This document shows positions 1-64,000 of a stretch of DNA of 64,000 nt, in pieces. Origin of the DNA: a plasmid. Below the pieces are notes generated by a model, which had not been told where the DNA came from, did not search any database, and saw only the letters and a list, made by a program, of their open reading frames with translations. How positions within the stretch are numbered: the stretch's first letter is position 1; each line of letters begins with the position of its first letter. Where the stretch lies: the NCBI RefSeq assembly GCF_053078305.1, contig NZ_CP166875.1; one strand, given 5' to 3'. The position numbers were made by a program, and so were the translations under genes.

Positions 1-8
1 TGGATGTT

Positions 9-1067
9 ATGTCCCGGACAGTGGGGATCCTCTGGTTGATTCTGCTTCCCATGACATTCGGCTTTCTGTGGATGTGGTTTCACCATCCGGCCCAGCCCCG
101 TTTTACCCGCAGGCCACTGAATATCCACACACTGCCCCATATTTTTTCAGCTCTGTCACCGGCGATCGCCCCCGTTCTGGCTGATGGAGACAACAACAGA
201 CTCTTCCACGGACAAAAACGTCCCGAGCGCCGTGTCGCACTAACCCCCGAAGTCTTTGTGGAGCAGAACAACCTTATCCGCAACATGCAGCTCGATGTTG
301 CGTCCACACGCCAGTGCTTCATGGCGCAACTGGGGCAACCACTGACCAGCTGGAAAGACATGGCCCCACATGAAAAAGCGCTCTTTGCCATCTTTGGCCT
401 GCAGTTCTTCCTCGGTGACCGGAAAGCAGCGGTAGCCCTGATGAACAACCTCAATCTCTCCTGCAGGCTCAAAAGTAAACGGGACCAGGGGCGTTTCAGC
501 ACGCCGGTGTATTCACTGGCCAGAAACGCCTTTATCCGGGTCATCAAAACAGAAGGCGCACAACAGTGGCTCAGGCAGCACCGTTACGTTCGCAGCGGTC
601 TGGTCTGGCTTTACGCACATGATTTGCGCCTGACGCCTCCGAACTGGCTGTGGCTCAAGGGCGTTGACCGGACGCTCTTCTATGCCCTTCACCGGGCAAA
701 CACCACAAAAGGCTTCATCGAAGGGGCCGGCGTGGTGGCCGTTGCCCGGGCAGAAAATGAAGCCAGCCGTCTCGGCCTCCCCTGCCCGGAACCCTGTGTG
801 GAAGAGGCCATTGAAGGGCTTCGACGGGACATGCTGGGGCTGGGCCTGATATGGGACGAACCTCAGCCAGATCGCGATCGTAAACGTCAGATCAGGACCC
901 GCTGGTCACTCACGGATGACGTGATACCCCGCCGCCATGATAACGACGAAGACACTGACACTGGTGAAACCACCGAAACCACCGAAACCACCGAAACCAC
1001 CGAAACCACCGAAACCACCGAAACCACCGAAAAACAGCATCCCGCCGACAAGGAAAAAGAACAATGA
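9..1067 (+). CDS. trbA: TrbA-like conjugative transfer protein (I-type transfer region); N-terminal hydrophobic segment, C-terminal acidic (ETT)n repeat
   Basis: ATG at 9 confirmed in sequence; first gene of a three-gene set that ends opposite nikB as in IncI/IncL-M plasmids; assignment by synteny, not by motif. Confidence 0.45.
   Translation: MSRTVGILWLILLPMTFGFLWMWFHHPAQPRFTRRPLNIHTLPHIFSALSPAIAPVLADGDNNRLFHGQKRPERRVALTPEVFVEQNNLIRNMQLDVASTRQCFMAQLGQPLTSWKDMAPHEKALFAIFGLQFFLGDRKAAVALMNNLNLSCRLKSKRDQGRFSTPVYSLARNAFIRVIKTEGAQQWLRQHRYVRSGLVWLYAHDLRLTPPNWLWLKGVDRTLFYALHRANTTKGFIEGAGVVAVARAENEASRLGLPCPEPCVEEAIEGLRRDMLGLGLIWDEPQPDRDRKRQIRTRWSLTDDVIPRRHDNDEDTDTGETTETTETTETTETTETTETTEKQHPADKEKEQ
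964..1030 (+). repeat. 9-bp tandem repeat (gaaaccacc) x about 7, encoding (ETT)n inside trbA
   Basis: Directly visible perfect tandem repeats in sequence. Confidence 0.9.
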
Positions 1068-2188
1068 CCATCCACTACACTGCAACACTGAATAATAAAC
1101 ACCTGTCCCTGACCGCCCTGTACCCTGACGGTAATCGGGAGGTGATTGCCATCCTGCCGGTAACAGAACTGGGCGCACTGATTAACCGTAATAACAGGCT
1201 GATGCACCTGTCCTTCAGTTCCCCTTTTCGCGAAATAACCGAAACGGTGCTTGTTGATACCGTTGATGCAGAACGTCCCGGACATCACATCGGCAGAATG
1301 CTCTCAGCGATTGATGCCTGCCTGGATGCCGAATATGCCGGAAAAGGAAAACATCCCTCCCGGAAATATGGCTTCTGGCGGACACTGATGTGTGGCTTTA
1401 TCGCCGGAATTGCTCTGCCGGCGACAGTTGCAGGTTACCACTGGATGAAGGCAGAGCCCCCTTCCACGCTGGCTTACCCTAAATCTCAGGAATGGAGAGC
1501 TGAACCAGTAACCGACACAGAGACACCACGCCCACATACGGAACATCATGTTAACAGCATCCCGGCCCGCCCGGCTCCCACACAGCAGGAACCTTCTTCT
1601 GCCCCCGCCCCGACGGCAGTGACGGAAGAACAACACGTTCAGGCCGCTGAGGCCCGCCGTAATCTGGCCACAGTACTTAAACGCAACGCAGACCGGGGGA
1701 TGTTCACCATTAACCTGTCCACTGGTCATGAACGCACGCTGTACGCCTTCCTTGACCCCGCATGCATCAACTGCCGTCTGCTGGAACCCGCGCTTAAGCA
1801 ACTGGCCCGGGAATTCAGCGTGGTGATTTATCCGGTCTCCGTGATTGGCGGGGAGTCCAGTACAAAGCGGACTGCTCCGCTGCTGTGTGAACCGGACTCA
1901 CAAAAACGGGCGACCGGATGGCATCAGCTGTATTCCGCTGACAGTGGTATGGCCCCCACCGGCGATGCACCGGCCGCACAGGATGGACAGTGTCTGACCG
2001 CCGCACGTGCTGCCATCGATGTCAATAACCAGGCTTTCCGCCAGTTCGGTTTTGGCGGAACCCCCTGGGTGTTATCAGATACCGGCTGGCACCTGCCGTC
2101 CGGCATCCTGAAAGACGCCACTTCCGTTCGCCTCTTCCTGAAAGCAACAGATAGCGAGGAGTATCACAATGAGCCAGCACCACGTTAA
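1064..2188 (+). CDS. trbB: Thioredoxin-fold DsbC-like disulfide isomerase of the transfer system (TrbB-like)
   Basis: CxxC motif (DPACINC) in a thioredoxin-like C-terminal half; overlaps trbA stop; synteny with trbC/nikB. Confidence 0.55.
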   Translation: MTIHYTATLNNKHLSLTALYPDGNREVIAILPVTELGALINRNNRLMHLSFSSPFREITETVLVDTVDAERPGHHIGRMLSAIDACLDAEYAGKGKHPSRKYGFWRTLMCGFIAGIALPATVAGYHWMKAEPPSTLAYPKSQEWRAEPVTDTETPRPHTEHHVNSIPARPAPTQQEPSSAPAPTAVTEEQHVQAAEARRNLATVLKRNADRGMFTINLSTGHERTLYAFLDPACINCRLLEPALKQLAREFSVVIYPVSVIGGESSTKRTAPLLCEPDSQKRATGWHQLYSADSGMAPTGDAPAAQDGQCLTAARAAIDVNNQAFRQFGFGGTPWVLSDTGWHLPSGILKDATSVRLFLKATDSEEYHNEPAPR

Positions 2189-4469
2189 TCCTGACCTCAT
2201 ACACCGCACGGCCTGGGGAAACCCGCTGTGGAATGCACTGCATAACCTGAACATCATTGGTCTGTGTCTGGCCGGCAGTATCATTACGGCCCTGATATGG
2301 CCACTGGCCCTTCCTGTCTGTCTGCTGTTCACCCTGGTCACCTCCGTGATATTCACGCTGCAACGCTGGCGATGCCCCCTGCGTATGCCCATGACGCTCA
2401 GCCTTGATGACCCCTCCCAGGACAGAAAGGTCAGGCGAAGCCTCTTCAGCTTCTGGCCCACCCTGTTTCAGTATGAAGCAGATGAAACATCCCCCGCACG
2501 GGGGATTTTTTATGTCGGTTACCGCCGTATCAATGATATCGGTCGTGAGCTCTGGCTGAGCATGGATGACCTCACCCGGCATGTCATGTTTTTTGCCACC
2601 ACCGGTGGCGGTAAAACAGAAACCACCTTTGCCTGGCTGCTCAACCCGCTCTGCTGGGGAAGAGGCTTTACCTTTGTTGACGGAAAGGCACAGAACGATA
2701 CCACGAGGACAATCTGGTATCTCTCCCGACGTTTTGGCAGGGAGGATGATATCGAGGTCATCAACTTCATGAACGGCGGAAAATCCCGCAGCGAAATCAT
2801 TCAGAGTGGCGATAAATCCCGCCCACAGTCAAACACCTGGAACCCGTTCGCATTCAGCACCGAAGCCTTCACCGCCGAAACCATGCAGTCCATGCTGCCC
2901 CAGAACGTTCAGGGCGGTGAATGGCAGTCACGGGCGATAGCCATGAACAAGGCACTGGTCTTTGGCACAAAATTCTGGTGCGTCCGGGAAGGTAAAACCA
3001 TGTCCCTGCAGATGTTACGGGAACATATGACGCTGGAAGGGATGGCAAAACTCTATTGCCGTGGCCTTGATGACCAGTGGCCGGAAGAAGCCATCGCACC
3101 ACTGCGAAACTACCTGCAGGATGTCCCGGGATTCGATATGTCACTGGTGAGAACGCCGTCAGCCTGGACTGAGGAGCCCCGTAAACAGCATGCTTATCTC
3201 TCCGGTCAGTTCTCGGAAACGTTCACAACCTTTGCCGAAACCTTCGGGGACGTCTTTGCGGCAGATGCCGGCGACATCGATATTCGCGACAGTATTCACA
3301 GCGACCGCATTCTGATTGTGATGATCCCTGCACTGGACACATCGGCCCATACCACGTCGGCACTCGGTCGTATGTTCGTCACCCAGCAGAGCATGATCCT
3401 CGCCCGTGACCTGGGCTACCGCCTGGAAGGCACAGATGCACAGACCCTGGAAGTCAAAAAATACAAAGGCAGCTTCCCCTATATCTGTATCCTTGACGAA
3501 GTCGGTGCCTACTACACAGACCGCATTGCTGTGGAGGCCACCCAGGTACGTTCACTGGAGTTTTCCCTGATAATGATGGCGCAGGATCAGGAGCGAATTG
3601 AAGGGCAGACCTCCGCCACCAACACCGCCACACTGATGCAGAACGCCGGCACCAAATTCGCCGGACGCATTGTCAGTGACGACAAAACGGCAAGAACGGT
3701 GAAAAATGCCGCCGGTGAAGAGGCACGGGCCAGAATGGGCAGCCTGCAGCGCCACGATGGTGTGATGGGTGAGTCCTGGGTGGACGGTAACCAGATCACC
3801 ATCCAGATGGAAAGCAAAATCGACGTGCAGGATTTGATCAGACTGAATGCCGGTGAGTTCTTTACCGTTTTCCAGGGGGATGTGGTGCCGTCAGCCTCTG
3901 TGTATATTCCGGACAGCGAGAAAAGTTGCGACAGTGATCCGGTGGTCATCAACCGCTATATTTCCGTTGAAGCCCCCCGGCTGGAGCGTCTCCGCCGTCT
4001 CGTCCCCAGGACAGTGCAGCGCAGGCTCCCCACACCGGAGCATGTCAGCAGCATCATCGGTGTACTGACAGCAAAACCATCCCGTAAACGTCGTAAAAAC
4101 CGTACAGAGCCTTACCGTATCATTGATACATTCCAGCGCCGGTTGGCAACAGCGCAGACATCACTGGATCTGCTTCCGCAATATGATACAGATATCGAAT
4201 CCCGGGCAAACGAACTGTGGAAAAAGGCTGTGCACACTATCAATAACACAACCTGGGAAGAACGCCGGGTATGTTATATCACACTGAATCGTCCGGAAGA
4301 GGAACACTCCGGTCCTGAAGATATACCTTCAGTAAAGGCGATTCTGAATACCCTGCTCCCCCTGGAGATACTGTTACCGGTCGCTGAAAATAATAAATCG
4401 CAGACAATAAATAATGATCATCCCCAGAAATCATGTGGAGCACAACCAACAACTGACGAAAAATACTGA
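2169..4469 (+). CDS. trbC: Type IV coupling protein (TrbC-like, VirD4/TraG-type ATPase)
   Basis: N-terminal transmembrane helices, Walker A (ATTGGGKTET) and Walker B-like (ICILDEVG); 766 aa; adjacent to relaxase operon. Confidence 0.6.
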   Translation: MSQHHVNPDLIHRTAWGNPLWNALHNLNIIGLCLAGSIITALIWPLALPVCLLFTLVTSVIFTLQRWRCPLRMPMTLSLDDPSQDRKVRRSLFSFWPTLFQYEADETSPARGIFYVGYRRINDIGRELWLSMDDLTRHVMFFATTGGGKTETTFAWLLNPLCWGRGFTFVDGKAQNDTTRTIWYLSRRFGREDDIEVINFMNGGKSRSEIIQSGDKSRPQSNTWNPFAFSTEAFTAETMQSMLPQNVQGGEWQSRAIAMNKALVFGTKFWCVREGKTMSLQMLREHMTLEGMAKLYCRGLDDQWPEEAIAPLRNYLQDVPGFDMSLVRTPSAWTEEPRKQHAYLSGQFSETFTTFAETFGDVFAADAGDIDIRDSIHSDRILIVMIPALDTSAHTTSALGRMFVTQQSMILARDLGYRLEGTDAQTLEVKKYKGSFPYICILDEVGAYYTDRIAVEATQVRSLEFSLIMMAQDQERIEGQTSATNTATLMQNAGTKFAGRIVSDDKTARTVKNAAGEEARARMGSLQRHDGVMGESWVDGNQITIQMESKIDVQDLIRLNAGEFFTVFQGDVVPSASVYIPDSEKSCDSDPVVINRYISVEAPRLERLRRLVPRTVQRRLPTPEHVSSIIGVLTAKPSRKRRKNRTEPYRIIDTFQRRLATAQTSLDLLPQYDTDIESRANELWKKAVHTINNTTWEERRVCYITLNRPEEEHSGPEDIPSVKAILNTLLPLEILLPVAENNKSQTINNDHPQKSCGAQPTTDEKY

Positions 4470-4504
4470 AGGAATACAAATATTTTCTGGTGACCATATC
4501 TGTC

Positions 4505-4545
4505 AATCCGACTGTAAAACCCTGTTCACTAAGTCCGGGGTTTTA
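4505..4545. terminator. Hairpin (aaaaccc...ggggtttt) between convergent trbC and nikB, probable bidirectional terminator
   Basis: Inverted repeat visible in intergenic sequence between convergent genes. Confidence 0.4.
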
Positions 4546-4689
4546 CGGCACACTGGATAAGGGCCGCAGACACGGCCCTTAATTCAGAGTTAACCGGGTA
4601 TAAACTCAATTCAGTGACTACTCCCGCCCTTATTGACGAAGGTTCCTGCCGTTTTGGGGCTGAATCTTTGCACCATCACTTATCCGGGC

Positions 4690-7410
4690 TTACATTCCAG
4701 GTGATGGTGGCTCCCATGTTTTCTCCTGCCGTAACGTATAATTATCATCATGGCTCTCCGATAAACGGGTCTGCTGTCTGATATATTCCCGGTAATACTG
4801 CTCACTGCGTTGACGGTGCAAATCCACGTCCGGACGAGTAATGGTGAAGTGTCCGTTTCCGGTTATTCCCGCTGCATTGTGCCAGGCCACCATTTCTGCA
4901 AACACATCATTAAACTGCTGGTATGAACCTTCCGGCTCAAAACCAAGCTTTCCGTTGCGGCTGAACAGAACTGGCGCAATTAAATCAAGCTTCTCTGCCA
5001 GTTCATTTCGGTCCGTGTGATGGTAGAACACAACCCGATCTCCGTAATCCGTACAGACATTTTTTCCTGTCCGCGTATCCCTGAAATGAACACTTCCATT
5101 TTTCTGAAGACGAGCTTCAAGTTTTGCAACATTATTAAAAAGTGGCGTTCCTCCGGGTTCGCAGAGTACGACACAACGATCAGCATTAGTTGTGCGTCTT
5201 TTATCCTTATTACGCGAGCGACGATCACGATAATCCCAGCCACGTAACTGCGATACTGCAGCCCTGTCTCCCTGAGCCGCCTGTTGTTCCACCCACTGCC
5301 GGTAGGACAAAGGATACCACTTACCCTCCGCAATCAGTGACAACCGCTCTTCCTTCACACTCTCCTTCAGCCTGATCAGCGCCTGCATACGCTGCACTTC
5401 CGCAATATGGTAATGCAGCTTACGCAATTGTGGATCCCGGAACTGCACACGGATATACGCCTTGCGCCGACGGCAGGCAGCATGAATTTCCCGTAACCGT
5501 TCTCCGTAACGTAAGTCGGGTTTACGCCAGTGCTCCTTCCATGCAAGATAACGCGCACGCAAATCTTCCCGCGCAGCTGCACGGGCTTCACGGCGCTCAC
5601 GACGAATCTCAGGATCGCGCCGGAAGCCTGGTTCCACTTCATCACTGGCAGCAAGTTCCGGATTGTAACGACATTCAGGCTTCACCCGTTCGAAAATATC
5701 TGCAGCCGCAATTTCAAATGGCCCGGCCTGAGGCTCGGCACGGGATAACGTCAAATCCGGGTGGATACTGCTGGCCTTCACCGGTGTCAGCTCATGATTA
5801 AACGCATCCACAATCACAAGACCATGATGCTGTTTCTGCAGCATAAGCCCTTTACGCGCAAACATCTCATGACATGCCTGCCAGCTGAAATCCCCGCCAG
5901 CTATCATCTCTTCAATCTGGCTCCTGCACTGAATAAGAGCGTATCCCCACAGACTTTCCTTATCGGAAAACAGTTCACGCTTTATAGCCCCCTGCGGACC
6001 TGTGCCCATCCTCATGCGATACCATTCGTAATCACTGACAGGCTGAGAGCCAATACTGTGTCCCCGGAATCGTTCTCCGGGAACGACCTGAGTAAAAATA
6101 TCCTTCGGTACAGGCTGCCATCCACCATCCAGATCCTGCATATAATCCAGCGTCATTAACGGCCACACACTGTCTGCACGTACTGGTGTCTGTTGTTTAT
6201 CAAATCCATCATGCAGTACCAGATGCCCGTGCTGAATCCCCATCCATAATCCCGCCTCTGCCAGAGTACGGTGTACAGCCAGGCAGCTTTTCAGTTCACC
6301 ATTGCGCGCCATTGCCGGTAAGCGTTCGGCAAAATGACGGCAGGCGTACTGTTTCAGACTCTCCGTTTCTGCCACTTTTTCCGGCCGGATATCAACGTTT
6401 ATGGCTTCCGGATCATAACGACCGGGTGTCCCCACCTGACTGAAAATATCTGTCGGTACAGGCTGATATTCCCCCAGTTTCCGCCCCAGTTTTTCAGCCG
6501 TCCATGACGGTCCGAACGAACTGAGTGCAACACCTTCCCGCGCTCTGTCCCAGCCATCCTTCACCACCAGTTCCCCTTCCTGCATCGTGATATACAGACC
6601 ATCGCTGGCCAGCCGTTTATGCAAAGATAACCAGTCCTGTGCAGGCTCTTCACGCAGCCCGGCAATCGACATCTGAGCAATATATTCCCTGAACGTCTGC
6701 TTTTTCCCGCGTCGCCAGGCATTACGGCGCTCACGTACCAGCGCTGTTTTGCGCACAATACGGTTGCCGGGTGCATGCACAAAGCAGCCATTATCCGGCG
6801 CGAATCCGTGCTTAAGTTCAAGTTCACGACATGCACGGCTGAGTTTTTCCTGGCTCCACGGAAGGCAATTGATATAGCCGGTTTCAGGGTGGACACGATT
6901 CACTGCAACATGTACATGCAGGTTATCCGTGTCTGTATGAACGGCTGCCACATACTGATGTTTTGACAGCTCAAGGGATTTCAGGGTGTGACGCACACAG
7001 TCAAAAAGCTGCTCAGAACGCGGACTTTCGTGCGCAGGCCAGGAGAGAATATAGTGAAAAACAGGATCTGTATCATCTTTGGAAAAATGAGCAAGGTCTG
7101 CTGCTTTCTGCATTTCTTCAGCCGCAGATTCAAGAGACAAACAGTTATGAAAGCAGGTCACACCATAGAAATTCACCCACTGACTGCCGTCTTTCATCAC
7201 ATCAATCAGGGAAACAAATTTTTCATTACGCAGACGTGTTGCATAATCAACAAGACGTCTGAAGCGATTCCGGTGCGGAACCTCACCTTTCACTTCCGTG
7301 TCTGGTCTGAGTTCATCTTCCGGCACATCATCCCGCACTGAGGTGTACGCAATCAGGTCTTCAAAAGAAGACTTTCCGTCGCGTCTTTTTTTCGGAATGA
7401 TGGCATTCAT
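4690..7410 (-). CDS. nikB: MOBP-type relaxase NikB
   Basis: 906 aa; N-terminal relaxase domain with HxDxxxxHxH-type motif (HTDTDNLHVHVAVNRVHPETG); directly downstream of nikA and oriT. Confidence 0.85.
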   Translation of the reverse strand: MNAIIPKKRRDGKSSFEDLIAYTSVRDDVPEDELRPDTEVKGEVPHRNRFRRLVDYATRLRNEKFVSLIDVMKDGSQWVNFYGVTCFHNCLSLESAAEEMQKAADLAHFSKDDTDPVFHYILSWPAHESPRSEQLFDCVRHTLKSLELSKHQYVAAVHTDTDNLHVHVAVNRVHPETGYINCLPWSQEKLSRACRELELKHGFAPDNGCFVHAPGNRIVRKTALVRERRNAWRRGKKQTFREYIAQMSIAGLREEPAQDWLSLHKRLASDGLYITMQEGELVVKDGWDRAREGVALSSFGPSWTAEKLGRKLGEYQPVPTDIFSQVGTPGRYDPEAINVDIRPEKVAETESLKQYACRHFAERLPAMARNGELKSCLAVHRTLAEAGLWMGIQHGHLVLHDGFDKQQTPVRADSVWPLMTLDYMQDLDGGWQPVPKDIFTQVVPGERFRGHSIGSQPVSDYEWYRMRMGTGPQGAIKRELFSDKESLWGYALIQCRSQIEEMIAGGDFSWQACHEMFARKGLMLQKQHHGLVIVDAFNHELTPVKASSIHPDLTLSRAEPQAGPFEIAAADIFERVKPECRYNPELAASDEVEPGFRRDPEIRRERREARAAAREDLRARYLAWKEHWRKPDLRYGERLREIHAACRRRKAYIRVQFRDPQLRKLHYHIAEVQRMQALIRLKESVKEERLSLIAEGKWYPLSYRQWVEQQAAQGDRAAVSQLRGWDYRDRRSRNKDKRRTTNADRCVVLCEPGGTPLFNNVAKLEARLQKNGSVHFRDTRTGKNVCTDYGDRVVFYHHTDRNELAEKLDLIAPVLFSRNGKLGFEPEGSYQQFNDVFAEMVAWHNAAGITGNGHFTITRPDVDLHRQRSEQYYREYIRQQTRLSESHDDNYTLRQEKTWEPPSPGM

Positions 7411-7421
7411 CAGCGATTATC

Positions 7422-7754
7422 TCAGCGTCCCATTAAATCTCTTCGCAGAGTATTAGCGAGTTCTGTAATAGCAACGAGAACCTCTGCATACTCTTTATCT
7501 CCCGTGCGTTTTCCTTCCACAAACAGATGCTTCTGCAGGCGACCAAGACGCATCAGCTCTTTCAAAAACTCTTCGTCAATGCGGGCATTTATCTGTTTTC
7601 CCAGCACAGTTTTTCTTATCAGAGTTGAAACTGTCAGTCCGTTTTTTTCTGCCTTTTCTCTAACAATCTCAGCCTCTTCTGGTGAAAAACGAACAGCAAT
7701 GAGGACATTCTTTTGCCGTTTCTCACTGCCACTTCGGGTTTTCTTCTCACTCAT
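7422..7754 (-). CDS. nikA: Relaxosome accessory protein NikA (ribbon-helix-helix)
   Basis: 110 aa basic RHH-like protein immediately upstream of the relaxase, adjacent to oriT hairpins. Confidence 0.8.
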   Translation of the reverse strand: MSEKKTRSGSEKRQKNVLIAVRFSPEEAEIVREKAEKNGLTVSTLIRKTVLGKQINARIDEEFLKELMRLGRLQKHLFVEGKRTGDKEYAEVLVAITELANTLRRDLMGR

Positions 7755-7759
7755 GGTCT

Positions 7760-7900
7760 GCTCCTTACCGGGGTGTCGGGGCTAAGCCCTGACCAGGTGG
7801 TAATCGTATAGCCGTGCGTGCGCGGTTATACGATTACACATCCTGTCCCGTTTTTCGGTCCATTATAGCCTGTTATTTTTGTGCATCATAGTCTTATGCA
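7760..7900. other. Origin of transfer (oriT) region with two inverted repeats
   Basis: Hairpin ggggctaagccc (about 7779-7790) and inverted repeat taatcgtatagccg...cggttatacgatta (about 7801-7836) just upstream of nikA. Confidence 0.6.
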
Positions 7901-7980
7901 GACGGCAGAGGCAGGGCGCAGCCCTGCCAGGAGTCAGTTTTTGATGATAAAATCAGACTTCAACATGAAACGGAGAGAAA

Positions 7981-8322
7981 GTGCCAATGGCTTCTAAAAA
8001 ATTTTACTCAGATGATGACATCCAGCTGGCAAAAGCTGCTTTATCAGAATTGCCGGACCTCACCGCTCAACGGAAAACATTGCGTGATTTTCTTGATGCC
8101 ATTCGTGATGACATTATTGTCCTGGTAAGGACAAAGGGTTATGCACTGGCAGATGTTCGTGACACGCTCAAAAATGCAGGGTATGAAGTAGGAGAGAAGG
8201 CACTTCGTGACATTATTCGGGAAGCAGAATCGAAAAAACCATCCCGCCGTTCTTCCTCTAAAACAGCACCTAAAAAGACAGATTCAGGCAGGAAAGATGG
8301 CATCGATATGAACAACAATTGA
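7981..8322 (+). CDS. Hypothetical protein with lysine/serine-rich basic tail
   Basis: ORF with upstream purine-rich stretch; no recognised domain. Confidence 0.35.
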   Translation: MPMASKKFYSDDDIQLAKAALSELPDLTAQRKTLRDFLDAIRDDIIVLVRTKGYALADVRDTLKNAGYEVGEKALRDIIREAESKKPSRRSSSKTAPKKTDSGRKDGIDMNNN

Positions 8323-8407
8323 TGTGACAATGTCACATCGTGTTCTGAGATTATGATGATTACAGAAAAAAAAGCCCCGGCATAAATACCAGGGCTTTTC
8401 TGTTTAA

Positions 8408-9259
8408 TCAGACTCGTGGCGGCAATGCACCAGGATAATGCCGTGCAATAATATCATTCAGTTTTTCAACAAGGTCAGAACGCTTAAAGACAATGTGTAC
8501 GGTCCCTTTCTGGTAGCCACGCACCGTAAAATATTCCCCTTCTAACAGCTTACCGACATTGTCGCCGTTCCCGAGAAATTCACCGTACTGCGCCCCGATG
8601 CTGCTCCGGAAGTCAGGAACGTTGCGCCCCTCCAGCAGATAAAACGGACGTACCAGGTCATCCAGTGCCTCCCGTCCGCTGCAGTCCAGCGTCACACGCC
8701 CGTTACTCCAGCGGTACAGCAGGTTTTCAATAATGATTTTCTTACCCAGACGGCAGGGATTATTGGTTCTGTAATCCCATGACAATTTCCGGTAGACATC
8801 AATCAGTCCCTGTTCAAATGTTTGCATCTTACTGGCATTCAGATAGCGAAAAGTTGCCAGTACATTGTCCAGGGTGATTTCAGGACAGGTGTCGCTCATC
8901 AGCTGGCTGTTCCACTCATCACGCTGGCATGAACTCATGAAGGTGTACATGCCAGTATCCGTCATCAGGCGATCCCAGATTTTCCGGTCGGCAAGACGGG
9001 TGATATTCTTTTTTGCTTCTTCCGGTTTATCCATGCATCGAACGGAGTCAGTCACGCAGTCTTCAAACCCGTAGAGAAAAATGTCACCGGAAGCATCGAG
9101 CAGAATCCTGCGCGCTGTCGCCAGGCATTCCATCGCCTGCATGAACAGTGCAATACCTTCGTTACGCTGCGCGATAATGCGGTCGATGGCCACAGACGGA
9201 ATAATATCTGTCGTGCCGGCAGTATTCAGGTCAGCAGTGGGTAAAGTCTGATTCATCAC
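8408..9259 (-). CDS. Leading-region hypothetical protein (DUF4942-like)
   Basis: 283 aa ORF in leading orientation, preceded by repeat A1; family assignment from memory only. Confidence 0.45.
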   Translation of the reverse strand: MMNQTLPTADLNTAGTTDIIPSVAIDRIIAQRNEGIALFMQAMECLATARRILLDASGDIFLYGFEDCVTDSVRCMDKPEEAKKNITRLADRKIWDRLMTDTGMYTFMSSCQRDEWNSQLMSDTCPEITLDNVLATFRYLNASKMQTFEQGLIDVYRKLSWDYRTNNPCRLGKKIIIENLLYRWSNGRVTLDCSGREALDDLVRPFYLLEGRNVPDFRSSIGAQYGEFLGNGDNVGKLLEGEYFTVRGYQKGTVHIVFKRSDLVEKLNDIIARHYPGALPPRV

Positions 9260-9284
9260 ATTGTCTCCTCATCGTCACGACTGC

Positions 9285-9645
9285 CGGGTCAGCCAGGTCA
9301 TTTCCCGGAGGAGCGAAGCTCCTTCTGCCGTCCGGGTCTTCGGGGATTTCCCCGCAGTGGACCTTTCCGATGGGGGCCCGTTTACCGCCTCACGGGACAG
9401 CTGTCCGGGGGCGGACGCAAAATTTTTAGCCGGGTTCATGGCTAAAAATTTTGTGGCCGGTGCATCTCACCCTGGACAGATGGAACGGGAGGGGGTTACG
9501 TCTGCCCCCTGGAAAGTCCACAGCGGGAAACAGGCCGCAGGGGTGGCGGCAGGAGGGAAGACTGCTGCGCCATCAGGCGCAGTTTCCTCACACACCGTCA
9601 GGTGTGCAGGGAGCGCAGGTCACGGCGCGACTGAAGAAAAACGAC
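9285..9645 (-). repeat. Repeat family A copy 1: GC-rich structured element (Frpo/ssi-like single-strand promoter candidate)
   Basis: Shares long near-identical blocks (ccgcagtggacctttccgatggg; cagctgtccgggggcggacgcaaaa; ggaaagtccacagcgggaaacaggccgcag) with copies at 12.7, 28.1 and 33.4 kb. Confidence 0.55.
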
Positions 9646-9719
9646 GGCACAACAATGGCATGTGGTGGTCACTGGCACACCACTCCCGCACAGGTGAAAA
9701 CAGAGAAAACCGCACGACA

Positions 9720-9830
9720 TTTACAACCAAAAAAAAGTGAAATTTCTTCACTTTTTCACGCTTATTTTTCGCGTTGATTTGGTGATTATGATGATAAAAT
9801 AAAGTGAAATTTTTTCACTTTTTCAAAGGT
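9720..9830. promoter_or_regulatory. Tandem palindromic operator-like sites (aaagtgaaa-N-tttcacttt, two copies) upstream of the HTH gene
   Basis: Two near-identical palindromes directly visible about 60 bp apart. Confidence 0.5.
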
Positions 9831-9835
9831 GTTTT

Positions 9836-10087
9836 ATGACCGGCTGGGAACTGCGAATCTGGCGAAAAAGCATGCTCTGGTCACGCGAAAAAGCGGCCAG
9901 AGAATTTGGCGTGACGCAGAGAACATGGCACGCCTGGGAAAATGCGGAACAGGTGGATGTCACCGTCTGGAGGACCACCCAGGCACTTTCAGTCCGTGAC
10001 CTGCTGCCTCACATGCAGGGGATGCGTAAGGCAGATATCATCAGGCGTCTGGAAAATGAACTGGGGGAAACGGCAGGGAATGTGTGA
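9836..10087 (+). CDS. Small HTH DNA-binding regulator
   Basis: 83 aa; helix-turn-helix-like segment (REKAAREFGVTQRTWHAWE); preceded by palindromic operators. Confidence 0.45.
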   Translation: MTGWELRIWRKSMLWSREKAAREFGVTQRTWHAWENAEQVDVTVWRTTQALSVRDLLPHMQGMRKADIIRRLENELGETAGNV

Positions 10088-10117
10088 GCGTGATTCACAG
10101 CCTGGCTGAATGCCAGG

Positions 10118-10387
10118 CTACTGCTCATCAGGAAACAGCTTTTTCAGTTCTTCACCGGAAAGTCCCGTGACCTCCTGAATCCGTTCCGGCGGCCAGCCTA
10201 TATCCCGCAGCCGGCAGGCTATTTCCCGCGCCACTTCAAGAACCCCTTGTTTAAAACCTTCTTTAAAACCTTCTTTAAAACCCTCGTCGAAACCTTTCTG
10301 TATAAGACGTTCTGCAATCGTCATGCTGTTTGCTCTGCTCCTGCTGGCAAAAAAGCCCGGGATTTTGCCGGGCTTTGTGGTTCTCAT
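10118..10387 (-). CDS. Small protein resembling the C-terminal domain of Rpn nucleases, with KEGF tandem repeats
   Basis: C-terminus (ACRLRDIGWPPERIQEVTGLSGEELKKLF) parallels the C-terminus of the adjacent Rpn protein; 12-bp tandem repeats in DNA. Confidence 0.5.
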   Translation of the reverse strand: MRTTKPGKIPGFFASRSRANSMTIAERLIQKGFDEGFKEGFKEGFKQGVLEVAREIACRLRDIGWPPERIQEVTGLSGEELKKLFPDEQ

Positions 10388-11301
10388 CAGTGAGTGATTT
10401 TCTTCAGTTCGTCATCGGAAAGTCCGGTAGCCTGCTTAATCTGCTCCGGCGTCATCCCCATTTTCTGAAGCTGGCACGCAATAGCCAGGGCTTTTTCAAG
10501 CGCTCCTTCCATGCGTCCTTCCATCCTGCCTTCCTGGCGACCTTTTTGCTCAAGACGTTCTGCGATAGTCATCAGTTTATCCTCATGCTGCGGCAGACGC
10601 TCAGCCAGCGCCCGCATAAATTCCGGTGATACAGAGTCCCCTGCGTTAACGATGTAATGAATCAGAACACGCACCTGTTCATCTGAAATTTCCACCATGA
10701 CCTGCGGGAGTTTGTCCAGCAGCTCCATCATGTCACGATGGCGGATATGCTTCATCAGCAGCGTCAGTGCGGCCATCCGGCGATGGTTCATGATTTCATT
10801 GTCATCAACGACAGTGATATCAACCAGCGGAAACGGCTTTGTGTATATTTTAGCCGCAAGAGCCGGATTCTCAAAACAGCCCAGCCAGTTCATGCTGTAC
10901 GGGTACGGGCTGCGCTCACCGTGATAGAACAGCACCGGAATCACCAGTGGCAACGTTTTGTGCTGCTCCAGATGTCTCTGCATCGCCGCCACACTGTAAC
11001 GTAACATGCGAAAAGGCATGTACAGATTTTCGGTGCTCTGGTGCTCGATGAGCGTATAAACATAGCCGTCTTCACCCCCGGTGGTTTTCACGCTCCAGAG
11101 GATATCGCTGGCGTACTGATGCAGGTCCGGCTCTACAAAGGTGGCGGGTTCCAGCTTCAGCGTGGACAGGTCGCACAACTGCCGGTACTCCGCAGGAAGA
11201 TGCAGTTCCAGAAAATCTCTGGCGACGTCGGGATTCGCCAGGAACGACCGGAACGCGGCATCATGCGGCGTGGGCGTTGTGGTGTTTTTCTTCTTACTCA
11301 C
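10387..11301 (-). CDS. Rpn-family recombination-promoting nuclease (YhgA-like PD-(D/E)xK)
   Basis: 304 aa; conserved Rpn N-terminal nuclease region (FLANPDVARDFLELHLP...TLIEHQS) recognised from memory. Confidence 0.7.
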   Translation of the reverse strand: MSKKKNTTTPTPHDAAFRSFLANPDVARDFLELHLPAEYRQLCDLSTLKLEPATFVEPDLHQYASDILWSVKTTGGEDGYVYTLIEHQSTENLYMPFRMLRYSVAAMQRHLEQHKTLPLVIPVLFYHGERSPYPYSMNWLGCFENPALAAKIYTKPFPLVDITVVDDNEIMNHRRMAALTLLMKHIRHRDMMELLDKLPQVMVEISDEQVRVLIHYIVNAGDSVSPEFMRALAERLPQHEDKLMTIAERLEQKGRQEGRMEGRMEGALEKALAIACQLQKMGMTPEQIKQATGLSDDELKKITH

Positions 11302-11762
11302 GGTTCCTCCATCAAATCAGCAGCATCGCAGCAATCATCGCCCAAATCCCCACAACCGAGAGGACAGCAATTGCGTTCAAAGCCATGACAACAATAGCCG
11401 CGTTCTGAGTCACGGCGTATTTCTTCAGCAATCTCTTCTGCGGAAAGGTAATCAAACTCCTCACGGGCCAGTTCCAGGACCAGTAGATGTTGTTCTGTCG
11501 GCAATGTGGCCACAAAATTATCAATAGCAGCACTCAAACGTCGCTGATATAGCTCATAAACAAGACCACAACGGGGCATTAGTTCTTCGGATAATAGTTC
11601 CAGTTTTGAGCGAATTCTGTCAGCGTTGAAAGTGACTTCATCAAAAGACATATGAAAAGCTTTGTCAGTATCAAAACAAGACTTCATTGTTATCTCCAGC
11701 CCTCCCGGGCCCTGAATGAAAGAGAATCTGTTTCCCTTTTCTGTTTTTTGTGGAGACACCAT
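11298..11762 (-). CDS. Hypothetical leading-region protein with Cys-rich C-terminus
   Basis: ORF in leading orientation; no recognised domain; true start may be internal. Confidence 0.35.
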   Translation of the reverse strand: MVSPQKTEKGNRFSFIQGPGGLEITMKSCFDTDKAFHMSFDEVTFNADRIRSKLELLSEELMPRCGLVYELYQRRLSAAIDNFVATLPTEQHLLVLELAREEFDYLSAEEIAEEIRRDSERGYCCHGFERNCCPLGCGDLGDDCCDAADLMEEP

Positions 11763-11863
11763 GCAACACAGACGTCGTGATGTTTTTCATCTTGCTCACG
11801 GTTCCTCCTGGTAAAGTACCTGAACACATCCTGCCACCTGCACAGGCAGACGGCAGGGGTTAA

Positions 11864-12130
11864 TCAGTGACAGACCCGTTCAATTTCAAGCGCGCGGAGC
11901 AGGTGGCCCCATTCGCTGACTTTCATGGCGGGGATACGTACCCGCTTCTGCTCACTGCAGCGTCTGGCGATATGACCGCCCATCGCCAGGACGTCCGGGT
12001 TAATCTCATCCGGTGCCAGTTCCTGGCGTCTGAAGCGGGTATGGCGGTGCAGGGGTTTATTCTCCCGCAGGCACTCTTCACGCAGACGCTTTACATACTC
12101 GGCGGTTGCGAAGATAATTGATGGTCTCAT
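11864..12130 (-). CDS. Hypothetical small leading-region protein
   Basis: Start refined to the internal ATG (MRPSIIF...); no recognised domain. Confidence 0.3.
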   Translation of the reverse strand: MRPSIIFATAEYVKRLREECLRENKPLHRHTRFRRQELAPDEINPDVLAMGGHIARRCSEQKRVRIPAMKVSEWGHLLRALEIERVCH

Positions 12131-12222
12131 GGCATAATCTCCATAGTTAGTGAATGAGATGCCGGACTTCCGTACGGGGAAGCGCCGGCGGAGAGAGGCA
12201 GGGTTTATCGCCCTGCTTTTTT

Positions 12223-12657
12223 TCATTCCGGACAGCGACGCAGTGCCAGCGCGAGCGCTTTCATCTTCCAGCCTTCCGGCGTGCGGTACATCACCTTCCA
12301 GTAGCCGTCGATGAACACATAATGGAAGCGCACCTCTTCAGTGCTTTCCGTGGCGATGGCCTCCCTGAAAGAACGGTACTCACGCGCCTCACTGTCCATC
12401 CGGAAACCACTGTCACGTCCGTAATAAGCCGTCACACCGTCCACCGGGTTCTGAAGCGTATGCCCGGCGGGTTTGTCGCAACGGGGACCGAGGCAACGGA
12501 TATCACCGTGTTCAACCAGGGCTTCGGCCTGCTGACCGGTGGCATAGTGGGTATGCAGGATGCGACCGTTCCAGGTCGGCTCACCGTGCAGGTGGCAGTA
12601 AACGGTACGGAACACCCCGTCGCGGCAAAAAACGGAAATCGTGCTGCTGACTGTCAT
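12223..12657 (-). CDS. Hypothetical leading-region protein (about 144 aa)
   Basis: Start refined to ATG at MTVSSTISVF; lies directly downstream of repeat A2. Confidence 0.4.
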   Translation of the reverse strand: MTVSSTISVFCRDGVFRTVYCHLHGEPTWNGRILHTHYATGQQAEALVEHGDIRCLGPRCDKPAGHTLQNPVDGVTAYYGRDSGFRMDSEAREYRSFREAIATESTEEVRFHYVFIDGYWKVMYRTPEGWKMKALALALRRCPE

Positions 12658-12689
12658 GAAAACGTCTCCTTCTGCTGAATCAGGTCGCC

Positions 12690-13210
12690 GGGCCGACCGA
12701 TTGCTCCCCCGGAGGGGCGAAAGCCCCTTCTGCCGTCCACTTCTTCGGGGTTTCTCCCCGCAGTGGACCTTTCCGATGGGGCAGCGACAGCCACGGCACG
12801 GGGCAGTTGTCCGGGGGCAGACGCAAAAGTTTTTGACGCTTGCGGCAAAAAGTTTTGTGGCTGGTACATCTCCCCCCTGGACGGCTGACACGTGTTGTGG
12901 CCGCTTCAGCCCCCGGAAAGTCCACAGCGGGAAACAGGCCGCAGGGGTGGCGGCGGAAGGGCAGACAACTGCGCCATCAGGCGCAGTTTCCTTACACACC
13001 GTCAGGTGTGCAGGGAGCGCAGGTCACGGCGCGACAGAGGCGGCGCGACCGGAACGGTCGCTGCAAGCCTGGTTTTTCAGACATCGGACCGTAGCGGCAG
13101 CCCGAAACCGCGCCAGCGGGTTCGGCGGAGACTGGCGGGTGCGCCAGCAGCTGCCTGTCGGAGTCGGGCCTGACGACCGGATGCCGCCAGGCAGCCGGGA
13201 GCCGAAGGTG
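12690..13210 (-). repeat. Repeat family A copy 2 (Frpo/ssi-like candidate)
   Basis: Shares conserved blocks with copies A1, A3, A4. Confidence 0.55.
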
Positions 13211-13388
13211 TCCCCGCCTCCGGAAATCAGAACAACAGAAACGACATAACAGAAAAATGCCTCACACCATGACGGGCAGGAAGGGCAGCGCCGCAGGCGC
13301 GGCCCTCCTGCATTTCAGGCAGGCGTAAGCCTGCCAGGGTTTTCCGGCGGCCTGGCAGGCCATACCCCCGCCGGAGCGGGGGAGTAAA

Positions 13389-13889
13389 TCACCGACGGAA
13401 CACATGACCGTCAATAAAGGTGAAGGAGTCCAGGAATAAATCCCGCGCATACGCCTCATAGTCAAAATAGAGCGCCACCGTCTCCGGCACGTCAGCCAGC
13501 AGGCCGGTATCACTGGCGAACTCAACCGCAAAAGCCTCCTCACTGTCAGCCTCGCCCCACCAGGCATCGCGGAAGCTGTCAAAATCCGTCTCACCGGTAT
13601 CATCCACCCAGAGACGATAAGCCTCTTCGCAGCCTTCATCCCGTGCCCGGCGGAAGCCTTCAACCCAGGCCCAGTTGATATGACATTCAGAGGCCATATT
13701 CCCCGGGAATCCCTCATAATCCTGAAACATCAGTTCAGGATCGGCTTCATCCTGGTGAAGAGCACGGCAGGCGGCGAAAAAGTCGCGCTCATCATCAAAC
13801 GTGGTCAGGTCAAACCAGCGTCCGGCGATGCTTCCACAGTTGTATTTGTGCCAGGTTCCAACGTATACAGCAGGTGCAACAACAGACAT
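13389..13889 (-). CDS. ardA: Antirestriction protein ArdA
   Basis: 166 aa from ATG at MSVVAPAVYVGTWHKYNCGSIAGRWFDLTTFDD; acidic C-terminal half; RBS-like sequence upstream. Confidence 0.9.
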   Translation of the reverse strand: MSVVAPAVYVGTWHKYNCGSIAGRWFDLTTFDDERDFFAACRALHQDEADPELMFQDYEGFPGNMASECHINWAWVEGFRRARDEGCEEAYRLWVDDTGETDFDSFRDAWWGEADSEEAFAVEFASDTGLLADVPETVALYFDYEAYARDLFLDSFTFIDGHVFRR

Positions 13890-13904
13890 TCCCGAATCCT
13901 CCAT

Positions 13905-14100
13905 AGTCACATGTTCTGCGACACCGGGCGGTGCCGTGCCTCCATCTTTGCCGGGCCTGCAGGGATGCAAGGGCGCAAGGAAAGCCGCAGCCCGACGCGC
14001 ACGGCTGACGGGAGTTGGAGGGTGAGACCGCGAAATCTGAGCGGGTGAACGACCGGAAAATCACGGCAGACGGGAAGGAGGGACCGGGTGACCGCAGCGG
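13905..14100 (-). repeat. Repeat family B copy 1 (upstream leader element of ardA)
   Basis: About 190 bp near-identical to 35140-35335, which sits upstream of the KlcA-like gene. Confidence 0.6.
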
Positions 14101-14302
14101 TTCATCTTACCTTGCAACCCGCCCGCAGAAGCCCGGCTACGATGGAGGCACGGCACAGCCCGCACACGACGCTGAGGCCACATAACTGAAAACCCACAAG
14201 GCCATGCCCCGCATGGCCGGGTAAAGCGGAGCCTGCGGCGACATCCTTTTGCTCTTTCCGGGGACCGGCTGGAAAAGGCGGAGATTTTCCCCGCCAGCGT
14301 CA

Positions 14303-15073
14303 TCATTTCCGGATTTTCGCCAGTGCATCCGCCATGCTGCGGATTTCAGTCCGGGCTTCCAGGACCACCTCCCGCAGAATATCCCGGTCAAACCAGCGAC
14401 GGGACGGTTCATCAGGTATACGCAGCACATCGCAGGCCAGCCCACTGGACAGGATATGCTCCACACACTCACTGACCAGATACATTTCCACCGACGAAAA
14501 ACGAGCGCCCCGGTTCAGGATGGCATCGAGCACCACGGGCAGGTTTTCGTCGTCTTCATCGAGCCAGCAGGGGTGATCGCTTTCCTTCACAACCAGACGA
14601 AAGCGGCGCGTCTGGCGGGTCAGCAACGTCTGACCGGTGGTAGTCAACGCCGCACGGATACGCCGCGCATCTTCTGCCACCCGGCAACTGACACTGCATA
14701 CTGCATCGCGCACCGCATCAAGAACTGCCCTGATTTCGTCTTCGGTCAGCCATTCTCCGGCATACGGGAAAGACACCTGCGTTCCGTCTGCCGGAAGTAC
14801 CGGCAGCGACTGCCACTGACTGCCGGACAGAACAAGTTCCGCCCCGGTTCCGGTCAGTTTCTGAATGGCAGAGGCCAGGAGCGGCGGCAGTACGCCGCCG
14901 TGACGGTTGATAAGTAACGTCGCCAGCCGGGGCGCATCCAGCCGCACGTAAATGCTGATCCAGCCCGGATACTTCGGGTTCCGCTGGTCAACATCCGTTT
15001 CTTCCGGCCAGCCCTGCGCCAGCAACAGGTTGCTGGCGTGGCGATAAATCAGTGCATTCAGCGTTTCATTCAT
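14303..15073 (-). CDS. Hypothetical leading-region protein (256 aa)
   Basis: ORF in leading orientation; no recognised domain. Confidence 0.4.
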
Positions 15074-15117
15074 AATTCATGAACTCCCTGTATCGCCGCC
15101 CGAAGGCGGCGATAACA

Positions 15118-15552
15118 TCAGTCGTTTTCGTGTGTGTTGTTTTTCAGCAGGGTGCGGGCCTGATTAACCACCTCCTGACGGCGGGTGACGCATTCCGGGA
15201 CGGCGAGGCCATGATCCCGGGCGGCCCATTCACGTTTCCACAATGCCTGCTCAGCGGTCTGAATCAGGGACGCCAGCAGTTCAGCAGGGACGGTCACCTG
15301 GCGGTTTTCGCTCACGTTATTGATGATCTCCATCACCGCAGCGGAAGAAATACCGGACTCAATCCGCTGTTCTTCCGGGATGTCCTCCAGGCGTGCCAGG
15401 ACGGTCCTGATTTCATGACCGGTCAGAGAAATTTCCATACCGTCAGCCAGTGCCTGAATCTCTTCCGGGGACCAGACAACCAGCATCAGCGGCGTGTTCT
15501 CCGTATACTGCGCTGCCAGCTCACGGCAGAGCGTTTCGCATGTTCCGTACAT
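15118..15552 (-). CDS. Hypothetical leading-region protein, paralog of 34229-34648 (DUF1380-like)
   Basis: Shared start MY(G/C)T and shared motif RxVTVPAxLL with the second copy. Confidence 0.45.
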   Translation of the reverse strand: MYGTCETLCRELAAQYTENTPLMLVVWSPEEIQALADGMEISLTGHEIRTVLARLEDIPEEQRIESGISSAAVMEIINNVSENRQVTVPAELLASLIQTAEQALWKREWAARDHGLAVPECVTRRQEVVNQARTLLKNNTHEND

Positions 15553-15565
15553 TCTCGTCTCCTTC

Positions 15566-15787
15566 TCAATCTTTAAAGCACGCATCCAGTTCCAGAATTT
15601 CGGTATATGCCTCCATCAGGAGGCGGTTTGCGCGAAACAACGTCTGACGCACCAGACGTTCCGGCAGGGTGTCAGCATTAAAGCTGTACCGCCGCTCCAT
15701 CTCATTCATGGTTGTACGCAGGTCGCACATGGCATTGGCCACATCCGCCACTTCGGCGCGAAGTTTTTCGTGTCCGGCATAGTTCAT
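15566..15787 (-). CDS. Hypothetical small protein
   Basis: 73 aa ORF tightly packed between neighbouring genes. Confidence 0.3.
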   Translation of the reverse strand: MNYAGHEKLRAEVADVANAMCDLRTTMNEMERRYSFNADTLPERLVRQTLFRANRLLMEAYTEILELDACFKD

Positions 15788-16471
15788 TTACGCAGCCTCC
15801 GGCATAAACCAGTCATCATTCGCGGCCCCCTGCTGCATGGCCCGTTGTACGGCGGCAAGGCGTTGCTGCCCGGCACGGTGATACTGCTCAAGCAGCTCGA
15901 TACCGATATACCGGCGTCCGGACTGGAAGGCGGCCACGCAGGTTGAGCCGCTGCCTGCAAACGGGTCCAGCACAATTGCGTTCGGGTGTGTGAAGCTCTC
16001 AATCAGCGGTTGCAGGCTGGTAACGGGCTTTTCCGTCGGGTGATGACGATTGCCTGAATATTTCCAGCCCAGCACGTCCGGCAGCGGGTTTTGTGGCAGA
16101 CGTGGACGGCCTTTTGCCAGGATGTAGGCACATTCGTGGCGATAGCCCACATATGCGGCCTTCGATGTGTAGTTTTTGGTGAAGACCAGGTGACCAACAA
16201 CGCTGAATCCCGCATTTTTCCAGGCAGACATAAAACGATCGACGCGATTCCAGCCATAGAAGCTCACCATTAACGCGTCTTTTTTGAGTACGCGGTACAT
16301 CTCATTACAGGCCGGTTGCAGCCATTCATCGGTTTTATCGCCGGCAATGGTACGCCCCTGACGGTCACGAAAACCGACGAGGTACGGCGGGTCGGTGAGG
16401 ATGAAATCAATGGCGTTATCAGGGATACGGGCCATAACATCGATGCAGTTACCGAGGACAAAACGGGACAT
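15788..16471 (-). CDS. Orphan N6-adenine DNA methyltransferase (beta class)
   Basis: DPPY catalytic motif near N-terminus and FxGxG SAM-binding motif (DPFAGSGST) near C-terminus; no adjacent restriction gene. Confidence 0.8.
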   Translation of the reverse strand: MSRFVLGNCIDVMARIPDNAIDFILTDPPYLVGFRDRQGRTIAGDKTDEWLQPACNEMYRVLKKDALMVSFYGWNRVDRFMSAWKNAGFSVVGHLVFTKNYTSKAAYVGYRHECAYILAKGRPRLPQNPLPDVLGWKYSGNRHHPTEKPVTSLQPLIESFTHPNAIVLDPFAGSGSTCVAAFQSGRRYIGIELLEQYHRAGQQRLAAVQRAMQQGAANDDWFMPEAA

Positions 16472-16479
16472 ACCAAACT

Positions 16480-16850
16480 CCTTCTCTTACAGAGGGCACC
16501 GGGAGGGCCCCCCTGTGGTGCCCGTTCCCCGCTGCCTGTGGGCTGTTCACCGCGTCCGGTAACGGGTCAGGCCGACCGTGGAATACCGCAGCCGTCGTCT
16601 TTTTGACGGCAAGGTTATGCCGCGAAAGCGGCTTGAAGGGCGTTCATCAGAAAAGGGCGACGGGCTGGCGTACACTGTCACCGGTGCCAGCCGGGAGCGG
16701 TAAAAGCGCCCGTCCCGTGCCCGGCCGGACGCGGGACACTGACCACAGGCAGCGTTTATGCCGCGCCGCGTCAGCCGGCGCAGTAAAAAGAGGAGCACGG
16801 CGACATCCTTTGTCGGAAAAGAAACGGGCGGTTGCCCGCCCGTCTCCGTC
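16480..16850 (-). repeat. Repeat family C copy 1 (about 330 bp GC-rich structured element)
   Basis: Near-identical to 17795-18125. Confidence 0.6.
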
Positions 16851-16855
16851 ATACT

Positions 16856-17782
16856 TCATCCGCCATAATGCGCCACCTTGTCGACTATCCACGCAGGTCC
16901 GGTGACTTCCGGCAGCTCATCGTCATCTGTCGGGGAAGACCATTCCAGTTCCCCCCACAGCACATCAACGAGCTCTCCGCGCTCATACAACTGCCAGCCA
17001 CAGAAATTGCAGCCCTGTTCGGCGTACCAGTGCTCCAGCGTGCAGCCGAAACGGCGGCTTAATTCTGCAACAACGTCGCTTTCCGGCTGACACCACGGCG
17101 TGTCGAAATCTACCTGAATGAAGTTTTCCCCCTGACTGCTGATATTCAGGTCATACCCACAAGGCCACTTCACGCCATACCGTTCTGTATACCAGTGATA
17201 TGCAGAAGGAACACCGTTCAGAACACCGCCGTTAAAGCCATTCACTTCAATATCCAGGCGGGTCGGCAAAACCGTCAGCAGGTCAAACGGCATGGTTTTT
17301 TCCGGCAGTACGTTGTCACACAGACGGTTCCACCACACCGATACATCCTCGTTACCCCAGATGTCACACCAGTCACCTCTTTTTGCGGTGAAATGCACAG
17401 TGATAGTTTCCCTGACATCATCCGGTAACTCTTCCCAGCGACGCTGTCCAGTACCGCTCTGCAGCCAGAGTTCATGCAGCATCAGGCAGTTTTGCTCATC
17501 CAGCAGTACACCGTTCTGCAGGTGTGTCAGCCAGCGGGTGAACGCGATATTTTCCGGTGATACAGCACCACGTCCGGCAGCCGTCACTCCGGGGCACTGC
17601 TCAGAGCGGATATTTTCAGTGATCTGCAGAAGTCCGGCACTTCCGGCCAGAAACAGCTGAATACCTTCATTTGTGGCGCGGCGATAAAACGGTGTGACTG
17701 CACCGCTGGCCAGTCGTTTAATCTCAGCAATCTGTGCCGGTTCACCAGAAAAATACATACGATTCGAGCACCAGTTTGGCAT
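16856..17782 (-). CDS. Hypothetical leading-region protein (DUF1281-like)
   Basis: Start refined to ATG at MPNWCSNRMYF; flanked on both sides by repeat family C. Confidence 0.45.
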   Translation of the reverse strand: MPNWCSNRMYFSGEPAQIAEIKRLASGAVTPFYRRATNEGIQLFLAGSAGLLQITENIRSEQCPGVTAAGRGAVSPENIAFTRWLTHLQNGVLLDEQNCLMLHELWLQSGTGQRRWEELPDDVRETITVHFTAKRGDWCDIWGNEDVSVWWNRLCDNVLPEKTMPFDLLTVLPTRLDIEVNGFNGGVLNGVPSAYHWYTERYGVKWPCGYDLNISSQGENFIQVDFDTPWCQPESDVVAELSRRFGCTLEHWYAEQGCNFCGWQLYERGELVDVLWGELEWSSPTDDDELPEVTGPAWIVDKVAHYGG

Positions 17783-17794
17783 GGGAATTCTCCT

Positions 17795-18125
17795 CACAGG
17801 AGCACCGGGAGGGAGCCCCTGTGGCGCCCGTTCCCCGCTGCCTGTGGGCTGTTCACCGCGTCCGGTAACGGGTCAGGCCGACCGTGGAATACCGCAGCCG
17901 TCGTCTGTTTGACGGCAAGGTTATGCCGCGAAAGCGGCTTGAAGGGCGTTCATCAGAAAAGGGCGACGGGCTGGCGTACACTATCACCGACGCCAGCCGG
18001 GAGCGGTAAAAGCGCCCGTCCCGTGCCCGCCGGACGCGGGACACTGACCACAGGCAGCGTTTATGCCGCGCCGCGTCAGCCGGCGCAGTAAAAAGAGGAG
18101 CACGGCGACATCCTTTTCCCCTGAA
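17795..18125 (-). repeat. Repeat family C copy 2
   Basis: Near-identical to 16480-16850. Confidence 0.6.
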
Positions 18126-18139
18126 CATCCGTCAGCCTT

Positions 18140-18380
18140 TCTCTGCGGCAAGATCAATCCTTAACAGAAAAAAAACCAACAAGCACCCACATAAAAAACA
18201 AAAAACCCAAGCAACACCCACACAAACAAAAAAAACACCCAGAAAACACCCAAAGACAAACAACAATAAAGTAATGAAACCCATAAAACACCCAAAAAAA
18301 GACAAAAAAGATTAAATAGCACTTGAACGCCACCAAAAAAATACTATTATGGGTATAGACACCCAAACGACACCCAAAAG
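18140..18380. other. A/C-rich iterated array (CACCC-type motifs), parC-like centromere candidate
   Basis: More than 10 spaced (A)CACCCA motifs in a very A/C-biased stretch directly upstream of the ParM-like gene. Confidence 0.5.
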
Positions 18381-18388
18381 AGGATTTT

Positions 18389-19360
18389 ATGATTAAGATA
18401 TTCTGTGATGATGGTTCTACAGCGGTTAAGCTGGCATGGTTTGAAAACGGGGAACTAAAAACCCTCATTAGTCACAATTCTTTCAAGGAAGGCTGGAACA
18501 CATCAGGATTTGGCAGTGAGAAAACTTATAATTACTTAGTCGATGGAGAGAAATATGCGTTTGATACACATAACCCATCAGCAATAGTCACAACCAATAT
18601 TGAGTTTCAATATAGTGTAGAAAATCGTCTCGCTGTACATCACGCACTACTACAAACAGGAATGGAGCCTGGGGATGTAGAGCTTTGGGTTACATTACCT
18701 GTATCTGAATATTTCACTACAGATATGCAAGAGAATTCGGATAACATAAGAAAAAAAATAGAAAACCTGAAAAAAGAAATTACACTGAATAAAGGCAGCG
18801 TATTTTCAATCAAGAAAGTTCATGTATTACCCGAGTCTCTACCTGCAGCGTTGACCTCTCTCGAAGAGGATAAAGTCAGTGATCTTGAAACGTCCCTTGT
18901 CGTCGATCTTGGTGGAACAACTCTTGATTGTGGCGCTATAGCTGGCAGATATAAAAATGTAACACAAGTATCCGGAGAACCTGGTCTTGGCGTAACTCTG
19001 GTAACAACGGCGACAATGAATGCCCTGAAACAGGCAGGAACGCATACCAGCTACTATATTGCAGATCAACTGGTTAGAAACAGAAATGCTGATGATTTAT
19101 TCGAAATTGTTGTTAATGACAGCAGTAAAATAGATGATGTGAAATCAGTAATTGAAAACAGTATTACAAGACTTTCAGACAGAGTTATAAATCATTTACA
19201 CTCGTACAAAGGGATAAATCGTATATACATGACTGGTGGTGGTGCGGAACTAATCTACCCTGCAATAAAAAAAGCATTCCCCTTATTAAAGGATAAAGTA
19301 AAAATTTTACCAGATGCGCAATTAGCCCTTGTTATTTCTATTGCTGAAATAAATCGATAA
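18389..19360 (+). CDS. parM: Actin-like segregation ATPase (ParM/StbA family)
   Basis: 323 aa; actin-fold phosphate motifs (DDGST; DLGGTTLD; MTGGGAE); RBS aagagga upstream. Confidence 0.75.
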   Translation: MIKIFCDDGSTAVKLAWFENGELKTLISHNSFKEGWNTSGFGSEKTYNYLVDGEKYAFDTHNPSAIVTTNIEFQYSVENRLAVHHALLQTGMEPGDVELWVTLPVSEYFTTDMQENSDNIRKKIENLKKEITLNKGSVFSIKKVHVLPESLPAALTSLEEDKVSDLETSLVVDLGGTTLDCGAIAGRYKNVTQVSGEPGLGVTLVTTATMNALKQAGTHTSYYIADQLVRNRNADDLFEIVVNDSSKIDDVKSVIENSITRLSDRVINHLHSYKGINRIYMTGGGAELIYPAIKKAFPLLKDKVKILPDAQLALVISIAEINR

Positions 19361-19923
19361 TGAGGTACAGGATGAGTGATGAACGTCGTAAATTATGGCT
19401 ATACTTATATCCTGATGAGCCACAGCAAAAATCCGCAATAGAAACCATTGAAGAAATACCTCAAAGACAACGTTCTGATTTCTTCAGAGATAGTATTGTT
19501 GCAGGTATTGCATTATCAAAACTCGATAAACGATTACCTGCACTTGTATCTATGTTACTACAGCAAGATAGTAATATAGATACTCTTGTACGTATTTTAA
19601 AAATACTATTCCCCAAGCTTGATATTGACTCAACGGAAGATAAATCTACACTCTGTGCCGTTGCTTGGCAAAAAAGATGTCGGGATGAATTACAACAAGG
19701 CACACCATGGTCTGCCTGGTTTGCGATTAGTGAGGATGAATATAATCATCATCTTAATCATCCAGAATCAAACAGTCAGGTACGTGCATTATGGGCTTAT
19801 GATGAAAACGAGCAGAAAAAGGATATACAGGATAAAGAGAGAACGCCCTTTCCGGAGGCCAACACCAATACAAGTTCAGAAACATTGAGTAATGCTAAAA
19901 AATTATTTGGTAATTCAAATTAA
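19360..19923 (+). CDS. Partition adaptor (ParR/StbB-like)
   Basis: Translationally coupled to the ParM-like gene; assignment by position only. Confidence 0.45.
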   Translation: MRYRMSDERRKLWLYLYPDEPQQKSAIETIEEIPQRQRSDFFRDSIVAGIALSKLDKRLPALVSMLLQQDSNIDTLVRILKILFPKLDIDSTEDKSTLCAVAWQKRCRDELQQGTPWSAWFAISEDEYNHHLNHPESNSQVRALWAYDENEQKKDIQDKERTPFPEANTNTSSETLSNAKKLFGNSN

Positions 19924-20033
19924 TTATTCAAAGAAAATCCCGGTCGAAGGGCCGGGATGTTTACACGTTAACCACCCTGCAATTCTGCCACTCCTGATGC
20001 GGAATAACAGGACAGGACCGGGAACAGTCAGGC

Positions 20034-21560
20034 TCACTTTTTTCTCCGTCGTCTGCCACGCGCTCTGCTGCCTGTATTTTTTTCCCGGGATGCCGGCTCA
20101 CTCTGCAATGCCGGGGGAGGTACCTGTTTCAGGAGCTGGCGCAGCACACTGTTGAGGATCAGCGTCCGCCGAGCCCGTGTGGCAGCCACATAGAGCAGGT
20201 TGAGTTCATCCCGCAGTTTCTCTTCAAATTCCTGCACATTGTCCGTTCCCGGCTGCTCAAGCTCCTGAAAATCCTCATGCAGCCTCACTGTGTCCCATTC
20301 CAGGCCTTTGGCCCTGTGCACCGTGGTGACAGTCACGGCAGCAGCCTTTTCGTCACGGACCTCATATTTTCGCAGCGTGGCCACATGTTCCGGCAGCGGC
20401 GAAAACTTCTGAATGATAGCCACTGACTGCAGCATTTCCGCGTCCCGGCTTGCCTTTGCCGTCGCCTCATAGTCAGAGAACGACTCCCACGCAGCAAAGC
20501 GAGCCGGCTCCCGGATTTTTTCCGTCATTCCCACAGAAAACCACCACAGATCCAGCAGGCGGGCAACCGGCCAGGCATTCATACCGTTGATCCAGTATGT
20601 TTTCTGCTTCCTCCGGGCCGCGTGAAGCGCAGCACCAATCACGCCCATCACTGTCCGGCACAGCACCGCACAGTGAGGCATATTCCTCTCGGGTTTCAGC
20701 AACAGACGGTCATCACCGCCAAGCCCACAGACTTTTTTCGTCTCCCCGTCCAGAGCCAGCACAGCATTTGCCACATCTGCCACACAGGGACCGAAACGGA
20801 AACTGCCGGTAAGCCACAGCCTGTCTGCCGTGGCCAGAGAGGGGGTATTCAGCGCATCCACGGCACCCCGGAAGCGATAAATCTGCTGATGTGGATCACC
20901 CACCATCACCAGCGTTCCACGGTGGCGCAGGACCAGGTCGGAGATCACCGGACTGGCGTCCTGGGCTTCATCAAACAGGATTTCATCGTACTTTGCGGAC
21001 AGATCCGGCTGCGAAAGCTGGTACAGCTTCAGATACAGATCATGAACGACCGGAAAGTCATCACTGCGGTCGCACATTCTTTGCCAGAGACGCACGGCCA
21101 GCGGCAGCACCTCTGCTGCGCGCAGTGGCGGCCTGGCACGGACATGCACCTCAGACAACGTCGTGTCCGCACTGTTCATGAAAGCCTGTAGGGTTTCCCT
21201 GACGGCCGCAGCCAACGGCCACTGGCGCAGTGAAAGCGCCCCGGCGATATCAGTAATGCCCAGGGAAGGCACGAGACGGTGGGAGTAATGTCGTCCAAAT
21301 TCCGGCCACGCCAGCTGATGTGCAGTCCGGCAACAGACATTCACCGGGAAGCGTGCCTGAGCCTCCTCCCGGACAGACCGGTTGAATGCGATATAGAGCA
21401 TACGGCGTTCAGGCCGGGCCTGCGCATAAGCCACCAGTGTGGCTGTTTTGCCGGTGCCGGCAAAAGCCCTGACAACCAGTCGCTGTCCCTGCCAGTTAAT
21501 GACAGCCTGTTGTTCAGCGGTCGGAGCGTGACGGATTTTCCTGACCGGGTGCTGAGTCAT
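20034..21560 (-). CDS. UvrD/Rep-family superfamily I helicase-like protein
   Basis: Walker A (AGTGKT), Walker B-like (LFDEAQD) and UvrD C-terminal motif (TVHRAKGLEWDTV); start uncertain. Confidence 0.6.
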   Translation of the reverse strand: MTQHPVRKIRHAPTAEQQAVINWQGQRLVVRAFAGTGKTATLVAYAQARPERRMLYIAFNRSVREEAQARFPVNVCCRTAHQLAWPEFGRHYSHRLVPSLGITDIAGALSLRQWPLAAAVRETLQAFMNSADTTLSEVHVRARPPLRAAEVLPLAVRLWQRMCDRSDDFPVVHDLYLKLYQLSQPDLSAKYDEILFDEAQDASPVISDLVLRHRGTLVMVGDPHQQIYRFRGAVDALNTPSLATADRLWLTGSFRFGPCVADVANAVLALDGETKKVCGLGGDDRLLLKPERNMPHCAVLCRTVMGVIGAALHAARRKQKTYWINGMNAWPVARLLDLWWFSVGMTEKIREPARFAAWESFSDYEATAKASRDAEMLQSVAIIQKFSPLPEHVATLRKYEVRDEKAAAVTVTTVHRAKGLEWDTVRLHEDFQELEQPGTDNVQEFEEKLRDELNLLYVAATRARRTLILNSVLRQLLKQVPPPALQSEPASREKNTGSRARGRRRRKK

Positions 21561-22183
21561 TTTGCCGTTGCGTCCTCCCCGTCCGTCATCCCGGCCAGAG
21601 CGACCTGTTTTTTCTCCCACCGTCGGTCCCGGATGGCCAGCCAGCGTTGAGCATTTTTTGCCTCATCCTCAGAAACCAGCCCGGCAGGCTTACCGTCGAG
21701 GTCATAGCGGGTGGCACCGGTGACAGCGGTACGCAACAGATAGACACGGCGGGAGGTGATACAGGATACGGCACAGTCCCATTCATCCCGGGTGAGTCCG
21801 GCTTCAGGGTGCTCAGCCAGCCAGGCAGGAATATCGCGGGAGATACCGACCCTGAGAGGCAGAAAACCGCCGCCTTCAGCGCGAAGATGCGGGAAAATCG
21901 CCTTGACCTTTTCCATGCACTGGTCGGTGAACTCCCGTGTCCAGTGCTCTCTGAGGGGTCTGCGTGGTGGTCTTCCTTTCCTTTTTTTTCCGACGGCAGC
22001 AGGCGCAGGAGACGCATCCTGGATGGGGGCTGGCAGCTGCTCATCAGCAGCAGCCGGTGGTGCCCCCACTTCCGGTACAGGCGAAATGACAGTCTCTGTT
22101 TTATCGACGACAGGTGGTGGTGAAATAACGCGACGTTTTTTCACCACAATGACGGGCGTTTTCTTTTCCTGATTCCTGGCCAT
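21557..22183 (-). CDS. ProQ/FinO-family RNA-binding protein (FopA-like)
   Basis: C-terminal region matches the ProQ/FinO pattern (FPxLRAEGGGFLPLRVGISRDI...SRRVYL...ATRYDLDGKPAG); paralog at 53208-53789. Confidence 0.6.
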   Translation of the reverse strand: MARNQEKKTPVIVVKKRRVISPPPVVDKTETVISPVPEVGAPPAAADEQLPAPIQDASPAPAAVGKKRKGRPPRRPLREHWTREFTDQCMEKVKAIFPHLRAEGGGFLPLRVGISRDIPAWLAEHPEAGLTRDEWDCAVSCITSRRVYLLRTAVTGATRYDLDGKPAGLVSEDEAKNAQRWLAIRDRRWEKKQVALAGMTDGEDATAK

Positions 22184-22635
22184 TAATACCCCGACAAGAT
22201 TAAATTCTGGTTAACGATATCATTATACAGCGAATAATATAATTATGGTTCACGTATTATTATCCGTGACTCTTTCCTGGTAACTCCCGCATAATAACTT
22301 CACTTTTCCAGTATTCCAGAAGATGATGTTTTTTCCTCGATAATAAAAATGTGCCAATATGGAAATAAGAAATCGGATTTTTTATCAGCATACGCAAATT
22401 TTCAGATAACAATGAATACAGATGTATTTTATATACACAGATAAAACCGCGCAACAGACATAAATATGACAGTAGCATGAAAAAGCAGAGAGAGACAGGG
22501 TGATACAGAAAAGTAACTATTTTTTTAGCTATAGTATTATTGGTTTTACCTATTTTCGTGATTGTGTTTCTGTATATTGGGGGTTCGCGCCCATTTCCTC
22601 TAAAAGTCTCACCTTGCTTAGGTAATTAATTGAAT

Positions 22636-23217
22636 TTATTTATAAAACGTTGCAATTTTAGCATCATTTTTTATTGTTCTTTTTAACCTGAAGTACGTCG
22701 ATCGAGAGATACCTGTTTTTTCTGTCACACTGCCCAGAGATTCTCCCTGTGATATAAGCTCCAACGCTGTAGGCGTTCGTGGATGCTTCTTCCTGCCAAA
22801 TTTTACGCCTGCGGCAAGTGCCGCTATTCTTCCGTCGTTTGTCCGCTCCAGAATACGCTCACGTTCCGCTTCAGCTACAGCAGCAAGGATTTGGATAACC
22901 ATTTTGCCCATTGTCCCTTCTGTACTGAGACCGTTCTCCAGGAACCGGATGGCGATCCCCTTTTTGTAACAGCTATCAACCACACGAATCATGTCAGCAG
23001 TGTTACGCCCCAGTCGGTCCATTTTTGTACAGATGATTACGTCGTCTTTCTCTGCACGGGCCAACAACCGCTGTAGTCCTTCCCGTTCATCAGTTGCGCC
23101 AGTCATCATATCCGTAAAAATACGATCTTCCCGTACCCCGGCATTTTTTAGCTCCGAGATTTGATGTGTTAGCTTCTGATGACTGGTTGATACCCGTGCA
23201 TACCCCAATAACGCCAT
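22636..23217 (-). CDS. tnpR: Serine recombinase / resolvase
   Basis: N-terminal catalytic serine motif (GYARVSTSHQ), C-terminal HTH; divergent from the transposase gene. Confidence 0.85.
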   Translation of the reverse strand: MALLGYARVSTSHQKLTHQISELKNAGVREDRIFTDMMTGATDEREGLQRLLARAEKDDVIICTKMDRLGRNTADMIRVVDSCYKKGIAIRFLENGLSTEGTMGKMVIQILAAVAEAERERILERTNDGRIAALAAGVKFGRKKHPRTPTALELISQGESLGSVTEKTGISRSTYFRLKRTIKNDAKIATFYK

Positions 23218-23373
23218 TTTTAGTCTCACTTATCGTTTTTGACACTGCATGGTATCATAATGTACAAAATACGATTTTTGAAACCTGCTTTTATGCTGTT
23301 TTAGACAGGTATCAGATATCTTAATATTTGATACTAGCCATATTTAACAAATATTTAGCATTTTGGTAAATGT

Positions 23374-26300
23374 ATGCAGAAGTACAAGAAAAGAATTAGT
23401 ATATTAACAAAAAGTGAAATAAATGAATTATATCAAGTCCCCTCTTTTAATCCTGTTGAAAGGGATGAGTTTTTTTCGCTGGATATCAGCCTTAAAAGAG
23501 AAATTGATAAAATAATAAATATAGAAAGCAGGGTGTATCTGATATTAATAACAGGGTATTTCAGATATAAACCTGTGATTCCTGAATTTACATTAAAAGA
23601 CGTAAAAAGGGATGTGAAATATATTATCCAGACATATTATAAAAACGAAAGTACTAATCTCAATTTAAACATACCTAAAAGTACAAAGTACCGCCTTGTT
23701 AAACGAATGCTTTCTACTCTAGGATTTGAACAACTCACCCCATCTATAAAAAATGAGTTAAGTGAACGTCTGAATGATGTTGCTACTATATGTATGGAAC
23801 CAAAATATATTTTTGATGAATTACTTGCTTTTTTAGGACAGCGGCGTATAGCTCTTCCTGGATACAGTACTGTCCAGAACCTCGTTTCAGATGCTTTAAA
23901 CTTTGAAAGGAAAAGGACAATTAATATTTTGTCAAAGAGAATTTATCCTGCCACTGCACAAAAGATTACATCCATCATCCATGATGATGGAATATTAAAT
24001 TCCATCAGGGGATATAATTATAGCACGAGAGACTTCTCAGCATCAGAAATAGAAAATGAATTAAGAACTCACAATGTGATAAGTAGTATTTACTATGAAA
24101 TAAAAGATATAATTAATTCATTAGGTATATCCCAGGGAAACATGGAGTACTATGCAACTATCGTAAAACACAGTACAACATTCAGACTTAAGCGACACCC
24201 TAAATGGCAAGGAATACTTTATTTGTGCTGCTACTTGTACTTCAGATACAGAGAGATAAATGATAAAATAATCACAGCCTTCAGATATTTAGTAAAAAAA
24301 CATAAAGACGCTTCAGTTTTGTTTGCAAAAGCTCGGGCAACAGAGGAAATAGATCTAATAAATAAAAAGCTTAAGTTTGCGAGTAAAATATTTAACTTCT
24401 TCGTTGATAGTAACATTGAAGACAGCATCCCTTTTGGATATGTTCGTGAAAAGGTTTTTTCACTTATATCGAAAGATGATATGCATCTTGTGAGTGAATT
24501 TTTTGACAAAAATAAAATCGATGTAATTGAATATCAATGGCAGTATATTGACAGCCATCACCTTAAGATCGCCAATTCAATCCGAAAGCTTTTTCTGGCT
24601 ATAGATATAGTATATGACAACGAGAAGTCTGTTATTGGCCAGCAAATTACTGCTGCCAAGGATGATCTCAGAGGAAAAGGAAAGCTGGATGCTAAGGATC
24701 TGAGGGTAATTCATCCATCCGAGAAAAATTACATTGTAAAAGAAGGAGAAATTAACACTCAACGATTCGAATTTCATATGTACAGCAGGGTATCTAACCA
24801 TCTGGAAAACGGTGTCTTTTATGCTGCGGAGAGTGAACAAAACAAGAGACTGGAAGATGATCTCATAGAACGAAGTTACTGGCATAAGAATAAATCGATT
24901 TTGATAGAGAAAACAGGCCTTGAACGACTTATCACACCAATAACGCAGACTCTTAATGAGCTGGAGAATACCTTTAGCGATAAACTGGCTCGTATAACCA
25001 TTGGAATAAACTCAGATGCTAATGAGTTTGTGAAAAAACAACCACACTCCAACAGATTACAGTGGAGTCTGGCCAGTAAAAAATGGAAGACCAGCATCGA
25101 TAATCCGATTTACAATCAGATAAAAAATATCGGAATAGTTGACGTAATGAAGTATGTAAACAATGAGACGAATTTTTTGTCTGTGTTTAATGCCATATCA
25201 TCCAGGAAAAATAATCTTGAAGCTGACTATAATGACCTTCTTGCCTGTATATTTGGTAATGGCGCAAATTATGGTGTTCACAGAATGGCATCTGCATCAG
25301 ACCGTAGTATTGGAATACTACGTGATGTGAATGACAAATTCATTCGTCCAGAAACAACAGGAATGGCCAACACAGTAATATCTGATGCAATTGCAAATCT
25401 TTCTGTATATAAATACTGGACGATAAATGAAGATTCTCCATTTGGAAGTGTTGATGGGCAGAAGCACACTTGCAGAATAAATACATTTAAAGCCCGTTAT
25501 TCTGCCAAGTATTTCAGAAAGGGGAAAGGGGTTTCTGCGATGACACTGGTATCTAATCATGTGCCATTATCAACTGTGGTAATTTCTCCAAATGAATATG
25601 AAGGTCATTTTGCATTTGACTTGTTATATAACAACACCAGTGAAATACAACCAAAGTCATTAGCGACTGACAATCATGGTATAAACAACGTTAATTTTGC
25701 GATTCTTGACATTTTTGGCTATCAGTTTTCACCACGTTATGCAAAATTCAAGAAAATATTTAATGAATTATTTGATGTTATACTGGAGAGTGATAAACTC
25801 ATTATAAAACTTAAAAAACAATTTAACTTTAAGCTCATTGAACATGAATGGGAAAACATCCAACATATTATTTGTTCTTTAAGCAGAAAAACAACCATTC
25901 AAAGTACGGTTGTTAAGAAGTTATCTAATACAAAGCGTAGCAACAAGACATTAGCAGCACTTCGGGAGTATGACCGAGTTATAAAATGCATATATGTCCT
26001 GGATTATGCTGACAATAAAACCTTAAGGCAATTTGTGCAACAAGCACTGAACAGAGGTGAAGCTTATCATCAACTAAGAAGAGCAATAGCATCAGTAAAT
26101 GGAAATCAATTTCGCGGTGGTAATGACTACCAAATAGATCAATGGAACGACTGTGCGAGGTTAATAGCTAATTGTGTAATCTATTATAATTCAGCAATAT
26201 TATCCAGGCTGGTCGAGAAATTTGAAAAAGAAAATAATAAAAAAGCGATAGATGTTCTGGCTAACTTATCCCCAGTAGCATGGAGACACATTCTCCTTGG

Positions 26301-26412
26301 AGGGAATTATTCTTTTGAAGATCAAGTTGCGATCACAAATTTGGACAGTCTTTTGGAGGGAGTAGACCCACTAAGTGATATCGGAGATATTGAGTCCGAA
26401 TATGACGGTTAA
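23374..26412 (+). CDS. tnpA: Tn3-family DDE transposase
   Basis: 1012 aa, size and organisation typical of Tn3-family TnpA; AT-rich codon usage unlike the backbone. Confidence 0.8.
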   Translation: MQKYKKRISILTKSEINELYQVPSFNPVERDEFFSLDISLKREIDKIINIESRVYLILITGYFRYKPVIPEFTLKDVKRDVKYIIQTYYKNESTNLNLNIPKSTKYRLVKRMLSTLGFEQLTPSIKNELSERLNDVATICMEPKYIFDELLAFLGQRRIALPGYSTVQNLVSDALNFERKRTINILSKRIYPATAQKITSIIHDDGILNSIRGYNYSTRDFSASEIENELRTHNVISSIYYEIKDIINSLGISQGNMEYYATIVKHSTTFRLKRHPKWQGILYLCCYLYFRYREINDKIITAFRYLVKKHKDASVLFAKARATEEIDLINKKLKFASKIFNFFVDSNIEDSIPFGYVREKVFSLISKDDMHLVSEFFDKNKIDVIEYQWQYIDSHHLKIANSIRKLFLAIDIVYDNEKSVIGQQITAAKDDLRGKGKLDAKDLRVIHPSEKNYIVKEGEINTQRFEFHMYSRVSNHLENGVFYAAESEQNKRLEDDLIERSYWHKNKSILIEKTGLERLITPITQTLNELENTFSDKLARITIGINSDANEFVKKQPHSNRLQWSLASKKWKTSIDNPIYNQIKNIGIVDVMKYVNNETNFLSVFNAISSRKNNLEADYNDLLACIFGNGANYGVHRMASASDRSIGILRDVNDKFIRPETTGMANTVISDAIANLSVYKYWTINEDSPFGSVDGQKHTCRINTFKARYSAKYFRKGKGVSAMTLVSNHVPLSTVVISPNEYEGHFAFDLLYNNTSEIQPKSLATDNHGINNVNFAILDIFGYQFSPRYAKFKKIFNELFDVILESDKLIIKLKKQFNFKLIEHEWENIQHIICSLSRKTTIQSTVVKKLSNTKRSNKTLAALREYDRVIKCIYVLDYADNKTLRQFVQQALNRGEAYHQLRRAIASVNGNQFRGGNDYQIDQWNDCARLIANCVIYYNSAILSRLVEKFEKENNKKAIDVLANLSPVAWRHILLGGNYSFEDQVAITNLDSLLEGVDPLSDIGDIESEYDG

Positions 26413-26478
26413 CAACATGATAAATAATGGTTTTTATGCTAAGAGTGAGACTTTTGGAGGAAATGGGCGCAGAACCCC

Positions 26479-26702
26479 TGTATCTGCCGTTCGGTTTTTG
26501 CACGAAGTTTTTCTGAGCTTTTACCGAACTGCATACGTTGCAGTTTCGCAACCAGCGCCTTCAGCCGGTTGATTTCGGAAGCATAAGCCGCCACCCGCTG
26601 TGAGAGCAGGCGGTTGTATTCAGCCATCTGGCGGATGGTGTCCTGTTGCGTCTGCAACAGTGCCCGCAGGCGGGCGTTCTCATGAGCAAGTGAGGTGTCC
26701 AT
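26479..26702 (-). pseudogene. IS66-family transposase TnpC, N-terminal fragment
   Basis: MDTSLAHENARLRALLQ... N-terminus typical of IS66 TnpC; reading frame continues into the transposon inverted repeat. Confidence 0.7.
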
Positions 26703-26721
26703 ATCCTCACTTTACAACGGG

Positions 26722-27069
26722 TTATATGCGGATTCCAGCGCGTTCCGTTCGTTTCGGGTGCTTCCAGTTGATACCTTCAAGAAGCATGGATAACTGAGCC
26801 GGAGTAAGGTGCACCTTGCCGTCACGGGTGACTGGCCAGACGAAGCGGCCCCGCTCCAGGCGTTTGGTGAAGAGGCACAGTCCGTCACTGTCAGCCCACA
26901 ACACTTTTATCTGGTCACCCCGGCGTCCGCGGAAGATGAACAGGTGTCCGGAGAACGGGTCATCCTTCAGGACGTTCTGAACTTTTGATGCCAGGCCGTT
27001 AAAGCCATTTCGCATATCGGTGATACCTGCAACCAGCCAGATACGCGAACCTGCAGGGAGAGATATCAT
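26722..27069 (-). CDS. IS66-family accessory protein TnpB (orfB)
   Basis: 115 aa with conserved IS66 orfB sequence (WLVAGITDMRNGFNGLA...). Confidence 0.75.
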   Translation of the reverse strand: MISLPAGSRIWLVAGITDMRNGFNGLASKVQNVLKDDPFSGHLFIFRGRRGDQIKVLWADSDGLCLFTKRLERGRFVWPVTRDGKVHLTPAQLSMLLEGINWKHPKRTERAGIRI

Positions 27070-27746
27070 CAGTGGCTGCTCCCTTTTATTTCGCGGATAA
27101 GTGTCTGTAATAACGCCGGCGTCAGTTTACCTTTAAGCCTGAGAGTTCCGGCCGGCAGAACCAGCTCACAACACAGACTGTCGGACGGTGTATTTATCTG
27201 CTCTGGTTCCTGTGCGGGGGCCGGGATTTTATTATCCGGCTCCGGCGTTAACGTCACGGGAAGCAGTGCCGGCATATTTTTTCCGGAAGGCAGCAGGCCA
27301 CCTTTCCGGTATTGATGGCGCCAGTTGAAGAGCAGGTTATCGTTGATTCCGTTTTCCCGGGCGATCTGCGCCACACAGGCTCCGGGCTGCAGTGACTGCT
27401 CCACTAAGGCGATTTTAAACTCATAAGGGAAGTTGGGCCGCCGGGGACGTTTTTTTACCACGGGGGCTTCGGATATAACGGTGCTTTCAGGACGTACGAC
27501 TGGTACCGTGGAAAATTGTCCGTAAAGGCAGGCATCAAGTTCCTGCTCCGACATGCCTGCGGGCAAAGGCCACGAAAGGCCAGCTCTCCGAAAGCGCACG
27601 AACATACTACAAACTGTTGATTTTGGTACACCCAGGCGACGCCCGGCCACAACCCGGGGTAAATGTTCTTCAAAGTGAAGACGTAAAGCTTCAGTGATCC
27701 AGGTCCGGTGTTTCATACGATAGTGTCCATTAAAAATGATGGACAT
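27069..27746 (-). CDS. IS66-family accessory protein TnpA (orfA), extended form
   Basis: Contains the conserved KRPRRPNFPYEFKIALVEQSLQPGA...NLLFNWRHQYR block. Confidence 0.7.
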   Translation of the reverse strand: MSIIFNGHYRMKHRTWITEALRLHFEEHLPRVVAGRRLGVPKSTVCSMFVRFRRAGLSWPLPAGMSEQELDACLYGQFSTVPVVRPESTVISEAPVVKKRPRRPNFPYEFKIALVEQSLQPGACVAQIARENGINDNLLFNWRHQYRKGGLLPSGKNMPALLPVTLTPEPDNKIPAPAQEPEQINTPSDSLCCELVLPAGTLRLKGKLTPALLQTLIREIKGSSH

Positions 27747-27997
27747 TATTTTTGTAGAGCCGGAGGAAACAGACCAGACGGTTTAAATGAGCCGGTTACA
27801 AACAAATTCGCTTCATAAATTTCATAGTGCAGACCACATCCCCAATGAGCCTGCTTTTCCAGCCTGCTGATCACCACATCAGCCCGGATAACATCAAAGG
27901 GATTGCGGGAATGAATATTACGAATAAAGCCATCGGTACGTGCTGCTGACATATTTCTGCCCATCTTTAATACACCTCTGTTTTTTGCCCCCATCAT
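27746..27997 (-). CDS. Hypothetical protein, possibly 3'-truncated by the IS66 insertion
   Basis: ORF ends exactly where IS66 orfA begins; located downstream of repeat A3. Confidence 0.25.
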   Translation of the reverse strand: MMGAKNRGVLKMGRNMSAARTDGFIRNIHSRNPFDVIRADVVISRLEKQAHWGCGLHYEIYEANLFVTGSFKPSGLFPPALQK

Positions 27998-28089
27998 CTG
28001 TTGAGTTTCGGGAGCCGCGGTTTTGACGTTTTGCGGGGACCTGCCTTTTGTTCCCTCCGGTATTCACCATCACCTGTTTGAGAACCTTC

Positions 28090-28490
28090 GCCGCAAGGGG
28101 CATCACTGCCACGGCCGGAAACGACTGTCCGGGGGCAGACCGCAAAAGTTTTTGCCTGCTTTTGGGCAAAAAGTTTTGCGGGATGTGCATTTCACCCCTG
28201 GACTGGCGGAGACGGTTGTGGCTGTCTTTGCCCCCGGCGACAGGGGCTTAAACAGGTGTATGGCACCGGACACAACAACGGGCAGGGACCCGCCGCAACG
28301 ACGAAGAGCGCGTGCGCGAAACGGCGTTGCCCCTTACATCCCGGCGGCCTTTTGCCGGGATGCCAGGAGCGCAGGCCACGGCGCGACAGAGGCGGCGCGA
28401 CCGGAACGGTCGCTGCAAGCCCGGGGTTTCGCGTCAGGGATGGAAGCCCGCCAGGGCGGAGACAGCTTCGCTGGCTCCGTTCACGACAGC
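28090..28490 (-). repeat. Repeat family A copy 3 (partial, more divergent)
   Basis: Shares the ctgtccgggggcagac...gcaaaagttttt and ggcgcgaccggaacggtcgctgcaagcc blocks. Confidence 0.5.
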
Positions 28491-28856
28491 CCGCCCCGCC
28501 TGGGGGACGCCCGGAAAAGGCATAAGCAGGAGAACAACAAAACAGACAATAATCAGGGCAGCAGTAATCAGAGTCAGAACAGGAGGAAAAAGAGAATAAT
28601 CAAAGGGAAGGTGATGTGATTTCCGACAGGTCATAAACAGAGAAGGCGGGGGAAAAGAACGGGCGCCGCAGGCGCGCGTTCATCCCCGTTCCCGGAGGGA
28701 ATCGGCCTTCCTGGCAGTCTGGTTGTTCATGCTGCTGCAATGTCAGCAAGGAGAAAGGGGCCACCGGCGAACCAGCAGCCCCTTTATAAAGGCGCTTCAG
28801 TGCAGTCAGACCAGCATCAGCCCTGAAAAGGCGGGCCTGCGCCCGCCTCCAGGTTG

Positions 28857-29015
28857 CTACTTACCGGATTCGTAAGCCATGAAAGCCGCCACCTCCCTGT
28901 ATCCGTCTCTGTAACGAATCTCGCACAGCGATTTTCGTGTCAGATAAGTAAATATCAACAGTGTGAGACACACAATCAACACACACCAGACAAGAGAGCT
29001 GCGTGGTAGTTTCAT
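28857..29015 (-). CDS. hok: Hok/Gef-family type I toxin (FlmA/Hok-like)
   Basis: 52 aa [52 protein letters not shown]; adjacent to psiA. Confidence 0.85.
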
Positions 29016-29289
29016 GGCCTTCTTCTCCTTGCGCAAAGCGCGGTAAGAGGCTATCCTGATGTTGTCAGACATATGGGATGCCTCGTGGGTTAATGAAAAA
29101 TTAACTACGGGGCTATCTTCTTTCTGCCACACAACACGGTAACAAACCACCTTCACGTCATGAGGCAGAAAGCCTCAAGCGCCGGGCACATCATAGCCCA
29201 TATACCTGCACGCTGACCACACTCACTTTTCCTGAAAATAACCCGCTCATTCAGGCTGTTTACGGGTAATCTGTGTGATTGTTGCCGCA

Positions 29290-30009
29290 TCACGCCGCCT
29301 CCCGGAGTTTGTTCGGCACCATCCACCGCTCCATCTCACGGACAGCGTGACCCGCCTCCCTTGCTGCCATACCTGCCTCTGCGATGACCTGCCAGAATGG
29401 CATATCCTGCCACTGCCAGCGTTCCATCCCGGCCAGTGACGGAAAACGCTCACCCCACTGCCAGAACAGGGTTTCCAGGTCATGCTCTGCCACCCGGTCA
29501 CTCCAGCGTGCATACCAGCTTCCGACTGTTTCCGGTGAATGGAACGCCAGTTCGATTTCAGCCTGAGCGACCAGCGTCTGGTACGCACGGGCTTTCTGCT
29601 CTGCCTCCCGTGCCTGCTGGCGGCTGTACTTCTGCATGACCAGCACGGATTTATGGCGACTGCGTTCCCTGACACGGAACCGCACCGACGGGAACAACCG
29701 CTCTGCTGCATCACCGGGAAGGGGAAGGAGGCAGACCTCGCCCTGTGTTTCAATCAGCACATCGACGGCATACAGCCACTGAGAACGGTTGCCGCGCAGT
29801 TCTTCTGCGGTCAGGGACGGCATGAAAAATCGCAGGTCAGACAGCGAAATCCTGCGGCTTCCGTTCAGACAGCGGAAAAACGCCCCCGCATACGGATATT
29901 CCGCCAGCGTGTTACCCTGGTGGCGGCGTTTTTCTGTCTCCGCCACCGCCCGCCATGCGGCCTGTTGCTCTGTGCTGAGAGGAACCAGTGCCTGTGAACG
30001 TGCGCTCAT
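29290..30009 (-). CDS. psiA: Plasmid SOS inhibition protein PsiA
   Basis: 239 aa with the recognised PsiA N-terminus ([24 protein letters not shown]). Confidence 0.9.
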
Positions 30010-30443
30010 GCCTGACCTCCTTCCGCCATCAGGATATGGATGATGTCACTGACGCTGTATCCCTGTTCATCCAGTGATGCCGCCAGTGCCAGTGAATGGC
30101 TGACAGCTTCCGGTGCAAACCGCCGCTGCACCTGAACCACCGCAAACGGCTCACCACCGGCATTCACCAGAACCAGCACCCAGACCTGAGAGACATCGCC
30201 CGGTGAACATAACGCCAGGTGAAAACGTTCGTGGGCAGGCGTGAAACGGACCTGGACGGGGAAAAAGCCGCCGAACTCGCTGCCGTACTCGCCATTCATC
30301 GTCCAGTTGTCCGGCGCATCCAGTTCCCGCATCACGGCGTGTGTCAGCTCACGGCGTTCATCACTTCCGGCAGCCCGGATATCTTCATATTCCTGTGCGC
30401 TCATGGTCTGTAATACATTCAGGGTCAGTTCAGTTTTCATCAC
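30006..30443 (-). CDS. psiB: Plasmid SOS inhibition protein PsiB
   Basis: 145 aa with the recognised PsiB sequence; overlaps psiA start. Confidence 0.9.
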
Positions 30444-30494
30444 GGTATCTCCCTTGCTGCCGCCCCGTCTCCGGCGGGGCGGTGTGGTTGTTCA

Positions 30495-32513
30495 TCAGGC
30501 GGCATCAGCCAGGTTATCGGCGCGTTCAGTGGCATCCGTCTGTGGACGTGGTGAACCCATCCAGCCAGGCACCCAGCGGTTGTCTTTCATGTGGAACTCT
30601 GCATGTTCAGCGGCATCGCCTTTCTTCATCTTCTCCGCGTCCCGTGCGGCACCGGACAGTCCGGCATCATTCAGGGCATCGATAATCTGCGGCTTTTTCA
30701 GGTGACCGAAGAAGTTTGCTTTTGTCGGCTGCCACCAGTCACGCATGTGAAAGCCGATGGCGCTCTCCAGCGAGTCCAGCGGACTGCGTGACGTGTGACC
30801 ATACTCGCGGGTCTGAACGCCGTGGATGCTGCACGCGGTGCAGAAACTGAGCAGTGATAACAGCACGTCCTGGCTGAGTGACAGGAACGTCGTCATGTCC
30901 CGTGCCCATCCCTCCGGTAACAGGGCAGCAAGACGGGCTTTTTCTGCCATCATCGCCATGAATGCGGCACCGTCCTTCCCCGATGGCGCATCGCTGGTCA
31001 GCGAATAATGTTTACATTCCAGGCTGATTTGTGCTGGTTTACTGTACGCTCCGCTGCCAAACACATTCAGGCAGAGCGTCCATGCCAGCAGTGCCAGAGA
31101 TTTGTCCGGTTGCTGCATGAGTGCCGCCTGGACTGCCAGCGTGCGTTCGGAAGACATTTTCGTCAGCAGTGGCAGACTGATTTCCTCCACTGACGCTTTC
31201 TCCTGCACCTGTTCCGTGCGGTCAGCGTCGTCAGTCACGTCATCTTCACTGCGCAACTGCACACCACGCTGGACACACACATTACCGTAACGCCAGGACA
31301 CCACCACGCCACTTCCGGCACGCATCTCCGGCGTCCACGCCCTGACCTTCGCCATGCAGTCAATCAGCTTCATTTCTGCTGCCAGCAGGTCAGATTCCTC
31401 ACACTGGTTTTCCAGCGCGTCGTAACGCATCATCAGTTCGTTCAGGCGTTCTTCTTCTGCCTCCGTCAGCACCGCTTCCGGCTCCGGCAGGTTGCGGTAT
31501 GCCCGGGAATCTTCACGGCACTCACCGACAGGCTCCATGCGTCCGGCGCACCATTCCCAGCCTTCGGCTTCCCGAAGGTGTTCAGCGACAGCCTGGAGTT
31601 TTTCCAGCAGGGCGGCATCGAGCGCCACGCAGTCCACATAGCCACCCTCGTCATCGCTGAACAAATCAGTACGCAGTTCGTCAGGTGAGAAAGCATCAGC
31701 CCCCACGAAGCGGAATTTAGTGTTGTCCTTCACCGCCACTTCACTTTCCGTAATCAGATTGCGGATAACCCGCACATCCGGTTTACCGCCCCATCCTGAC
31801 TGGCAGGCCGCTTCAAACACCTGCACCTGACGCGCGGTGTCGTTCTCCAGCGCCAGCGCCTGACAGTGCTCGGTGGTGATGCGGTCTTCTGCCAGCGCAT
31901 CGAGGATGACAGGCGCAAGGTCTGCCAGTTTCAGCATTCGCTGAACGTGGCGGGGCGAATAACCCAGCAAATCACCGATTTGTGCAGGTGTTTTGCCTTC
32001 CTGCGCCATTGCACGGAATCCGGCAATCTGTTCGGCAGGGTGCATATCCCGACGATGACCGTTCTCGGTCATCGATGCGGCAGTCGCCAGCTCCTGCGGA
32101 ATGACCTTCACACGGACAGGCCAGTCAACCTGAATGATGTCACGCTCTGCCAGCATGTTGAGTGCTGCCAGTCGGCGACCACCTGCGGCGACACCGTAAC
32201 GGTCACCTGGCAGGGCATGAACAACCAGATTCTGTAACAGGCCGACACCTTTAATGGAGTCCGCCAGTTCGCTGACGGACTCCGCAGAATACGGCACCGT
32301 GCGCACATTCAGCGGAGACTTAATCAGCGAGGCCAGCGGCACGCTCACTTCCTCCGTCTGCGCCAGCAGGGCCGACAGGACTGTTTCCTGCGTTTTTGCA
32401 GGTTTACGGCTGGATTTACGCTCCGTTTTTGCCTTAGACTCTGTAACTGACATAGTTAGTACCTCCCAAAACGGTAATAATGATTGTCTGCCGGACGCGT
32501 TCCCGTCCGGCAC
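30495..32513 (-). CDS. ParB-like nuclease-domain protein of the leading region
   Basis: About 650 aa; ParB/Srx-like N-terminal domain; conserved position between ssb and psiB; start may be the internal ATG (MSVTESK). Confidence 0.7.
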   Translation of the reverse strand: MPDGNASGRQSLLPFWEVLTMSVTESKAKTERKSSRKPAKTQETVLSALLAQTEEVSVPLASLIKSPLNVRTVPYSAESVSELADSIKGVGLLQNLVVHALPGDRYGVAAGGRRLAALNMLAERDIIQVDWPVRVKVIPQELATAASMTENGHRRDMHPAEQIAGFRAMAQEGKTPAQIGDLLGYSPRHVQRMLKLADLAPVILDALAEDRITTEHCQALALENDTARQVQVFEAACQSGWGGKPDVRVIRNLITESEVAVKDNTKFRFVGADAFSPDELRTDLFSDDEGGYVDCVALDAALLEKLQAVAEHLREAEGWEWCAGRMEPVGECREDSRAYRNLPEPEAVLTEAEEERLNELMMRYDALENQCEESDLLAAEMKLIDCMAKVRAWTPEMRAGSGVVVSWRYGNVCVQRGVQLRSEDDVTDDADRTEQVQEKASVEEISLPLLTKMSSERTLAVQAALMQQPDKSLALLAWTLCLNVFGSGAYSKPAQISLECKHYSLTSDAPSGKDGAAFMAMMAEKARLAALLPEGWARDMTTFLSLSQDVLLSLLSFCTACSIHGVQTREYGHTSRSPLDSLESAIGFHMRDWWQPTKANFFGHLKKPQIIDALNDAGLSGAARDAEKMKKGDAAEHAEFHMKDNRWVPGWMGSPRPQTDATERADNLADAA

Positions 32514-32518
32514 CTCTC

Positions 32519-32794
<276 letters not shown>

Positions 32795-32809
32795 TCACAG
32801 TCAGGCCAG

Positions 32810-33337
32810 TCAGAACGGGATATCGTCTGAAAATCCGTAATCCTCCCCCTCCGGCGGCTGAGGCTGAGGCTCGGGCTGCGCGGCCTTACGTCCACGGCCT
32901 TTCGTTTTCGCGCCACTTTTTTTCGTCGCGTCAGCACTCTGTGGCTGCCCATTCTGCTGAGGCTGCGGTTGTGCCTGAGCGTTCTGCTGTGGTGCAATCC
33001 CCAGCATCTGCATGGTGCCCGTGGTCTTAACAAGAATTTCAGTGACGTAACGGGTGATACCGTTATCTTCCCAGCTACGGGTTCGGAGTTGCCCCTCGAT
33101 ATAGACCTGCGCGCCCTTGCGCAGATATTCACCAGCCACTTCCGCGAGCTTGCCGAACAGCACCACGCGGTGCCATTCCGTCTGCTCCCGCATCTCCCCC
33201 GTCTTTTTGTCGCGCCAGCTTTCTGATGTGGCCACCTGCAGGTTTGCCACTGCGCCCCCGTTGGGGATGTAACGGACCTCCGGATCATTGCCCAGACGCC
33301 CGACGAGGATGACCTTGTTGATACCACGTGCACTCAT
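32810..33337 (-). CDS. ssb: Plasmid single-stranded DNA-binding protein
   Basis: 175 aa; OB-fold N-terminus, Gln/Pro-rich linker and C-terminal acidic tail DDIPF. Confidence 0.9.
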
Positions 33338-33394
33338 GAGAACCTCCTGACTGAAAGATGTGAGATAAACCGGATACCGGAGACGGGACGTTCA

Positions 33395-33850
33395 TATGCC
33401 CCTTCAGAGGAGCGAAAGCTCCTCCTGCCGTCCACTTCTTCGGGGTTTCTCCCCGCAGTGGACCTTTCCGATGGGGGCCCGTTTACCGCCTCACGGGACA
33501 GCTGTCCGGGGGCGGACGCAAAATTTTTTGCCGGGTTCATGGCTAAAAATTTTGTGGCCGGTATATCTTCCCCTGGACTGATGGAACGGGAGGTGGTTAC
33601 GTCTGCCCCCCGGAAAGTCCACAGCGGGAAACAGGCCGCAGAGGTGGCGGCAGAAGAGGAGCGCAGGCCACGGCGCGACAAAGGCGGCGCGACCGTTCCG
33701 GTCGCTGCAAGCCCGGGTTTTCACGCATCGGACCGTAGCGACAGCCCGAAACCGCGCCAGCGGGTTCGGCGGAGACTGGCGGGTGCGCCAGCAGTTGCCT
33801 GTCGGAGTCGGGCCTGACGACCGGATGCCGCCAGGCAGCCGGGAGCCGAA
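33395..33850 (-). repeat. Repeat family A copy 4 (upstream of ssb)
   Basis: Nearly identical to copy A1 over about 250 bp. Confidence 0.6.
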
Positions 33851-34037
33851 GGGGCGCATGTGTAAGAAGGTTCTTTAACGACAGGTCTGTAACAGGTACT
33901 TCCTGAAACAACGCCTGTCACCAACAGGAAGGGTAACGGGCGACGCGCCAGCGTGGCCCGCATCCCTTCCGGCAGGCGCCAGCCTGCCAGGGGTTTTCGC
34001 GCGGGCTGACAGGCGGCCTCCACCGCCTACCCCTGTA

Positions 34038-34229
34038 TCACCTGTGCCTGCTGCCCTGAAGGATGTAGTGACCACCGAGGAAAACCGCCTGCTGATTCGC
34101 CACAAAATCACAGATTTCATCAACAATCTGCGCGGTGGTGAGCGGTTTCTGCCCCATTTCACGACGCCGCGCATTAATCACGGCTTTGTAATTGCGCAGA
34201 ATTTCGCGGGTTTCCGTGCTGATATTCAT
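34038..34229 (-). CDS. Hypothetical small protein
   Basis: 63 aa ORF in leading orientation. Confidence 0.3.
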   Translation of the reverse strand: MNISTETREILRNYKAVINARRREMGQKPLTTAQIVDEICDFVANQQAVFLGGHYILQGSRHR

Positions 34230-34648
34230 TACCCGTTCTCCCCGTCCAGCGCCTGACGCATTACCCGCATAATCTCACGTTCTTCCCTGACAAATGCGTC
34301 ACCGTCGCCCCCGTTCTCGCTCCCTACAGCATGGAGGCGATAAATTTCACTACCAGCCATCACCATCACTTTTTCCAGCAGCACCGCAGGGACTGTTACA
34401 AGACGGTTTACGCGCTTTTCCTCCATCAGTTCATTGACAATATCGGAAACAACTCTGTCACATGCGCCATATACAAAAGCATCGTCCAGCCGCTGCATGA
34501 CGGTTTCCAGCTCATCGTCTGACAGGTTCCAGTCCCGGGCTATGTGGCGCACATCCCCGCGGGTCAGCACCACGGCAAAAACACATTCACTGTCCGGCAC
34601 GTCTGTATTCAGCACTTCGCGGATAATTTCTTTAACAGTACAGTACAT
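34229..34648 (-). CDS. Hypothetical leading-region protein, paralog of 15118-15552 (DUF1380-like)
   Basis: Shares start and RxVTVPAxLL region with the first copy. Confidence 0.45.
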   Translation of the reverse strand: MYCTVKEIIREVLNTDVPDSECVFAVVLTRGDVRHIARDWNLSDDELETVMQRLDDAFVYGACDRVVSDIVNELMEEKRVNRLVTVPAVLLEKVMVMAGSEIYRLHAVGSENGGDGDAFVREEREIMRVMRQALDGENG

Positions 34649-34694
34649 GTTCTCGTCTCCTTTACAGGGGCGGCATTGCCGCCCCGTCCGTTAA

Positions 34695-35120
34695 TCAGTC
34701 CAGTGCCGCGTAAATCGCGTTACATTCGGGGTGAAATTCGATGTGGCTCCACAACTGCGCATCGCGCATCCGGTAAAGCTGGGTCAGTCCTGCATCCCCG
34801 CTGTCGTGGTACAGCCACAACTGGCGGTTAATCACAAGGGAAGTCAGGATGATACCTGCGGCATCAGCACTCACAGTGCGGTCAAACCAGTTTTCACCGT
34901 TGACCAGATGAAAACGGTCGCCATCCGGCATCATGTAACCGCCACCGTCCGGCAGGCGGATGAAATGCCAGAAGCCTCCCTGATATTCCGGCATCATTTT
35001 TTGCGCCAGCGCGTACACATACGCCTCGGCATACAGAAAATCGTTGCCAAACAGGTAAGGCAGAAAGGAGAGACGGTCGCACTCTTCAACGTTCAGAGTG
35101 ACAGATTTCGCATACTGCAT
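34695..35120 (-). CDS. Antirestriction protein, KlcA/ArdB family
   Basis: 141 aa from ATG at MQYAKS with RBS ggagg; family assignment from memory; preceded by repeat B2. Confidence 0.6.
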
Positions 35121-35139
35121 GGGATTTCCTCCGTTGTTC

Positions 35140-35335
35140 ACATATTCCGCGACACCGGGCGGTGCCGTGCCTCCAGAAAAGCCGGGCGATAAGGCGGGGA
35201 TGCAAGGGCGCAAGGGAAGCCGCAGCCTGACGCACACGGCTGGCGGGAGTTGGAGGGTGAGACCGCGAAATCTGAGCGGGTGAACGACCGGAAAATCACG
35301 GCAGACGGGAAGGAGGGACCGGGTGACCGCCGCGT
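35140..35335 (-). repeat. Repeat family B copy 2 (upstream leader element of the KlcA-like gene)
   Basis: Near-identical to 13905-14100. Confidence 0.6.
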
Positions 35336-35746
35336 GCACATTATATTCAGCGCCACATCCGGTAGCCTGCGATATAACACAGTTATCCTGTCAGTAAGAG
35401 CAGGTATGATGAATACACGGAGATTAAAAATATAATCTCCGTCACATGTTACCCCCGGAAACCGGTAACGCCGTCACGGGAAAGACGTGACAGAAAAAGC
35501 AGCCTCCGTTACTCCAGGTATCAGAAGGCTGAATAATGCATGAGACTTTCTTTCTTATGTGTCTGGTCAGGCTGGCTGACCAGCGTTTTTAGTAACACAT
35601 AGCCATATGTGTATTAAGCCACCTCATCTTATTTTGTTGAATTGATCACAATTCAACGGTTTATTTTTGGCGTGATGTGTGAGCCGTTATTCATCCCGGC
35701 ATGGAATTCATGCAATAACGAAAAGTAATCAGTGACGGAGAGTAAA

Positions 35747-36208
35747 ATGAAGAAATATATACCACTGGTATTATTTGTTTTTTCATGTCAGGTATTTTCT
35801 GCTGATATTCATGGACGGGTTGTGCGTGTTCTGGATGGCGATACCATTGACGTTATGTTATCTCAGCATCCGGTGCGTGTCCGTCTTGTTAATATTGATG
35901 CACCTGAAAAGAAACAGGACTATGGCCGGTGGTCTGAAAAAATAATGAAATCTCTGGTTGCGGGAAAAACGGTTACTGTCACATATTTTCAGCGAGATCG
36001 TTATGGTCGTATTCTCGGGCAGGTTTATGCACCAGACGGAATGAATGTTAATCAGTTTATGGTCCGTGCAGGCGCTGCATGGGTTTATGAGCAGTACAAC
36101 ACCGATCCTGTTCTTCCCGTCCTGCAGGGAGAAGCACGACAGCAGAAACGTGGTCTGTGGGCAGACAGCGCTCCTGTTCCGCCCTGGGTATGGCGCTCAC
36201 GGAAATAA
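35747..36208 (+). CDS. nuc: Secreted thermonuclease-family (SNase-like) endonuclease
   Basis: Signal peptide (MKKYIPLVLFVFSCQVFSA), SNase-like motifs; RBS ggagag; AT-rich. Confidence 0.7.
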   Translation: MKKYIPLVLFVFSCQVFSADIHGRVVRVLDGDTIDVMLSQHPVRVRLVNIDAPEKKQDYGRWSEKIMKSLVAGKTVTVTYFQRDRYGRILGQVYAPDGMNVNQFMVRAGAAWVYEQYNTDPVLPVLQGEARQQKRGLWADSAPVPPWVWRSRK

Positions 36209-36295
36209 TGATATTTCTGTGGCTATTGAGTTCTCATTGAAATGCGATATTTAAAAGTATGAAGCATATTACATTATTAACTTATTTCTCTGTTA

Positions 36296-36694
36296 ATGAA
36301 AGGTGAACAAATGAACTATCAGGCAGTATCAGAATTAATCACATCGTCTAATCATAATGTTCTTATTGTGGGGGACTCAGCTTCTGAAGTTGATAGCTTT
36401 TTAAATAAACTGAATATTACTGATTATAAGTATTATGATTTCAGCCAGATTTACAGTTGTTCTGACAGAACATTAAATGATTATGCGGTTATTTTTATCA
36501 GGGATGCACTGAACGCCAGTGAGCATATTATTATTTTTAATTGTACAGGATGGCCTGATTTGAATAATGAATCTGCCGTCATGCAGTTTGCCAGAGTGGC
36601 ACGAAAATCAGGAAAACAACTGATAGTCGCAGTAAGAGAACAGGATATGAAAAAAATGGAAGCAGAGTTTGGAAGGATCATAAAAATCCACTGA
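36296..36694 (+). CDS. Hypothetical AT-rich protein
   Basis: 132 aa ORF; no recognised domain. Confidence 0.35.
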   Translation: MKGEQMNYQAVSELITSSNHNVLIVGDSASEVDSFLNKLNITDYKYYDFSQIYSCSDRTLNDYAVIFIRDALNASEHIIIFNCTGWPDLNNESAVMQFARVARKSGKQLIVAVREQDMKKMEAEFGRIIKIH

Positions 36695-36973
36695 CGCCTT
36701 CGCGTTGCTCAGTTGTCCAACCCCGGGGACGGGAAAAAGCAAGTTTTCCCCGCCCCCGGCGTTTCTGTAGTGAAAAGCGGGAAATGGAGGGAATGGTCAG
36801 TAACAGGGAATGTGGTATTATCGCGGCGGGTGTCTGAGCCTTTCTGGTTCAGGCAAGACGCAGGTACTAGAAATGCGAAGACCCCACTTGTTAATCCATT
36901 AACTCGTGAGGCCTGCATGAAGTACTTGAACACTACTGATTGTAGCCTCTTCCTTGCAGAGAGGTCAAAGTTT

Positions 36974-37123
36974 ATGACGAAATATGCCCTTATCGGGTTG
37001 CTCGCCGTGTGCGCCACGGTGTTGTGTTTTTCACTGATATTCAGGGAACGGTTATGTGAGCTGAATATTCACAGGGGAAATACAGTGGTGCAGGTAACTC
37101 TGGCCTACGAAGCACGGAAGTAA
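36974..37123 (+). CDS. srnB: Hok/Gef-family type I toxin (SrnB/PndA-like)
   Basis: 49 aa MTKYALIGLLAVCATVLCFSLIFRERLCELNIHRGNTVVQVTLAYEARK; leader ORF starts at about 36917. Confidence 0.75.
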   Translation: MTKYALIGLLAVCATVLCFSLIFRERLCELNIHRGNTVVQVTLAYEARK

Positions 37124-37406
37124 GCTGCCGGGCGGGGACGGAAGTCCCCGCTTTCCGGAAGTGTGAGGTATTTCAGGGGCAGACACCCGACATGCCAGAA
37201 ACCGCCGGTCCCGCCCGGGGCCGGCACACAGGTTAAGGCATTTCCTGTTTTTCAGCCATTTCGCAACAAAAATCACATTAAACAACAGTAATCACCGTTG
37301 ATTTGTGCGCCAACACAGATCTTCGTCACAATTCTCAAGTCGCTGATTTCAAAAAACTGTAGTATCCTCTGCGAAACGATCCCTGTTTGAGAATTGAGGA
37401 GGCGAG

Positions 37407-37667
37407 ATGTCGCAGACAGAAAATGCAGTGACTTCCTCATTGAGTCAAAAGCGGTTTGTGCGCAGAGGTAAGCCTATGACTGACTCTGAGAAACAAATGG
37501 CCGCTGTTGCAAGAAAACGTCTTACACACAAAGAGATAAAAGTTTTTGTCAAAAATCCTCTGAAAGATCTCATGGTTGAGTACTGCGAGAGAGAGGGGAT
37601 AACACAGGCTCAGTTCGTTGAGAAAATCATCAAAGATGAACTGCAGAGACTGGATATACTAAAGTAA
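37407..37667 (+). CDS. copB: IncFII replication regulator CopB (RepA2)
   Basis: 86 aa with the recognised RepA2 sequence ([23 protein letters not shown]...). Confidence 0.85.
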
Positions 37668-37754
37668 AGACTTTACTTTGTGGCGTAGCATGCTAGATTA
37701 CTGATCGTTTAAGGAATTTTGTGGCTGGCCACGCCATAAGGTGGCAGGGAACTG

Positions 37755-37850
37755 GTTCTGATGTGGATGTACAGGAGCCAGAAAAGTGAAAACCCCGATA
37801 ATCTTCTTTAACTTTGGCGAGTGAGAAAGATTACCGGGGCCATCTAAAAA
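37755..37850 (-). ncRNA. copA: CopA-type antisense RNA (replication control), inferred
   Basis: Imperfect long stem-loop (ccccgataatctt...aagattaccgggg) in the repA leader between copB and tap; position as in IncFII replicons. Confidence 0.4.
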
Positions 37851-37890
37851 CCGTATAGCCAACAATTCAGCTATGCGGGGAGTATAGTTA

Positions 37891-37965
37891 TATGCCCGGA
37901 AAAGTTCAAGACTTCTTTCTGTGCTCGCTCCTTCTGCGCATTGTAAGTGCAGGATGGTGTGACTG
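37891..37965 (+). CDS. tap: RepA leader peptide Tap (RepA6)
   Basis: 24-codon [27 protein letters not shown] whose stop overlaps the repA start. Confidence 0.7.
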
Positions 37966-38816
37966 ATCTTCAACAAACGTATTACCGCCAGGTAAAGAAC
38001 CCGAATCCGGTGTTTACACCCCGTAAAGGTGCCGGAACGCTGAAGTTCTGCGAAAAACTGATGGAAAAGGCGGTGGGCTTCACCTCCCGTTTTGATTTCG
38101 CCATTCATGTGGCGCATGCCCGTTCGCGTGGTCTGCGTCGACGCATGCCACCGGTGCTGCGTCGACGGGCTATTGATGCGCTGCTGCAGGGGCTGTGTTT
38201 CCATTATGACCCGCTGGCCAACCGCGTCCAGTGTTCCATTACCACACTGGCCATTGAGTGCGGACTGGCGACAGAGTCCGGTGCAGGAAAACTCTCCATC
38301 ACCCGGGCCACCCGGGCCCTGACGTTCCTGTCAGAGCTGGGACTGATTACCTACCAGACGGAATATGATCCGCTTATCGGGTGCTACATTCCGACCGATA
38401 TCACGTTCACACCGGCGCTGTTTGCCGCCCTTGATGTGTCTGAGGATGCAGTGGCAGCTGCGCGCCGCAGCCGTGTGGTATGGGAAAACAGACAGCGCAA
38501 AAAGCAGGGGCTGGATACCCTGGGTATGGATGAGCTGATAGCGAAAGCCTGGCGTTTTGTCCGTGAGCGTTTCCGCAGTTACCAGACAGAGCTTAAGTCC
38601 CACGGCATGAAACGTGCCCGTGCGCGCCGCGATGCAGGCAGAACCCGCCAGGACATTGTCACCCTGGTGAAACGGCAGCTGACGCGTGAAATCGCGGAAG
38701 GGCGTTTCCGGGGAAGCCTGGAGGCCGTGAAGCGCGAAATCGACCGTCGTGTGAAGGAACGCATGATAATGTCGCGTAACAACAACTACACACGGCTGGC
38801 CACTGCCTCCCCCTGA
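37959..38816 (+). CDS. repA: IncFII replication initiator RepA1
   Basis: 285 aa from the start overlapping the tap stop; recognised RepA1 sequence. Confidence 0.9.
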
Positions 38817-38829
38817 GTTTTACCTCATC

Positions 38830-39250
38830 TGAATAATCCGGCCTGCGCCGGAGGCATCTGCACGCCTGAAGCCTGTCAGCGAACAAAAAAACAGCACCAC
38901 ATACAAAAAACAATCTCATCATCCCGCTTCTGGTGCATCCGGCCCCCCTGTTTTCGATACAAAACATGCCTCACTGACGGGGAATTTTGCTTATCCACAT
39001 TTAACTGCAAGGGACTTCCCCATAAAGTTACAACCGTTCATGTCATAAAGCGCCAGCCGCCAGCCTTACAGGGTGCAATGTATCTTTTAAACACCTGTTT
39101 ATATCTCCTTTAAACCACTTAACTACATTCATTTAAAAAGAAAACCTATTCACTGCCTGTCCTGTGGACAGACAGATATGCACCTCCCACCGCAAGCGGC
39201 GGGCCCCGACCGGAGCCACTTTAGTTACAACACTCAGATACAACCACCAG
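38830..39250. other. Vegetative replication origin region (oriR) with DnaA box
   Basis: DnaA box ttatccaca at about 38987, AT-rich stretch downstream of repA1. Confidence 0.55.
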
Positions 39251-39384
39251 AAAAACCCAAGTCCCGCGCAGAACTGAAACCACAAAGCCCCTCCTCATAA
39301 CTGAAAAGCGGCCCCGCCCCGGCCCAAAGGGCCGGAACAGAGTCGCTTTTAATTATGAATGTTGTAACTATACTCCATCATTGC

Positions 39385-39665
39385 TGTCAGTATTCTGGCT
39401 GGAAGTCCTCAGTACACGCTCGTAAGCGGCCCTCACGGCCCGCTAACGCGGAGATACGCCCCGACTTCGGGTAAACCCTCGTCGGGACCACTCCGACCGC
39501 GCACATAAGCTCTATCATAGCTGACAGCGGGTATGGCTTTGCAGGGTGGGGATGGGTAAGGTGAAATCTATCAATCAGTACCGGCTTACGCCGGGCTTCG
39601 GCGGTTTTACTCCGGTATCACATGTAACCACAGCGTGCCGCCTTACATGCGCTGACGCGCATAAA
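39385..39665 (+). repeat. Repeat family D copy 1 (about 280 bp, upstream of a toxin-antitoxin cassette)
   Basis: Near-identical to 41273-41548 and partially to 49862-49950; contains GC hairpins including a terminator-like cgccgggcttcggcggtttta. Confidence 0.6.
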
Positions 39666-39751
39666 CAACAAGTTGCTACATTAGCTTACAGGTTAATTCA
39701 CCTTGCATAAGATTAGCATATAGGTTAATGTTTATCGAAATGGGAGGTCAT

Positions 39752-40081
39752 ATGTTTAGCGTTGTTTATCACCCGGAAGCCAGGGAAGAAGCCACAGCAT
39801 TACCCATAAAAATCAGGGTGAAGTTTGACCGTCTCATCAGCAAACTGGAATATGACGCCCGATTACTGCGGGAACCGGATACAAAGCCCCTGGGGGATGG
39901 ACTTTTTGAGATCCGCACGATGGGGACGGACATAGCCAGAGGCATCTGGGTATACCACAAAGGCAATACCATCATCATGCTCCGGGTTTTCATCAAGAAG
40001 TCTCAGAAAACGCCAGCAAAAGAAATCGATCTCGCCAAAAAGCGGTTAGCGGAGGTACTTAATGAAACTGGTAAGCCATAA
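39752..40081 (+). CDS. higB: RelE/ParE-superfamily toxin, HigB-like
   Basis: Toxin-first arrangement with overlapping HTH antitoxin; RBS gggagg. Confidence 0.55.
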   Translation: MFSVVYHPEAREEATALPIKIRVKFDRLISKLEYDARLLREPDTKPLGDGLFEIRTMGTDIARGIWVYHKGNTIIMLRVFIKKSQKTPAKEIDLAKKRLAEVLNETGKP

Positions 40082-40343
40082 AGAACTGCATAACGAGTGG
40101 ATGCAGGACGACGAATATCGCGCTGCATGGCAGGAAGAAGAACGTAAGGAGAAACTCAGGGAGTTGCTTGCAGAATGGCGTAAGCATGACAATTTGACAA
40201 AAGCGCAGGTTGCTGAACGCATGGGGGTTACTCCTCCTGTTATTTCCCGCCTGGAAAACAACATCACTAAAGCCAGCATCGACACCCTGACTCGCTATGC
40301 CCATGCGTGCGGTATCAAAAAACCTGTTATTACGCTGTACTGA
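40062..40343 (+). CDS. higA: HTH (XRE-type) antitoxin, HigA-like
   Basis: HTH segment (LTKAQVAERMGVTPPVISRLENN); overlaps toxin stop. Confidence 0.55.
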   Translation: MKLVSHKELHNEWMQDDEYRAAWQEEERKEKLRELLAEWRKHDNLTKAQVAERMGVTPPVISRLENNITKASIDTLTRYAHACGIKKPVITLY

Positions 40344-40531
40344 ACTCTGCTCTATGGCTGCCAGTTCTGGAGAAATCAGTAACTAAATTTTAATTAGCTA
40401 CGTTATGGTAAATCTGCCTGATGTGTCGATTTCTCTGAAAGTAATTCGGCTTCTGTGGGCTGCGTTTGCCTTGTGCCACCTGAATGTAATCACTATGATT
40501 AAATATGATTAACAACTAATCGGATATACAA

Positions 40532-40810
40532 ATGAAAAACAATACCGCACAGGCAACAAAAGTAATTACCGCGCATGTGCCATTACCTATGGCTGATAAA
40601 GTCGACCAGATGGCCGCCAGACTGGAACGCTCCCGGGGCTGGGTTATCAAACAGGCACTTTCTGCATGGCTTGCCCAGGAGGAGGAGCGTAATCGCCTGA
40701 CGCTGGAAGCCCTGGACGATGTGATATCCGGACAGATTATCGACCATCAGGCTGTACAGGCCTGGGCAGACAGCCTCAGTACTGACAATCCGTTACCGGT
40801 TCCACGCTGA
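40532..40810 (+). CDS. Ribbon-helix-helix antitoxin (ParD/CopG-like)
   Basis: 92 aa; stop overlaps start of the downstream toxin. Confidence 0.55.
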   Translation: MKNNTAQATKVITAHVPLPMADKVDQMAARLERSRGWVIKQALSAWLAQEEERNRLTLEALDDVISGQIIDHQAVQAWADSLSTDNPLPVPR

Positions 40811-41085
40811 TGGAACTGAAGTGGACCAGTAAGGCGCTTTCTGATTTGGCGCGGTTATATGATTTTCTGGTGCTGGCCAGTAAACCTGCCGCCGCCAGAA
40901 TGGTACAGTCCCTGATACAGGCACCGGTCATTCTGTTAACTCATCCACGTATGGGAGAACAGTTGTTTCAGTTTGAACCCAGGGAGGTCAGACGGATTTT
41001 TGCTGGCGAGTACGAAATCCGTTACGAACTTAATGGGCTGCGTTTGGGAAACGTACAATATTGTACGGTTGCGCTATTGCGGTAG
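40810..41085 (+). CDS. ParE/RelE-family toxin
   Basis: 91 aa, coupled to the upstream RHH antitoxin. Confidence 0.55.
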   Translation: MELKWTSKALSDLARLYDFLVLASKPAAARMVQSLIQAPVILLTHPRMGEQLFQFEPREVRRIFAGEYEIRYELNGLRLGNVQYCTVALLR

Positions 41086-41272
41086 GGTGTACTCCAACGC
41101 TATACGGTATTTGGCAGACCTTTAGGGACATGAGATAACCTAAATGCAATAAGAGAAAAGCAATAACTTAAAGGCGATAGCTGATCACGATGAATCAATC
41201 AGTTACTTATCCGCATCGATTAAAAAATGCTCCTAACGTACAATAATTCCGTTTCCCAAACCGACCCCTCAG

Positions 41273-41548
41273 TGTTCTGGCTGGAAGTCCTCAGTACACG
41301 CTCGTAAGCGGCCCTGACGGCCCGCTAACGCGGAGATACGCCCCGACTTCGGGTAAACCCTCGTCGGGACCACTCCGACCGCGCACAGAAGCTCTCTCAT
41401 GGCTGAAAGCGGGTATGGCTTAACAGGGTGGGAATGGGATAGGCGAAATCTATCAATCAGTACCGGCTTACGCCGGGCTTCGGCGGTTTTACTCCGGTAT
41501 CACATGTAACCACAGCGTACCGCCTTCCATGCCGCTGGCGCGGCATAT
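41273..41548 (+). repeat. Repeat family D copy 2
   Basis: Near-identical to D1. Confidence 0.6.
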
Positions 41549-41600
41549 CATGGTGACGATATCTGAATCGTTATATACTGTGTATATACGTGGTAATGAC

Positions 41601-41700
41601 GAGGTGATAAATGGCACAGGTTAATATGAGTTTAAGAATCGACGCTGAACTGAAGGATGCTTTTATGGGGTCAGCCTGGAATTCGGAAAATAAACCACGT
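41601..41700 (+). pseudogene. RelB/DinJ-like antitoxin N-terminal fragment, truncated by a miniature element
   Basis: MAQVNMSLRIDAELKDAF then runs straight into the GGGG terminus of the Tn3-type inverted repeat. Confidence 0.5.
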
Positions 41701-41856
41701 TAAGACTATTTTTTAGCCAAATGACTGTCAGGAATCCGGACGGTCGGAACATTTCGTACAGCCTTTACGTTCAGTGAGTTAGCTGGCCTGGATGTAACCA
41801 CTCGTTCAACTCAATTCTCTTAGCGTGGGAAAATTTCCGTTTTCCAAGCGGACCCC
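41667..41856 (+). mobile_element. Tn3-derived miniature element (TIME-like, 190 bp)
   Basis: Left IR GGGGTCAGCCTGGAATTCGGAAAATAAACCACGTTAAG (41667-41704) and right IR, reverse complement GGGGTCCGCTTGGAAAACGGAAATTTTCCCACGCTAAG (41819-41856); no coding capacity. Confidence 0.65.
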
Positions 41857-41875
41857 TAGAAGAAGGGAAGCGATA

Positions 41876-42292
41876 TCAAGCCCAGGGATTAATAATTGAT
41901 ACTCCGGTTAATTCAAAATCACCAACATTTCTGGTTACAACCGTCATCCCATGTACCAGCGCCGTTGCTGCGATCAATGCGTCTCGTTCACTGCGCCTGT
42001 CGGGAACATGTAAACGAGAACAACGTAATGCAACCGCAGTATCTACAGGAAGTATCTTATCAGAAAACGCTGGTAACACATGCTGATCCATCCAAGAACG
42101 TAGCATAATCCCTTGTCGCATATCTCGACGTTCAACTTGTAATATTCCCTGTTCAAGTTCCATTATGGAAATAACAGAAATAAAGAAATCTGCCGCATCT
42201 GTATGCAATACCCATTTTGCAACATTATTATCTATACGTCCTGTCCGAGCCTTCCGTAGCTCAGAGATAACATTAGTATCAAGAATATACAC
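41876..42292 (-). CDS. vapC: PIN-domain toxin VapC
   Basis: 138 aa starting MYILDTNVISELRK; PIN acidic residues. Confidence 0.8.
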   Translation of the reverse strand: MYILDTNVISELRKARTGRIDNNVAKWVLHTDAADFFISVISIMELEQGILQVERRDMRQGIMLRSWMDQHVLPAFSDKILPVDTAVALRCSRLHVPDRRSERDALIAATALVHGMTVVTRNVGDFELTGVSIINPWA

Positions 42293-42546
42293 TATAAAAA
42301 CTCCGCAGGTTTTAAACTAACCGTAATACGAGGCGGTTCAAATTCAACTGCATCAGCATCGGGCATCGCCAGAATGTCAATGAGAGTTCGTCGTTGTTGC
42401 GTCAATTTTCGGTATTCTTCGATACTAAGAAGTACATGTGCGGTTTTACCCCGATCAGTAATAAATACTGGACCATAATTCGTGGCGCGTTTGGCTCGAG
42501 TTACATCTTGATTAAGTTCCCGACTGGATAGGGTTGTAATCTTCAT
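42292..42546 (-). CDS. vapB: Antitoxin VapB (Phd/YefM-type)
   Basis: Start refined to MKITTLSSREL; overlaps vapC start. Confidence 0.7.
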   Translation of the reverse strand: MKITTLSSRELNQDVTRAKRATNYGPVFITDRGKTAHVLLSIEEYRKLTQQRRTLIDILAMPDADAVEFEPPRITVSLKPAEFL

Positions 42547-42657
42547 GCTGTTGCCTTTTGATGTATATAGGTACGTTACTACATTGTAGGGCATGAAATA
42601 GTACAATGCAAGAAATGTACTTGATTAGGGGTAGTCTTCGCCGCTTGTTGCTGTCAG

Positions 42658-42692
42658 ATATTAATGCTAATGTATGCATACATTAGCATTAA
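42658..42692. promoter_or_regulatory. Perfect 34-bp palindrome attaatgctaatgtatgcatacattagcattaat, copy 1
   Basis: Directly visible; identical copy at 47242-47275. Confidence 0.6.
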
Positions 42693-42729
42693 TGAGGGAT
42701 GATATGTGAGAGACAAAACCAGGGAGGCC

Positions 42730-43068
42730 ATGCGGTTTTTTTTAGGCGGCAGGTGTTACACGGCTGAAAACCTTGAAAAGGATTATCTGGCTGAAGTTGC
42801 TAATTACAGTGACGACCGCTGGGAAGCACCCCAACGCGCCGCACGTCTGGCAGCTGCCGTAAAGCGTTACAAGACATCAGAAATGCTGCGCTTTATTTTT
42901 GCTACCACTGCCTACGATCCCGATCCAGATTTAACCCCGCTGACTGTGAGACGTTTGTGCAAGGCATTGTTCGGCAGAACAGGAAGCCAGTGGCTGGTTG
43001 TTGAAGTTTTTGGGGAGAAGGGGCGTCAGCACCGCAGCGCGGACAGCAATCCGGAGATGGTGGAAAAA
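42730..43068 (+). pseudogene. Hypothetical gene (about 160 aa when rejoined), 5' part, interrupted by Tn3-family copy 2
   Basis: ATG with RBS agggagg; frame continues across the transposon into 46969-47214. Confidence 0.5.
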
Positions 43069-43125
43069 GGGGGTTCGCGCCCATTTCCTCTAAAAGTCTC
43101 ACCTTGCTTAGGTAATTAATTGAAT

Positions 43126-43707
43126 TTATTTATAAAACGTTGCAATTTTAGCATCATTTTTTATTGTTCTTTTTAACCTGAAGTACGTCGATCGAGAGAT
43201 ACCTGTTTTTTCTGTCACACTGCCCAGAGATTCTCCCTGTGATATAAGCTCCAACGCTGTAGGCGTTCGTGGATGCTTCTTCCTGCCAAATTTTACGCCT
43301 GCGGCAAGTGCCGCTATTCTTCCGTCGTTTGTCCGCTCCAGAATACGCTCACGTTCCGCTTCAGCTACAGCAGCAAGGATTTGGATAACCATTTTGCCCA
43401 TTGTCCCTTCTGTACTGAGACCGTTCTCCAGGAACCGGATGGCGATCCCCTTTTTGTAACAGCTATCAACCACACGAATCATGTCAGCAGTGTTACGCCC
43501 CAGTCGGTCCATTTTTGTACAGATGATTACGTCGTCTTTCTCTGCACGGGCCAACAACCGCTGTAGTCCTTCCCGTTCATCAGTTGCGCCAGTCATCATA
43601 TCCGTAAAAATACGATCTTCCCGTACCCCGGCATTTTTTAGCTCCGAGATTTGATGTGTTAGCTTCTGATGACTGGTTGATACCCGTGCATACCCCAATA
43701 ACGCCAT
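43126..43707 (-). CDS. tnpR: Serine recombinase / resolvase (copy 2)
   Basis: Identical to 22636-23217. Confidence 0.85.
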   Translation of the reverse strand: MALLGYARVSTSHQKLTHQISELKNAGVREDRIFTDMMTGATDEREGLQRLLARAEKDDVIICTKMDRLGRNTADMIRVVDSCYKKGIAIRFLENGLSTEGTMGKMVIQILAAVAEAERERILERTNDGRIAALAAGVKFGRKKHPRTPTALELISQGESLGSVTEKTGISRSTYFRLKRTIKNDAKIATFYK

Positions 43708-43863
43708 TTTTAGTCTCACTTATCGTTTTTGACACTGCATGGTATCATAATGTACAAAATACGATTTTTGAAACCTGCTTTTATGCTGTTTTAGACAGGT
43801 ATCAGATATCTTAATATTTGATACTAGCCATATTTAACAAATATTTAGCATTTTGGTAAATGT

Positions 43864-46800
43864 ATGCAGAAGTACAAGAAAAGAATTAGTATATTAACAA
43901 AAAGTGAAATAAATGAATTATATCAAGTCCCCTCTTTTAATCCTGTTGAAAGGGATGAGTTTTTTTCGCTGGATATCAGCCTTAAAAGAGAAATTGATAA
44001 AATAATAAATATAGAAAGCAGGGTGTATCTGATATTAATAACAGGGTATTTCAGATATAAACCTGTGATTCCTGAATTTACATTAAAAGACGTAAAAAGG
44101 GATGTGAAATATATTATCCAGACATATTATAAAAACGAAAGTACTAATCTCAATTTAAACATACCTAAAAGTACAAAGTACCGCCTTGTTAAACGAATGC
44201 TTTCTACTCTAGGATTTGAACAACTCACCCCATCTATAAAAAATGAGTTAAGTGAACGTCTGAATGATGTTGCTACTATATGTATGGAACCAAAATATAT
44301 TTTTGATGAATTACTTGCTTTTTTAGGACAGCGGCGTATAGCTCTTCCTGGATACAGTACTGTCCAGAACCTCGTTTCAGATGCTTTAAACTTTGAAAGG
44401 AAAAGGACAATTAATATTTTGTCAAAGAGAATTTATCCTGCCACTGCACAAAAGATTACATCCATCATCCATGATGATGGAATATTAAATTCCATCAGGG
44501 GATATAATTATAGCACGAGAGACTTCTCAGCATCAGAAATAGAAAATGAATTAAGAACTCACAATGTGATAAGTAGTATTTACTATGAAATAAAAGATAT
44601 AATTAATTCATTAGGTATATCCCAGGGAAACATGGAGTACTATGCAACTATCGTAAAACACAGTACAACATTCAGACTTAAGCGACACCCTAAATGGCAA
44701 GGAATACTTTATTTGTGCTGCTACTTGTACTTCAGATACAGAGAGATAAATGATAAAATAATCACAGCCTTCAGATATTTAGTAAAAAAACATAAAGACG
44801 CTTCAGTTTTGTTTGCAAAAGCTCGGGCAACAGAGGAAATAGATCTAATAAATAAAAAGCTTAAGTTTGCGAGTAAAATATTTAACTTCTTCGTTGATAG
44901 TAACATTGAAGACAGCATCCCTTTTGGATATGTTCGTGAAAAGGTTTTTTCACTTATATCGAAAGATGATATGCATCTTGTGAGTGAATTTTTTGACAAA
45001 AATAAAATCGATGTAATTGAATATCAATGGCAGTATATTGACAGCCATCACCTTAAGATCGCCAATTCAATCCGAAAGCTTTTTCTGGCTATAGATATAG
45101 TATATGACAACGAGAAGTCTGTTATTGGCCAGCAAATTACTGCTGCCAAGGATGATCTCAGAGGAAAAGGAAAGCTGGATGCTAAGGATCTGAGGGTAAT
45201 TCATCCATCCGAGAAAAATTACATTGTAAAAGAAGGAGAAATTAACACTCAACGATTCGAATTTCATATGTACAGCAGGGTATCTAACCATCTGGAAAAC
45301 GGTGTCTTTTATGCTGCGGAGAGTGAACAAAACAAGAGACTGGAAGATGATCTCATAGAACGAAGTTACTGGCATAAGAATAAATCGATTTTGATAGAGA
45401 AAACAGGCCTTGAACGACTTATCACACCAATAACGCAGACTCTTAATGAGCTGGAGAATACCTTTAGCGATAAACTGGCTCGTATAACCATTGGAATAAA
45501 CTCAGATGCTAATGAGTTTGTGAAAAAACAACCACACTCCAACAGATTACAGTGGAGTCTGGCCAGTAAAAAATGGAAGACCAGCATCGATAATCCGATT
45601 TACAATCAGATAAAAAATATCGGAATAGTTGACGTAATGAAGTATGTAAACAATGAGACGAATTTTTTGTCTGTGTTTAATGCCATATCATCCAGGAAAA
45701 ATAATCTTGAAGCTGACTATAATGACCTTCTTGCCTGTATATTTGGTAATGGCGCAAATTATGGTGTTCACAGAATGGCATCTGCATCAGACCGTAGTAT
45801 TGGAATACTACGTGATGTGAATGACAAATTCATTCGTCCAGAAACAACAGGAATGGCCAACACAGTAATATCTGATGCAATTGCAAATCTTTCTGTATAT
45901 AAATACTGGACGATAAATGAAGATTCTCCATTTGGAAGTGTTGATGGGCAGAAGCACACTTGCAGAATAAATACATTTAAAGCCCGTTATTCTGCCAAGT
46001 ATTTCAGAAAGGGGAAAGGGGTTTCTGCGATGACACTGGTATCTAATCATGTGCCATTATCAACTGTGGTAATTTCTCCAAATGAATATGAAGGTCATTT
46101 TGCATTTGACTTGTTATATAACAACACCAGTGAAATACAACCAAAGTCATTAGCGACTGACAATCATGGTATAAACAACGTTAATTTTGCGATTCTTGAC
46201 ATTTTTGGCTATCAGTTTTCACCACGTTATGCAAAATTCAAGAAAATATTTAATGAATTATTTGATGTTATACTGGAGAGTGATAAACTCATTATAAAAC
46301 TTAAAAAACAATTTAACTTTAAGCTCATTGAACATGAATGGGAAAACATCCAACATATTATTTGTTCTTTAAGCAGAAAAACAACCATTCAAAGTACGGT
46401 TGTTAAGAAGTTATCTAATACAAAGCGTAGCAACAAGACATTAGCAGCACTTCGGGAGTATGACCGAGTTATAAAATGCATATATGTCCTGGATTATGCT
46501 GACAATAAAACCTTAAGGCAATTTGTGCAACAAGCACTGAACAGAGGTGAAGCTTATCATCAACTAAGAAGAGCAATAGCATCAGTAAATGGAAATCAAT
46601 TTCGCGGTGGTAATGACTACCAAATAGATCAATGGAACGACTGTGCGAGGTTAATAGCTAATTGTGTAATCTATTATAATTCAGCAATATTATCCAGGCT
46701 GGTCGAGAAATTTGAAAAAGAAAATAATAAAAAAGCGATAGATGTTCTGGCTAACTTATCCCCAGTAGCATGGAGACACATTCTCCTTGGAGGGAATTAT

Positions 46801-46902
46801 TCTTTTGAAGATCAAGTTGCGATCACAAATTTGGACAGTCTTTTGGAGGGAGTAGACCCACTAAGTGATATCGGAGATATTGAGTCCGAATATGACGGTT
46901 AA
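43864..46902 (+). CDS. tnpA: Tn3-family DDE transposase (copy 2)
   Basis: Identical to 23374-26412. Confidence 0.8.
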   Translation: MQKYKKRISILTKSEINELYQVPSFNPVERDEFFSLDISLKREIDKIINIESRVYLILITGYFRYKPVIPEFTLKDVKRDVKYIIQTYYKNESTNLNLNIPKSTKYRLVKRMLSTLGFEQLTPSIKNELSERLNDVATICMEPKYIFDELLAFLGQRRIALPGYSTVQNLVSDALNFERKRTINILSKRIYPATAQKITSIIHDDGILNSIRGYNYSTRDFSASEIENELRTHNVISSIYYEIKDIINSLGISQGNMEYYATIVKHSTTFRLKRHPKWQGILYLCCYLYFRYREINDKIITAFRYLVKKHKDASVLFAKARATEEIDLINKKLKFASKIFNFFVDSNIEDSIPFGYVREKVFSLISKDDMHLVSEFFDKNKIDVIEYQWQYIDSHHLKIANSIRKLFLAIDIVYDNEKSVIGQQITAAKDDLRGKGKLDAKDLRVIHPSEKNYIVKEGEINTQRFEFHMYSRVSNHLENGVFYAAESEQNKRLEDDLIERSYWHKNKSILIEKTGLERLITPITQTLNELENTFSDKLARITIGINSDANEFVKKQPHSNRLQWSLASKKWKTSIDNPIYNQIKNIGIVDVMKYVNNETNFLSVFNAISSRKNNLEADYNDLLACIFGNGANYGVHRMASASDRSIGILRDVNDKFIRPETTGMANTVISDAIANLSVYKYWTINEDSPFGSVDGQKHTCRINTFKARYSAKYFRKGKGVSAMTLVSNHVPLSTVVISPNEYEGHFAFDLLYNNTSEIQPKSLATDNHGINNVNFAILDIFGYQFSPRYAKFKKIFNELFDVILESDKLIIKLKKQFNFKLIEHEWENIQHIICSLSRKTTIQSTVVKKLSNTKRSNKTLAALREYDRVIKCIYVLDYADNKTLRQFVQQALNRGEAYHQLRRAIASVNGNQFRGGNDYQIDQWNDCARLIANCVIYYNSAILSRLVEKFEKENNKKAIDVLANLSPVAWRHILLGGNYSFEDQVAITNLDSLLEGVDPLSDIGDIESEYDG

Positions 46903-46968
46903 CAACATGATAAATAATGGTTTTTATGCTAAGAGTGAGACTTTTGGAGGAAATGGGCGCAGAACCCC

Positions 46969-47214
46969 ACTGTGAGACGTTTGTGCAAGGCATTGTTCGG
47001 CAGAACCGGAAGCCAGTGGCTGGTTGTTGAAGTTTTTGGGGAGAAGGGGCGTCAGCACCGCAGCGCGGACAGCAATCCGGAGATGGTGGAAAAAATGGCT
47101 GCCAGATATCGTCATGCCGCCGAACTACACTGGTCCGCAACGCTGGCAGAAATTGAACGGGTAAAGCGGCTTTATCAGACGAAAATTAAGAAATCCAAAA
47201 AAGAAGTGGGTTGA
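46969..47214 (+). pseudogene. 3' part of the interrupted hypothetical gene
   Basis: Repeats residues LTVRRLCKALF...EMVEK of the 5' part, then continues to a stop. Confidence 0.5.
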
Positions 47215-47241
47215 CTGCCATTGTTATTCTTTTCCTTCATC

Positions 47242-47275
47242 ATTAATGCTAATGTATGCATACATTAGCATTAAT
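47242..47275. promoter_or_regulatory. Perfect 34-bp palindrome, copy 2
   Basis: Identical to copy 1. Confidence 0.6.
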
Positions 47276-47299
47276 GATGGTGCGTTGAACGTACAATAA

Positions 47300-47420
47300 G
47301 GGGTCCGCTTGGAATTCGGAAATTTTCCCACGCTAAGTGAATTGAGTTGAACGAGTGGTTACATCCAGGCCAGCTAACTCACTGAACGTAAAGACTGTAC
47401 GAAATGTTCCGACCGTCCGA
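47300..47420 (+). repeat. Solo Tn3-type terminus: inverted copy of the right 120 bp of the miniature element
   Basis: Begins GGGGTCCGCTTGGAATTCGGAAATTTTCCCACGCTAAG; reverse complement of 41739-41856; no partner IR found to its right. Confidence 0.6.
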
Positions 47421-47577
47421 TAACCATTTGGCTTACTTCCGTACATTTCCTTGCGTAGATGTACAGAATTGTACGTTTTCGTACGGTTGGCCCTCAAACC
47501 CCATCCTTGAGTAGTGGCATAAGAAAACGGCTCCCTGTTGTGGAAGCCGTTATCAGTTGCACGATTAGCATTGGAGT

Positions 47578-48003
47578 TTAAAGGATACCTTTCTGAGAAA
47601 ATGTGATCCGGGTTGCTTCATTTAAATCCATATATTTTAGGGTGTCAGGAGATGCCCAGACTATATCCTGAAACTCCTCATTAAATGTAACTGTACGGTT
47701 TGTACTGATACAGTCGAATATTAGGTAAATCATGTAAATGTCCTCGTGGGTACCATCCGGGTACGTTTTTGTACGGATATCATCACGAAAGGCCCAGGGT
47801 TTTACGTCAGTGATATGCAGTTCTTTTCCCAGTTCTTCCTTTATTTCACGCCTCAATGCTGTTTCCATAGTCTCTCCGGGTTCCATTCCTCCACCGGGCA
47901 GTGCCCATTGGCCCGGGAATACTCCGCGATCAGAGGCCATTTTACAAAGTAGAAACTCACCTTCATTTTGTATCACAGGGCACACTATTACTCTCTGGCG
48001 CAT
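47578..48003 (-). CDS. Nudix hydrolase
   Basis: Nudix box [23 protein letters not shown]; low-GC operon. Confidence 0.8.
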
Positions 48004-48004
48004 T

Positions 48005-48739
48005 TTATGTCCTCAACATCATGGCTTTTTGGATAACCTTATCAGAAAAATCATCAATGTCATCCGGGTGAGCACATACCATAATCCGCTCACGAAGGTG
48101 TAACGGAAGATTATCAGTAAAATGTTGATATTCCGCATGCCATCCTGTGATCCATTTTATCTTCATTTCCTCATCTGGAAATTCTTCAGGCCGTACACCA
48201 TGAATTTCATCATCATTGAGATGCATGAGTGAATGTGCGATGGGATAATTAATGAATGCTATAATGTCTGGCTCTGTAAGTAATTCATTTATTCTACTCC
48301 AGAGCACCATGTATGCATCATATTGTGCTTTATTTATATATTCGGACTTCAGCATGAAGTTGATAAAAATATAATCCTCAATATGGGATCTCTCCATAAT
48401 AAGGTTAAACCCTTTATCCAGCCAAGATTTTATCAGTAATGCCCGTTGTATCATAAAATTAAGCTGGATTAGATAACCGTAGTTACTGGTATCGTCAAAA
48501 AGGTAAGGAAGGAGAGTGTGGTGGACACTTTTTTCATCTATCGCGACAGTGTCTGGATCTACCTTAAATAACTCCTTTGACATGCGTCTCAGAAGAGTAC
48601 TTTTACCTACACCGGAATTACCCGACAGACATATATACAGAGGATTTCGAGTTTTATTCTTCTCTTTTTTATCTGCTGACCAAGGATCCATATACAAGTA
48701 ATTATATCTCATACTGTAAACTCCATTTTGTCCAACCAA
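48005..48739 (-). CDS. P-loop nucleoside/nucleotide kinase (dNK/TMK-like)
   Basis: Walker [10 protein letters not shown] in an about 240 aa protein; overlaps both neighbours; start uncertain. Confidence 0.6.
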
Positions 48740-49575
48740 AAGCGGTTGTTCTTACATTTTTGCATGATTTCATTATTTCCGAAAATTGCACTGATTATAT
48801 GATCTTGTGAATCTGTCAGCATATTTCCCAACAGAGTATAGTTTTCTCCATCAGGGATAATAATGTCAAAATTGGGTTCCATAACAACATTGGCTTTGTC
48901 CCGTTCTTCGAAAGTTGCCCAACTAATGGGCATGTTAGGGTGTTGTTTTTTTAGCATTACCATTTTCTCTTTAAATATATCCGTATTGATTTCCAGTTTA
49001 TCTCTTTTTTCTTTTCCGACTCCTAGAGGACAGAACTGGTAAAATCGCCAAGCTTGGATCTTATAGGGCAGAGAATCAACCCAGCAAACAATATCACTGA
49101 GATGATTAATGTTAGACTGAGATACGACGGTCGTGAGTTTTATATTAATTCGATTATTATTTTGGGGTAACCATGTTAATATATTTTTGATAACCCTGTG
49201 TTGGTTACTCATTTTATCACTGCGAATTTCTGAATTGACAAGACTGTCAATTCCATCAATTGGTATTCCTACCCAGTCTAACACCGGATTTAACCGAGCA
49301 TGATCCATAATAAATCGATGCCCGACCGTGGAGAGATATGTCATAAAACCCAGTTGCTTAGCGTATTCAATCAGATCAATGAAATCACTCCGGGATGTAG
49401 GTTCCCCTCCGGTAAAACCGATACGACGGAATCCCATTTTATACATCCGCTCAATTACATTACGAGCACTAGCAAGAGAAGAGTCCTGAATTCCAGGTGT
49501 ACGAAAACACTGATCACATCCTAGGTTACAATGTGAAGTTATTCTGAAATCTAAAAGAAGGGTGCTAATATCCAT
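48709..49575 (-). CDS. Radical SAM enzyme, viperin-like (prokaryotic viperin candidate)
   Basis: CxxxCxxC (SHCNLGCDQCF), GGEP motif (IGFTGGEPT), and C-terminal WRFYQFCPLG region resembling viperin RWKVFQCLLIEG; 288 aa. Confidence 0.6.
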   Translation of the reverse strand: MDISTLLLDFRITSHCNLGCDQCFRTPGIQDSSLASARNVIERMYKMGFRRIGFTGGEPTSRSDFIDLIEYAKQLGFMTYLSTVGHRFIMDHARLNPVLDWVGIPIDGIDSLVNSEIRSDKMSNQHRVIKNILTWLPQNNNRINIKLTTVVSQSNINHLSDIVCWVDSLPYKIQAWRFYQFCPLGVGKEKRDKLEINTDIFKEKMVMLKKQHPNMPISWATFEERDKANVVMEPNFDIIIPDGENYTLLGNMLTDSQDHIISAIFGNNEIMQKCKNNRFWLDKMEFTV

Positions 49576-49861
49576 AACAAGTCCTCTGACTATGATACAT
49601 CAATAACCATTAAAACATAATGGTTATTGCAGACCATGACAAAGCGCAACCTTCGGCTTACCAGGGATATAATATCTGCCAGTAATCAGAGCAGTGGGTT
49701 GCGCAAGGAACTCATGAATGATGAGTTCCGGTAATCGCATTACTGGAAGCCCATGATCGGAGGGACGCTATCAGTCACACCAGTGAAAATTGTGCACAGA
49801 AGCATTTTCATCACTGACAGGCCGTATGCCTCACAAGACGGGAGATAACTGGAGAATATTT

Positions 49862-49950
49862 AGTTCTTCTACCGGCTTACGCCGATTTTACTCCTGTGTT
49901 ATATGTAACCACTGTGTGCCACCTTCCATGCGCTGGTGCGGCATCAGAGT
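49862..49950 (+). repeat. Repeat family D copy 3 (3' portion only)
   Basis: Matches the 3' 85 bp of D1/D2; followed by a TA cassette. Confidence 0.5.
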
Positions 49951-50059
49951 AAAAAATCAGCATTAAATTTATTTGCAAATGTATGAGTAATACAGACTTG
50001 TTAACGGGTCCTTTCAGATGTATCTTTAAGACTTATTAAACAGTCTTAAAAGGTGCATT

Positions 50060-50311
50060 ATGCCTAACATCATTCTGTCTGACATCAGTGCAAGTGTCAG
50101 TGAACTGAAAAAAAATCCGATGGCGACAGTCGGTGCTGGTGATGGTTATCCGGTCGCCATTCTGAATCGCAATCAGCCGGCATTCTACTGTGTTCCTGCT
50201 GAACTGTATGAAAGGATGCTTGATGCTCTGGATGACCAGGAGCTGGTGAAACTGGTTACTGAACGTAGCAGTCAACCTCTGCATGATGTTGACCTGGACA
50301 GTTATTCATGA
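50060..50311 (+). CDS. Phd/YefM-family antitoxin
   Basis: 83 aa; stop overlaps start of the downstream toxin. Confidence 0.65.
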   Translation: MPNIILSDISASVSELKKNPMATVGAGDGYPVAILNRNQPAFYCVPAELYERMLDALDDQELVKLVTERSSQPLHDVDLDSYS

Positions 50312-50595
50312 CTTATACGATAAAATTCAGGGATGATGCGCTTAAAGAATGGCTGAAACTGGATAAGACCATTCAACAACAGTTTGTGAAAAAACTAAAA
50401 AAATGTAGCAAAAATCCTCATATACTGTCTGCAAAACTACGTGGGCTAAAGGACTGCTACAAAATTAAACTTCGTGCATCGGGATTTCGTCTGGTTTATC
50501 AGGTGATTGATGATATGTTAATTATTGCGGTTGTTGCGGTAGGTAAACGAGAACGTAGTAACGTTTATTATCTCGCCAGTGAGAGAATGAGATAG
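50308..50595 (+). CDS. RelE/ParE-family toxin
   Basis: 95 aa; coupled to the YefM-like antitoxin. Confidence 0.65.
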   Translation: MTYTIKFRDDALKEWLKLDKTIQQQFVKKLKKCSKNPHILSAKLRGLKDCYKIKLRASGFRLVYQVIDDMLIIAVVAVGKRERSNVYYLASERMR

Positions 50596-50759
50596 TAACA
50601 TAAATAGCCTTTCCCGCAGATAACTCTCAGAATTGTTATTCTCTCTGTGGCCTCGCCTGAGGCGGAAAAAGAAAAGTTTTGTTGAGAGAATGATTTTACC
50701 TGCCGGGATGAGTCTGGGGTTATTTATATTACCAGACAAATTGAAACGGAGGGACATGT

Positions 50760-51167
50760 TTGATGACAATACTTGTGACGGCACAGGCTCAACTCATAGT
50801 TGGTGAGGCTATGGCGATAAAAAGTTTAGCTCCTGATGGAATGTTGGCCGCTGTATTTGAAGACGACGGGAATACCGGATATTTCTATGCACTTGATGAG
50901 TCCGTTGAAGGTAACCCTGTCAGGGATGCTGTGCATATATATAACGTTGAAGACATTTCAGATGCTCACATCCCCTCTGATGTGAAGATTGGCTGGTCTG
51001 AGGATTGCCTGAAGTGTGTTCTGCTGATAAACGGATATCCACATGGGGTATTCGATTTTGAGGGGAAGAACGGCTACTGTCGAAGTGGATTCCCGCCACC
51101 GGTTAATCATGAATGGTCTGTTCAGGGGCATTCATGGGATGATTACGTCGATAATTTCTTCCGGTGA
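50760..51167 (+). CDS. Hypothetical protein (DUF2251-like)
   Basis: 135 aa ORF; no recognised motif. Confidence 0.4.
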   Translation: MMTILVTAQAQLIVGEAMAIKSLAPDGMLAAVFEDDGNTGYFYALDESVEGNPVRDAVHIYNVEDISDAHIPSDVKIGWSEDCLKCVLLINGYPHGVFDFEGKNGYCRSGFPPPVNHEWSVQGHSWDDYVDNFFR

Positions 51168-51475
51168 TTGAACCGAAAAATTACCTGACGGACAAGTCTG
51201 GGGCCGAATCGTGATGATTCATCATGGCCGTTTATAGTTCAGCAGTCTTGTTCTTTTGCTGTCAGTGGGATACCAGGAAAATAACCGATTGTTACCAGAC
51301 AGAATAACCATCATAAGACGTCACAAGACGGTGACGCTTACATAGTTCCGGGGAGTTAAACAATATACCCTGACTTTGTAATCATTTGAATTATATCCGT
51401 AACGTGTAACTTCCTGCCGTAACACCGGATTTAAGATATTCAAACTTTATCTTTATACCGATATTAAGAGACACA

Positions 51476-52960
51476 ATGCGAAAAATAATTGCTCATTTCA
51501 AGATAGTTTTAACCTTACTTTTGCCCGCAACAGTATCTGCCCAGTCGATAGAGTGGCAATCCTGTATGACCACTCCATTTAGTAACTGGTTTGGTGAGGA
51601 AAAACCGTCTCCTGACTTACTATGTGGTTATTTGTCTGTTCCATTAAAATATACAGACACAGGCGGAGATAGTTCTTCTGTAAAAAGACAGCAGGTAAAA
51701 CTGGCGCTGACAAAATTGCCAGCAAAAAGCAGGCATAAAGGGAGTATCATTATAATAAGTGGTGGACCAGGATTACCTGGCATTAATCCTTATATTAACT
51801 TTGACTGGCCGGTAACAAATCTTCGCGAATCATGGGATATTATTGGCTTTGATCCACGGGGAGTCGGCCAGTCCATTCCTGCAATAAACTGCCAGCAATC
51901 AGATACAGGGATTCAGGAAAACATAACTGAAAAGCAACGGGTATTAAATAAAATTAACAGCTGTATCCATAATACCGGAACTGAAGTTATTCGCCATATT
52001 GGTTCTAACGAGGCGGTATATGATATTGATCGTATCAGGCAAGCCCTGGGTGACGAGCAACTGACAGCTGTGGCATATTCGTATGGAACACAAATTGCAG
52101 CCTTATATGCAGAACGTTTCCCATCCAGCATCAGATCTATCGTTCTTGATGGGGTCGTCGATATTGATGACCTGGGGGACAACTTCACATGGCAACTCAA
52201 ACAAGCACAGAGTTATCAGGAAACGTTCGATCGCTTTGCATCCTGGTGTGCACGTACAAAAAGTTGCCCACTTTCTTCAGTCAGAGATAAGGCAATAACT
52301 CAGTTCCATGAGCTGTTATCAAAATTGCATCACAAGCCTTTATTAGACAGCAAGGGAGAAAATATATCTTCAGATGAACTCATATTATTAACAACAGACC
52401 TTTTGTTATGGCGTTCATCATGGCCAACCCTTGCAACTGCCATACGTCAGTTCTCTCAGGGGATTGTCAGTAATGAAATTGAAACTGCGCTCAGTACTCC
52501 TATAGCCTCAGAAGAGTCAAGTGATGCTCTGGGGGTAATCCTTTGTGTTGATCAGGGGGGGGAGCAATTAACCCCAGAAGAGCGAAAATCCCGAAAAGAC
52601 GCTCTTGCGAATGCCTTCCCGGCTATTAACTTTGACAATGGACGTTCCGATTCACCTGATTTTTGTGAATTATGGCCAATACATAGCAACCTGAATAAAA
52701 CCCGGCTGAAAAATACAGTTCTGCCCTCTGGTTTACTGTTTGTAGCACACAAATACGATCCAACAACACCATGGATTAATGCTCGTAAGATGGCAGAGAA
52801 ATTTTCCAGCCCGTTGCTGACAATAAATGGTGATGGGCATACATTAGCTCTTACCGGAGTCAATTTATGTGTAGATAAGGCCGTTGTTCGTCATCTTATC
52901 ACCCCTATGAAAATGGGAAATATATCCTGTCCAGGAAATGCTGAAATAGATATAAAATAG
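51476..52960 (+). CDS. Secreted alpha/beta-hydrolase (S33 peptidase-like)
   Basis: Signal peptide; nucleophile elbow AYSYGT (GxSxG); 494 aa. Confidence 0.6.
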   Translation: MRKIIAHFKIVLTLLLPATVSAQSIEWQSCMTTPFSNWFGEEKPSPDLLCGYLSVPLKYTDTGGDSSSVKRQQVKLALTKLPAKSRHKGSIIIISGGPGLPGINPYINFDWPVTNLRESWDIIGFDPRGVGQSIPAINCQQSDTGIQENITEKQRVLNKINSCIHNTGTEVIRHIGSNEAVYDIDRIRQALGDEQLTAVAYSYGTQIAALYAERFPSSIRSIVLDGVVDIDDLGDNFTWQLKQAQSYQETFDRFASWCARTKSCPLSSVRDKAITQFHELLSKLHHKPLLDSKGENISSDELILLTTDLLLWRSSWPTLATAIRQFSQGIVSNEIETALSTPIASEESSDALGVILCVDQGGEQLTPEERKSRKDALANAFPAINFDNGRSDSPDFCELWPIHSNLNKTRLKNTVLPSGLLFVAHKYDPTTPWINARKMAEKFSSPLLTINGDGHTLALTGVNLCVDKAVVRHLITPMKMGNISCPGNAEIDIK

Positions 52961-53207
52961 TTTAAAAATTGCCCGCCATTTGCTCCTGATACCGGACATA
53001 TTTTGCATTGGGAGCAAAATGCGTTCAGTGCGATCACGGCACCAGAAACGTCAAACTGGATACACGTAAAAAATGTCGCGATCGCGCAAAATCAAGCCAT
53101 TACTCTCGGGAGTGCTTAAATAATACGCACAATATACAACGCTCTCTTCTCTACAGTCTGTTTCCTGTAATATCCTGCGGTTATTTTGATTTCTCAGAAA
53201 TATTTTC

Positions 53208-53789
53208 CTACCGGGCCTTCATACTCAGCCACCTCTGCTCTTTCGCCGCCAGCCAGCGCCTGGAATTTTGAGCATCACATTCCGATACTTCCCCCTCTGG
53301 TTGACCATCCAGGTTATAACGGGGAGTTCCTGCAACAGAGGTTCTCTGCAGGTAGATCCGGCGACTGGTAATGCAGGATACTGCACAATTCCATTCGTCC
53401 AGGGTCAGCGCTGTTTCCGGATGTGCTGCCAGATATGTAGTAATGTCACGGGTTATGCCTGTTTTCAGAGGCAGAAAACCGCCCCCTTCGGCACGAAGTT
53501 GAGGAAACAGCGCTTTCACCTTCTCCAGACAATCGTGAGTGAACTCACTGGTCCAGTGGGATGGTCTTGGAAAGCGTTGTCTTTTCTTTTTCTTCTTCCT
53601 GGCTGGCGCTTCGGGGATATGAGTTTCGACGGCAGGTGAACTGATTCCGGAGGAGACTGATTCTGTCGCCTGTTCAGTGAGTGCAGGCGCGATAACATCT
53701 TTTTTTTCGGCTAAGGAAGGCGGTGAAAAAGAGCGACGTTTTTTCACCACAATGACGGGATTTTTCTTTTCTTCCAGATCTTTTCCCAT
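53208..53789 (-). CDS. ProQ/FinO-family RNA-binding protein (FopA-like), second paralog
   Basis: Same domain pattern as 21557-22183; AT-rich upstream region. Confidence 0.6.
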   Translation of the reverse strand: MGKDLEEKKNPVIVVKKRRSFSPPSLAEKKDVIAPALTEQATESVSSGISSPAVETHIPEAPARKKKKKRQRFPRPSHWTSEFTHDCLEKVKALFPQLRAEGGGFLPLKTGITRDITTYLAAHPETALTLDEWNCAVSCITSRRIYLQRTSVAGTPRYNLDGQPEGEVSECDAQNSRRWLAAKEQRWLSMKAR

Positions 53790-54025
53790 AAATACCTCTG
53801 CTTCAGAATTTATTTTTTAATAATATCACAAATTATAAATTAATAAAGATTCTCATCTGATAAATTTGTTTAATAATCGGCCTCTAAAAAATATATTGTA
53901 TCCACTTTGTTGTGGTTCTGACAGAAGTAAATTAATTTGAAGTAAATAAAGCAAAATATCAGAAGAATATATCGGGGCGCACAGTCTATCTCTGCCTTTG
54001 TTTCATGGGATGTTCTTTGTATATT

Positions 54026-54062
54026 TTACTTGCTGTTTACTTGCTGTTTACTTGCTGTTTAA
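54026..54062 (+). repeat. 11-bp tandem repeat (gtttacttgct) x 3
   Basis: Directly visible. Confidence 0.8.
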
Positions 54063-54416
54063 GTATGTATATAAGGAGTGCATTCATTATGCCAATGAAG
54101 CTTGTAAAGAAGAATCCCCGGAGCAAAGTGATTCGGGAGCTTAGCTGTGAGCAAGAGATGGCAGTAAAGGCGGTCTGCGGACTGAAAAAACAGCAACTAC
54201 GGCACTACATGCCCTGGCCAATGATCTTCTCCGGGAAATGCGTGAGTATGATGCATGGTTACAGTGTGACTGTATTCCGGGAGATTCGCCGACCATGAAT
54301 TTTGCTGCTCTTAAAAACAACACGGGAACTTTTTATCTGTCCAGTTTGGATATAGATAATTATTGTACTAATAAGGGAAGCCAACACCAGCCGACAGACC
54401 AGACGCCGCTGCTCAT

Positions 54417-54638
54417 TCAGTGAAACGCAGATAAACAGTAAAGCAAATCCAGACTCCAGTACGGAATAATCGTCAGCGGTATTAACGGGATCCGGTGCTC
54501 CCAGTCAAACACCAGGCTGCTGATGTTTTCTCTCCCGGCGGTAAACTGATTCGTCATGCCATAAGTAAGAAAGAAGAATGGGGCCAGCACCATTAGCCAG
54601 CCGATTCCCTGAATAATCACCGCACGCCGCGTTGTCAT
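54417..54638 (-). pseudogene. YnbD-like membrane protein, N-terminal fragment only
   Basis: 73 aa with transmembrane segment, coupled to the upstream gene, then premature stop. Confidence 0.35.
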
Positions 54639-56395
54639 GGTTGACGTCGTACCGCCATAGAGACCGTGAAGATGCCCATTTCATCAATTAGTTGCGTGCA
54701 TTTCTCAAAACCGGCGTCACGGACCAGCGCGTCCATCTCGCCCTGAGTACGTACGCGCATTACCCAGGCTTTGCCATTTTTGTGACTGGTGAGTGACCAG
54801 GCGATGGTTTTTAACTGAGGGTGCCAGGGCTGACAGGTGTAGATCAGAATGCCTCCCGGTTCAATCGCTGCAGCCAGCCCGGCAAGCGAATCTCGTACCG
54901 GCCCGTTTTCCGGGAACAGTTCATACAGACCGGACACGATCCCCAGCGTCGGACGCGGTTCCAGTGCCGCCAGTTCATTACGATTAAAGGCATCCCCCTG
55001 CTCAAATCGCGCACGGCCCACCATACCGCGAGAGGCTATCATCTCCTGACCTTTCGCCACGTTTAATTCGCTGTAATCGCGCAGAAGGATCTCGCTTACC
55101 GCCGTTTCGCCTTGCAGGGCATCAAGCACATAGCGTCCATGCCCGGCGGCAATATCCACGATCCGGACCGAGCTACCCTGCTCTGTTAACCGAGCAACAG
55201 CCTGCTGAATTAACATCTGCAGATGAATTTTACGCTGGCGGATCCCCTTCCAGCCCACGCTATTCAGGTAGTTTTTATCAATGAGGCGCCCCAACGAGGT
55301 GCTGCCCTGAGGCTGGTTGCGATAGATGTAGTCTAGGGTACTGCCGGAATCGAAACCAGTCTCAAATCCCAGACGCACCCCCGTGGACTGCGTGCCCAGC
55401 ACTTTCATCCCGTAGCGCAAACAGCGGTAAGAGATATCGTCCAGCGAATACAGCGCAGGGCCACCGCTCAGTATGCGCCAAGTATCGGCGCTGGGGCTCC
55501 AGCGATCTTCCTGGCTGTAATCAAAACGCTGCACGGGACGGGCATACAAGGTATCAATAAAACTGCGCATCCTGTCAAATGCCAGATGCCGCTCTTTTTC
55601 GCCTAAGGTGTCATGATAAAATCCCGGCAGTACATGCAGTTCTTTCTGCGGATTTCGCAGGTTCTGATAAAAATCAAGCTGCGGCTGGCGGTGCACAACG
55701 TAATCTTCCCCGGAGACCAGCAACTGCACAGGTAGCGTAATGGCGCTGGCATCGCTGACGACTCGCTCAGCCGTTTTGTAGAGATCAAGCAGAATATTCA
55801 CAGCAATTGGTCGGGTAATCAGCGGATCCTTATTGAAGCTTGCCACCCGCTCGGGATCGTGCGTCAGATACTTGCCTTTCACATACGAGTTGACGAAGAA
55901 AAGACCGCGCAGGCGATACATCAATTCCAGCCCCTGGCGAGCAAACGGCACATACAATTTGACCTTAAACGCCGGTGATGCCAACACCAGGCCACGAATG
56001 TCCGGGGCATAATCATGCGCCCAGGTTGCCGCCAGAACCGCCCCGACGCTTTGCGCCACGACGACCACATCCGTCATCCCAGCTTGGCTATCTGCGGCGG
56101 CGAAACGCACAAACTCGTCAACATCCTGCACCGAACGCACGAGCGACGGACTGTAACCACGCAGACCCGGTGAGCGACCATGACCTCGGGCATCCATGGC
56201 ATAAAACGCTGTATCCGGCATCGCCAGCTCATCAACAATGTGTTGCAAACGCCCGGAGTGCTCATGCCCACGATGAAACAGGACCACCACTTTTGGCGTT
56301 GAACTGGCTTCTTGTGCTGGCCAGTGGCGATAAAACAGCTCTGTATTATCACTGGTCAGAAACTGCCGTTCATCGGGTATGCGGGAATTAGTCAT
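54635..56395 (-). CDS. Bifunctional alpha/beta hydrolase + class I SAM-dependent methyltransferase (YnbC-like)
   Basis: 586 aa; N-terminal hydrolase region (HRGHEHSGR..., AQSVGA) and C-terminal MTase region (VDIAAGHGR). Confidence 0.6.
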
Positions 56396-57029
56396 GGGGA
56401 TGATTTCCTTGCGAGGGTTGCAAAAGCGCCGTTAGTCTTTGCTCCAGGTCGTCCATAAACGTTTTCTTCTCCGGATGCGTACTTAGCGCATCGCCAATAT
56501 TTACATCAATAAACAGCGGCAAAGGGATACGATTACCTTTCGCCATCACACGCTCAGTACCGCGCAACCCAACGGGGATAATGGGCACCTCCGGCATGCG
56601 CTGACTCAAATGCCACACTCCGGATTTCAATGGCGCAAGTACGCCTGGCTCACCGCGCGTCCCTTCCGGAAACAGGATCAGTGTTTTACCTTCACGCAGC
56701 GCCTGTTCACATTGCGCCAGCGGATCGGTATAACAGCCCTTTCTTGAAATAGGAATGATGTTAAGGATCTTCAGCGCAAACCAAGCCATGCGTTTATCCC
56801 GCAGAAAATAATCCGCGGCAGCAACCGGATGAACAGAAGCCTGGTAACGCAGCGGAAAAAGCGAAAGCAAGGCGAAAACATCCATATGGCTGTTGTGATT
56901 TGCCACGATTATCGAAGGCCCGTGCTTCGGCAGTCGCTCGCGGTGGCGGACACGCAGACCAAGCCACAGCCAGATGACCGGCCAGACGATACACAGCGTA
57001 AACAGGGTACGGAGTAGTCGTGTCATCAT
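56388..57029 (-). CDS. Lysophospholipid acyltransferase (PlsC-like)
   Basis: HxxxxD motif (ANHNSHMD) and PEGTR motif (FPEGTRG). Confidence 0.7.
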   Translation of the reverse strand: MMTRLLRTLFTLCIVWPVIWLWLGLRVRHRERLPKHGPSIIVANHNSHMDVFALLSLFPLRYQASVHPVAAADYFLRDKRMAWFALKILNIIPISRKGCYTDPLAQCEQALREGKTLILFPEGTRGEPGVLAPLKSGVWHLSQRMPEVPIIPVGLRGTERVMAKGNRIPLPLFIDVNIGDALSTHPEKKTFMDDLEQRLTALLQPSQGNHPHD

Positions 57030-57032
57030 AGG

Positions 57033-57950
57033 TTAGTAGCAGAAATAGCGAACAAAATGGAAGAAGACCGGTGCGGTAAAAATCAGCGAATCCAGCCGAT
57101 CAAGGATGCCTCCATGGCCGGGTAGCAGCGTACCACTGTCTTTGACGCCGATATCACGCTTGATTGCCGACATCACCACGTCGCCGCAAAAGCCAGTAAC
57201 GCCGATAATAACCCCGGCTAACAGTGCCATCGGCCAGCTCAGGGGAGTCAACAGTGGCCCCAGGACTGTTGCCGCCAGCGCCGTCGTTGCCACCCCACCC
57301 AGCAATCCCTCCAGGGTTTTGTTTGGGCTGACCTTCGGTATGACTTTTATACGACCAAGCGACTTGCCCCACAGGTATTGCGCGATGTCGTTAAATTCGG
57401 TCAGGCCGACCAAAAACAGCACCAACAGCGCGCTGGTTTGCATTCCATCCGCCGGTAACACCAGTAAAAACGCGACATGGCTGAAGGCAAATACGGTGGT
57501 CATCAGACTCCAGTGCAACTGGGAAACGGTACGTAAAAAGCCCTGTGTATCCCCAGCAATCACCATTCGCGCCGGTAAAAAAAGGAACACGTAGACCGGG
57601 ATAAACACCACAAACATGCCGTACCAGCCGATACCTATCAGCCAGTAGTTAAGGGGAATTGCAATAAACATCCATAACAGCGGCATGCGGTCGGACTGGC
57701 GGGAAGGCACCAGCGTCAAAAACTCTTTTAGCGCCATAAAGCTGACCAGCGCGAAGAACGTCAGTGCCAGCCAGCTAGGACTTAATAGTGCGAAGGAAAA
57801 CAGGACGATAATCACCCACCAGGTGCGAATACGTAATGTCAGCTCGCGCCAGTCTTTACCTGGACGCAGCCACACCAGCAACCCGTTGATTACGGTGGCA
57901 ATCAACAGCAGGGAAAAAATAACGATCAGTGATTTTTCAAGTAGCGTCAT
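57033..57950 (-). CDS. CDP-diglyceride synthetase-like membrane protein (CdsA/YnbB-like)
   Basis: 305 aa polytopic membrane protein; C-terminal PGHGGILDRLDS signature. Confidence 0.65.
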   Translation of the reverse strand: MTLLEKSLIVIFSLLLIATVINGLLVWLRPGKDWRELTLRIRTWWVIIVLFSFALLSPSWLALTFFALVSFMALKEFLTLVPSRQSDRMPLLWMFIAIPLNYWLIGIGWYGMFVVFIPVYVFLFLPARMVIAGDTQGFLRTVSQLHWSLMTTVFAFSHVAFLLVLPADGMQTSALLVLFLVGLTEFNDIAQYLWGKSLGRIKVIPKVSPNKTLEGLLGGVATTALAATVLGPLLTPLSWPMALLAGVIIGVTGFCGDVVMSAIKRDIGVKDSGTLLPGHGGILDRLDSLIFTAPVFFHFVRYFCY

Positions 57951-58558
57951 TTCACACCCTCTTCACGCAATGCGCTGCGACAGCGATTAAAAATCGTCCA
58001 TAACAACAACAGTGTTGCGACACCCCATATGACATTATTCCAGGCGACAATCTGCGGCCAGATCGACAGTGACAGCCCCCATGCACCAAACACCAGCGCT
58101 CTGTCGCTTTTGCCCAGCGGACCGGCATAGCTGCGCACGCCGTTAATCGTTTGCGCCAGCACGCCGCAAAACTCGGTCATCAGCGCACAAAACACCACGA
58201 TCAGCACCAGCGGTATACTGCTCTGCGGGAGTAGCATAAAGGGCAGATAAAGCGAGATGTCGGAAATTACATCACCCGTCTCATTGAGGATGGCCCCCAG
58301 ACGCGATCTTTGATTACATTCACGCGCCAGCATACCATCGAGCGCATTGAGCGCCATTCGTACAAACAACACCACGGGCAGAAGGACGAATAATCCGGGC
58401 TGAGGATGAATAATGAGCACCACGCCGGTGATAAGGGAAAGCACCATCGCGCACAGTGTAATGTGATTAGCGGTGACGCCGCGCCTGTTCAGCCAGAACA
58501 TCAGCGGTCTTAACAGAGCCTGAAACGAGGGCTTTATCTGGTAAAGGGTCATCATCAC
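57947..58558 (-). CDS. CDP-alcohol phosphatidyltransferase-family membrane protein (YnbA-like)
   Basis: 203 aa; motif DGxxAR...G...D...D pattern (LDGMLARECNQRSRLGAILNETGDVISD). Confidence 0.65.
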   Translation of the reverse strand: MMMTLYQIKPSFQALLRPLMFWLNRRGVTANHITLCAMVLSLITGVVLIIHPQPGLFVLLPVVLFVRMALNALDGMLARECNQRSRLGAILNETGDVISDISLYLPFMLLPQSSIPLVLIVVFCALMTEFCGVLAQTINGVRSYAGPLGKSDRALVFGAWGLSLSIWPQIVAWNNVIWGVATLLLLWTIFNRCRSALREEGVK

Positions 58559-59035
58559 TCCTTAATAAGCATATTTGACGGGGTTGAGTCTGGCCTTTTA
58601 TTGGGGCTGTCACTGGCACACTGAAAGTGAATACAGTTCCGGGCGCGGAAATCCTGCCTGCTGCGCCGGTAAAGGCGACTGACTGGTATTACGGGAGGCC
58701 AGAGAGCCAGTACCTGTGCCGGTAGACTGTGTGGCTGAACCATAAACATAGTGTCCTGGACAACGGTACAGCACTCTGTGCAGCTGTGTCAGCATGCGCT
58801 TTTCTTTAATTATGCCCAGTCATGTGCGGAGGCAAGGATTTCAAAATATCCGTTACATTTGTTGCATGATGCCTTATCGCTGGTCCGGGCTATTGCTTTA
58901 CTTCTTTTAAATCAGCTCTGATGAACATTTTTTACCACTTTATCGCATTAAGGTTATGTCATTCATCGTCTGGCATCACGTTTTTGGTTATGGTGTCAGG
59001 GTGTACCCTACCGCGATAACGCAACCCTAATAAAG

Positions 59036-59902
59036 TCATTCGATGGCATATTTCTTATTGAGAATATATACGCATAAAATAGTTATAAAAACGCCTAGTC
59101 CCTGAATAAATGATATATCTTCCTGCAGGAAGAACCAGGACAACAGCAATGCTACCAGAGGAATAAAATAGAGCATTGCTCCTGCTATGTGAACGGGAAT
59201 CCAGCGTAGGGAATAAAGATAGAAACAAAAAGCCAAAAAATATTGTAAAATTCCTGACAAAAACACAAGAAATACAGATTCTATTGGCAGTTGCAGGGAT
59301 GTGCCAGTTAGAACAATAAAAAAACAAGCAAGAATAAAAGAGAAAGTCAACTGCCCGGTTAACAACGTAACAGGCTCAAAATTCACAATAAGTCGTGATG
59401 AGATAACAACATAAAAGGATGCTGAGAGTACACCTGCAACAATAAGTATATATCCTGTAATATTATCAATGCGGTCATTGATATCAGGTAGGGCAACCAT
59501 TATACTGCCTGCCATTGCTCCAGCAAGCAATAATATAAAGTGTAATGGTGAGTTAATTTTAACGGAAAATAATATAACAGATAGTATAAGAATAAATACT
59601 GACTCAAGTGAAAAAATAACAGCTGTTATACCAGCAGAAATAAATTTTAGGCCATAGAGAGTGAATGTATACGCCAGAAATGGCTCAAAAATTCCTGTTG
59701 AATAGGCAAGGATTGATTTTTTTGTTACCGGGAGTTTTTTTCTGCTAATTGCGAGAACAAACCATGATAACATTGCAGCACTACCAACTTGCCAGAAAAA
59801 CAACTCTCCGGCATCCATGTTTTCGAGACCTTTTTTGCTCATCACTATTGCTGCTCCCCATGAAAAAGCAGCAAGAAATGCAAACATAATTCCCTTAATC
59901 AT
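59036..59902 (-). CDS. DMT-superfamily (EamA-like) transporter
   Basis: 288 aa, about ten hydrophobic segments, very AT-rich. Confidence 0.55.
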   Translation of the reverse strand: MIKGIMFAFLAAFSWGAAIVMSKKGLENMDAGELFFWQVGSAAMLSWFVLAISRKKLPVTKKSILAYSTGIFEPFLAYTFTLYGLKFISAGITAVIFSLESVFILILSVILFSVKINSPLHFILLLAGAMAGSIMVALPDINDRIDNITGYILIVAGVLSASFYVVISSRLIVNFEPVTLLTGQLTFSFILACFFIVLTGTSLQLPIESVFLVFLSGILQYFLAFCFYLYSLRWIPVHIAGAMLYFIPLVALLLSWFFLQEDISFIQGLGVFITILCVYILNKKYAIE

Positions 59903-60604
59903 ATTTAGTTATCTCCTCAGTATAAAGAGGTTTATTTTCAAACGCTCTTGGTGGAAATGGATTAAAAAACTTTGCTTCTTCATCCACAGGAATACCTGGA
60001 ATTTCTCCATAATAAGGATTGCCAACAGGAAACTTTTCCAGTGAGACATAAAACAATACATTCCAGTTAAAAATCATAGGATCATTACTATCAACATCAT
60101 GGATTATGATGGCGTCCTAAGCCAGTTCTCCAGGAATTAATACATCTGTATGATAAAAACCTGAATAGTAATCACTATTAGTAGAATGTATAGGGCAAGC
60201 AAAGCGATTCATTTTAGTATCTGAGTGCCATGTGGTTGATATTTTTTCTGGTGCGGGAATGATGAAATCTGCTATCATAATATTAAGAAAATACTTTACA
60301 GATATATCCAGTTTCATCTGGTTTCTCCTTTATTGTTATCGTGTACCGGTGCATGACAACATAATCACAGCATGATAATAACAATCAATAACAATCAATA
60401 ACAATAAGCTGTGTCACGTTTACATCATGGAACGGAGGTGCTCCTGTGACCTTTGAGCAGAAAAAAGCCCGGCCATGCCCTGATGGACAGCAAAAAGATG
60501 TGGCGGAGCAATTATGCCCCTCCTCTTCTGCGTATTCTCTGGCGGCTGGGTATCCGGCTTCCGCCATTACCCTTTATGCCGTTCTGGCAGGTCACGCTGT
60601 TGAT

Positions 60605-60642
60605 GGGGCTCTGTGGGAATTTCTGCGATAACACCCGCTAAG
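60605..60642 (+). repeat. 38-bp left terminal inverted repeat of a Tn3-family transposon
   Basis: GGGGCTCTGTGGGAATTTCTGCGATAACACCCGCTAAG, matching the GGGG...CGCTAAG pattern of Tn3-family ends. Confidence 0.6.
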
Positions 60643-60779
60643 CGATTTCTCCCTGACGGAAATCACTTGTTTTCCGTCAGGTCCTGCAGTTGAAGAACAT
60701 TGAATCCATAAATCTGCGATTTTTTGCGTGACAAACCCTGTCGGAATGAGAAACTGTACGGAAACTTCAATTTTAAGGT

Positions 60780-61412
60780 TTGTCGCACATGTTGATTGGT
60801 TATATGCGGGTATCAAGCAATGATGAACGTCAGTCAGTTTCTTTGCAGCGTGATGCGTTGATTGCTGCCGGAGTGGATCCCCGGCATTTACATCAGGATC
60901 ATGCTTCAGGTGCTCGTGATAATCGCCCGGGACTTAAGTCCTGTCTCGCTGAACTTCGCGAAGGTGATGTACTGATAGTCTGGAAACTGGATCGACTTGG
61001 TCGTTCACTCTCACATTTGCTCCGAATTATTGAAGACCTGAAAATTCGTGGTATTGCTTTCCGATCATTGACTGAATCTATTGATACAACAACGCCACAC
61101 GGCTCGTTCCTCTTTAACCTTTTTGGCACGCTCGCGGAGTACGAAAGAGCACTTATCACAGAACGCGTTAATGCTGGTCTGGCTGCTGCTCTCCGGCGGG
61201 GGCGAAAAGGCGGAAGGCCACCGGCGATAGATGCTGAAAAGGTTGATCAAATCCTCGCAGCTCTGGAAGGAGGTGCCAGTAAAGCGTCAGTATGTCGCGC
61301 ATTCAGTGTGCCACGCTCAACACTCACCGATACTCTACGACGAATTGGCTGGGCCGGACCTGGGGGCCGTAATCTGACAACGGATCAGAGCAATGTCATT
61401 TCTCGACGCTAA
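60780..61412 (+). CDS. tnpR: Serine recombinase / resolvase
   Basis: Catalytic serine motif (GYMRVSSNDERQ); C-terminal HTH. Confidence 0.85.
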   Translation: MSHMLIGYMRVSSNDERQSVSLQRDALIAAGVDPRHLHQDHASGARDNRPGLKSCLAELREGDVLIVWKLDRLGRSLSHLLRIIEDLKIRGIAFRSLTESIDTTTPHGSFLFNLFGTLAEYERALITERVNAGLAAALRRGRKGGRPPAIDAEKVDQILAALEGGASKASVCRAFSVPRSTLTDTLRRIGWAGPGGRNLTTDQSNVISRR

Positions 61413-64000
61413 ATCGTACGATACGCTTTTTGGATTACCTGAACTTTATGAGGATGCACTTCCCCGGTTTTCGCTCTCCTGCGAGGATATTGCATTCGCC
61501 AGAACTCATCGTCGATCTCATAACCGTCTGGGTTTTGCCATTCAGCTTGCACTTGTCCGTGATCTCGGTCGTACACTGCGTGCAGGAGAGATTCCCCCGG
61601 AGGCTGTTATCACCGTTGTTGCGGAACAACTGGATATTGACCCTGCTGTTTTTACACTTTACGCGCAACGTGAGGAAACCCGTCGGGAACATGCCCGCGA
61701 AATAGTTTCGGCTTTGGCGCTTCGTTCCATCCGGAGTAGCGATTACAGAATGCTCATTATCGCGGCTACACGCGAAGCAGCAACCACCGAAAAAGGACTG
61801 CCGATCACCAGAGCAGTTATCAATAAGCTGAAGGACCAGAAGTTACTTGCTCCTGCTCCGGCGCAACTAATCCGTCTGGCAATGGCGGGCCGGGCGGCTG
61901 CCCGTCGCCTTTCTTATCGGGAACTCATCAGGGATCTGAAACCTTCATCCATTAGCGCTCTCGAGCAGTTGCTTACCGAACGAGTCGGAGAAAAGAGCAT
62001 TTTAGGCTGGATAGCTGAAGCGCCGGAAGGCGTGAAGCTCAAGAATCTTAAGGGGTTAATTGCCAGGCTGGAGGTATTACGAGCAGCGGCAATCTCCGAT
62101 GAGCAACGTAAACGGATTCATGTAAACCGTTACGGTATTATTGCCCGGGATTCTCGCGTTTTACATGCGCGTGAAATACAACGAATGGCATCCGAACGCC
62201 GTCATGCCACGCTGGTAGCCTTTGTTATTGAAAAGCAGGCAACAATTACAGATCTGGCAATTGATATGTTCTGCAAATTGATTGGCAGCACGAGGCGCAG
62301 AGCAGAGATAAGCCAGAAAGAGCGTCGTCTGAAAGCCGCTGAAGTACTTGAAGTCGTAGCTCAGGATCATATTAAGCTGGGACGGGCTCTCCTGGCAGCA
62401 CGTGATGGTAATACTGATATTGAATCTGTAATAACAGCATCACTCGGCTGGGAAGGTTTGATTGCCAGTATGGAGGCTGCAGCTTCGGTGGCATCTTCCC
62501 ATCACTGTTCTGAACTGGATGAACTTATTGGACGACAAAAATCATTACGTAAGCTTGGACGACTCATTTTCAGTGCTTTTTCTTTCAGAGCTTTTCGCCC
62601 GGATGATAGCGTTTTGTTGGCGATTGGGTATTTGCAGGCGTTCTATCATGGCCGAAAATTACCCAAACAAATTCCGCTCGATTTTATGTCCCATAAATGG
62701 CGACGTCGTGTCATCCATGGAGAAAATACCGATCTGCAGGCGTGGGAAGTCGCCGTATTCGTTCATTTGCGAGAACGCCTGAAAACAGGTGACATATGGG
62801 TTGATGGTAGTCGGGCCTGGCGTAGTTTTGAGGACTACCTTCTTCCTCACCATGTTTTCGGGCAGATGCGGGCAGAATCCCGGCTGGGACTTGCCATTCC
62901 GGACAACTTTGCTGAATGGCGGGCTGAGCGAACCACCACACTCAACGCAAAACTGAAAGCGCTGGCAAAAGCTGCTTCGGAGAATGCCATACCCGATGCA
63001 GAACTTTCCAGCAGAGGGTTGTCTGTGTCTCCGATTCGCGAAGAAGAGAACGACAAAATTAAGGCTCTCAGCCGTAAACTATACATGCTGGTACCACGCA
63101 TCAGAATTACCAGTTTGCTGGCAGAAGTTCATAGCTGGACCAGTTTTCTTGATTGTTTCACACATTATCGCACCGGGGAACAGGCGGAAGATGAAGCTGC
63201 ACTTATGGCTGCGATCCTTGCCGATGCGACGAATGCGGGAGCAGAACGGATGGCGCAGAGTTCCCGGGGGGTCACCATTCACCAGATGATGGTAATGATG
63301 GATCGTCATTTACGCACTGAAACCTATGCGTCTGCCACATCAGTTCTGGTCGATGCGCAACAGGAACATCCTTTTGCTGCTATATGGGGTGATGGGCATG
63401 TGTCATCCTCGGACAGGCAGTTTTTTCCTGCGGGTGGACGAGGAGAAGCCAGCCTCGAATATAACGCCAAATACGGCAAACGACCTGGCGCGTCGATTTA
63501 TGGTTTTTTATCGAACCGTTTTGCATCCTTTTTTTCCAGAATGATTCAGGCCTCTGAAAGCGAGGCTCCCTACGTACTTGACGGCTTACTTCATAACGAA
63601 AGTTCTGTGGAGATTCATGAGCATGCCACCGATACAGCCGGTGCGACTGAAACAACATTTTCAATGTTTCACTCTTTTGGTTACAGACTCATACCCCGTA
63701 TTCGCAACCTCGGCAGTCGCAGGTTGTACGTTATTTCACCTTCTGAGGAATATAAACCACTTGATGCCCTGATCGCCGGAAAGGCCAAAATGGAAGTAAT
63801 AGAACAGCACTGGGATGAAGTTTTGCGGCTTAAGGCCTCGATCGGCGCTGGTCTGGTACCACCATCGGTAATACTGAAAAAGCTGGCAGCATCTCCGAGA
63901 CAAAACAGGCTCAATCTGGCCCTGCGTGAAATGGGACGTATTGAACGCTCAATTTTTATCTGTGACTGGTTGCTTGACACTCGGTTACGTCGCAGATCAC
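61393..64000 (+). CDS. tnpA: Tn3-family transposase, 3'-partial (runs off the window)
   Basis: Hand translation from ATG at about 61393 gives an uninterrupted frame to the window end with a TnpA-like N-terminus (NRLGFAIQLALVR); absent from the ORF track because it has no stop. Confidence 0.75.
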   Translation, partial: MSFLDAKSYDTLFGLPELYEDALPRFSLSCEDIAFARTHRRSHNRLGFAIQLALVRDLGRTLRAGEIPPEAVITVVAEQLDIDPAVFTLYAQREETRREHAREIVSALALRSIRSSDYRMLIIAATREAATTEKGLPITRAVINKLKDQKLLAPAPAQLIRLAMAGRAAARRLSYRELIRDLKPSSISALEQLLTERVGEKSILGWIAEAPEGVKLKNLKGLIARLEVLRAAAISDEQRKRIHVNRYGIIARDSRVLHAREIQRMASERRHATLVAFVIEKQATITDLAIDMFCKLIGSTRRRAEISQKERRLKAAEVLEVVAQDHIKLGRALLAARDGNTDIESVITASLGWEGLIASMEAAASVASSHHCSELDELIGRQKSLRKLGRLIFSAFSFRAFRPDDSVLLAIGYLQAFYHGRKLPKQIPLDFMSHKWRRRVIHGENTDLQAWEVAVFVHLRERLKTGDIWVDGSRAWRSFEDYLLPHHVFGQMRAESRLGLAIPDNFAEWRAERTTTLNAKLKALAKAASENAIPDAELSSRGLSVSPIREEENDKIKALSRKLYMLVPRIRITSLLAEVHSWTSFLDCFTHYRTGEQAEDEAALMAAILADATNAGAERMAQSSRGVTIHQMMVMMDRHLRTETYASATSVLVDAQQEHPFAAIWGDGHVSSSDRQFFPAGGRGEASLEYNAKYGKRPGASIYGFLSNRFASFFSRMIQASESEAPYVLDGLLHNESSVEIHEHATDTAGATETTFSMFHSFGYRLIPRIRNLGSRRLYVISPSEEYKPLDALIAGKAKMEVIEQHWDEVLRLKASIGAGLVPPSVILKKLAASPRQNRLNLALREMGRIERSIFICDWLLDTRLRRRS

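Follow-up and report, generated by a model that had tools for sequence, protein, structure and literature searches.

Two direct copies of a cryptic Tn3-family transposon around an IncFII-type replicon in a patchwork IncK/IncF plasmid

The element and its surroundings

The window analysed here, a 64,000-nucleotide stretch of a plasmid (NCBI RefSeq assembly GCF_053078305.1, contig NZ_CP166875.1), contains an exact repeat of 3,900 bp on the same strand (22579-26478 = 43069-46968, 0 mismatches), the two copies of which are separated by 16,590 bp. Beyond the ends of the repeat, identity between the surroundings of copy 1 and copy 2 drops to ~22%. A first-pass annotation of the window had described two identical Tn3-family elements of ~3.9 kb in direct orientation around a 16.6 kb interval with hok, psiAB, ssb, nuc and an IncFII-type replicon, and each of these descriptions agrees with our comparison; the interval carries hok, psiA, psiB, a ParB-like gene, ssb, nuc, copB and an IncFII-type repA. 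The features are as follows (strand in brackets where assigned).

20034..22578 (-), IncK2/Z-type backbone to the left of copy 1, carrying UvrD-like helicase and ProQ/FinO-like genes plus an AT-rich spacer (from the pDW54_2 match and ORF families)
22579..26478 (+), transposon copy 1: 3,900-bp Tn3-family unit transposon without passenger genes (exact repeat; ends backed by 5-bp target duplications in other records)
22636..23217 (-), tnpR of copy 1: 193-aa serine resolvase
23218..23373, divergent tnpR-tnpA spacer: presumed res region, placed by analogy with Tn3/gamma-delta
23374..26412 (+), tnpA of copy 1: Tn3-family transposase, 1012 aa
26479..27800 (-), partial ISCro1 (IS66 family): retains tnpA and tnpB, with tnpC truncated after its first ~75 codons by the IRR of copy 1
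27801..35338 (-), F-type leading-region block: 100% to JPQG01000008.1
28857-29015, hok, in the leading-region block
29290-30009, psiA, in the same block
30006-30440, psiB, in the same block
30495-32453, parB-like gene, in the same block
32810-33337, ssb, in the same block
34695-35120, antirestriction gene, in the same block
35338..35339, abrupt joint without shared homology: JPQG01000008.1-like meets JPQG01000009.1-like DNA
35339..43068 (+), IncFII/FIC replicon block, including toxin-antitoxin pairs: 100% to JPQG01000009.1
35747-36208, nuc, in the IncFII/FIC block
37476-37667, copB, in the same block
37959-38816, repA (IncFII-type), in the same block
41876-42606, vapBC-like genes, in the same block
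42706-43068, 5' part of a hypothetical gene, in the same block
42943..43068 (+), left copy of a 126-bp overlap: pSTEC17_183-a-type allele
43069..46968 (+), transposon copy 2: same sequence as copy 1
43126-43707 (-), tnpR of copy 2
43864-46902 (+), tnpA of copy 2
46969..47094 (+), right copy of the 126-bp overlap: CP045714.1-type allele
46969..47299 (+), right flank of copy 2: 3' part of the hypothetical gene whose 5' part is 42706-43068

The resolvase aligns over its full length with that of gamma-delta (1gdt; E 3.4e-51, 49% identity) and has the catalytic Ser, and the transposase scores 604.9 bits against NF033527 (cutoff 500) over profile positions 3-954 of 954 and matches the transposase of Tn4430 (E 3e-37). 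The termini are imperfect inverted repeats of ~38 bp that begin with GGGG (the IRL/IRR alignment spans ~40 bp with two 1-nt indels), and within the window the repeat core is confined to the four transposon ends, with one occurrence at each. The element has a GC content of 36.3% against 49.1% for the window. Within the 156-bp tnpR-tnpA spacer a single 11-bp inverted pair was detected (23309-23334, 4-nt gap), and, judged from sequence, the resolution systems of both copies look intact.

In at least eight other genomes, this 3,900-bp sequence is bounded by clean 5-bp duplications (AACAT, TATTA, GAATA, TATCT, AGATA, TATTT, TTATT, GTATA), with one apparent 6-bp duplication in a further record (L020); we therefore accept the 3,900-bp boundaries and regard the transposon as active. 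The cleanly inserted copies elsewhere share a tnpR and spacer identical to those of the window copies, and the element probably resolves normally in those genomes. The exact transposase is found in 594 blocks of a public assembly index, indicating that the element is much commoner than plasmid databases suggest, and in the ten contigs inspected the transposase differs by 0-2 bases. In all records seen, PGAP gives the element just the generic label "Tn3 family transposase". A scan of species-representative genomes with the inverted-repeat pattern gave matches in Serratia and Mixta only and was uninformative.

The four junctions and the joint at 35338/35339

Neither copy is flanked by a 5-bp duplication in the window (exact flank comparison: TATATT and TGTATC to the left and right of copy 1, GAAAAA and ACTGTG for copy 2), as the first-pass annotation had also found. 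To the left of copy 1, the sequence matches the IncK2/Z plasmid pDW54_2 at 99.85% identity as far as the transposon junction. Where the window has copy 1, intact relatives continue with exo, yacAB and the IncK repA, and the empty site is present in ten other IncK/B/O/Z-type contigs with the order repA-yacAB-exo-spacer-ProQ. On the right, copy 1 adjoins 1,322 bp that are 100% identical to an intact ISCro1, in keeping with the truncated IS66 element reported earlier; the other ~1.4 kb of ISCro1 are nowhere within the 64-kb window. Copy 1 is the exact meeting point of IncK2/Z-type backbone and F-type DNA, and the IncK replicon expected just past it is missing. It is in this broad sense that the earlier proposal of a replicon fusion holds. 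An exact-protein look-up of the ORF across the transposon/ISCro1 junction found nothing on record, and look-ups of common backbone proteins returned generic contexts only, that of ProQ being useful for the empty site alone.

Copy 2 lies in a different setting, with F-type DNA of one gene on both sides. Its flanks include a 126-bp direct repeat (42943-43068 and 46969-47094, 1 mismatch), which the first-pass annotation missed. A 126-bp target duplication was considered and rejected, given that the two flanks are different alleles and that the sole mismatch sorts by allele. The plasmid pSTEC17_183-a is 98.8% identical to the left flank and runs uninterrupted across the transposon site, and the right flank is 99.4% identical to CP045714.1 (3565-3235); past the 126-bp overlap, the right flank is ~87% identical to pSTEC17_183-a versus 99-100% to CP045714.1. 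We conclude from the allele-specific mismatch that recombination between two alleles of a single gene produced the copy 2 junction.

The interval between the copies is itself chimeric at 35338/35339, a second feature missed at first pass. Positions 20495-35338 of the window are identical to JPQG01000008.1 (14,844 bp, 0 mismatches), a stretch that takes in copy 1 with its two junctions, and positions 35339-56902 are identical to JPQG01000009.1 (21,564 bp), including copy 2, both of its junctions and the 126-bp overlap. Both contigs, 151 kb (JPQG01000008.1) and 105 kb (JPQG01000009.1) in size, come from one genome, E. coli 48 (JPQG00000000), the source of which describes SMRT sequencing for five newer strains only and does not state the platform used for strain 48. 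The IncFII/FIC replicon block is additionally 98.5% identical to the repA region of CP045714.1. At the joint, each E. coli 48 contig runs on with a different sequence that is normal for its context by comparison with F and IncK references.

No microhomology is present at 35338/35339, and the joint is absent from PLSDB, 5,426 complete E. coli genomes and JGI metagenomes; nothing is on record for the exact protein of the ORF that spans it. An origin through the transposon is ruled out by the lack of a transposon end at this position, and inspection by eye found no convincing Xer/dif-like or oriT-like site. The window as a whole is likewise in neither PLSDB nor the complete E. coli genomes. This window is the sole evidence that the joint is real, and the joint is the weak point in trusting the structure of the plasmid.

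Origin of the arrangement

Since E. coli 48 has each copy, complete with its two flanks, on a contig of its own, we interpret the arrangement as an ordinary plasmid patchwork rather than a frozen transposition event, that is, as a side effect of the union of two plasmids that each carried the transposon. The two copies are probably resident copies of an active transposon, contributed by two parent plasmids with already rearranged flanks and brought together at a joint in which the transposon had no part. One parent would have been a hybrid of IncK backbone and F leading region in which the transposon itself formed the seam (IncK spacer, transposon, ISCro1 interior); adjacent deletion mediated by the transposon, or recombination between two of its copies, may have removed one half of ISCro1 together with the IncK replicon. 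The other would have been an IncFII/FIC plasmid with the transposon downstream of repA, inside a small hypothetical gene, its junction plausibly produced by recombination between two alleles whose transposon insertions lay 126 bp from each other. Illegitimate joining of the two types of DNA at 35338/35339 would then have placed direct repeats of the transposon around the IncFII replicon. Any such fusion or segment exchange requires a second joint, which falls outside the window. The predicted precursor junctions are in no record found, so the histories of the four transposon junctions stay unproven. Intramolecular transposition was rejected as a source of the two copies, as for Tn3-family elements it yields inverted copies or a deletion rather than direct copies (scheme in PMC5142620).

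The most serious competing explanation, which we consider less likely although it deserves real weight, is that two separate plasmids with one copy each were misjoined at 35338/35339 during assembly, such that the copies lie in trans and bracket nothing. Such a misjoin would explain why the sequences left and right of the joint each match a different contig of a single assembly at 100% identity, and why the joint is unique among all the databases searched. The cis form is also unexpected because an intact tnpR and res in direct repeat should resolve quickly, and the apparently intact resolution functions would thus disfavor a stable cis arrangement. However, assemblers usually misjoin at repeats and the partners at this joint share no sequence, and single isolates often have rearrangement joints of their own. 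The converse error, in which one real copy was written twice by the assembler, would account for the perfect identity of the copies but is the least credible of the alternatives, given that the copies have four distinct unique flanks and that the E. coli 48 assembly independently confirms both junction pairs at 100% identity.

Two explanations attribute the arrangement to transposition. According to one, the transposon moved between replicons and the copies mark the junctions of donor and target in an unresolved replicative cointegrate, a possibility raised at first pass that the direct orientation and identity of the copies and the position of copy 1 at the IncK/F boundary might seem to favor. 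We consider it very improbable. The missing target duplications alone cannot separate a cointegrate from later recombination, as this case shows. The reciprocal flanks differ (TGTAT to the right of copy 1 against AAAAA to the left of copy 2, and ATATT to the left of copy 1 against ACTGT to the right of copy 2), and remain different when the left boundary is moved by one G. Moreover, the F-type DNA on both sides of copy 2 belongs to one gene, the interval switches source without homology at 35338/35339 and so is not one contiguous partner replicon, the copies with their flanks occur separately in E. coli 48, and the resolvase is intact.

According to the other, the two copies and the DNA between them make up a 24.4-kb composite transposon, with the outer IRL and IRR as its ends, which reached its current location in a single move; this is slightly less probable still. 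Such movement, which had been suggested as a capacity of the bracketed segment, is possible in principle, since the inverted repeats at the outer ends are a pair in the correct orientation, but nothing supports it: the outer flanks (ATATT and ACTGT) show no duplication, and the outer junctions already exist separately on two E. coli 48 contigs and hence pre-date the joining. In PLSDB and the complete E. coli genomes, the transposon with the flanks of the window is seen only as single copies, and the absence of a 24.4-kb unit at other loci is weak evidence against it. Comparison with related plasmids, as the first-pass annotation had recommended, recovered single-copy and empty-site relatives but no relative with both copies in cis, and the pair is in no other record found. 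Our preferred interpretation hence remains the union of two plasmids that each already carried the transposon.

Predicted behavior and relation to known elements

If the two copies are indeed in cis, the 20,490-bp unit of one copy and the 16.6 kb interval would be a substrate for deletion by TnpR (res x res) or RecA. As both resolution systems look intact, we predict excision of a 20.49-kb circle, which would free a self-replicating IncFII mini-circle and leave the order IncK spacer, transposon, 3' end of the hypothetical gene; resolvase-driven release of this 20.5-kb circle is a testable prediction. A more ambitious reading is that the cis form constitutes a resolvase-gated fission module that frees a 20.49-kb IncFII mini-plasmid (replicon, toxin-antitoxin systems, hok, psiAB and ssb) from an IncK/IncF hybrid lacking the IncK replicon, and that the element prefers the replicon-proximal block of yacAB, exo and the hypothetical gene in IncF/I-complex plasmids. 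We regard this combination as a long shot; if it were true, the element would repeatedly seed replicon swaps between IncF and I-complex plasmids.

The element resembles Tn1000 (gamma-delta) and Tn3 in its divergent tnpR and tnpA with a presumed res in the spacer, its resolvase (49% identical to that of gamma-delta over the full length), its transposase of ~1000 aa, its GGGG-initiated inverted repeats and its AT-rich 5-bp target duplications, whereas it differs in being only 3.9 kb, in its lack of a passenger gene, in its GC content of 36% and in having its own inverted-repeat sequence. Cryptic elements of the Tn5403 type, which are small, share with it a minimal, passenger-free content (tnpA and tnpR only), a location on enterobacterial plasmids and an involvement in rearrangement. 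Tn5403 itself has been cited in such a role (PMC5142620); PGAP labels Tn5403 by name but not the present element, which is thus a different member.

He et al. (2016, PMC5142620) used target duplications to follow how replicative transposons and homologous recombination reorganize plasmids, and there, as here, transposon copies without duplications mark adjacent deletions or exchanges and plasmids become mosaics. Two copies of one Tn3-family member per replicon are an exception, which fits transposition immunity (PMC5142620). The window does have two identical copies in cis, but they would have met through a joint formed without the transposon. In classical Tn3/gamma-delta cointegrates, where donor and target are fused, directly repeated copies likewise stand between DNA of unlike plasmid types; the present arrangement departs from them in its absent reciprocal duplications, in an interval that is not a single replicon and in its intact resolvase. 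The significance of the locus lies in a cryptic, passenger-free Tn3-family element that forms the seam where IncK and IncF DNA meet in hybrid E. coli plasmids, and its practical value is modest. The closest relatives found came from a roe deer and from reindeer, and the other plasmids compared from humans, cattle and crows.

Identity and distribution of the element

Repeat search and direct comparison both find two copies of a Tn3-family element in direct orientation, as the first-pass annotation had described; the two match at every base across exactly 3,900 bp, in the same strand orientation, and direct comparison finds identity at background level just beyond both.

Features of the two copies
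22579–26478: copy 1
43069–46968: copy 2
tnpR, one per copy, − strand: 193-aa serine resolvase; whole-length alignment to gamma-delta resolvase (E 3.4e-51, 49% identity)
Spacer between tnpR and the transposase gene, each copy: 156 bp
Transposase gene, one per copy, + strand: 1012 aa; NCBIfam Tn3-family model, 604.9 bits (cutoff 500)
Element ends: imperfect inverted repeats with a GGGG start

The resolvase also aligns to Tn3 resolvase, and the transposase matches the Tn4430 transposase structure. Within the window, the inverted-repeat core is confined to the four ends of the two copies, and the GC content of the element is 36.3% versus 49.1% for the window. All records seen are annotated as "Tn3 family transposase" with no more specific name, and the element is apparently an unnamed member of the Tn3/gamma-delta group.

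Other records carry the same 3,900 bp, with zero to two differences, between clean 5-bp AT-rich duplications (AACAT in CP045715.1; TATTA in an E. albertii IncHI1B plasmid; GAATA, TATCT, AGATA, TATTT, TTATT and GTATA in six other contigs, several chromosomal-looking), which fix the element's boundaries. In these cleanly inserted copies tnpR and the spacer are identical to those of the window, and the few differences are synonymous and lie in tnpA. Such insertions show a normal, active transposon, in which transposition followed by resolution works. Full copies number about ten in PLSDB and four in 5,426 complete E. coli genomes, and the exact transposase protein accounts for 594 indexed blocks in a large assembly collection. 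One otherwise clean insertion (compared record L020, 9206–13105) has an apparent 6-bp duplication, AAAAGA, and not one of 5 bp.

The position of element junctions in the replicon-proximal yacAB–exo–hypothetical-gene block varies between plasmids (window 42616–43068 and 46969–47299; compared records L002, L005 and L013): in CP045714.1 coordinates they fall at 3440, 3565, 3704, 4275, 4774 and ~5267, with another in the IncK spacer beside exo. This scatter points to a hot spot in the region or to a single old insertion with nested rearrangements afterwards. An internally deleted remnant of the element (bases 1–593 and 3859–3900) lies at 4002–4631 of pAA from E. coli O104:H4 (L013); in O104:H4 pAA plasmids and many ~75-kb relatives it adjoins a truncated 3′–5′ exonuclease gene.

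Flanks of the two copies

Flanking sequences in the window
Copy 1: left flank ...CTGTATATT; right flank TGTATCTGCC...
Copy 2: left flank ...GGTGGAAAAA; right flank ACTGTGAGAC...

Comparison of these flanks bears out the earlier observation that neither copy has a matching 5-bp target duplication. Nor do the flanks show the reciprocal pattern that marks a cointegrate: the right flank of copy 1 differs from the left flank of copy 2, and the left flank of copy 1 from the right flank of copy 2.

To the left of copy 1, identity to the IncK2/Z plasmid pDW54_2 stands at 99.85% up to the junction itself, which lies in the spacer from a ProQ/FinO-like gene to the 3′–5′ exonuclease gene. Since the order repA–yacAB–exo–spacer–ProQ–UvrD is uninterrupted in ten other contigs, the loss of the IncK replicon expected next begins exactly at the transposon end. 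To the right lie 1,322 bp of ISCro1 interior (tnpA, tnpB and the first ~75 codons of tnpC; 100% to an intact copy), the truncated IS66-type element noted at first pass; the rest of ISCro1 is, as then stated, not in the window. Elsewhere, the IncK-type leading region lacks at 13897–14248 the ssb–parB–psiB–psiA block of pDW54_2 (12.3–18.9 kb), and this gap coincides with a member of a ~200–350-bp repeat family (others at 9.3–9.6, 12.7–13.2, 33.4–33.9 and 35.1–35.3 kb of the window), which we take to be, probably, leading-region single-strand promoter repeats.

The 126 bp before copy 2 (42943–43068) recur directly after it (46969–47094) with one mismatch, and both repeats fall in a single small hypothetical gene that lies downstream of the IncFII-type replicon; on CP045714.1 the left flank ends at 3440 and the right flank starts at 3565. 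The left flank (41460–43068) is 98.8% identical to pSTEC17_183-a, which is uninterrupted through the site, and upstream of the overlap just 93.4% identical to CP045714.1; the whole right flank (46969–47276) is just 86.7% identical to pSTEC17_183-a versus 99–100% to CP045714.1. The single mismatch follows suit, its left copy being the pSTEC17_183-a allele and its right copy the CP045714.1 allele. This sorting places copy 2 at a recombinant joint and rules out a giant 126-bp target duplication. The transposon would have inserted in one allele and again 126 bp away in a second, and a crossover within the element would have joined them.

A 121-bp inverted repeat (41737–41857 and 47299–47419; 97%) encloses vapBC-like genes, a hypothetical gene and copy 2, and the enclosed block is reversed in orientation relative to CP045714.1. 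Downstream of repA lies a 264-bp direct repeat (39387–39650 and 41269–41532; 95%), copies of which adjoin several toxin–antitoxin cassettes in related plasmids.

Origin of the direct-repeat arrangement

Exact-protein look-ups identified the genome of E. coli 48 (JPQG00000000), a strain from a roe deer, in which the two copies lie on two different contigs: window 20495–35338 (14,844 bp), with copy 1 and its IncK spacer and ISCro1 junctions, is 100.000% identical to JPQG01000008.1 (151 kb), and 35339–56902 (21,564 bp), with copy 2, its two junctions and the overlap, is 100.000% identical to JPQG01000009.1 (105 kb). Both copies and all four junctions are thereby independently confirmed, excluding false duplication of one copy; in the paper on E. 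coli 48, SMRT sequencing is stated for five newer strains and not explicitly for strain 48.

The 16,590-bp interval between the copies accordingly derives from two sources, 8,860 bp from one and 7,730 bp from the other, with an abrupt switch at 35338/35339 where the partners share no homology, so that the "bracketed" segment is no unit. Past this point JPQG01000008.1 runs on into an F leading region of the common kind (antirestriction, methylase, DUF1281, umuDC, parM), and before it JPQG01000009.1 carries the finO region that normally lies upstream of nuc; hence it is the joint in the window that is derived. Thousands of matches in PLSDB and complete E. coli genomes end at 35338 or begin at 35339; none spans the joint, and a metagenome scan gave no match to it.

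The joint stems from illegitimate recombination or else from chimeric assembly. The latter, the main rival, we consider unlikely. In its favour, the joint is unique to the window, and intact resolvase systems arranged in direct repeat would be expected to remove the interval; against it, mis-joins are usually made at repeats, and this site has no repeat. An unresolved cointegrate failed direct test, as the reciprocal duplications are absent and the interval is chimeric; composite transposition and in-situ duplication also failed. Of the first-pass interpretation, replicon fusion or mosaicism thus stands, whereas an unresolved transposition product and a mobile composite do not.

The sequence comparisons fit a patchwork in which the direct-repeat arrangement would be a by-product: two transposon-bearing plasmids of one lineage would have contributed segments now fused at an illegitimate joint in which the transposon played no part. 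Tn3-family elements typically transpose replicatively, delete adjacent DNA and undergo homologous exchange between copies (scheme and examples in PMC5142620). From this standard behaviour we infer that, at copy 1, adjacent deletion or exchange between transposons would have eliminated half of ISCro1 along with the IncK replicon, and that inter-allelic exchange would have taken place at copy 2. Events of this kind are well known.

Should the arrangement prove real, recombination between the copies by TnpR or RecA is expected to release a 20,490-bp circle predicted to carry copB and repA (the sole replicon seen in the window, which covers only part of the plasmid), hok, psiAB, ssb and toxin–antitoxin genes. 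In the remainder, the IncK spacer would then be joined through one Tn copy to the gene 3′ end.

The end of the window

A different Tn3-family element lies at 60600–64000 (resolvase ORF 60780–61412; transposase running past the window end), inserted at the site of a DUF6404 gene in relatives. Relative to an E. coli 117 contig (MPGS01000004.1) collinear with the window end, 61834–62012 are ~180 extra bases. On that contig (8928–13105), the region matching 56189–64000 gives way after ~1.3 kb to a further copy of the 3.9-kb element, with a 277-bp partial duplicate of the IRL end in front of it; a third copy may therefore lie just past the window end.

Follow-up and report, generated by a model that had tools for sequence, protein, structure and literature searches.

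A small gene in an optional slot of IncF plasmids encodes a putative single-domain P-loop protein with degenerate Walker motifs

Between the thermonuclease gene nuc and the hok/sok locus of an IncF plasmid lies a small AT-rich gene whose product is most plausibly explained, with moderate confidence, as a catalytically dead, single-domain P-loop protein that would act by binding only, and whose gene occupies an optional slot of the IncF backbone. We have high confidence in one part of this, that the protein belongs to a family of small plasmid P-loop proteins and carries a dead nucleotide site; a binding-only accessory role is put forward tentatively. The stretch of DNA that was analysed, referred to here as the window, is a 64,000-nucleotide segment of plasmid contig NZ_CP166875.1 (RefSeq assembly GCF_053078305.1). 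The gene and its immediate neighbours are as follows:

35732..36208 (+), nuc, an SNase-family thermonuclease of 158 aa (PF00565, E 1.3e-29) with an N-terminal signal-like sequence
36296..36694 (+), the open reading frame in the form first noted from an ORF listing, 132 aa with an ATG start
36296..36310 (+), in-frame 5′ extension, which holds the SD-like AAAGGTGA for the ATG at 36311 and is probably untranslated
36311..36694 (+), the most likely coding sequence, 127 aa plus stop, the same as RefSeq WP_001109065.1 'hypothetical protein'
36828-36984, sok antisense RNA (Rfam RF01794)
36977-37123, Hok/Gef open reading frame (PF01848)
37407-37667, copB (RepB-RCR_reg), followed by CopA RNA and the IncFII repA

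A sequence-only reading of the window had described a 132 aa open reading frame between nuc and a hok-family locus, and it is present at 36296..36694 on the plus strand, with the identity of its flanks confirmed by the matches to PF00565 and PF01848. Its composition is, as that reading had it, unlike that of the backbone, with a GC content of 0.33 in the interval 36200-36599 compared to 0.50-0.67 in the flanking backbone, and 0.35 for the reading frame itself. The purine-rich region that had been assigned to it also exists, as AAAGGTGA at 36299-36306, but it sits inside the reading frame as first noted, 4 nt ahead of a second ATG at 36311, which it would serve. All of the homologues start at the methionine equivalent to 36311 and have a similar purine-rich, SD-like motif a few nucleotides upstream. 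From the placement of this motif, the homologue starts and the 127-aa form in RefSeq, the true coding sequence is most likely 36311-36694, with a start 15 nt downstream of the ATG first noted.

The reading frame is a genuine protein-coding gene, and a chance open frame is excluded. An open frame of 132 codons is expected by chance at this composition with a probability of about 6e-5 per frame, and the dN/dS ratios, calculated by the Nei-Gojobori method, are 0.19-0.50 among close alleles (which have few changes), 0.22-0.25 against a tandem paralogue (B, see below) and 0.25 against a 54%-identical Citrobacter orthologue, for which dS exceeds 1; pairs that include the nonsense-bearing allele L027 gave alignment artefacts and were ignored. 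The only Rfam matches near the gene are sok, CopA and AS-pc02, none of which overlaps it, and no alternative reading of the region gained support.

The gene had been regarded as unrecognised, and this holds to the extent that scans of curated libraries (Pfam, NCBIfam, PADLOC and PHROGs) with the protein give nothing significant and that public records call it a hypothetical protein. It is not an orphan, however; the remote homology search that the earlier reading had proposed yields small plasmid P-loop ATP-binding proteins as significant relatives, and the homology to a known superfamily, although real, is remote. A word-indexed search of 5.8 billion clusters returned close Enterobacteriaceae relatives only, and an exhaustive phmmer search of 1.8 billion representatives added relatives of about 150 aa at E-values of 2.7e-8 to 9e-4, among them two with intact P-loops, P0041 and P0042 (2.7e-8 and 2.8e-8); tblastn matches to intact-motif proteins have E-values of 1e-12 to 1e-15. 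Profile searches gave 59, then 89 family clusters, without exception from the Enterobacterales, at profile E-values of 1e-30 to 1e-50. These proteins are single-domain, about 125-180 aa long, homologous to the window protein over its whole length, and named in their sources as 'ATP-binding protein', 'YfdA protein' or 'nSTAND3 domain-containing NTPase'. On these alignments the window protein is a member of a small, uncharacterised 'ATP-binding protein / YfdA-like' family of Enterobacterales plasmids. It lacks 15-25 C-terminal residues that most relatives have, and compared to the ATP-competent relatives its C-terminus is shorter by 15-50 residues. The nearest curated family of the relatives is nSTAND3 (PF20720), which 10 of 30 match over about 100 residues (best E 2.8e-6) and for which precomputed matches are present for many relatives; the window protein itself has no match to PF20720 at E-values up to 1.

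Several other matches were set aside. Those to Flavoprotein (E 0.22), Apg7 (E 0.013), an orphan methyltransferase (E 0.006) and phrog_35293 (E 0.28) are noise, and a profile search of the PDB by sequence returned Walker-A-region matches only, plus a spurious STAS match. Literature searches by accession and with yihA/yigB/finO and yfdA/IncI2/R721 found, within the library searched, no reports on the window protein or its intact relatives; the 'yfdA' of an F-plasmid preprint is a different locus, in the leading region.

Alignment to the relatives shows that the protein does have motifs, in a degenerate form, where the sequence-only reading could name none:

36371..36394 (+), Walker A remnant GDSASEVD, residues 21-28, at the junction of strand 1 and helix 1
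36428..36442 (+), signature K-Y-Y-D-F on strand 2, with Y41 and F44 invariant in 30/30 aligned members
36527..36541 (+), Walker B remnant IIIFN, residues 73-77, on strand 3
36599..36634 (+), signature ARKxGK[QR]LIV, from the end of helix 3 to strand 4, taken from family alignments

The sequence GDSASEVD aligns without gaps to GxTGxGK[ST] of the relatives, with the lysine replaced by valine, the serine or threonine by aspartate and the second glycine by glutamate, and IIIFN aligns equally without gaps to hhILD, with aspartate replaced by asparagine. The window protein accordingly matches neither the Walker A pattern GxxxxGK[ST] nor the Walker B pattern hhhh[DE], although Gly21 of the Walker A loop is retained. 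In an alignment of 84 full-length sequences (83 family clusters and the window protein) Walker A is intact in 56, and in no member of the clade found in the nuc-hok slot of IncF plasmids. Since Walker A has lost its lysine and its serine/threonine, and Walker B its aspartate, canonical nucleotide binding or hydrolysis is predicted to have been lost, almost certainly, from the window protein and the IncF clade as a whole. Within a clade whose members are down to about 50% identity, the dead motifs are themselves conserved (G-x-S-[AV]-[ST]-x-[VI]-D and IIFNC), and the dN/dS values of 0.22-0.25 at dS above 1 indicate that the gene persisted under constraint for a long time after catalysis was lost. 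Other parts of the family pattern are kept, under purifying selection. The strand-2 signature, which reads [IV]-P-[DN]-S-K-Y-[YF]-D-F in the relatives, is present, and so is ARKxGKQLIV, in which K102 is invariant in 30/30 sequences and R98 nearly so (at least 90%); a smaller alignment of 14 sequences has R98 and K99 invariant.

Structure prediction, which had also been proposed as a check, gives an AAA+/ASCE fold, again at odds with the view that the protein has no recognisable motif. The AlphaFold2 model built on the family alignment (pLDDT 87.3, pTM 0.83) has the topology helix0-strand1-helix1-strand2-helix2-strand3-helix3-strand4-helix4-strand5, and is a three-layer alpha/beta P-loop fold whose nucleotide site is formed where strand 1 leads through a loop into helix 1. 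The Walker A remnant sits exactly where these two elements meet, and that of Walker B is on strand 3. Foldseek searches against the PDB and against viral models both return the P-loop AAA+/ASCE-type class, with 6-17% sequence identity between the window protein and its structural matches. The model has no helical lid with a sensor 2, the protein ending after strand 5 at residue 127. As modelled, the window protein consists of a single AAA+/STAND-like P-loop domain of minimal size, without a lid and with its nucleotide site destroyed.

Among known systems, the window protein shares with the YfdA-like plasmid family (e.g. P0095, P0102 and P0057) its size class, single domain, signatures and conjugative-plasmid habitat; however, these relatives keep both GxxxxGK[ST] and hhhhD, which the window protein and the IncF clade have lost, and lie inside T4SS or pilus operons, whereas the window gene is in the nuc-hok slot beside the replicon. 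Relative to the AAA+ and STAND cores of NSF-D2, the RFC small subunit, p97, Cdc6/Orc1 and Avs3, the window protein lacks the lid, the winged-helix and sensor domains and also sensor 2, its catalytic motifs are dead and it has no Pfam match. STAND NTPases are multidomain, combining the NTPase with helical or winged-helix and sensor or effector parts, whereas the window protein is one domain of 127 aa. BrxF, the small stand-alone ATPase of BREX, has the same size class and single-domain P-loop architecture, as do other P-loop proteins of about 150 aa, and matches one relative only (P0042) in PADLOC, weakly (E 0.0024) though over most of the domain; the window protein has no PADLOC match to BrxF, and no BREX genes are found nearby. 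Membership of a defence system was rejected, the evidence being limited to mad8 and HerA matches over a short P-loop stretch and to this weak BrxF match of one relative. The resemblance to FlaH and KaiC-like accessory ATPases of type IV filaments is at the level of the fold, and the window gene has no filament-ATPase neighbour. Descent from the VirB11/PilQ (T2SSE) traffic ATPases, an idea that came from Pfam T2SSE matches and a visual resemblance around Walker B, was likewise rejected; hhalign with the family profile aligned 21 Walker A columns only (probability 82%), with no homology to the Asp box, Walker B or His box of the neighbouring VirB11/PilQ.

The family has a consistent genomic setting, in that every relative examined is co-oriented with conjugation genes, either within them or at their border. 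Relatives are found between pilQ and pilR of a thin-pilus operon, between virB2 and virB3/4, downstream of a shufflon recombinase, and between cag12/trbM and topB-hns, where stop and start codons overlap in some cases; the Citrobacter orthologue lies between finO and copB of an IncF-like plasmid. Two locations are common in PLSDB. About 450 plasmids of around 60 kb, which carry a T4SS and a thin pilus and which we take to be IncI2-type, have a relative between the coupling-protein (T4CP) gene and pilN (e.g. loci L029-L031, 7001-7531), and about 280 F-type plasmids have one between traU and trbC (e.g. loci L032-L033, 7001-7465). We note that the T4CP-pilN relatives are often annotated as 'sigma 54-interacting transcriptional regulator', a label that seems wrong for a single-domain P-loop protein of 140-180 aa. 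The window allele shares the co-orientation with transfer genes on those plasmids that retain tra, where it follows finO and nuc. No second family member is found in the window, nor in the tra region of a conjugative plasmid carrying this gene that was checked, and pairing with a family member encoded on the same plasmid is therefore not a general arrangement.

The window itself is from an IncF plasmid in which a leading-region block with psiA, ParB-like, ssb, DUF1380 and klcA-type antirestriction genes on the minus strand is joined at about position 35340 to the segment nuc-ORF-hok/sok-copB-repA, without tra genes between them. Conjugative relatives of this plasmid have the order traI-traX-finO-(small ORF)-nuc-ORF-hok-copB-repA. 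The junction lies between klcA (34695-35117, minus strand) and nuc, and the tra-bearing plasmid pSTEC17_183-a is homologous from 35341 onwards, pointing to loss of the transfer region by deletion or rearrangement at this point. Two direct, 100%-identical copies of a 3,900-bp Tn3-family element, each with a 197-aa resolvase (minus strand) and a 1012-aa DDE_Tnp_Tn3 transposase (plus strand), are present at 22579-26478 and 43069-46968; they bracket a 16.6-kb segment containing psiA, ssb, klcA, nuc, the small gene, hok/sok, copB and repA, and recombination between them would excise this replicon segment. In the AT-rich stretch upstream of nuc there is an Rfam match to AS-pc02, 'Antisense to pHK01_099', at 35428-35570 on the minus strand (61.6 bits, E 2e-13), and terminator-like hairpins are located upstream of nuc at 35563-35583 and 35634-35659 on the plus strand. 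No terminator-like site is predicted between nuc and the small gene, and the two may for this reason be co-transcribed. The 3′ side of the gene has two further features:

36691..36765 (+), a 75-nt linker that starts at the stop codon and is common to IncF plasmids with yihA (DUF2726) in the slot
36721..36759 (+), a GC-rich inverted repeat within the linker (81-nt fold of -28.4 kcal/mol, z -1.9)

The linker is about 96% identical to that of the yihA-bearing plasmids, and by this comparison it marks the 3′ boundary of an exchangeable cassette; its inverted repeat may terminate a nuc-ORF transcript, or may delimit recombination during the exchange of cassettes.

Conservation of the gene in related plasmids is patchy. 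Among 3,993 PLSDB plasmids that match the region, 235 carry the reading frame, and the remainder share sequence only from its stop codon onwards (36689/36691 and beyond), with hha and yihA in its place. It is this replacement, together with the shared linker, that identifies an exchangeable slot. Hha and YihA (DUF2726) have the same slot, between nuc and hok/copB, and the same downstream linker as the window gene, and the window protein has no match to DUF2726 (PF10881); in terms of sequence, the window gene is a positional replacement of hha-yihA and not a homologue. In the common IncF backbone (e.g. L016/L017, about 3167-4004) the slot holds hha, of the haemolysin expression modulator family, and the DUF2726 gene, and we note that this sets it among nucleoid-associated 'stealth' functions, with hha here and topB and an hns-like gene beside relatives elsewhere. 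In complete E. coli genomes the gene occurs in 195 of 5,426, and 199 of its 200 places are on plasmids.

Many of these copies are broken. When 60 of the 198 E. coli records, evenly spaced, were sampled, the match spanned 399 nt, as in the window, in 27, 400 nt in 15 and 398 nt in 13, and was partial in five, such that about half of the sampled copies are partial or have gained or lost one nucleotide. At least four independent lesions were read directly: loss of a G from a run of five, loss of a T at 36385, gain of a T in a run of five, and a nonsense codon. Both runs are intact in the window, as is the gene as a whole:

36370..36374 (+), run of five G, from which one G is deleted in several plasmids (e.g. 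NZ_CP027458.1 and NZ_CP075641.1), giving a frameshift
36492..36496 (+), run of five T, with an extra T in a lineage that also carries paralogue B (NZ_CP051708.1 and NZ_CP032262.1), giving a frameshift

Further internal deletions, truncations and fusions are seen among the protein clusters, and the presence of broken copies on many plasmids shows that the gene is dispensable. On some plasmids a 145-aa tandem paralogue, B (WP_000872609.1), lies directly 3′ of the gene, here designated A, and has the same dead motifs; its clusters contain 588 and 360 member sequences, and one plasmid (L004) carries an A/B chimeric gene. The window has A only. Paralogue B is flanked by direct repeats of about 20 nt, TTCTG..AAAAsCGGGAAATGGwGG (L021/L022/L026, about 2052-2490), of which the window contains a single copy at 36765-36790, consistent with either loss or non-acquisition of B.

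What such a protein might do is constrained by its site, and since canonical nucleotide use is predicted to be lost, action by binding is the mode that we favour. It would be a cytoplasmic, lid-less P-loop domain from a small plasmid family that has ATP-competent members, and would behave, if it works at all, as a pseudo-enzyme that binds a partner without the need for nucleotide. As such it could serve as an adaptor, regulator or competitor for a partner that the ATP-competent relatives engage in plasmid transfer or establishment. Conservation points to two candidate interaction surfaces, the aromatic KYYDF strand 2 and the basic ARKxGK patch. This account is weakened by the frequent lesions, which fit a gene of little current value, by the missing C-terminal residues and by the finding that the tra region of the conjugative plasmid that was checked holds no intact family member. 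The gene could instead be an evolutionary relic, a once-active small plasmid ATPase that is now functionless and of which the window copy is simply not yet broken; we consider this unlikely. The destruction of both Walker A and Walker B, the frequency of off-length or partial copies with independent frameshifts and a nonsense codon, the many truncated or fused protein clusters, the absence of the gene from most IncF plasmids and its shortened C-terminus all argue for decay. However, a relic would not readily account for the conservation of the dead motifs themselves in a clade at about 50% identity, for dN/dS values of 0.22-0.25 over distances at which dS exceeds 1, for the large clusters of an equally dead paralogue B, or for the conserved SD-like motif.

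Three narrower proposals are less probable still. It is improbable that the protein is a decoy, a dead NTPase domain that co-assembles with an ATP-competent target and blocks it. That target could be an intact YfdA-like ATPase encoded by a rival plasmid, in which case the effect would be fertility inhibition, or a STAND/AAA+ immune protein of the host, in which case it would be anti-defence. The retention of family surface motifs with loss of catalysis, the nSTAND3 matches of the relatives and the abundance of intact relatives on co-circulating plasmids, the approximately 450 of about 60 kb and 280 of F type in PLSDB, are all in keeping with it, but there is no match to a PADLOC or anti-defence family, and frequent inactivation argues against strong selection. 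Its location also speaks against it; with the polarity of F-like transfer, anti-defence genes usually cluster in the leading region, whereas this gene is in the part of the plasmid that is the last to reach the recipient. Were it a decoy nonetheless, the IncF plasmid would gain a fertility-inhibition or anti-defence activity, and an arms race, rather than decay, would explain the A/B tandem paralogues, the chimeras and the speed of gain and loss. A functional partnership with nuc, in which the protein would, for instance, act in the cytoplasm to inhibit, chaperone or regulate the exported SNase-type enzyme, is highly improbable. In all E. coli IncF loci examined the gene does follow nuc on the same strand, at a distance of about 100 nt, with no predicted terminator-like site between; however, the common IncF backbone has nuc-hha-yihA without it, nuc remains intact and annotated where the gene is frameshifted, the Citrobacter orthologue has no SNase neighbour, and the wider family adjoins T4SS, pil and topB genes rather than nucleases. 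Each gene occurs without the other, and a Nuc partner or immunity protein was rejected as the main explanation. Finally, an active NTPase or kinase with a non-canonical nucleotide site is extremely improbable. The P-loop fold is retained in a high-confidence model, and Gly21 is kept; against this, the lysine is now valine, the serine or threonine aspartate, the loop glycine glutamate and the Walker B aspartate asparagine, and two acidic residues in a P-loop should repel phosphate.

A dead, binding-only P-loop protein in an optional slot is the reading that we retain, and with it a protein listed as hypothetical on plasmids of a few percent of E. coli, including those of STEC and ExPEC, is given a fold and an evolutionary origin. 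Taken alone the window gene is of modest significance, being optional and often broken. Its relatives are of wider interest, in that they expose a small, uncharacterised family of P-loop proteins of about 150 aa within the transfer operons of several types of conjugative plasmid. If the intact members of this family matter for conjugation, the dead IncF clade would provide a natural pseudo-enzyme control, or a regulator.

Follow-up and report, generated by a model that had tools for sequence, protein, structure and literature searches.

A structured, non-coding repeat of about 280 nt, designated family D, occurs three times in the analyzed window (the whole 64-kb stretch of plasmid DNA), and each time it is located upstream of a different toxin–antitoxin (TA) gene. 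Does this element belong to the TA cassettes or to another part of the plasmid? The original prediction described it as a portable leader, small RNA gene or recombination site travelling with TA cassettes, which was not supported, because the element was found to travel with repA and oriR. Family D was identified, with a probability of about 0.85, as the repA4 region known from replicons of the IncFII family (R1/R100/NR1-type), a cis-acting DNA segment directly past oriR and the Tus/Ter fork barrier that contains the primase-dependent single-strand initiation signal (G site) for the leading-strand start. Position, conservation, repA/oriR linkage, hairpin covariation, the absence of a conserved ORF and a match to the G4 primer start were computed for this assignment. 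The element is a known, already-described replicon segment and is not cargo of TA cassettes.

Repeat copies and neighbouring genes

The near-identical copies 1 and 2 were real: a repeat search showed 95% identity over 264 nt (39387-39650 versus 41269-41532), and with the flanks added the copies could be aligned over 39385-39665 and 41269-41548 in the 64-kb window. Copy 1 (39385-39665) is complete and occupies its native position behind oriR, and its functional strand is probably the minus strand, the leading-strand template. Copy 2 (41269-41548, minus strand) is also complete, with CAG at 41424-41426, and is detached from any origin. The third copy exists as well, but its homology extends further in the 5' direction than the 49862-49950 bp first proposed. 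Its 3' part of ~90 nt (49862-49950) showed ~83% identity to the other copies, and a profile built from 30 homologues was aligned over 49792-49946 (E = 6e-10), so that profile and alignment together place this decayed relic at 49792-49950 (minus strand). The entire 5' domain is missing, 12 nt are deleted from the first hairpin of the 3' domain and CAA replaces the invariant CAG, while the terminal hairpin is kept (49928-49944). A search for the 27-nt element core with up to 3 mismatches revealed no match in the 64-kb window beyond the copies (0 expected by chance).

All three copies do lie upstream of a type II TA gene, as had been noted; the TA names are PGAP annotations from near-identical records, and all these genes are on the plus strand. 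Copy 1 is followed by a HigBA-like TA (39752-40343; a RelE/ParE-family toxin, then an HTH antitoxin, identified from ORFs and from PGAP annotation of 99.5%-identical DNA) and then by a CopG(RHH)/ParE-type TA (40526-41085). Homology to reference plasmids ends at 41036, within the 3' end of the CopG/ParE toxin gene. HigBA appears to be inserted between the right border of the element and the CopG/ParE promoter region known from pO157. Downstream of copy 2 there is a yacA 5' stump (RelB-type antitoxin, first ~20 codons, 41610-41668), and downstream of copy 3 a Phd/YefM-RelE TA (50060-50595; ORFs and PGAP).

Replicon context and distribution of the element

Copy 1 is preceded by a series of IncFII replicon features. 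The CopA antisense RNA (37784-37874, minus strand) was identified with Rfam RF00042 (98.9 bits), and the 289-aa ORF of repA (37947-38816, plus strand) encodes a replication initiator, annotated in 99.5%-identical DNA as 'incFII family plasmid replication initiator RepA'. Reading of the sequence placed oriR at approximately 38991-39175 (plus strand); the DnaA box TTATCCACA occupies 38991-38999, and an AT-rich region comes after it. An inverted pair of Ter (Tus-binding) cores was found by a pattern search, namely GAGTGTTGTAACTA (39222-39235, minus strand) and GAATGTTGTAACTA (39357-39370, plus strand), the second of which is conserved in the alignment and ends 15 nt before the start of copy 1 as first reported. 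Thus, copy 1, which begins 569 nt past the repA stop, lies downstream of an IncFII-type oriR and beyond the inverted Ter sites, where the repA4/G site is expected.

A comparison with plasmid R100 (NC_002134.1) showed 93.9% identity of the stretch between repA and the element (oriR plus element). The R100 homologue of the element (90238-90520) is located in the same place and is 92.6-92.9% (about 93%) identical to copies 1 and 2 over 280 nt. The order of repA, oriR, the Ter pair, the element and the stability genes is alike, and copy 1 shows no essential difference from the R1/R100 repA4/G site, whereas copy 2 has no adjoining origin and copy 3 has decayed to a fragment. The TAs downstream also differ, being HigBA-like plus CopG/ParE, YacA(B) or YefM/RelE here and not tir-PemIK. 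In pEC958 and R100, ori lies between repA1 and repA4, and the repA4 region contains ter sites, is important for stability and is followed by tir and pemIK (PMC4398462).

Among 5426 complete E. coli genomes, 4075 contained the element, at 7182 places in total, 7128 of them on plasmids. At the megablast level it formed one contiguous stretch with oriR and the 3' end of repA in 4145 of 6485 records. A RepA gene was found upstream in 13 of 16 sampled E. coli places; the sampled places without megablast-level contiguity comprised five behind a diverged RepA of 342-343 aa and three orphans. In other Enterobacterales (Yersinia, Pantoea, Erwinia, Mixta, Hafnia, Serratia, Citrobacter, Klebsiella and others), the element lay behind repA, at the same distance and on the same strand, in all 28 usable RepA loci, i.e., those with enough downstream DNA. 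An IS or transposon terminus was considered and rejected, since the context is fixed behind repA and there is no inverted partner copy. Transposases were only occasional downstream neighbours, interrupting the TA slot.

About 80% of the E. coli element records had one of five TA junction types directly downstream; among 6349 records these were tir+pemIK (1959), yacAB (1329), copG/parE (1190), yefM/relE (576) and higBA (44). The association with several unrelated type II TAs stands for E. coli plasmids. In distant replicons the genes downstream are mostly non-TA, including ORF clusters encoding ParA-like proteins (3 loci, one NCBIfam-confirmed), a 311-aa protein of unknown function (4 loci) and others. 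The original prediction had named unrelated non-TA genes, found downstream as often as TAs, as evidence against itself, and the prevalence of such genes in distant replicons comes close to this.

Copies 2 and 3 are not in an oriR context and belong to the orphan element+TA fragments without repA. The copy 2 region showed 96.3% identity to positions 1643-2043 of L004, and copy 2 is a piece of a replicon of the p573-3 type (343-aa RepA, yacAB type). The yacA gene behind it was cut at 41668 by a Tn3-family element, as indicated by a Tn3-type end and inverted repeats. In pCT282_2, the same YefM/RelE TA as that behind copy 3 directly follows an intact repA-oriR-element arrangement. Both copies are replicon fragments, imported or truncated through recombination and a Tn3-family insertion.

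Structure of the element and the predicted priming start

The description of family D as structured and non-coding was borne out: its hairpins covary, no ORF is conserved and the plus strand of 38967-39728 contains no ORF of at least 60 aa. The reported terminator-like stem with a T-run is also present, as CGCCGGGCTTCGGCG followed by GTTTT, at 39589-39603 and 41471-41485. An alignment of 30 sequences revealed two conserved structured domains that border a variable stretch (39511-39535). Conservation is strongest in the 5' domain (39410-39510, minus strand), where CTAACGCGGAGATAC and ACTCCG are invariant; its two hairpins and a closing stem meet in a three-way junction. The 3' domain (39546-39662, minus strand), supported by covariation, comprises a purine-rich tract, the hairpin ACCGGC/GCCGGT, the long-range stem GGCGG/CCGCC and a terminal hairpin. 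Conservation ends on the right at this terminal hairpin ATGCGC-TGAC-GCGCAT (39647-39662, minus strand), whose motif occurs in the 64 kb only at the three copies. At least 8 pairs in the 5' domain show compensatory changes, as do three stems in the 3' domain, and two G.T pairs are tolerated on the minus strand only. The z-scores from single-sequence folding were modest (-2.0 and -2.3). The search for a known RNA family gave no covariance-model match in Rfam 15 over 39200-41700, neither at the gathering score nor at E<=1.

The G site of R1 and R100 (NR1) is a primase-dependent priming signal about 400 bp past oriR, and the leading-strand start of these plasmids lies near the repA4 3' end, on the leading-strand template. 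In the window, the invariant minus-strand CTG (CAG on the plus strand; 39544-39542), unchanged in 30/30 sequences of the alignment, is located 368 bp past the right end of oriR, close to the reported position of the R1/R100 G site, and the R100-type RepA4 ORF stops about 22 nt beyond it. This puts the predicted start at about 370-400 bp from oriR. The site reportedly contains conserved blocks A, B and C, with two required domains and a dispensable middle (as attributed to Tanaka et al. 1994, J Bacteriol); further work on it is said to include Masai & Arai 1989 (J Biol Chem), Bernander, Krabbe & Nordstrom 1992 (EMBO J) and Jiang et al. 1993 (J Bacteriol).

The sequence around this CTG allows us to predict a primer start opposite T39543, with growth rightwards. 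The origin of the complementary strand of phage G4 (oric) is the prototype of a signal for priming by primase only. The minus strand CCCTGCAAAGCCA exactly matches G4 ACTGCAAAGCCA at the annotated G4 primer start, giving an 11-nt identity (CTGCAAAGCCA) around the CTG; in the control, 7% of shuffles shared a 10-mer or longer anywhere in the sequences. As in G4, GC-rich hairpins lie on the template 5' side of the start, and no other likeness to G4 was found at the blastn level. However, the G4 hairpin adjoins the start, whereas here a tract of ~35 nt (purine-rich on the plus strand) lies between them, and here a highly conserved structured domain is located on the other side of the start. This is the 5' domain. 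On the template it lies on the 3' side of the predicted start, and a simple analogy with G4 does not explain its role. Elements of the E. coli clade carry a second candidate start, TACTG (39580-39576). In the F ssiA region, CTACTG lies at the foot of a hairpin; no profile similarity of the element to F ssiA was found.

With the dependence on primase, the precise start nucleotide and the strand used either taken from the R1/R100 literature or inferred, the element is proposed to act as follows. RepA and DnaA would open oriR, and DnaB would move rightwards on the plus strand. The displaced minus strand would be single-stranded and coated with SSB, and the conserved hairpins would fold on it. DnaG primase alone would recognise the site and start a primer from the invariant 5'-CTG-3' of the minus strand, which would be extended rightwards as the leading strand. 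The element probably precedes differing TA cassettes because IncF replicons of the E. coli clade keep a stability (TA) module directly beyond it, in a slot whose contents differ between lineages. The plasmid is a mosaic of one working replicon (copy 1) and two relics, copy 2 complete but orphaned and copy 3 decayed.

Alternative explanations and known systems

The high share of E. coli records with a TA junction, the orphan element+TA fragments and the terminator-like hairpin with its T-run on the plus strand could suggest a transcribed leader, small RNA gene or regulator that controls or accompanies the TA operon. This is highly improbable given the anchoring to repA/oriR in E. coli and across genera and the scarcity of TAs in distant replicons. 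Moreover, homology does not continue past the terminal hairpin, and the promoter regions, which start only beyond this border, are specific to the TA type; in the commonest junction type tir separates the element from pemIK. There is also no Rfam match, no sigma-70-like promoter was predicted inside the copies and the plus-strand T-run is not kept in distant homologues. A site dedicated to site-specific recombination (attC- or res-like), at which TA cassettes would be inserted and exchanged, is hardly more plausible. The sharp common right border directly after a covarying hairpin, with five types of cargo behind it, and the apparent HigBA insertion agree with such a site, but the element has no consistent recombinase partner, and the motif of the terminal hairpin does not recur at the far ends of the cassettes, its only occurrences in 64 kb being those at the three copies. 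The border falls where a selected functional element ends, as expected from homologous recombination and purifying selection, and distant replicons show further conserved sequence beyond the hairpin.

The least probable reading is that repA4 encodes a plasmid-stabilising protein. In some R100-like records PGAP annotates a 128-aa 'replication-associated protein RepA4' under the element match, and in pEC958 repA4 is needed for maintenance, transposon insertions there destabilising the plasmid (PMC4398462). However, the frame is broken by stops and frameshifts in the window and is not kept among the 30 homologues, which have 1-nt indels in hairpin loops; many records have no annotation here or a 'frameshifted hypothetical', and conservation tracks base-pairing, not codons. 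A single-stranded DNA signal acting after conjugation, by complementary-strand priming or as an Frpo-like promoter in the recipient, is unlikely, although somewhat less so than the other alternatives, and is compatible with the G-site assignment. The tra genes and repA have the same orientation, so with the standard F-type transfer polarity the minus strand, the putative signal strand, would be the transferred one, and hairpin elements of leading regions serve such a use (PMC12672017). On the other hand, the element lies beside oriR, outside the leading region, and IncFII-like replicons conserve it regardless of their transfer genes.

The Frpo/ssi single-stranded promoters of F and ColIb-P9 resemble family D in being structured, non-coding, repeated, strand-specific and located upstream of small accessory genes. 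They differ in their location in the leading region versus the replicon and in having one long hairpin that recreates the -35/-10 boxes (PMC12672017). They use RNA polymerase and drive the downstream genes, which the element seemingly does not, and no sequence relation was seen. An Frpo-type promoter was rejected, the element being located next to oriR, with several short hairpins and no pair of promoter-like hexamers inside the copies.

In R1 (parD, kis-kid) and R100 (pemIK), a type II TA is located directly past the origin-proximal element, as here; parD/pem is the R1/R100 occupant of the slot. In E. coli plasmids as a whole, including this one, the slot is taken by at least five unrelated TA families. 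The R1 parD system has been described as 'close to the basic replicon', and Kid is functionally coupled to replication control (PMC4344636).

The repeat and its position in the replicon

A repeat search of the window showed that the cores of copies 1 and 2 (39387–39650 and 41269–41532) form a direct repeat of 264 nt with 95% identity, and alignment including the flanks extended the homology to 39385–39665 and 41269–41548. Thus, the repeat described in the original prediction is genuine. A 3′ partial copy (copy 3) of about 90 nt had been placed at 49862–49950; it is present, with about 83% identity to the other copies, but its true extent is greater, as a profile built from 30 homologues widened it to 49792–49946 (E 6e-10). 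Copy 3 is degenerate: its 5′ half is missing, it has a 12-nt deletion and the CAG triplet, invariant elsewhere, is changed to CAA. It was also confirmed that every copy lies upstream of a different type II toxin–antitoxin (TA) locus. According to the PGAP annotation of near-identical DNA, these loci are HigBA-like followed by CopG/ParE after copy 1, a yacA stump cut at 41668 by the end of a Tn3-family element after copy 2, and Phd/YefM-RelE after copy 3.

The repeated element (family D) is the already known repA4/G-site region of IncFII replicons, the G site being a primase-dependent priming signal for the leading strand downstream of oriR. Upstream of copy 1, the window contains the CopA antisense RNA (37784–37874, Rfam), then IncFII repA (37947–38816), a DnaA box TTATCCACA (38991–38999) with an AT-rich origin region, and an inverted pair of Tus-binding Ter cores (39222–39235, minus strand; 39357–39370, plus strand). 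Copy 1 starts 15 nt past the second Ter site. This order of CopA, repA, DnaA box and origin, Ter pair and element is the layout of the R1/R100 basic replicon. In R100 (NC_002134.1), the same element was found at 90238–90520 with 92.6–92.9% identity to copies 1 and 2 (93.9% across oriR plus element), followed by tir and pemI/pemK. The pEC958 study located the origin between repA1 and repA4, ter sites within the repA4 region, which matters for stability, and tir and pemIK downstream of repA4; repA4 was scored there as needed for maintenance by transposon mutagenesis (PMC4398462). The element looked novel because it is under-annotated in databases. In most records, no feature or a spurious small ORF is annotated over it, and in some the match lies under the PGAP label "replication-associated protein RepA4". 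The main value of the analysis is a correction, namely that the "structured repeat upstream of unrelated TA cassettes" is a classical, usually unannotated replicon component, and recognising it helps the annotation of IncF plasmids.

Structure of the element and the candidate priming site

The anatomy of the element was read from an alignment of 30 sequences. The most conserved part is the 5′ domain (39410–39510), which includes the invariant CTAACGCGGAGATAC and ACTCCG. Its fold is a three-way junction, and compensatory changes affect several of its pairs, such as 39483/39463 (GC 23, AT 4) and 39476/39471 (CG 21, GC 5). The pairs 39502/39416 and 39487/39459 are G·T on the minus strand and would be A·C on the plus strand, which mildly favours the minus strand as the folding strand. 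A variable stretch (39511–39535) lies between the 5′ domain and the invariant CAG (39542–39544; CTG on the minus strand). The 3′ domain (39546–39662) comprises a purine-rich tract, the hairpin ACCGGC/GCCGGT, a long-range stem that covaries (GGCGCC/GGCGCC, GGTGCC/GGCACC, GGCGG/CCGCC) and a terminal hairpin of 6–7 bp with the compensatory variants ATGCCGC/GCGGCAT, ATGACGC/GCGTCAT, GTGCCGC/GCGGCAC and ATGCGCC/GGCGCAT. The terminator-like hairpin with a T-run noted earlier is located at 39589–39603, but the T-run is lost in distant homologues. Homology between E. coli plasmids ends directly after the terminal hairpin, and the own promoter region of each TA type begins past this right border. In many distant replicons, an extra hairpin ACTGGCTGCGCACTGCTCGCCAGT was observed past the terminal hairpin (columns ~365–420 of the homologue alignment A3); it is absent from E. 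coli IncFII plasmids.

Plasmids R1 and R100 replicate unidirectionally, away from repA; to prime the leading strand they need only DnaG primase, which acts at the G site, about 400 bp downstream of oriR and close to where repA4 ends. The likeness between such plasmid sites and the complementary-strand origin of phage G4 is known only around the primer start. The sequence of the element fits this account. The minus strand of copy 1 reads CCCTGCAAAGCCA at 39546–39534, and G4 (NC_001420.2) reads ACTGCAAAGCCA, where the annotated primer starts opposite the T of CTG. The 11-mer common to both contains the only invariant triplet of the middle region; this likeness was found by reading both sequences, and a word of at least 10 nt shared with G4 anywhere was obtained in 7% of shuffles. 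The candidate start lies 368 bp past the right end of oriR, and the stop of the R100-type RepA4 ORF follows about 22 nt later. A minus-strand template with the start at the left and synthesis rightwards would provide the geometry for a leading strand following DnaB away from oriR. From the G4-like start, the distance to oriR and this geometry, the primer is predicted to start opposite T39543 in copy 1 (T41425 in copy 2). On the template, the strongly conserved 5′ domain is located 3′ of the candidate start and may be a second primase-contact domain, which Tanaka et al. reportedly described for such sites in 1994.

The likeness to G4 is confined to the start-site 11-mer. A blastn search with the "distant" setting against 50,697 phage records returned one chance match of 23 nt and did not match G4, and the profile HMM of 30 homologues gave no significant match to the F RepFIA/ssiA region or to G4. 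A k-mer comparison revealed short shared words only; in F, CTACTG stands at the base of a hairpin. As a start, the E. coli-specific TACTG at 39580–39576 was demoted because distant replicons do not retain its CTG, in contrast to the invariant CTG at 39544–39542. The 8-mer GGAGATAC, shared with G4 stem-loop II, is on the plus strand and was judged to be due to chance, about one such 8-mer being expected by our own estimate.

In the F plasmid (NC_002483.1, comparison locus L051), GC-rich hairpins at about 48015–48090, upstream of the DnaA boxes of oriV-2, have CAGTAG at their foot; on the other strand it is CTACTG, identical to the G4 start hexamer. The ssiA site of F is located upstream of these boxes (PMC4398462). 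This region fits a G4-type site, though without profile-level similarity to the IncFII element.

Distribution, neighbours and alternative explanations

The element was found at 7182 places in 6349 records, covering 4075 of the 5426 complete E. coli genomes; 7128 places were on plasmids, and at least 5000 PLSDB plasmids carry it. At the megablast level, it was contiguous with the repA 3′ end and oriR in 4145 of 6485 records, and the sampled non-contiguous places included five behind a diverged RepA of 342–343 aa and three orphans. Sixteen places were sampled for neighbours: a RepA gene was located upstream in 13, and a TA locus within about 1.2 kb downstream in 11, with IS or Tn elements there in the other five. 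Junction-specific queries of the E. coli records with the element (n = 6349) revealed tir+pemIK in 1959 records, yacAB in 1329, copG/parE of the pO157 type in 1190, yefM/relE in 576 and higBA in 44, together about 5100. Thus, within the E. coli clade the link to TA loci is real, and what is modestly new lies in the numbers: behind one conserved anchor, about 80% of E. coli records have one of at least five alternative TA modules.

With each species represented by one genome, a RepA-based scan identified 31 loci, from Yersinia pestis, Pantoea, Erwinia, Mixta, Hafnia, Serratia, Citrobacter, Klebsiella and others. The element was at the same distance from repA and on the same strand in all 28 loci with enough downstream DNA. 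The genes past it were mostly non-TA. ORF clustering placed ParA-like proteins in three loci, one of which NCBIfam confirmed; four loci encode an unknown protein of 311 aa, and assorted others were found elsewhere. Only an R100-like contig had pemIK. An NCBIfam search with 10 representative downstream ORFs of distant replicons identified ParA only and no TA. Because the element tracks repA in 28/28 loci while TA genes are mostly absent there, its constant partner is the replicon, and TA loci are lineage-specific neighbours.

This anchoring and the non-TA neighbours in distant replicons do not bear out an element travelling with TA cassettes as a portable leader or small RNA gene, as originally proposed. 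In addition, no promoter signal was found, nor did Rfam give a match on the element, either in the whole window at the gathering score or in 39200–41700 at E ≤ 1. An Frpo-like promoter, active on single-stranded DNA, also fails on the absent promoter signal. A recombination site was the third form of the proposal; a dedicated site of the attC type for TA cassettes fails because the terminal hairpin motif is not repeated at the cassette ends. A RepA4 protein was rejected as well, since the R100-type frame is disrupted in the window and the homologues share no conserved frame. A role of the element in priming on the transferred strand after conjugation would fit its orientation and would not conflict with the G-site assignment.

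In distant IncFII-like replicons, a conserved ORF of 280–311 aa was observed directly past the element, at about 55–990 nt, in loci L027, L035, L041 and L048 (Erwinia, Hafnia, Mixta and Enterobacter); it had no NCBIfam match. Three IncFII repA contigs (L021, L023 and L025; 92–93% or 78% protein identity) carry the labels of a Lachnospiraceae MAG, Streptomyces morookaense and a Candidatus Nanosynbacter MAG. Very likely, they represent enterobacterial plasmid DNA that entered public assemblies by contamination or mis-binning.

Mosaic origin of the copies and the TA slot

Since copies 1, 2 and 3 match different source replicons, the plasmid is a mosaic of one working IncFII replicon end and two relics. 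The region 36500–41036 is 99.5% identical to STEC plasmids with copy 1 only, and the homology breaks at 41036, a recombination breakpoint inside the 3′ end of the parE-like toxin gene. A filler of about 230 bp (41036–41268) separates it from copy 2 and contains a perfect palindrome CGTACAATATTGTACG (41052–41067) and bracketing inverted 12-mers GTTTGGGAAACG / CGTTTCCCAAAC (41043–41054 / 41250–41261). Its first 53 nt match pFHI_NMBU_11_02 DNA upstream of a resolvase-type recombinase gene. The filler might represent either a small non-autonomous element or a res-like site. The copy 2 region (41269–41668) is 96% identical to a p573-3-type replicon (343-aa RepA, yacAB). The Tn3-family element (41669–47419), which truncates yacA and splits DNA contiguous in p573-3, has a 1012-aa transposase ORF (43864–46902), inverted segments of 121 nt (41737–41857 / 47299–47419, 97%) and an unusually long direct repeat of 126 nt (42943–43068 / 46969–47094, 99%). 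As the action of G sites on single-stranded DNA is autonomous, priming from copy 2 could still occur; copy 3 is probably unable to do so.

Copy 3 with YefM/RelE and DUF2251 corresponds to the arrangement after an intact repA-oriR-element in pCT282_2; in the window, a viperin-like cluster of three genes lies before copy 3 instead, an order shared with pFHI_NMBU_11_02. These three genes (47578–49575, minus strand) lie directly upstream of copy 3 and encode, first, a radical SAM protein of 288 aa that matches "viperins associated with kinases" (PADLOC pVip, E 1.6e-30), then a deoxynucleoside kinase and a Nudix protein of the NudI-like type (PADLOC PDC-S07, E 5e-17). They resemble a prokaryotic viperin defence cluster carried on a plasmid.

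In a pO157-type plasmid (L017, 2280–2345), the promoter-proximal sequence …TTTGCCTTGT…GTAATCACTATGATTAAA was observed directly after the G-site border. Within 39666–40520 of the window, it occurs only at about 40476–40513, just before copG/parE. Because this border sequence reappears only past HigBA, the HigBA cassette looks like an insertion of about 810 bp exactly at the right border of the element.

In mosaic plasmids, the element can be used to spot relics of replicons; in this plasmid it marks at least three right ends. It also accounts for the clustering of TA modules at a single place. The five types of TA junction behind a shared anchor give a tidy, modestly useful view of modular exchange at the IncFII replicon edge, and orphan relics of anchor plus TA may mark past exchanges. 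A broader reading is that the segment past the terminal hairpin is a selected, lineage-variable "stability slot" whose adjacency to the leading-strand start is functional, with the element as an exchange anchor; taken jointly, we consider this unlikely, at roughly one chance in seven. In its parts, at least five unrelated type II TA families may have been swapped in within the E. coli clade, and placement at the leading-strand start might couple TA dosage or expression to replication initiation, so that other TA families would share the kind of replication-rescue circuit formed by Kid-CopB in R1. The element may also provide the homology by which TA and defence cargo passes from one IncF plasmid to another, and copies 2 and 3 with their TA loci may be footprints of such exchanges.

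The window also includes two loci of the hok/sok type, scoring 87 and 95 bits against Rfam sok, and a match to the AS-pc02 antisense RNA (29013–29184, minus strand; 36828–36984, plus strand; 35428–35570, minus strand). Counting these, the window contains at least six stability or TA modules.

Follow-up and report, generated by a model that had tools for sequence, protein, structure and literature searches.

The joint between a truncated antitoxin gene and a gene-less stretch of 190 bp raises the question of what this stretch is and how it came to abut the gene. The stretch lies on a plasmid, in a 64-kb piece of DNA that was analyzed as a whole (hereafter, the window). The initial annotation had described it as a non-coding Tn3-derived miniature element with 38-bp inverted repeats, inserted into a RelB/DinJ-like antitoxin gene. 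Its coordinates proved to be exact, and we resolved the following parts.

41667–41856, plus strand: unit A, a 190-bp Tn3-derived miniature element (TIME) equal to family positions 1–70 and 167–286 of a 286-bp unit
41667–41704, plus strand: left inverted repeat (IRL) of unit A, 38 bp, from direct arm comparison
41819–41856, minus strand: right inverted repeat (IRR) of unit A, 38 bp, from direct arm comparison
41736–41737, no strand: joint of the 96-bp internal deletion of unit A, where family positions 71–166 are missing

The left arm of unit A is GGGGTCAGCCTGGAATTCGGAAAATAAACCACGTTAAG, and the reverse complement of its right arm is GGGGTCCGCTTGGAAAACGGAAATTTTCCCACGCTAAG. Direct ungapped comparison aligned the two arms as inverted repeats, as had been claimed, with 29/38 identity. 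A seed-based repeat search with default seeds had returned nothing for them, because no 9-base exact seed is common to both arms, and it was replaced by the direct comparison and a window-wide count. Across the whole 64-kb window, inverted 38-mer pairs of at least 29/38 identity within 400 bp were found, besides unit A, only at 13916–14171. The Tn3-type end pattern GGGG...ACGNTAAG had five matches in the window, as compared with 0.74 expected, and three of these were termini of unit A and its relative at 47300. A GC-rich inverted repeat (30–31/38, arms about 230 bp apart) was located at 13916–14171 and 35127–35334, the second copy of the region being 90% identical.

Two of the features that define TIMEs were present in unit A: ends of about 38 bp of the Tn3-family type, with a GGGG tip and a ACGNTAAG inner end, and a small size (about 50–500 bp) without a transposase or credible gene. 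The longest stop-free stretch was 34 codons in unit A and 64 codons in the full 286-bp unit, an Rfam scan of unit A gave no match, and promoter and terminator scans detected nothing in it, all in agreement with the initial description. The single-strand fold of unit A was strong (z = −4.1), which is simply its two arms pairing. Comparison of the flanks (TTTAT on the left and TAGAA on the right) showed no 5-bp target-site duplication, the third defining feature considered; this absence had been recorded before and ascribed to later rearrangement, and it does reflect rearrangement. Unit A is a genuine miniature transposon of the Tn3 family, decayed and devoid of genes.

Alignment to the family unit showed that the 190 bp of unit A are the 286-bp unit minus its internal positions 71–166. 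The initial annotation had named membership of a longer intact transposon as an outcome that would overturn its reading; a longer form does exist, of which the 190 bp are a deleted derivative, but it is itself gene-less and not an intact transposon. The 286-bp unit was present, whole or in part, in 2,248 PLSDB plasmids, of which 607 held at least 80% of it, with hosts mainly in Escherichia, Klebsiella, Shigella, and Salmonella. At least part of it was found in 1,380 of 5,426 complete E. coli genomes (~25%), where 1,803 of the 1,838 sites (98%) were on plasmids, and it was never annotated in the complete E. coli genomes surveyed. Copies often numbered more than one per record. The commonest fragment comprised positions 81–286, as in pC15-1a, and a Lelliottia plasmid carried a full-length copy that was 75% identical to the 286-bp unit.

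Full-length 286-bp units occupied distinct insertion sites in the records L001, L004, L096, and L098–L102, with katP, cvi/cvaC, yacB, pemK, a higBA-like pair, and colicin Ia genes as neighbors, and one unit lay inside the end of a parE-family gene. Ungapped arm-to-arm identity was usually 29–33/38 in the family and lower in two of eight copies. The copy in L001 had a perfect TTATA/TTATA duplication, and none was found in the seven other full-length contexts; because only 1 of about 8 independent sites was clean in this respect, direct sequence evidence of simple transposition is thin for the 286-bp family. Most of the contexts inspected (L096, L097, L098, L099, L100, L004, and positions 41667–42606 of the window) adjoined a toxin-antitoxin module, namely yacAB, pemIK, a higBA-like pair, RHH-parE, or vapBC, an observation that does not imply an excess over chance for plasmid maintenance regions.

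Occurrence at several unrelated sites, by which TIMEs are also recognized, was found for the 286-bp family and not for its 190-bp variant. A search for the 190-bp unit in other plasmids with target duplications, proposed with the initial annotation, returned no such case: the 190-bp form with both of its junctions was present in only 8 other PLSDB plasmids, all from E. coli, and no second context was found in PLSDB. This restriction to 8 other plasmids and one context indicated that the 190-bp form has been inherited rather than transposed.

We then compared the unit with named TIMEs. The TIME family was defined by Szuplewska et al. (2014; PMC4133298), and both the concept and the mobilization in trans of such elements have been described (PMC4133298; PMC13367494). 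Reference sequences of IS101, IMU, TIME244, and MITESen1 were taken from Table S2 of Gomi and Yano (2026; PMC13367494), where a named TIME is assigned at ≥95% identity over ≥95% of the reference. The unit is distinct from all four: its best local scores were only 20–48, and its identity lay below that threshold. It resembles TIMEs in being short, non-coding, plasmid-borne, and mosaic, in its ~38-bp Tn3-family repeats of the form GGGG...ACGNTAAG, and in the frequent absence of duplications, which natural TIMEs also often lack (Fig. S4 legend, PMC13367494). Unit A differs from typical TIMEs in its internal deletion, its missing duplication, and its single genomic context.

The 286-bp unit falls in the size class of IMU (288 bp) and TIME244/MITEEc2 (244 bp), which are Tn21-subgroup-like TIMEs of Enterobacteriaceae, and the IRL of unit A matched the IRL of IMU at 30/38 and that of TIME244 at 29/38 positions. 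Local scores against these two elements were 40–48, about the level of the terminal repeats, and in these comparisons no similarity to a Tn21-type res site was seen. IS101 (209 bp, from pSC101, mobilized by Tn1000) is, like unit A, a non-autonomous Tn3-family element, but its score against unit A was 20, the shuffle level, and the termini matched at only 18–21/38. For MITESen1 (256 bp), the termini of unit A matched at 25–30/38, and the local score of 38 was about that of the terminal repeats. A search of the unit for a recognizable res-like site by similarity to IS101 and TIME244 found none, the IS101 comparison remaining at shuffle level and the TIME244 score of 40 corresponding to the terminal repeats. 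Published prevalences among Enterobacteriaceae genomes are 0.94% for TIME244 and 0.06% for IMU (PMC13367494); the 286-bp unit, at least part of which is held by 25% of complete E. coli genomes, is far more prevalent. No prior name for it was found in the searchable literature. The 286-bp unit is apparently an unnamed and very prevalent TIME family, representing a kind of element that is already known.

To the left of unit A, the following features were identified.

41269–41610, plus strand: DNA upstream of yacA that travels with it, comprising a second copy (94%) of the post-origin segment and the yacA promoter region
41611–41666, plus strand: 5' remnant of yacA (RelB/DinJ-type antitoxin), 18 codons + 2 nt, with homology to intact yacA ending at 41666–41668

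The first 19 residues of the open reading frame at 41611, MAQVNMSLRIDAELKDAFM, were identical to those of intact YacA in L005, L096, and L097. The DNA of the yacA region was 92% identical to L005 over 210 bp and 99.3% identical to many plasmids over 149 bp. Annotated yacA is thus matched both in its start and in the region upstream of it, with only the first 56 nt of the gene remaining. The rest of yacA and the whole of yacB were absent from the entire window. The initial annotation had correctly placed the left terminus after 18 codons of the antitoxin frame and had found the rest of the cassette missing. The comparison with intact yacAB cassettes that it proposed defined the junction after yacA nucleotide 56, with an ambiguity of 2 nt, GG being both the next bases of yacA and the first bases of the unit (GGGG).

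Five records, including L096 (E. albertii pEA13_1) and L097 (pO104_H7), contained intact yacA-yacB followed by the 286-bp unit. In all five, repA precedes yacA, and the unit, oriented as in the window, starts 53 bp downstream of yacAB. Alignment to L096 showed that exactly 545 bp are missing from the window; the missing stretch starts with nucleotide 57 of yacA and ends with the last base ahead of the GGGG of the unit. Given this arrangement of intact yacAB and unit, the junction in the window is most plausibly read as the product of a 545-bp deletion that stops at the unit terminus, and the yacA–unit A joint, as judged from these alignments, as a rearrangement joint at which most of the yacAB cassette was lost. 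Adjacent deletions by intramolecular replicative transposition, as in the Tn3 family and IS26, extend from a neighboring point to the exact terminus and leave no duplication, and the comparison of the joint with L096 and L097 appears to match this pattern. The 2-nt ambiguity makes a microhomology-mediated illegitimate deletion a possible alternative.

The same data bear on whether the element had simply transposed from elsewhere into yacA at TTTAT, with an unrelated later rearrangement replacing all DNA on its right side and, with it, the other copy of the duplication. Tn3-family targets are usually AT-rich. The junction does lie at the element terminus, the TTTAT flank is AT-rich, and an absent duplication is compatible with later loss. 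However, the complementary junction (the right end followed by TTTAT and the rest of yacA), searched for with a synthetic query, was present in no PLSDB record. Moreover, in relatives whose yacAB is intact, the unit is already resident 53 bp downstream and points the same way, so that a single deletion suffices, and the right flank would still need a further event. We consider a simple insertion of this kind unlikely. Of the earlier claim of an insertion into the antitoxin gene, what stands is that the unit abuts truncated yacA; insertion as such gives way to the 545-bp deletion that fits L096 and L097. The two readings overlap at one point, as an intramolecular attack on yacA by a resident copy is itself an insertion that deletes the DNA between.

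To the right of unit A, a toxin-antitoxin pair was found.

41876–42292, minus strand: intact vapC, encoding a PIN toxin of 138 aa, with its stop codon 19 bp from the right terminus of unit A
42292–42546, minus strand: Phd/YefM-type antitoxin gene paired with vapC; the annotation of the sibling plasmid L002 gives it 255 bp

Homology to vapBC plasmids free of the element (L003) began exactly at 41856/41857, and the unit A–vapC junction was found in PLSDB in none but the same 8 plasmids. Regarding the surrounding replicon, Rfam identified sok antisense RNA and CopA RNA at 36828–36984 and 37784–37874, which together with repA at 37947–38816 indicated an IncFII-type replicon. Of a 279-bp segment usually located behind the IncFII replication origin, the window has two copies (39387–39663 and 41269–41547; 94% identical).

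Two further miniature elements, units B and C, flank this region, and four termini of the three units proved to be exact homology breakpoints.

41034–41268, plus strand: unit C, a Tn3-type miniature element related to MITESen1 and interrupting a parE/relE-family toxin gene (40810–41085) at its 3' end
47300–47502, minus strand: unit B, an inverted mosaic relative composed of the right 178 bp of the 286-bp unit and an IS101-IRR-like terminus
41666/41667: left breakpoint of unit A, meeting yacA
41856/41857: right breakpoint of unit A, meeting the vapC flank as in L003
41268/41269: right breakpoint of unit C, meeting the post-origin segment
47299/47300: right breakpoint of unit B, meeting position 3235 of L005

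Unit B shares 121 bp with unit A at 97% identity and retains part of the stretch deleted in unit A. Its end terminus matched the IRR of IS101 at 32/38 positions. L097 contains a fusion of the 286-bp unit with a copy of IS101; the fusion point is an internal stretch resembling the IS101 IRR, the same internal point as in unit B. The mosaic structure of unit B and this fusion at the same point indicated that the 286-bp unit contains an internal degenerate end of the IS101/Tn1000 type. The DNA at the right terminus of unit B adjoins, in L005, another MITESen1-type remnant. A single replicative inversion generating both A and B was rejected: ATCCT beside B predicts AGGAT at the right end of A, where TAGAA was found.

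Unit C gave a local score of 122 against MITESen1 (shuffle maximum, 22) and was about 75% identical to it, identifying unit C as a relative of MITESen1 and not MITESen1 itself. The right terminus of unit C is the exact starting point of the second copy of the post-origin segment, an arrangement that looks like the capture of part of a second replicon-yacAB module. In the Enterobacter plasmid L100, a 286-type unit lies 13 bp further along the same parE/relE-family gene than unit C, and the two positions suggest a preferred target in this gene.

Replicative Tn3-family transposition is expected to yield terminus-exact breakpoints through cointegrates, adjacent deletions, and inversions. We infer that the four terminus-exact breakpoints follow this pattern rather than that of random deletion. 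The precision of the breakpoints also bears on a passive role for the unit, in which it would be portable homology and RecA-dependent crossovers between copies would have produced a hybrid with flanks from different parents. Such recombination has been proposed by Gomi and Yano for MITESen1 structures (PMC13367494), and the presence of the family in thousands of plasmids, often with more than one copy per record, the missing duplications of most copies, and the 97%-identical stretch common to A and B would all accommodate it. It could explain the right flank, but the left flank would need a pre-existing yacA::unit allele, which was not observed. By itself, it gives no reason for breakpoints at the outermost base of a terminus, and it only redistributes junctions already made by transposition. 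We therefore regard homologous recombination as a quite improbable origin of the arrangement.

The inverted units A and B bracket vapC, vapB, and a hypothetical gene, and TIME-bounded composite transposons (TIME-COMPs) with inverted TIMEs are documented (PMC13367494), but a composite A-vapBC-B transposon can practically be dismissed and was rejected on its unequal outer flanks (TTTAT vs ATCCT), its outer termini of different types (Tn21-like IRL vs IS101-like, about 20/38), and the sibling plasmid L002, which has unit A and vapBC and whose homology to the window ends before the position of unit B; no second site for A-vapBC-B was found either.

Taken together, we consider it likely that unit A is a decayed copy of a non-autonomous Tn3-family TIME whose family is mobilized in trans, and that its junction arose through terminus-precise deletion. 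A Tn3-family transposase supplied in trans would bind both ends of the unit and promote replicative ("paste-and-copy") transposition. Between molecules, this process would give rise to cointegrates; within one molecule, it would cause deletions or inversions that start exactly at an element terminus, with no duplication around a single copy. The ancestral order would have been that of present-day L096 and L097: repA, yacA, yacB, and the 286-bp unit. A terminus-precise deletion of 545 bp, most simply by intramolecular transposition into yacA, would have brought codon 19 of yacA against the left end of the unit, at the cost of the toxin gene yacB and most of the antitoxin gene yacA. At least one separate event would have brought the vapC flank to the right end, and a third event would have been the loss of the 96 internal bp. 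As no intermediate yacAB-unit-vapC arrangement was found, we infer the order and number of these events. Since then, the 190-bp form would only have been inherited, vertically or with its plasmid, and this copy is now probably inert.

To find a candidate source of the transposase, we used the outermost 20 nt of the right arm as a query against one genome per species and obtained 85 loci, nearly all from Enterobacterales. At several of these, including L024, L047, and L081, a Tn3-family transposase gene of ~1,000 aa ends just inside such a terminus. The termini in L024 (Pantoea sp. IMH), L047, and L081 matched the right arm of unit A at 37/38 and the left arm at 30/38 positions; in the plasmid L103, where the same transposase gene is accompanied by a divergent resolvase gene, the terminus was likewise 37/38 identical to the IRR. 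The IRR match is thus the transposase-proximal terminus of full-length Tn3-family transposons (L024 and L103), the interiors of which are unrelated to the unit. At ≥95% identity, this transposase occurred in 318 PLSDB plasmids of Klebsiella, Enterobacter, Citrobacter, and E. coli, and it was absent from the window. From this terminal similarity, the L024/L103-type transposase is a possible partner of the 286-bp family, with putative recognition of both ends. Against a full match to this candidate mobilizer, the arms of unit A agree with each other at only 29/38 positions and its IRL with the candidate terminus at only 30/38. Hit H130, also considered as a parent transposon, was only a terminal-repeat fragment with an IS3-family transposase gene ~150 bp downstream. 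In Photorhabdus cinerea, contigs L011–L022 carried the same type of 38-bp terminus; its location ~107–127 bp from many contig ends indicated a high-copy element with such a terminus in that genome.

The window contains Tn3-family transposons of its own, the nearest of which lies beyond vapBC.

43069–46968, plus strand: 3,900-bp Tn3-family transposon with a resolvase (43126–43719, minus strand), a transposase (43864–46902, plus strand), and termini of a different type

This transposon is AT-rich, encodes a 1012-aa transposase, and is present in two 100%-identical direct copies (22579–26478 and 43069–46968), with termini (GGGGGTTCGCGCCCATTTCC...) unlike those of the miniature units. A putative resolvase (60780–61412) and a third Tn3-family transposase, which starts at 61474 and runs off the window end, were located at 60780–63996. 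The resident transposons are unlikely mobilizers of unit A, as the termini of the 3.9-kb transposon are unrelated and the transposases of the 3,900-bp transposon and the third locus are only 23% and 33% identical, respectively, to the candidate partner transposase of L024. The second 3,900-bp copy is flanked not by a 5-bp duplication but by a 126-bp direct duplication of the interrupted hypothetical gene (42943–43068 and 46969–47094), which may go back to two insertions spaced 126 bp apart that recombined by a crossover inside the transposon.

In the ColV plasmids L004, L096, and L102, the unit adjoins cvi. The reverse primer of a published colicin V typing PCR, CCGTTTTCCAAGCGGACCCC (PMC12456677), has the same sequence as the outermost 20 nt of the unit's right arm (41837–41856), so that its binding site lies within a repeated mobile element.

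The 190-bp copy, taken alone, is a fossil; it is its family that matters for plasmid annotation and comparative genomics. We tentatively suggest that the 286-bp unit might be by far the most prevalent TIME family in E. coli and that, together with its MITESen1- and IS101-like relatives, it might be the principal "joint" for swapping, deleting, and fusing maintenance modules among F-like and I-like plasmids, these modules being toxin-antitoxin cassettes, colicin and microcin operons, and replicon-proximal segments. If this is true, terminus-precise joins made by a transposase would account for both the missing duplications of most copies and their position immediately next to toxin-antitoxin genes. 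Genes flanking a 286-bp unit could be mobilized by it if a matching transposase is present, as has been shown for TIMEs carrying resistance genes. The 286-bp family marks exact breakpoints between plasmid modules, and recognizing the unit accounts for the truncation of toxin-antitoxin genes and for "orphan" junctions in F-like plasmids.
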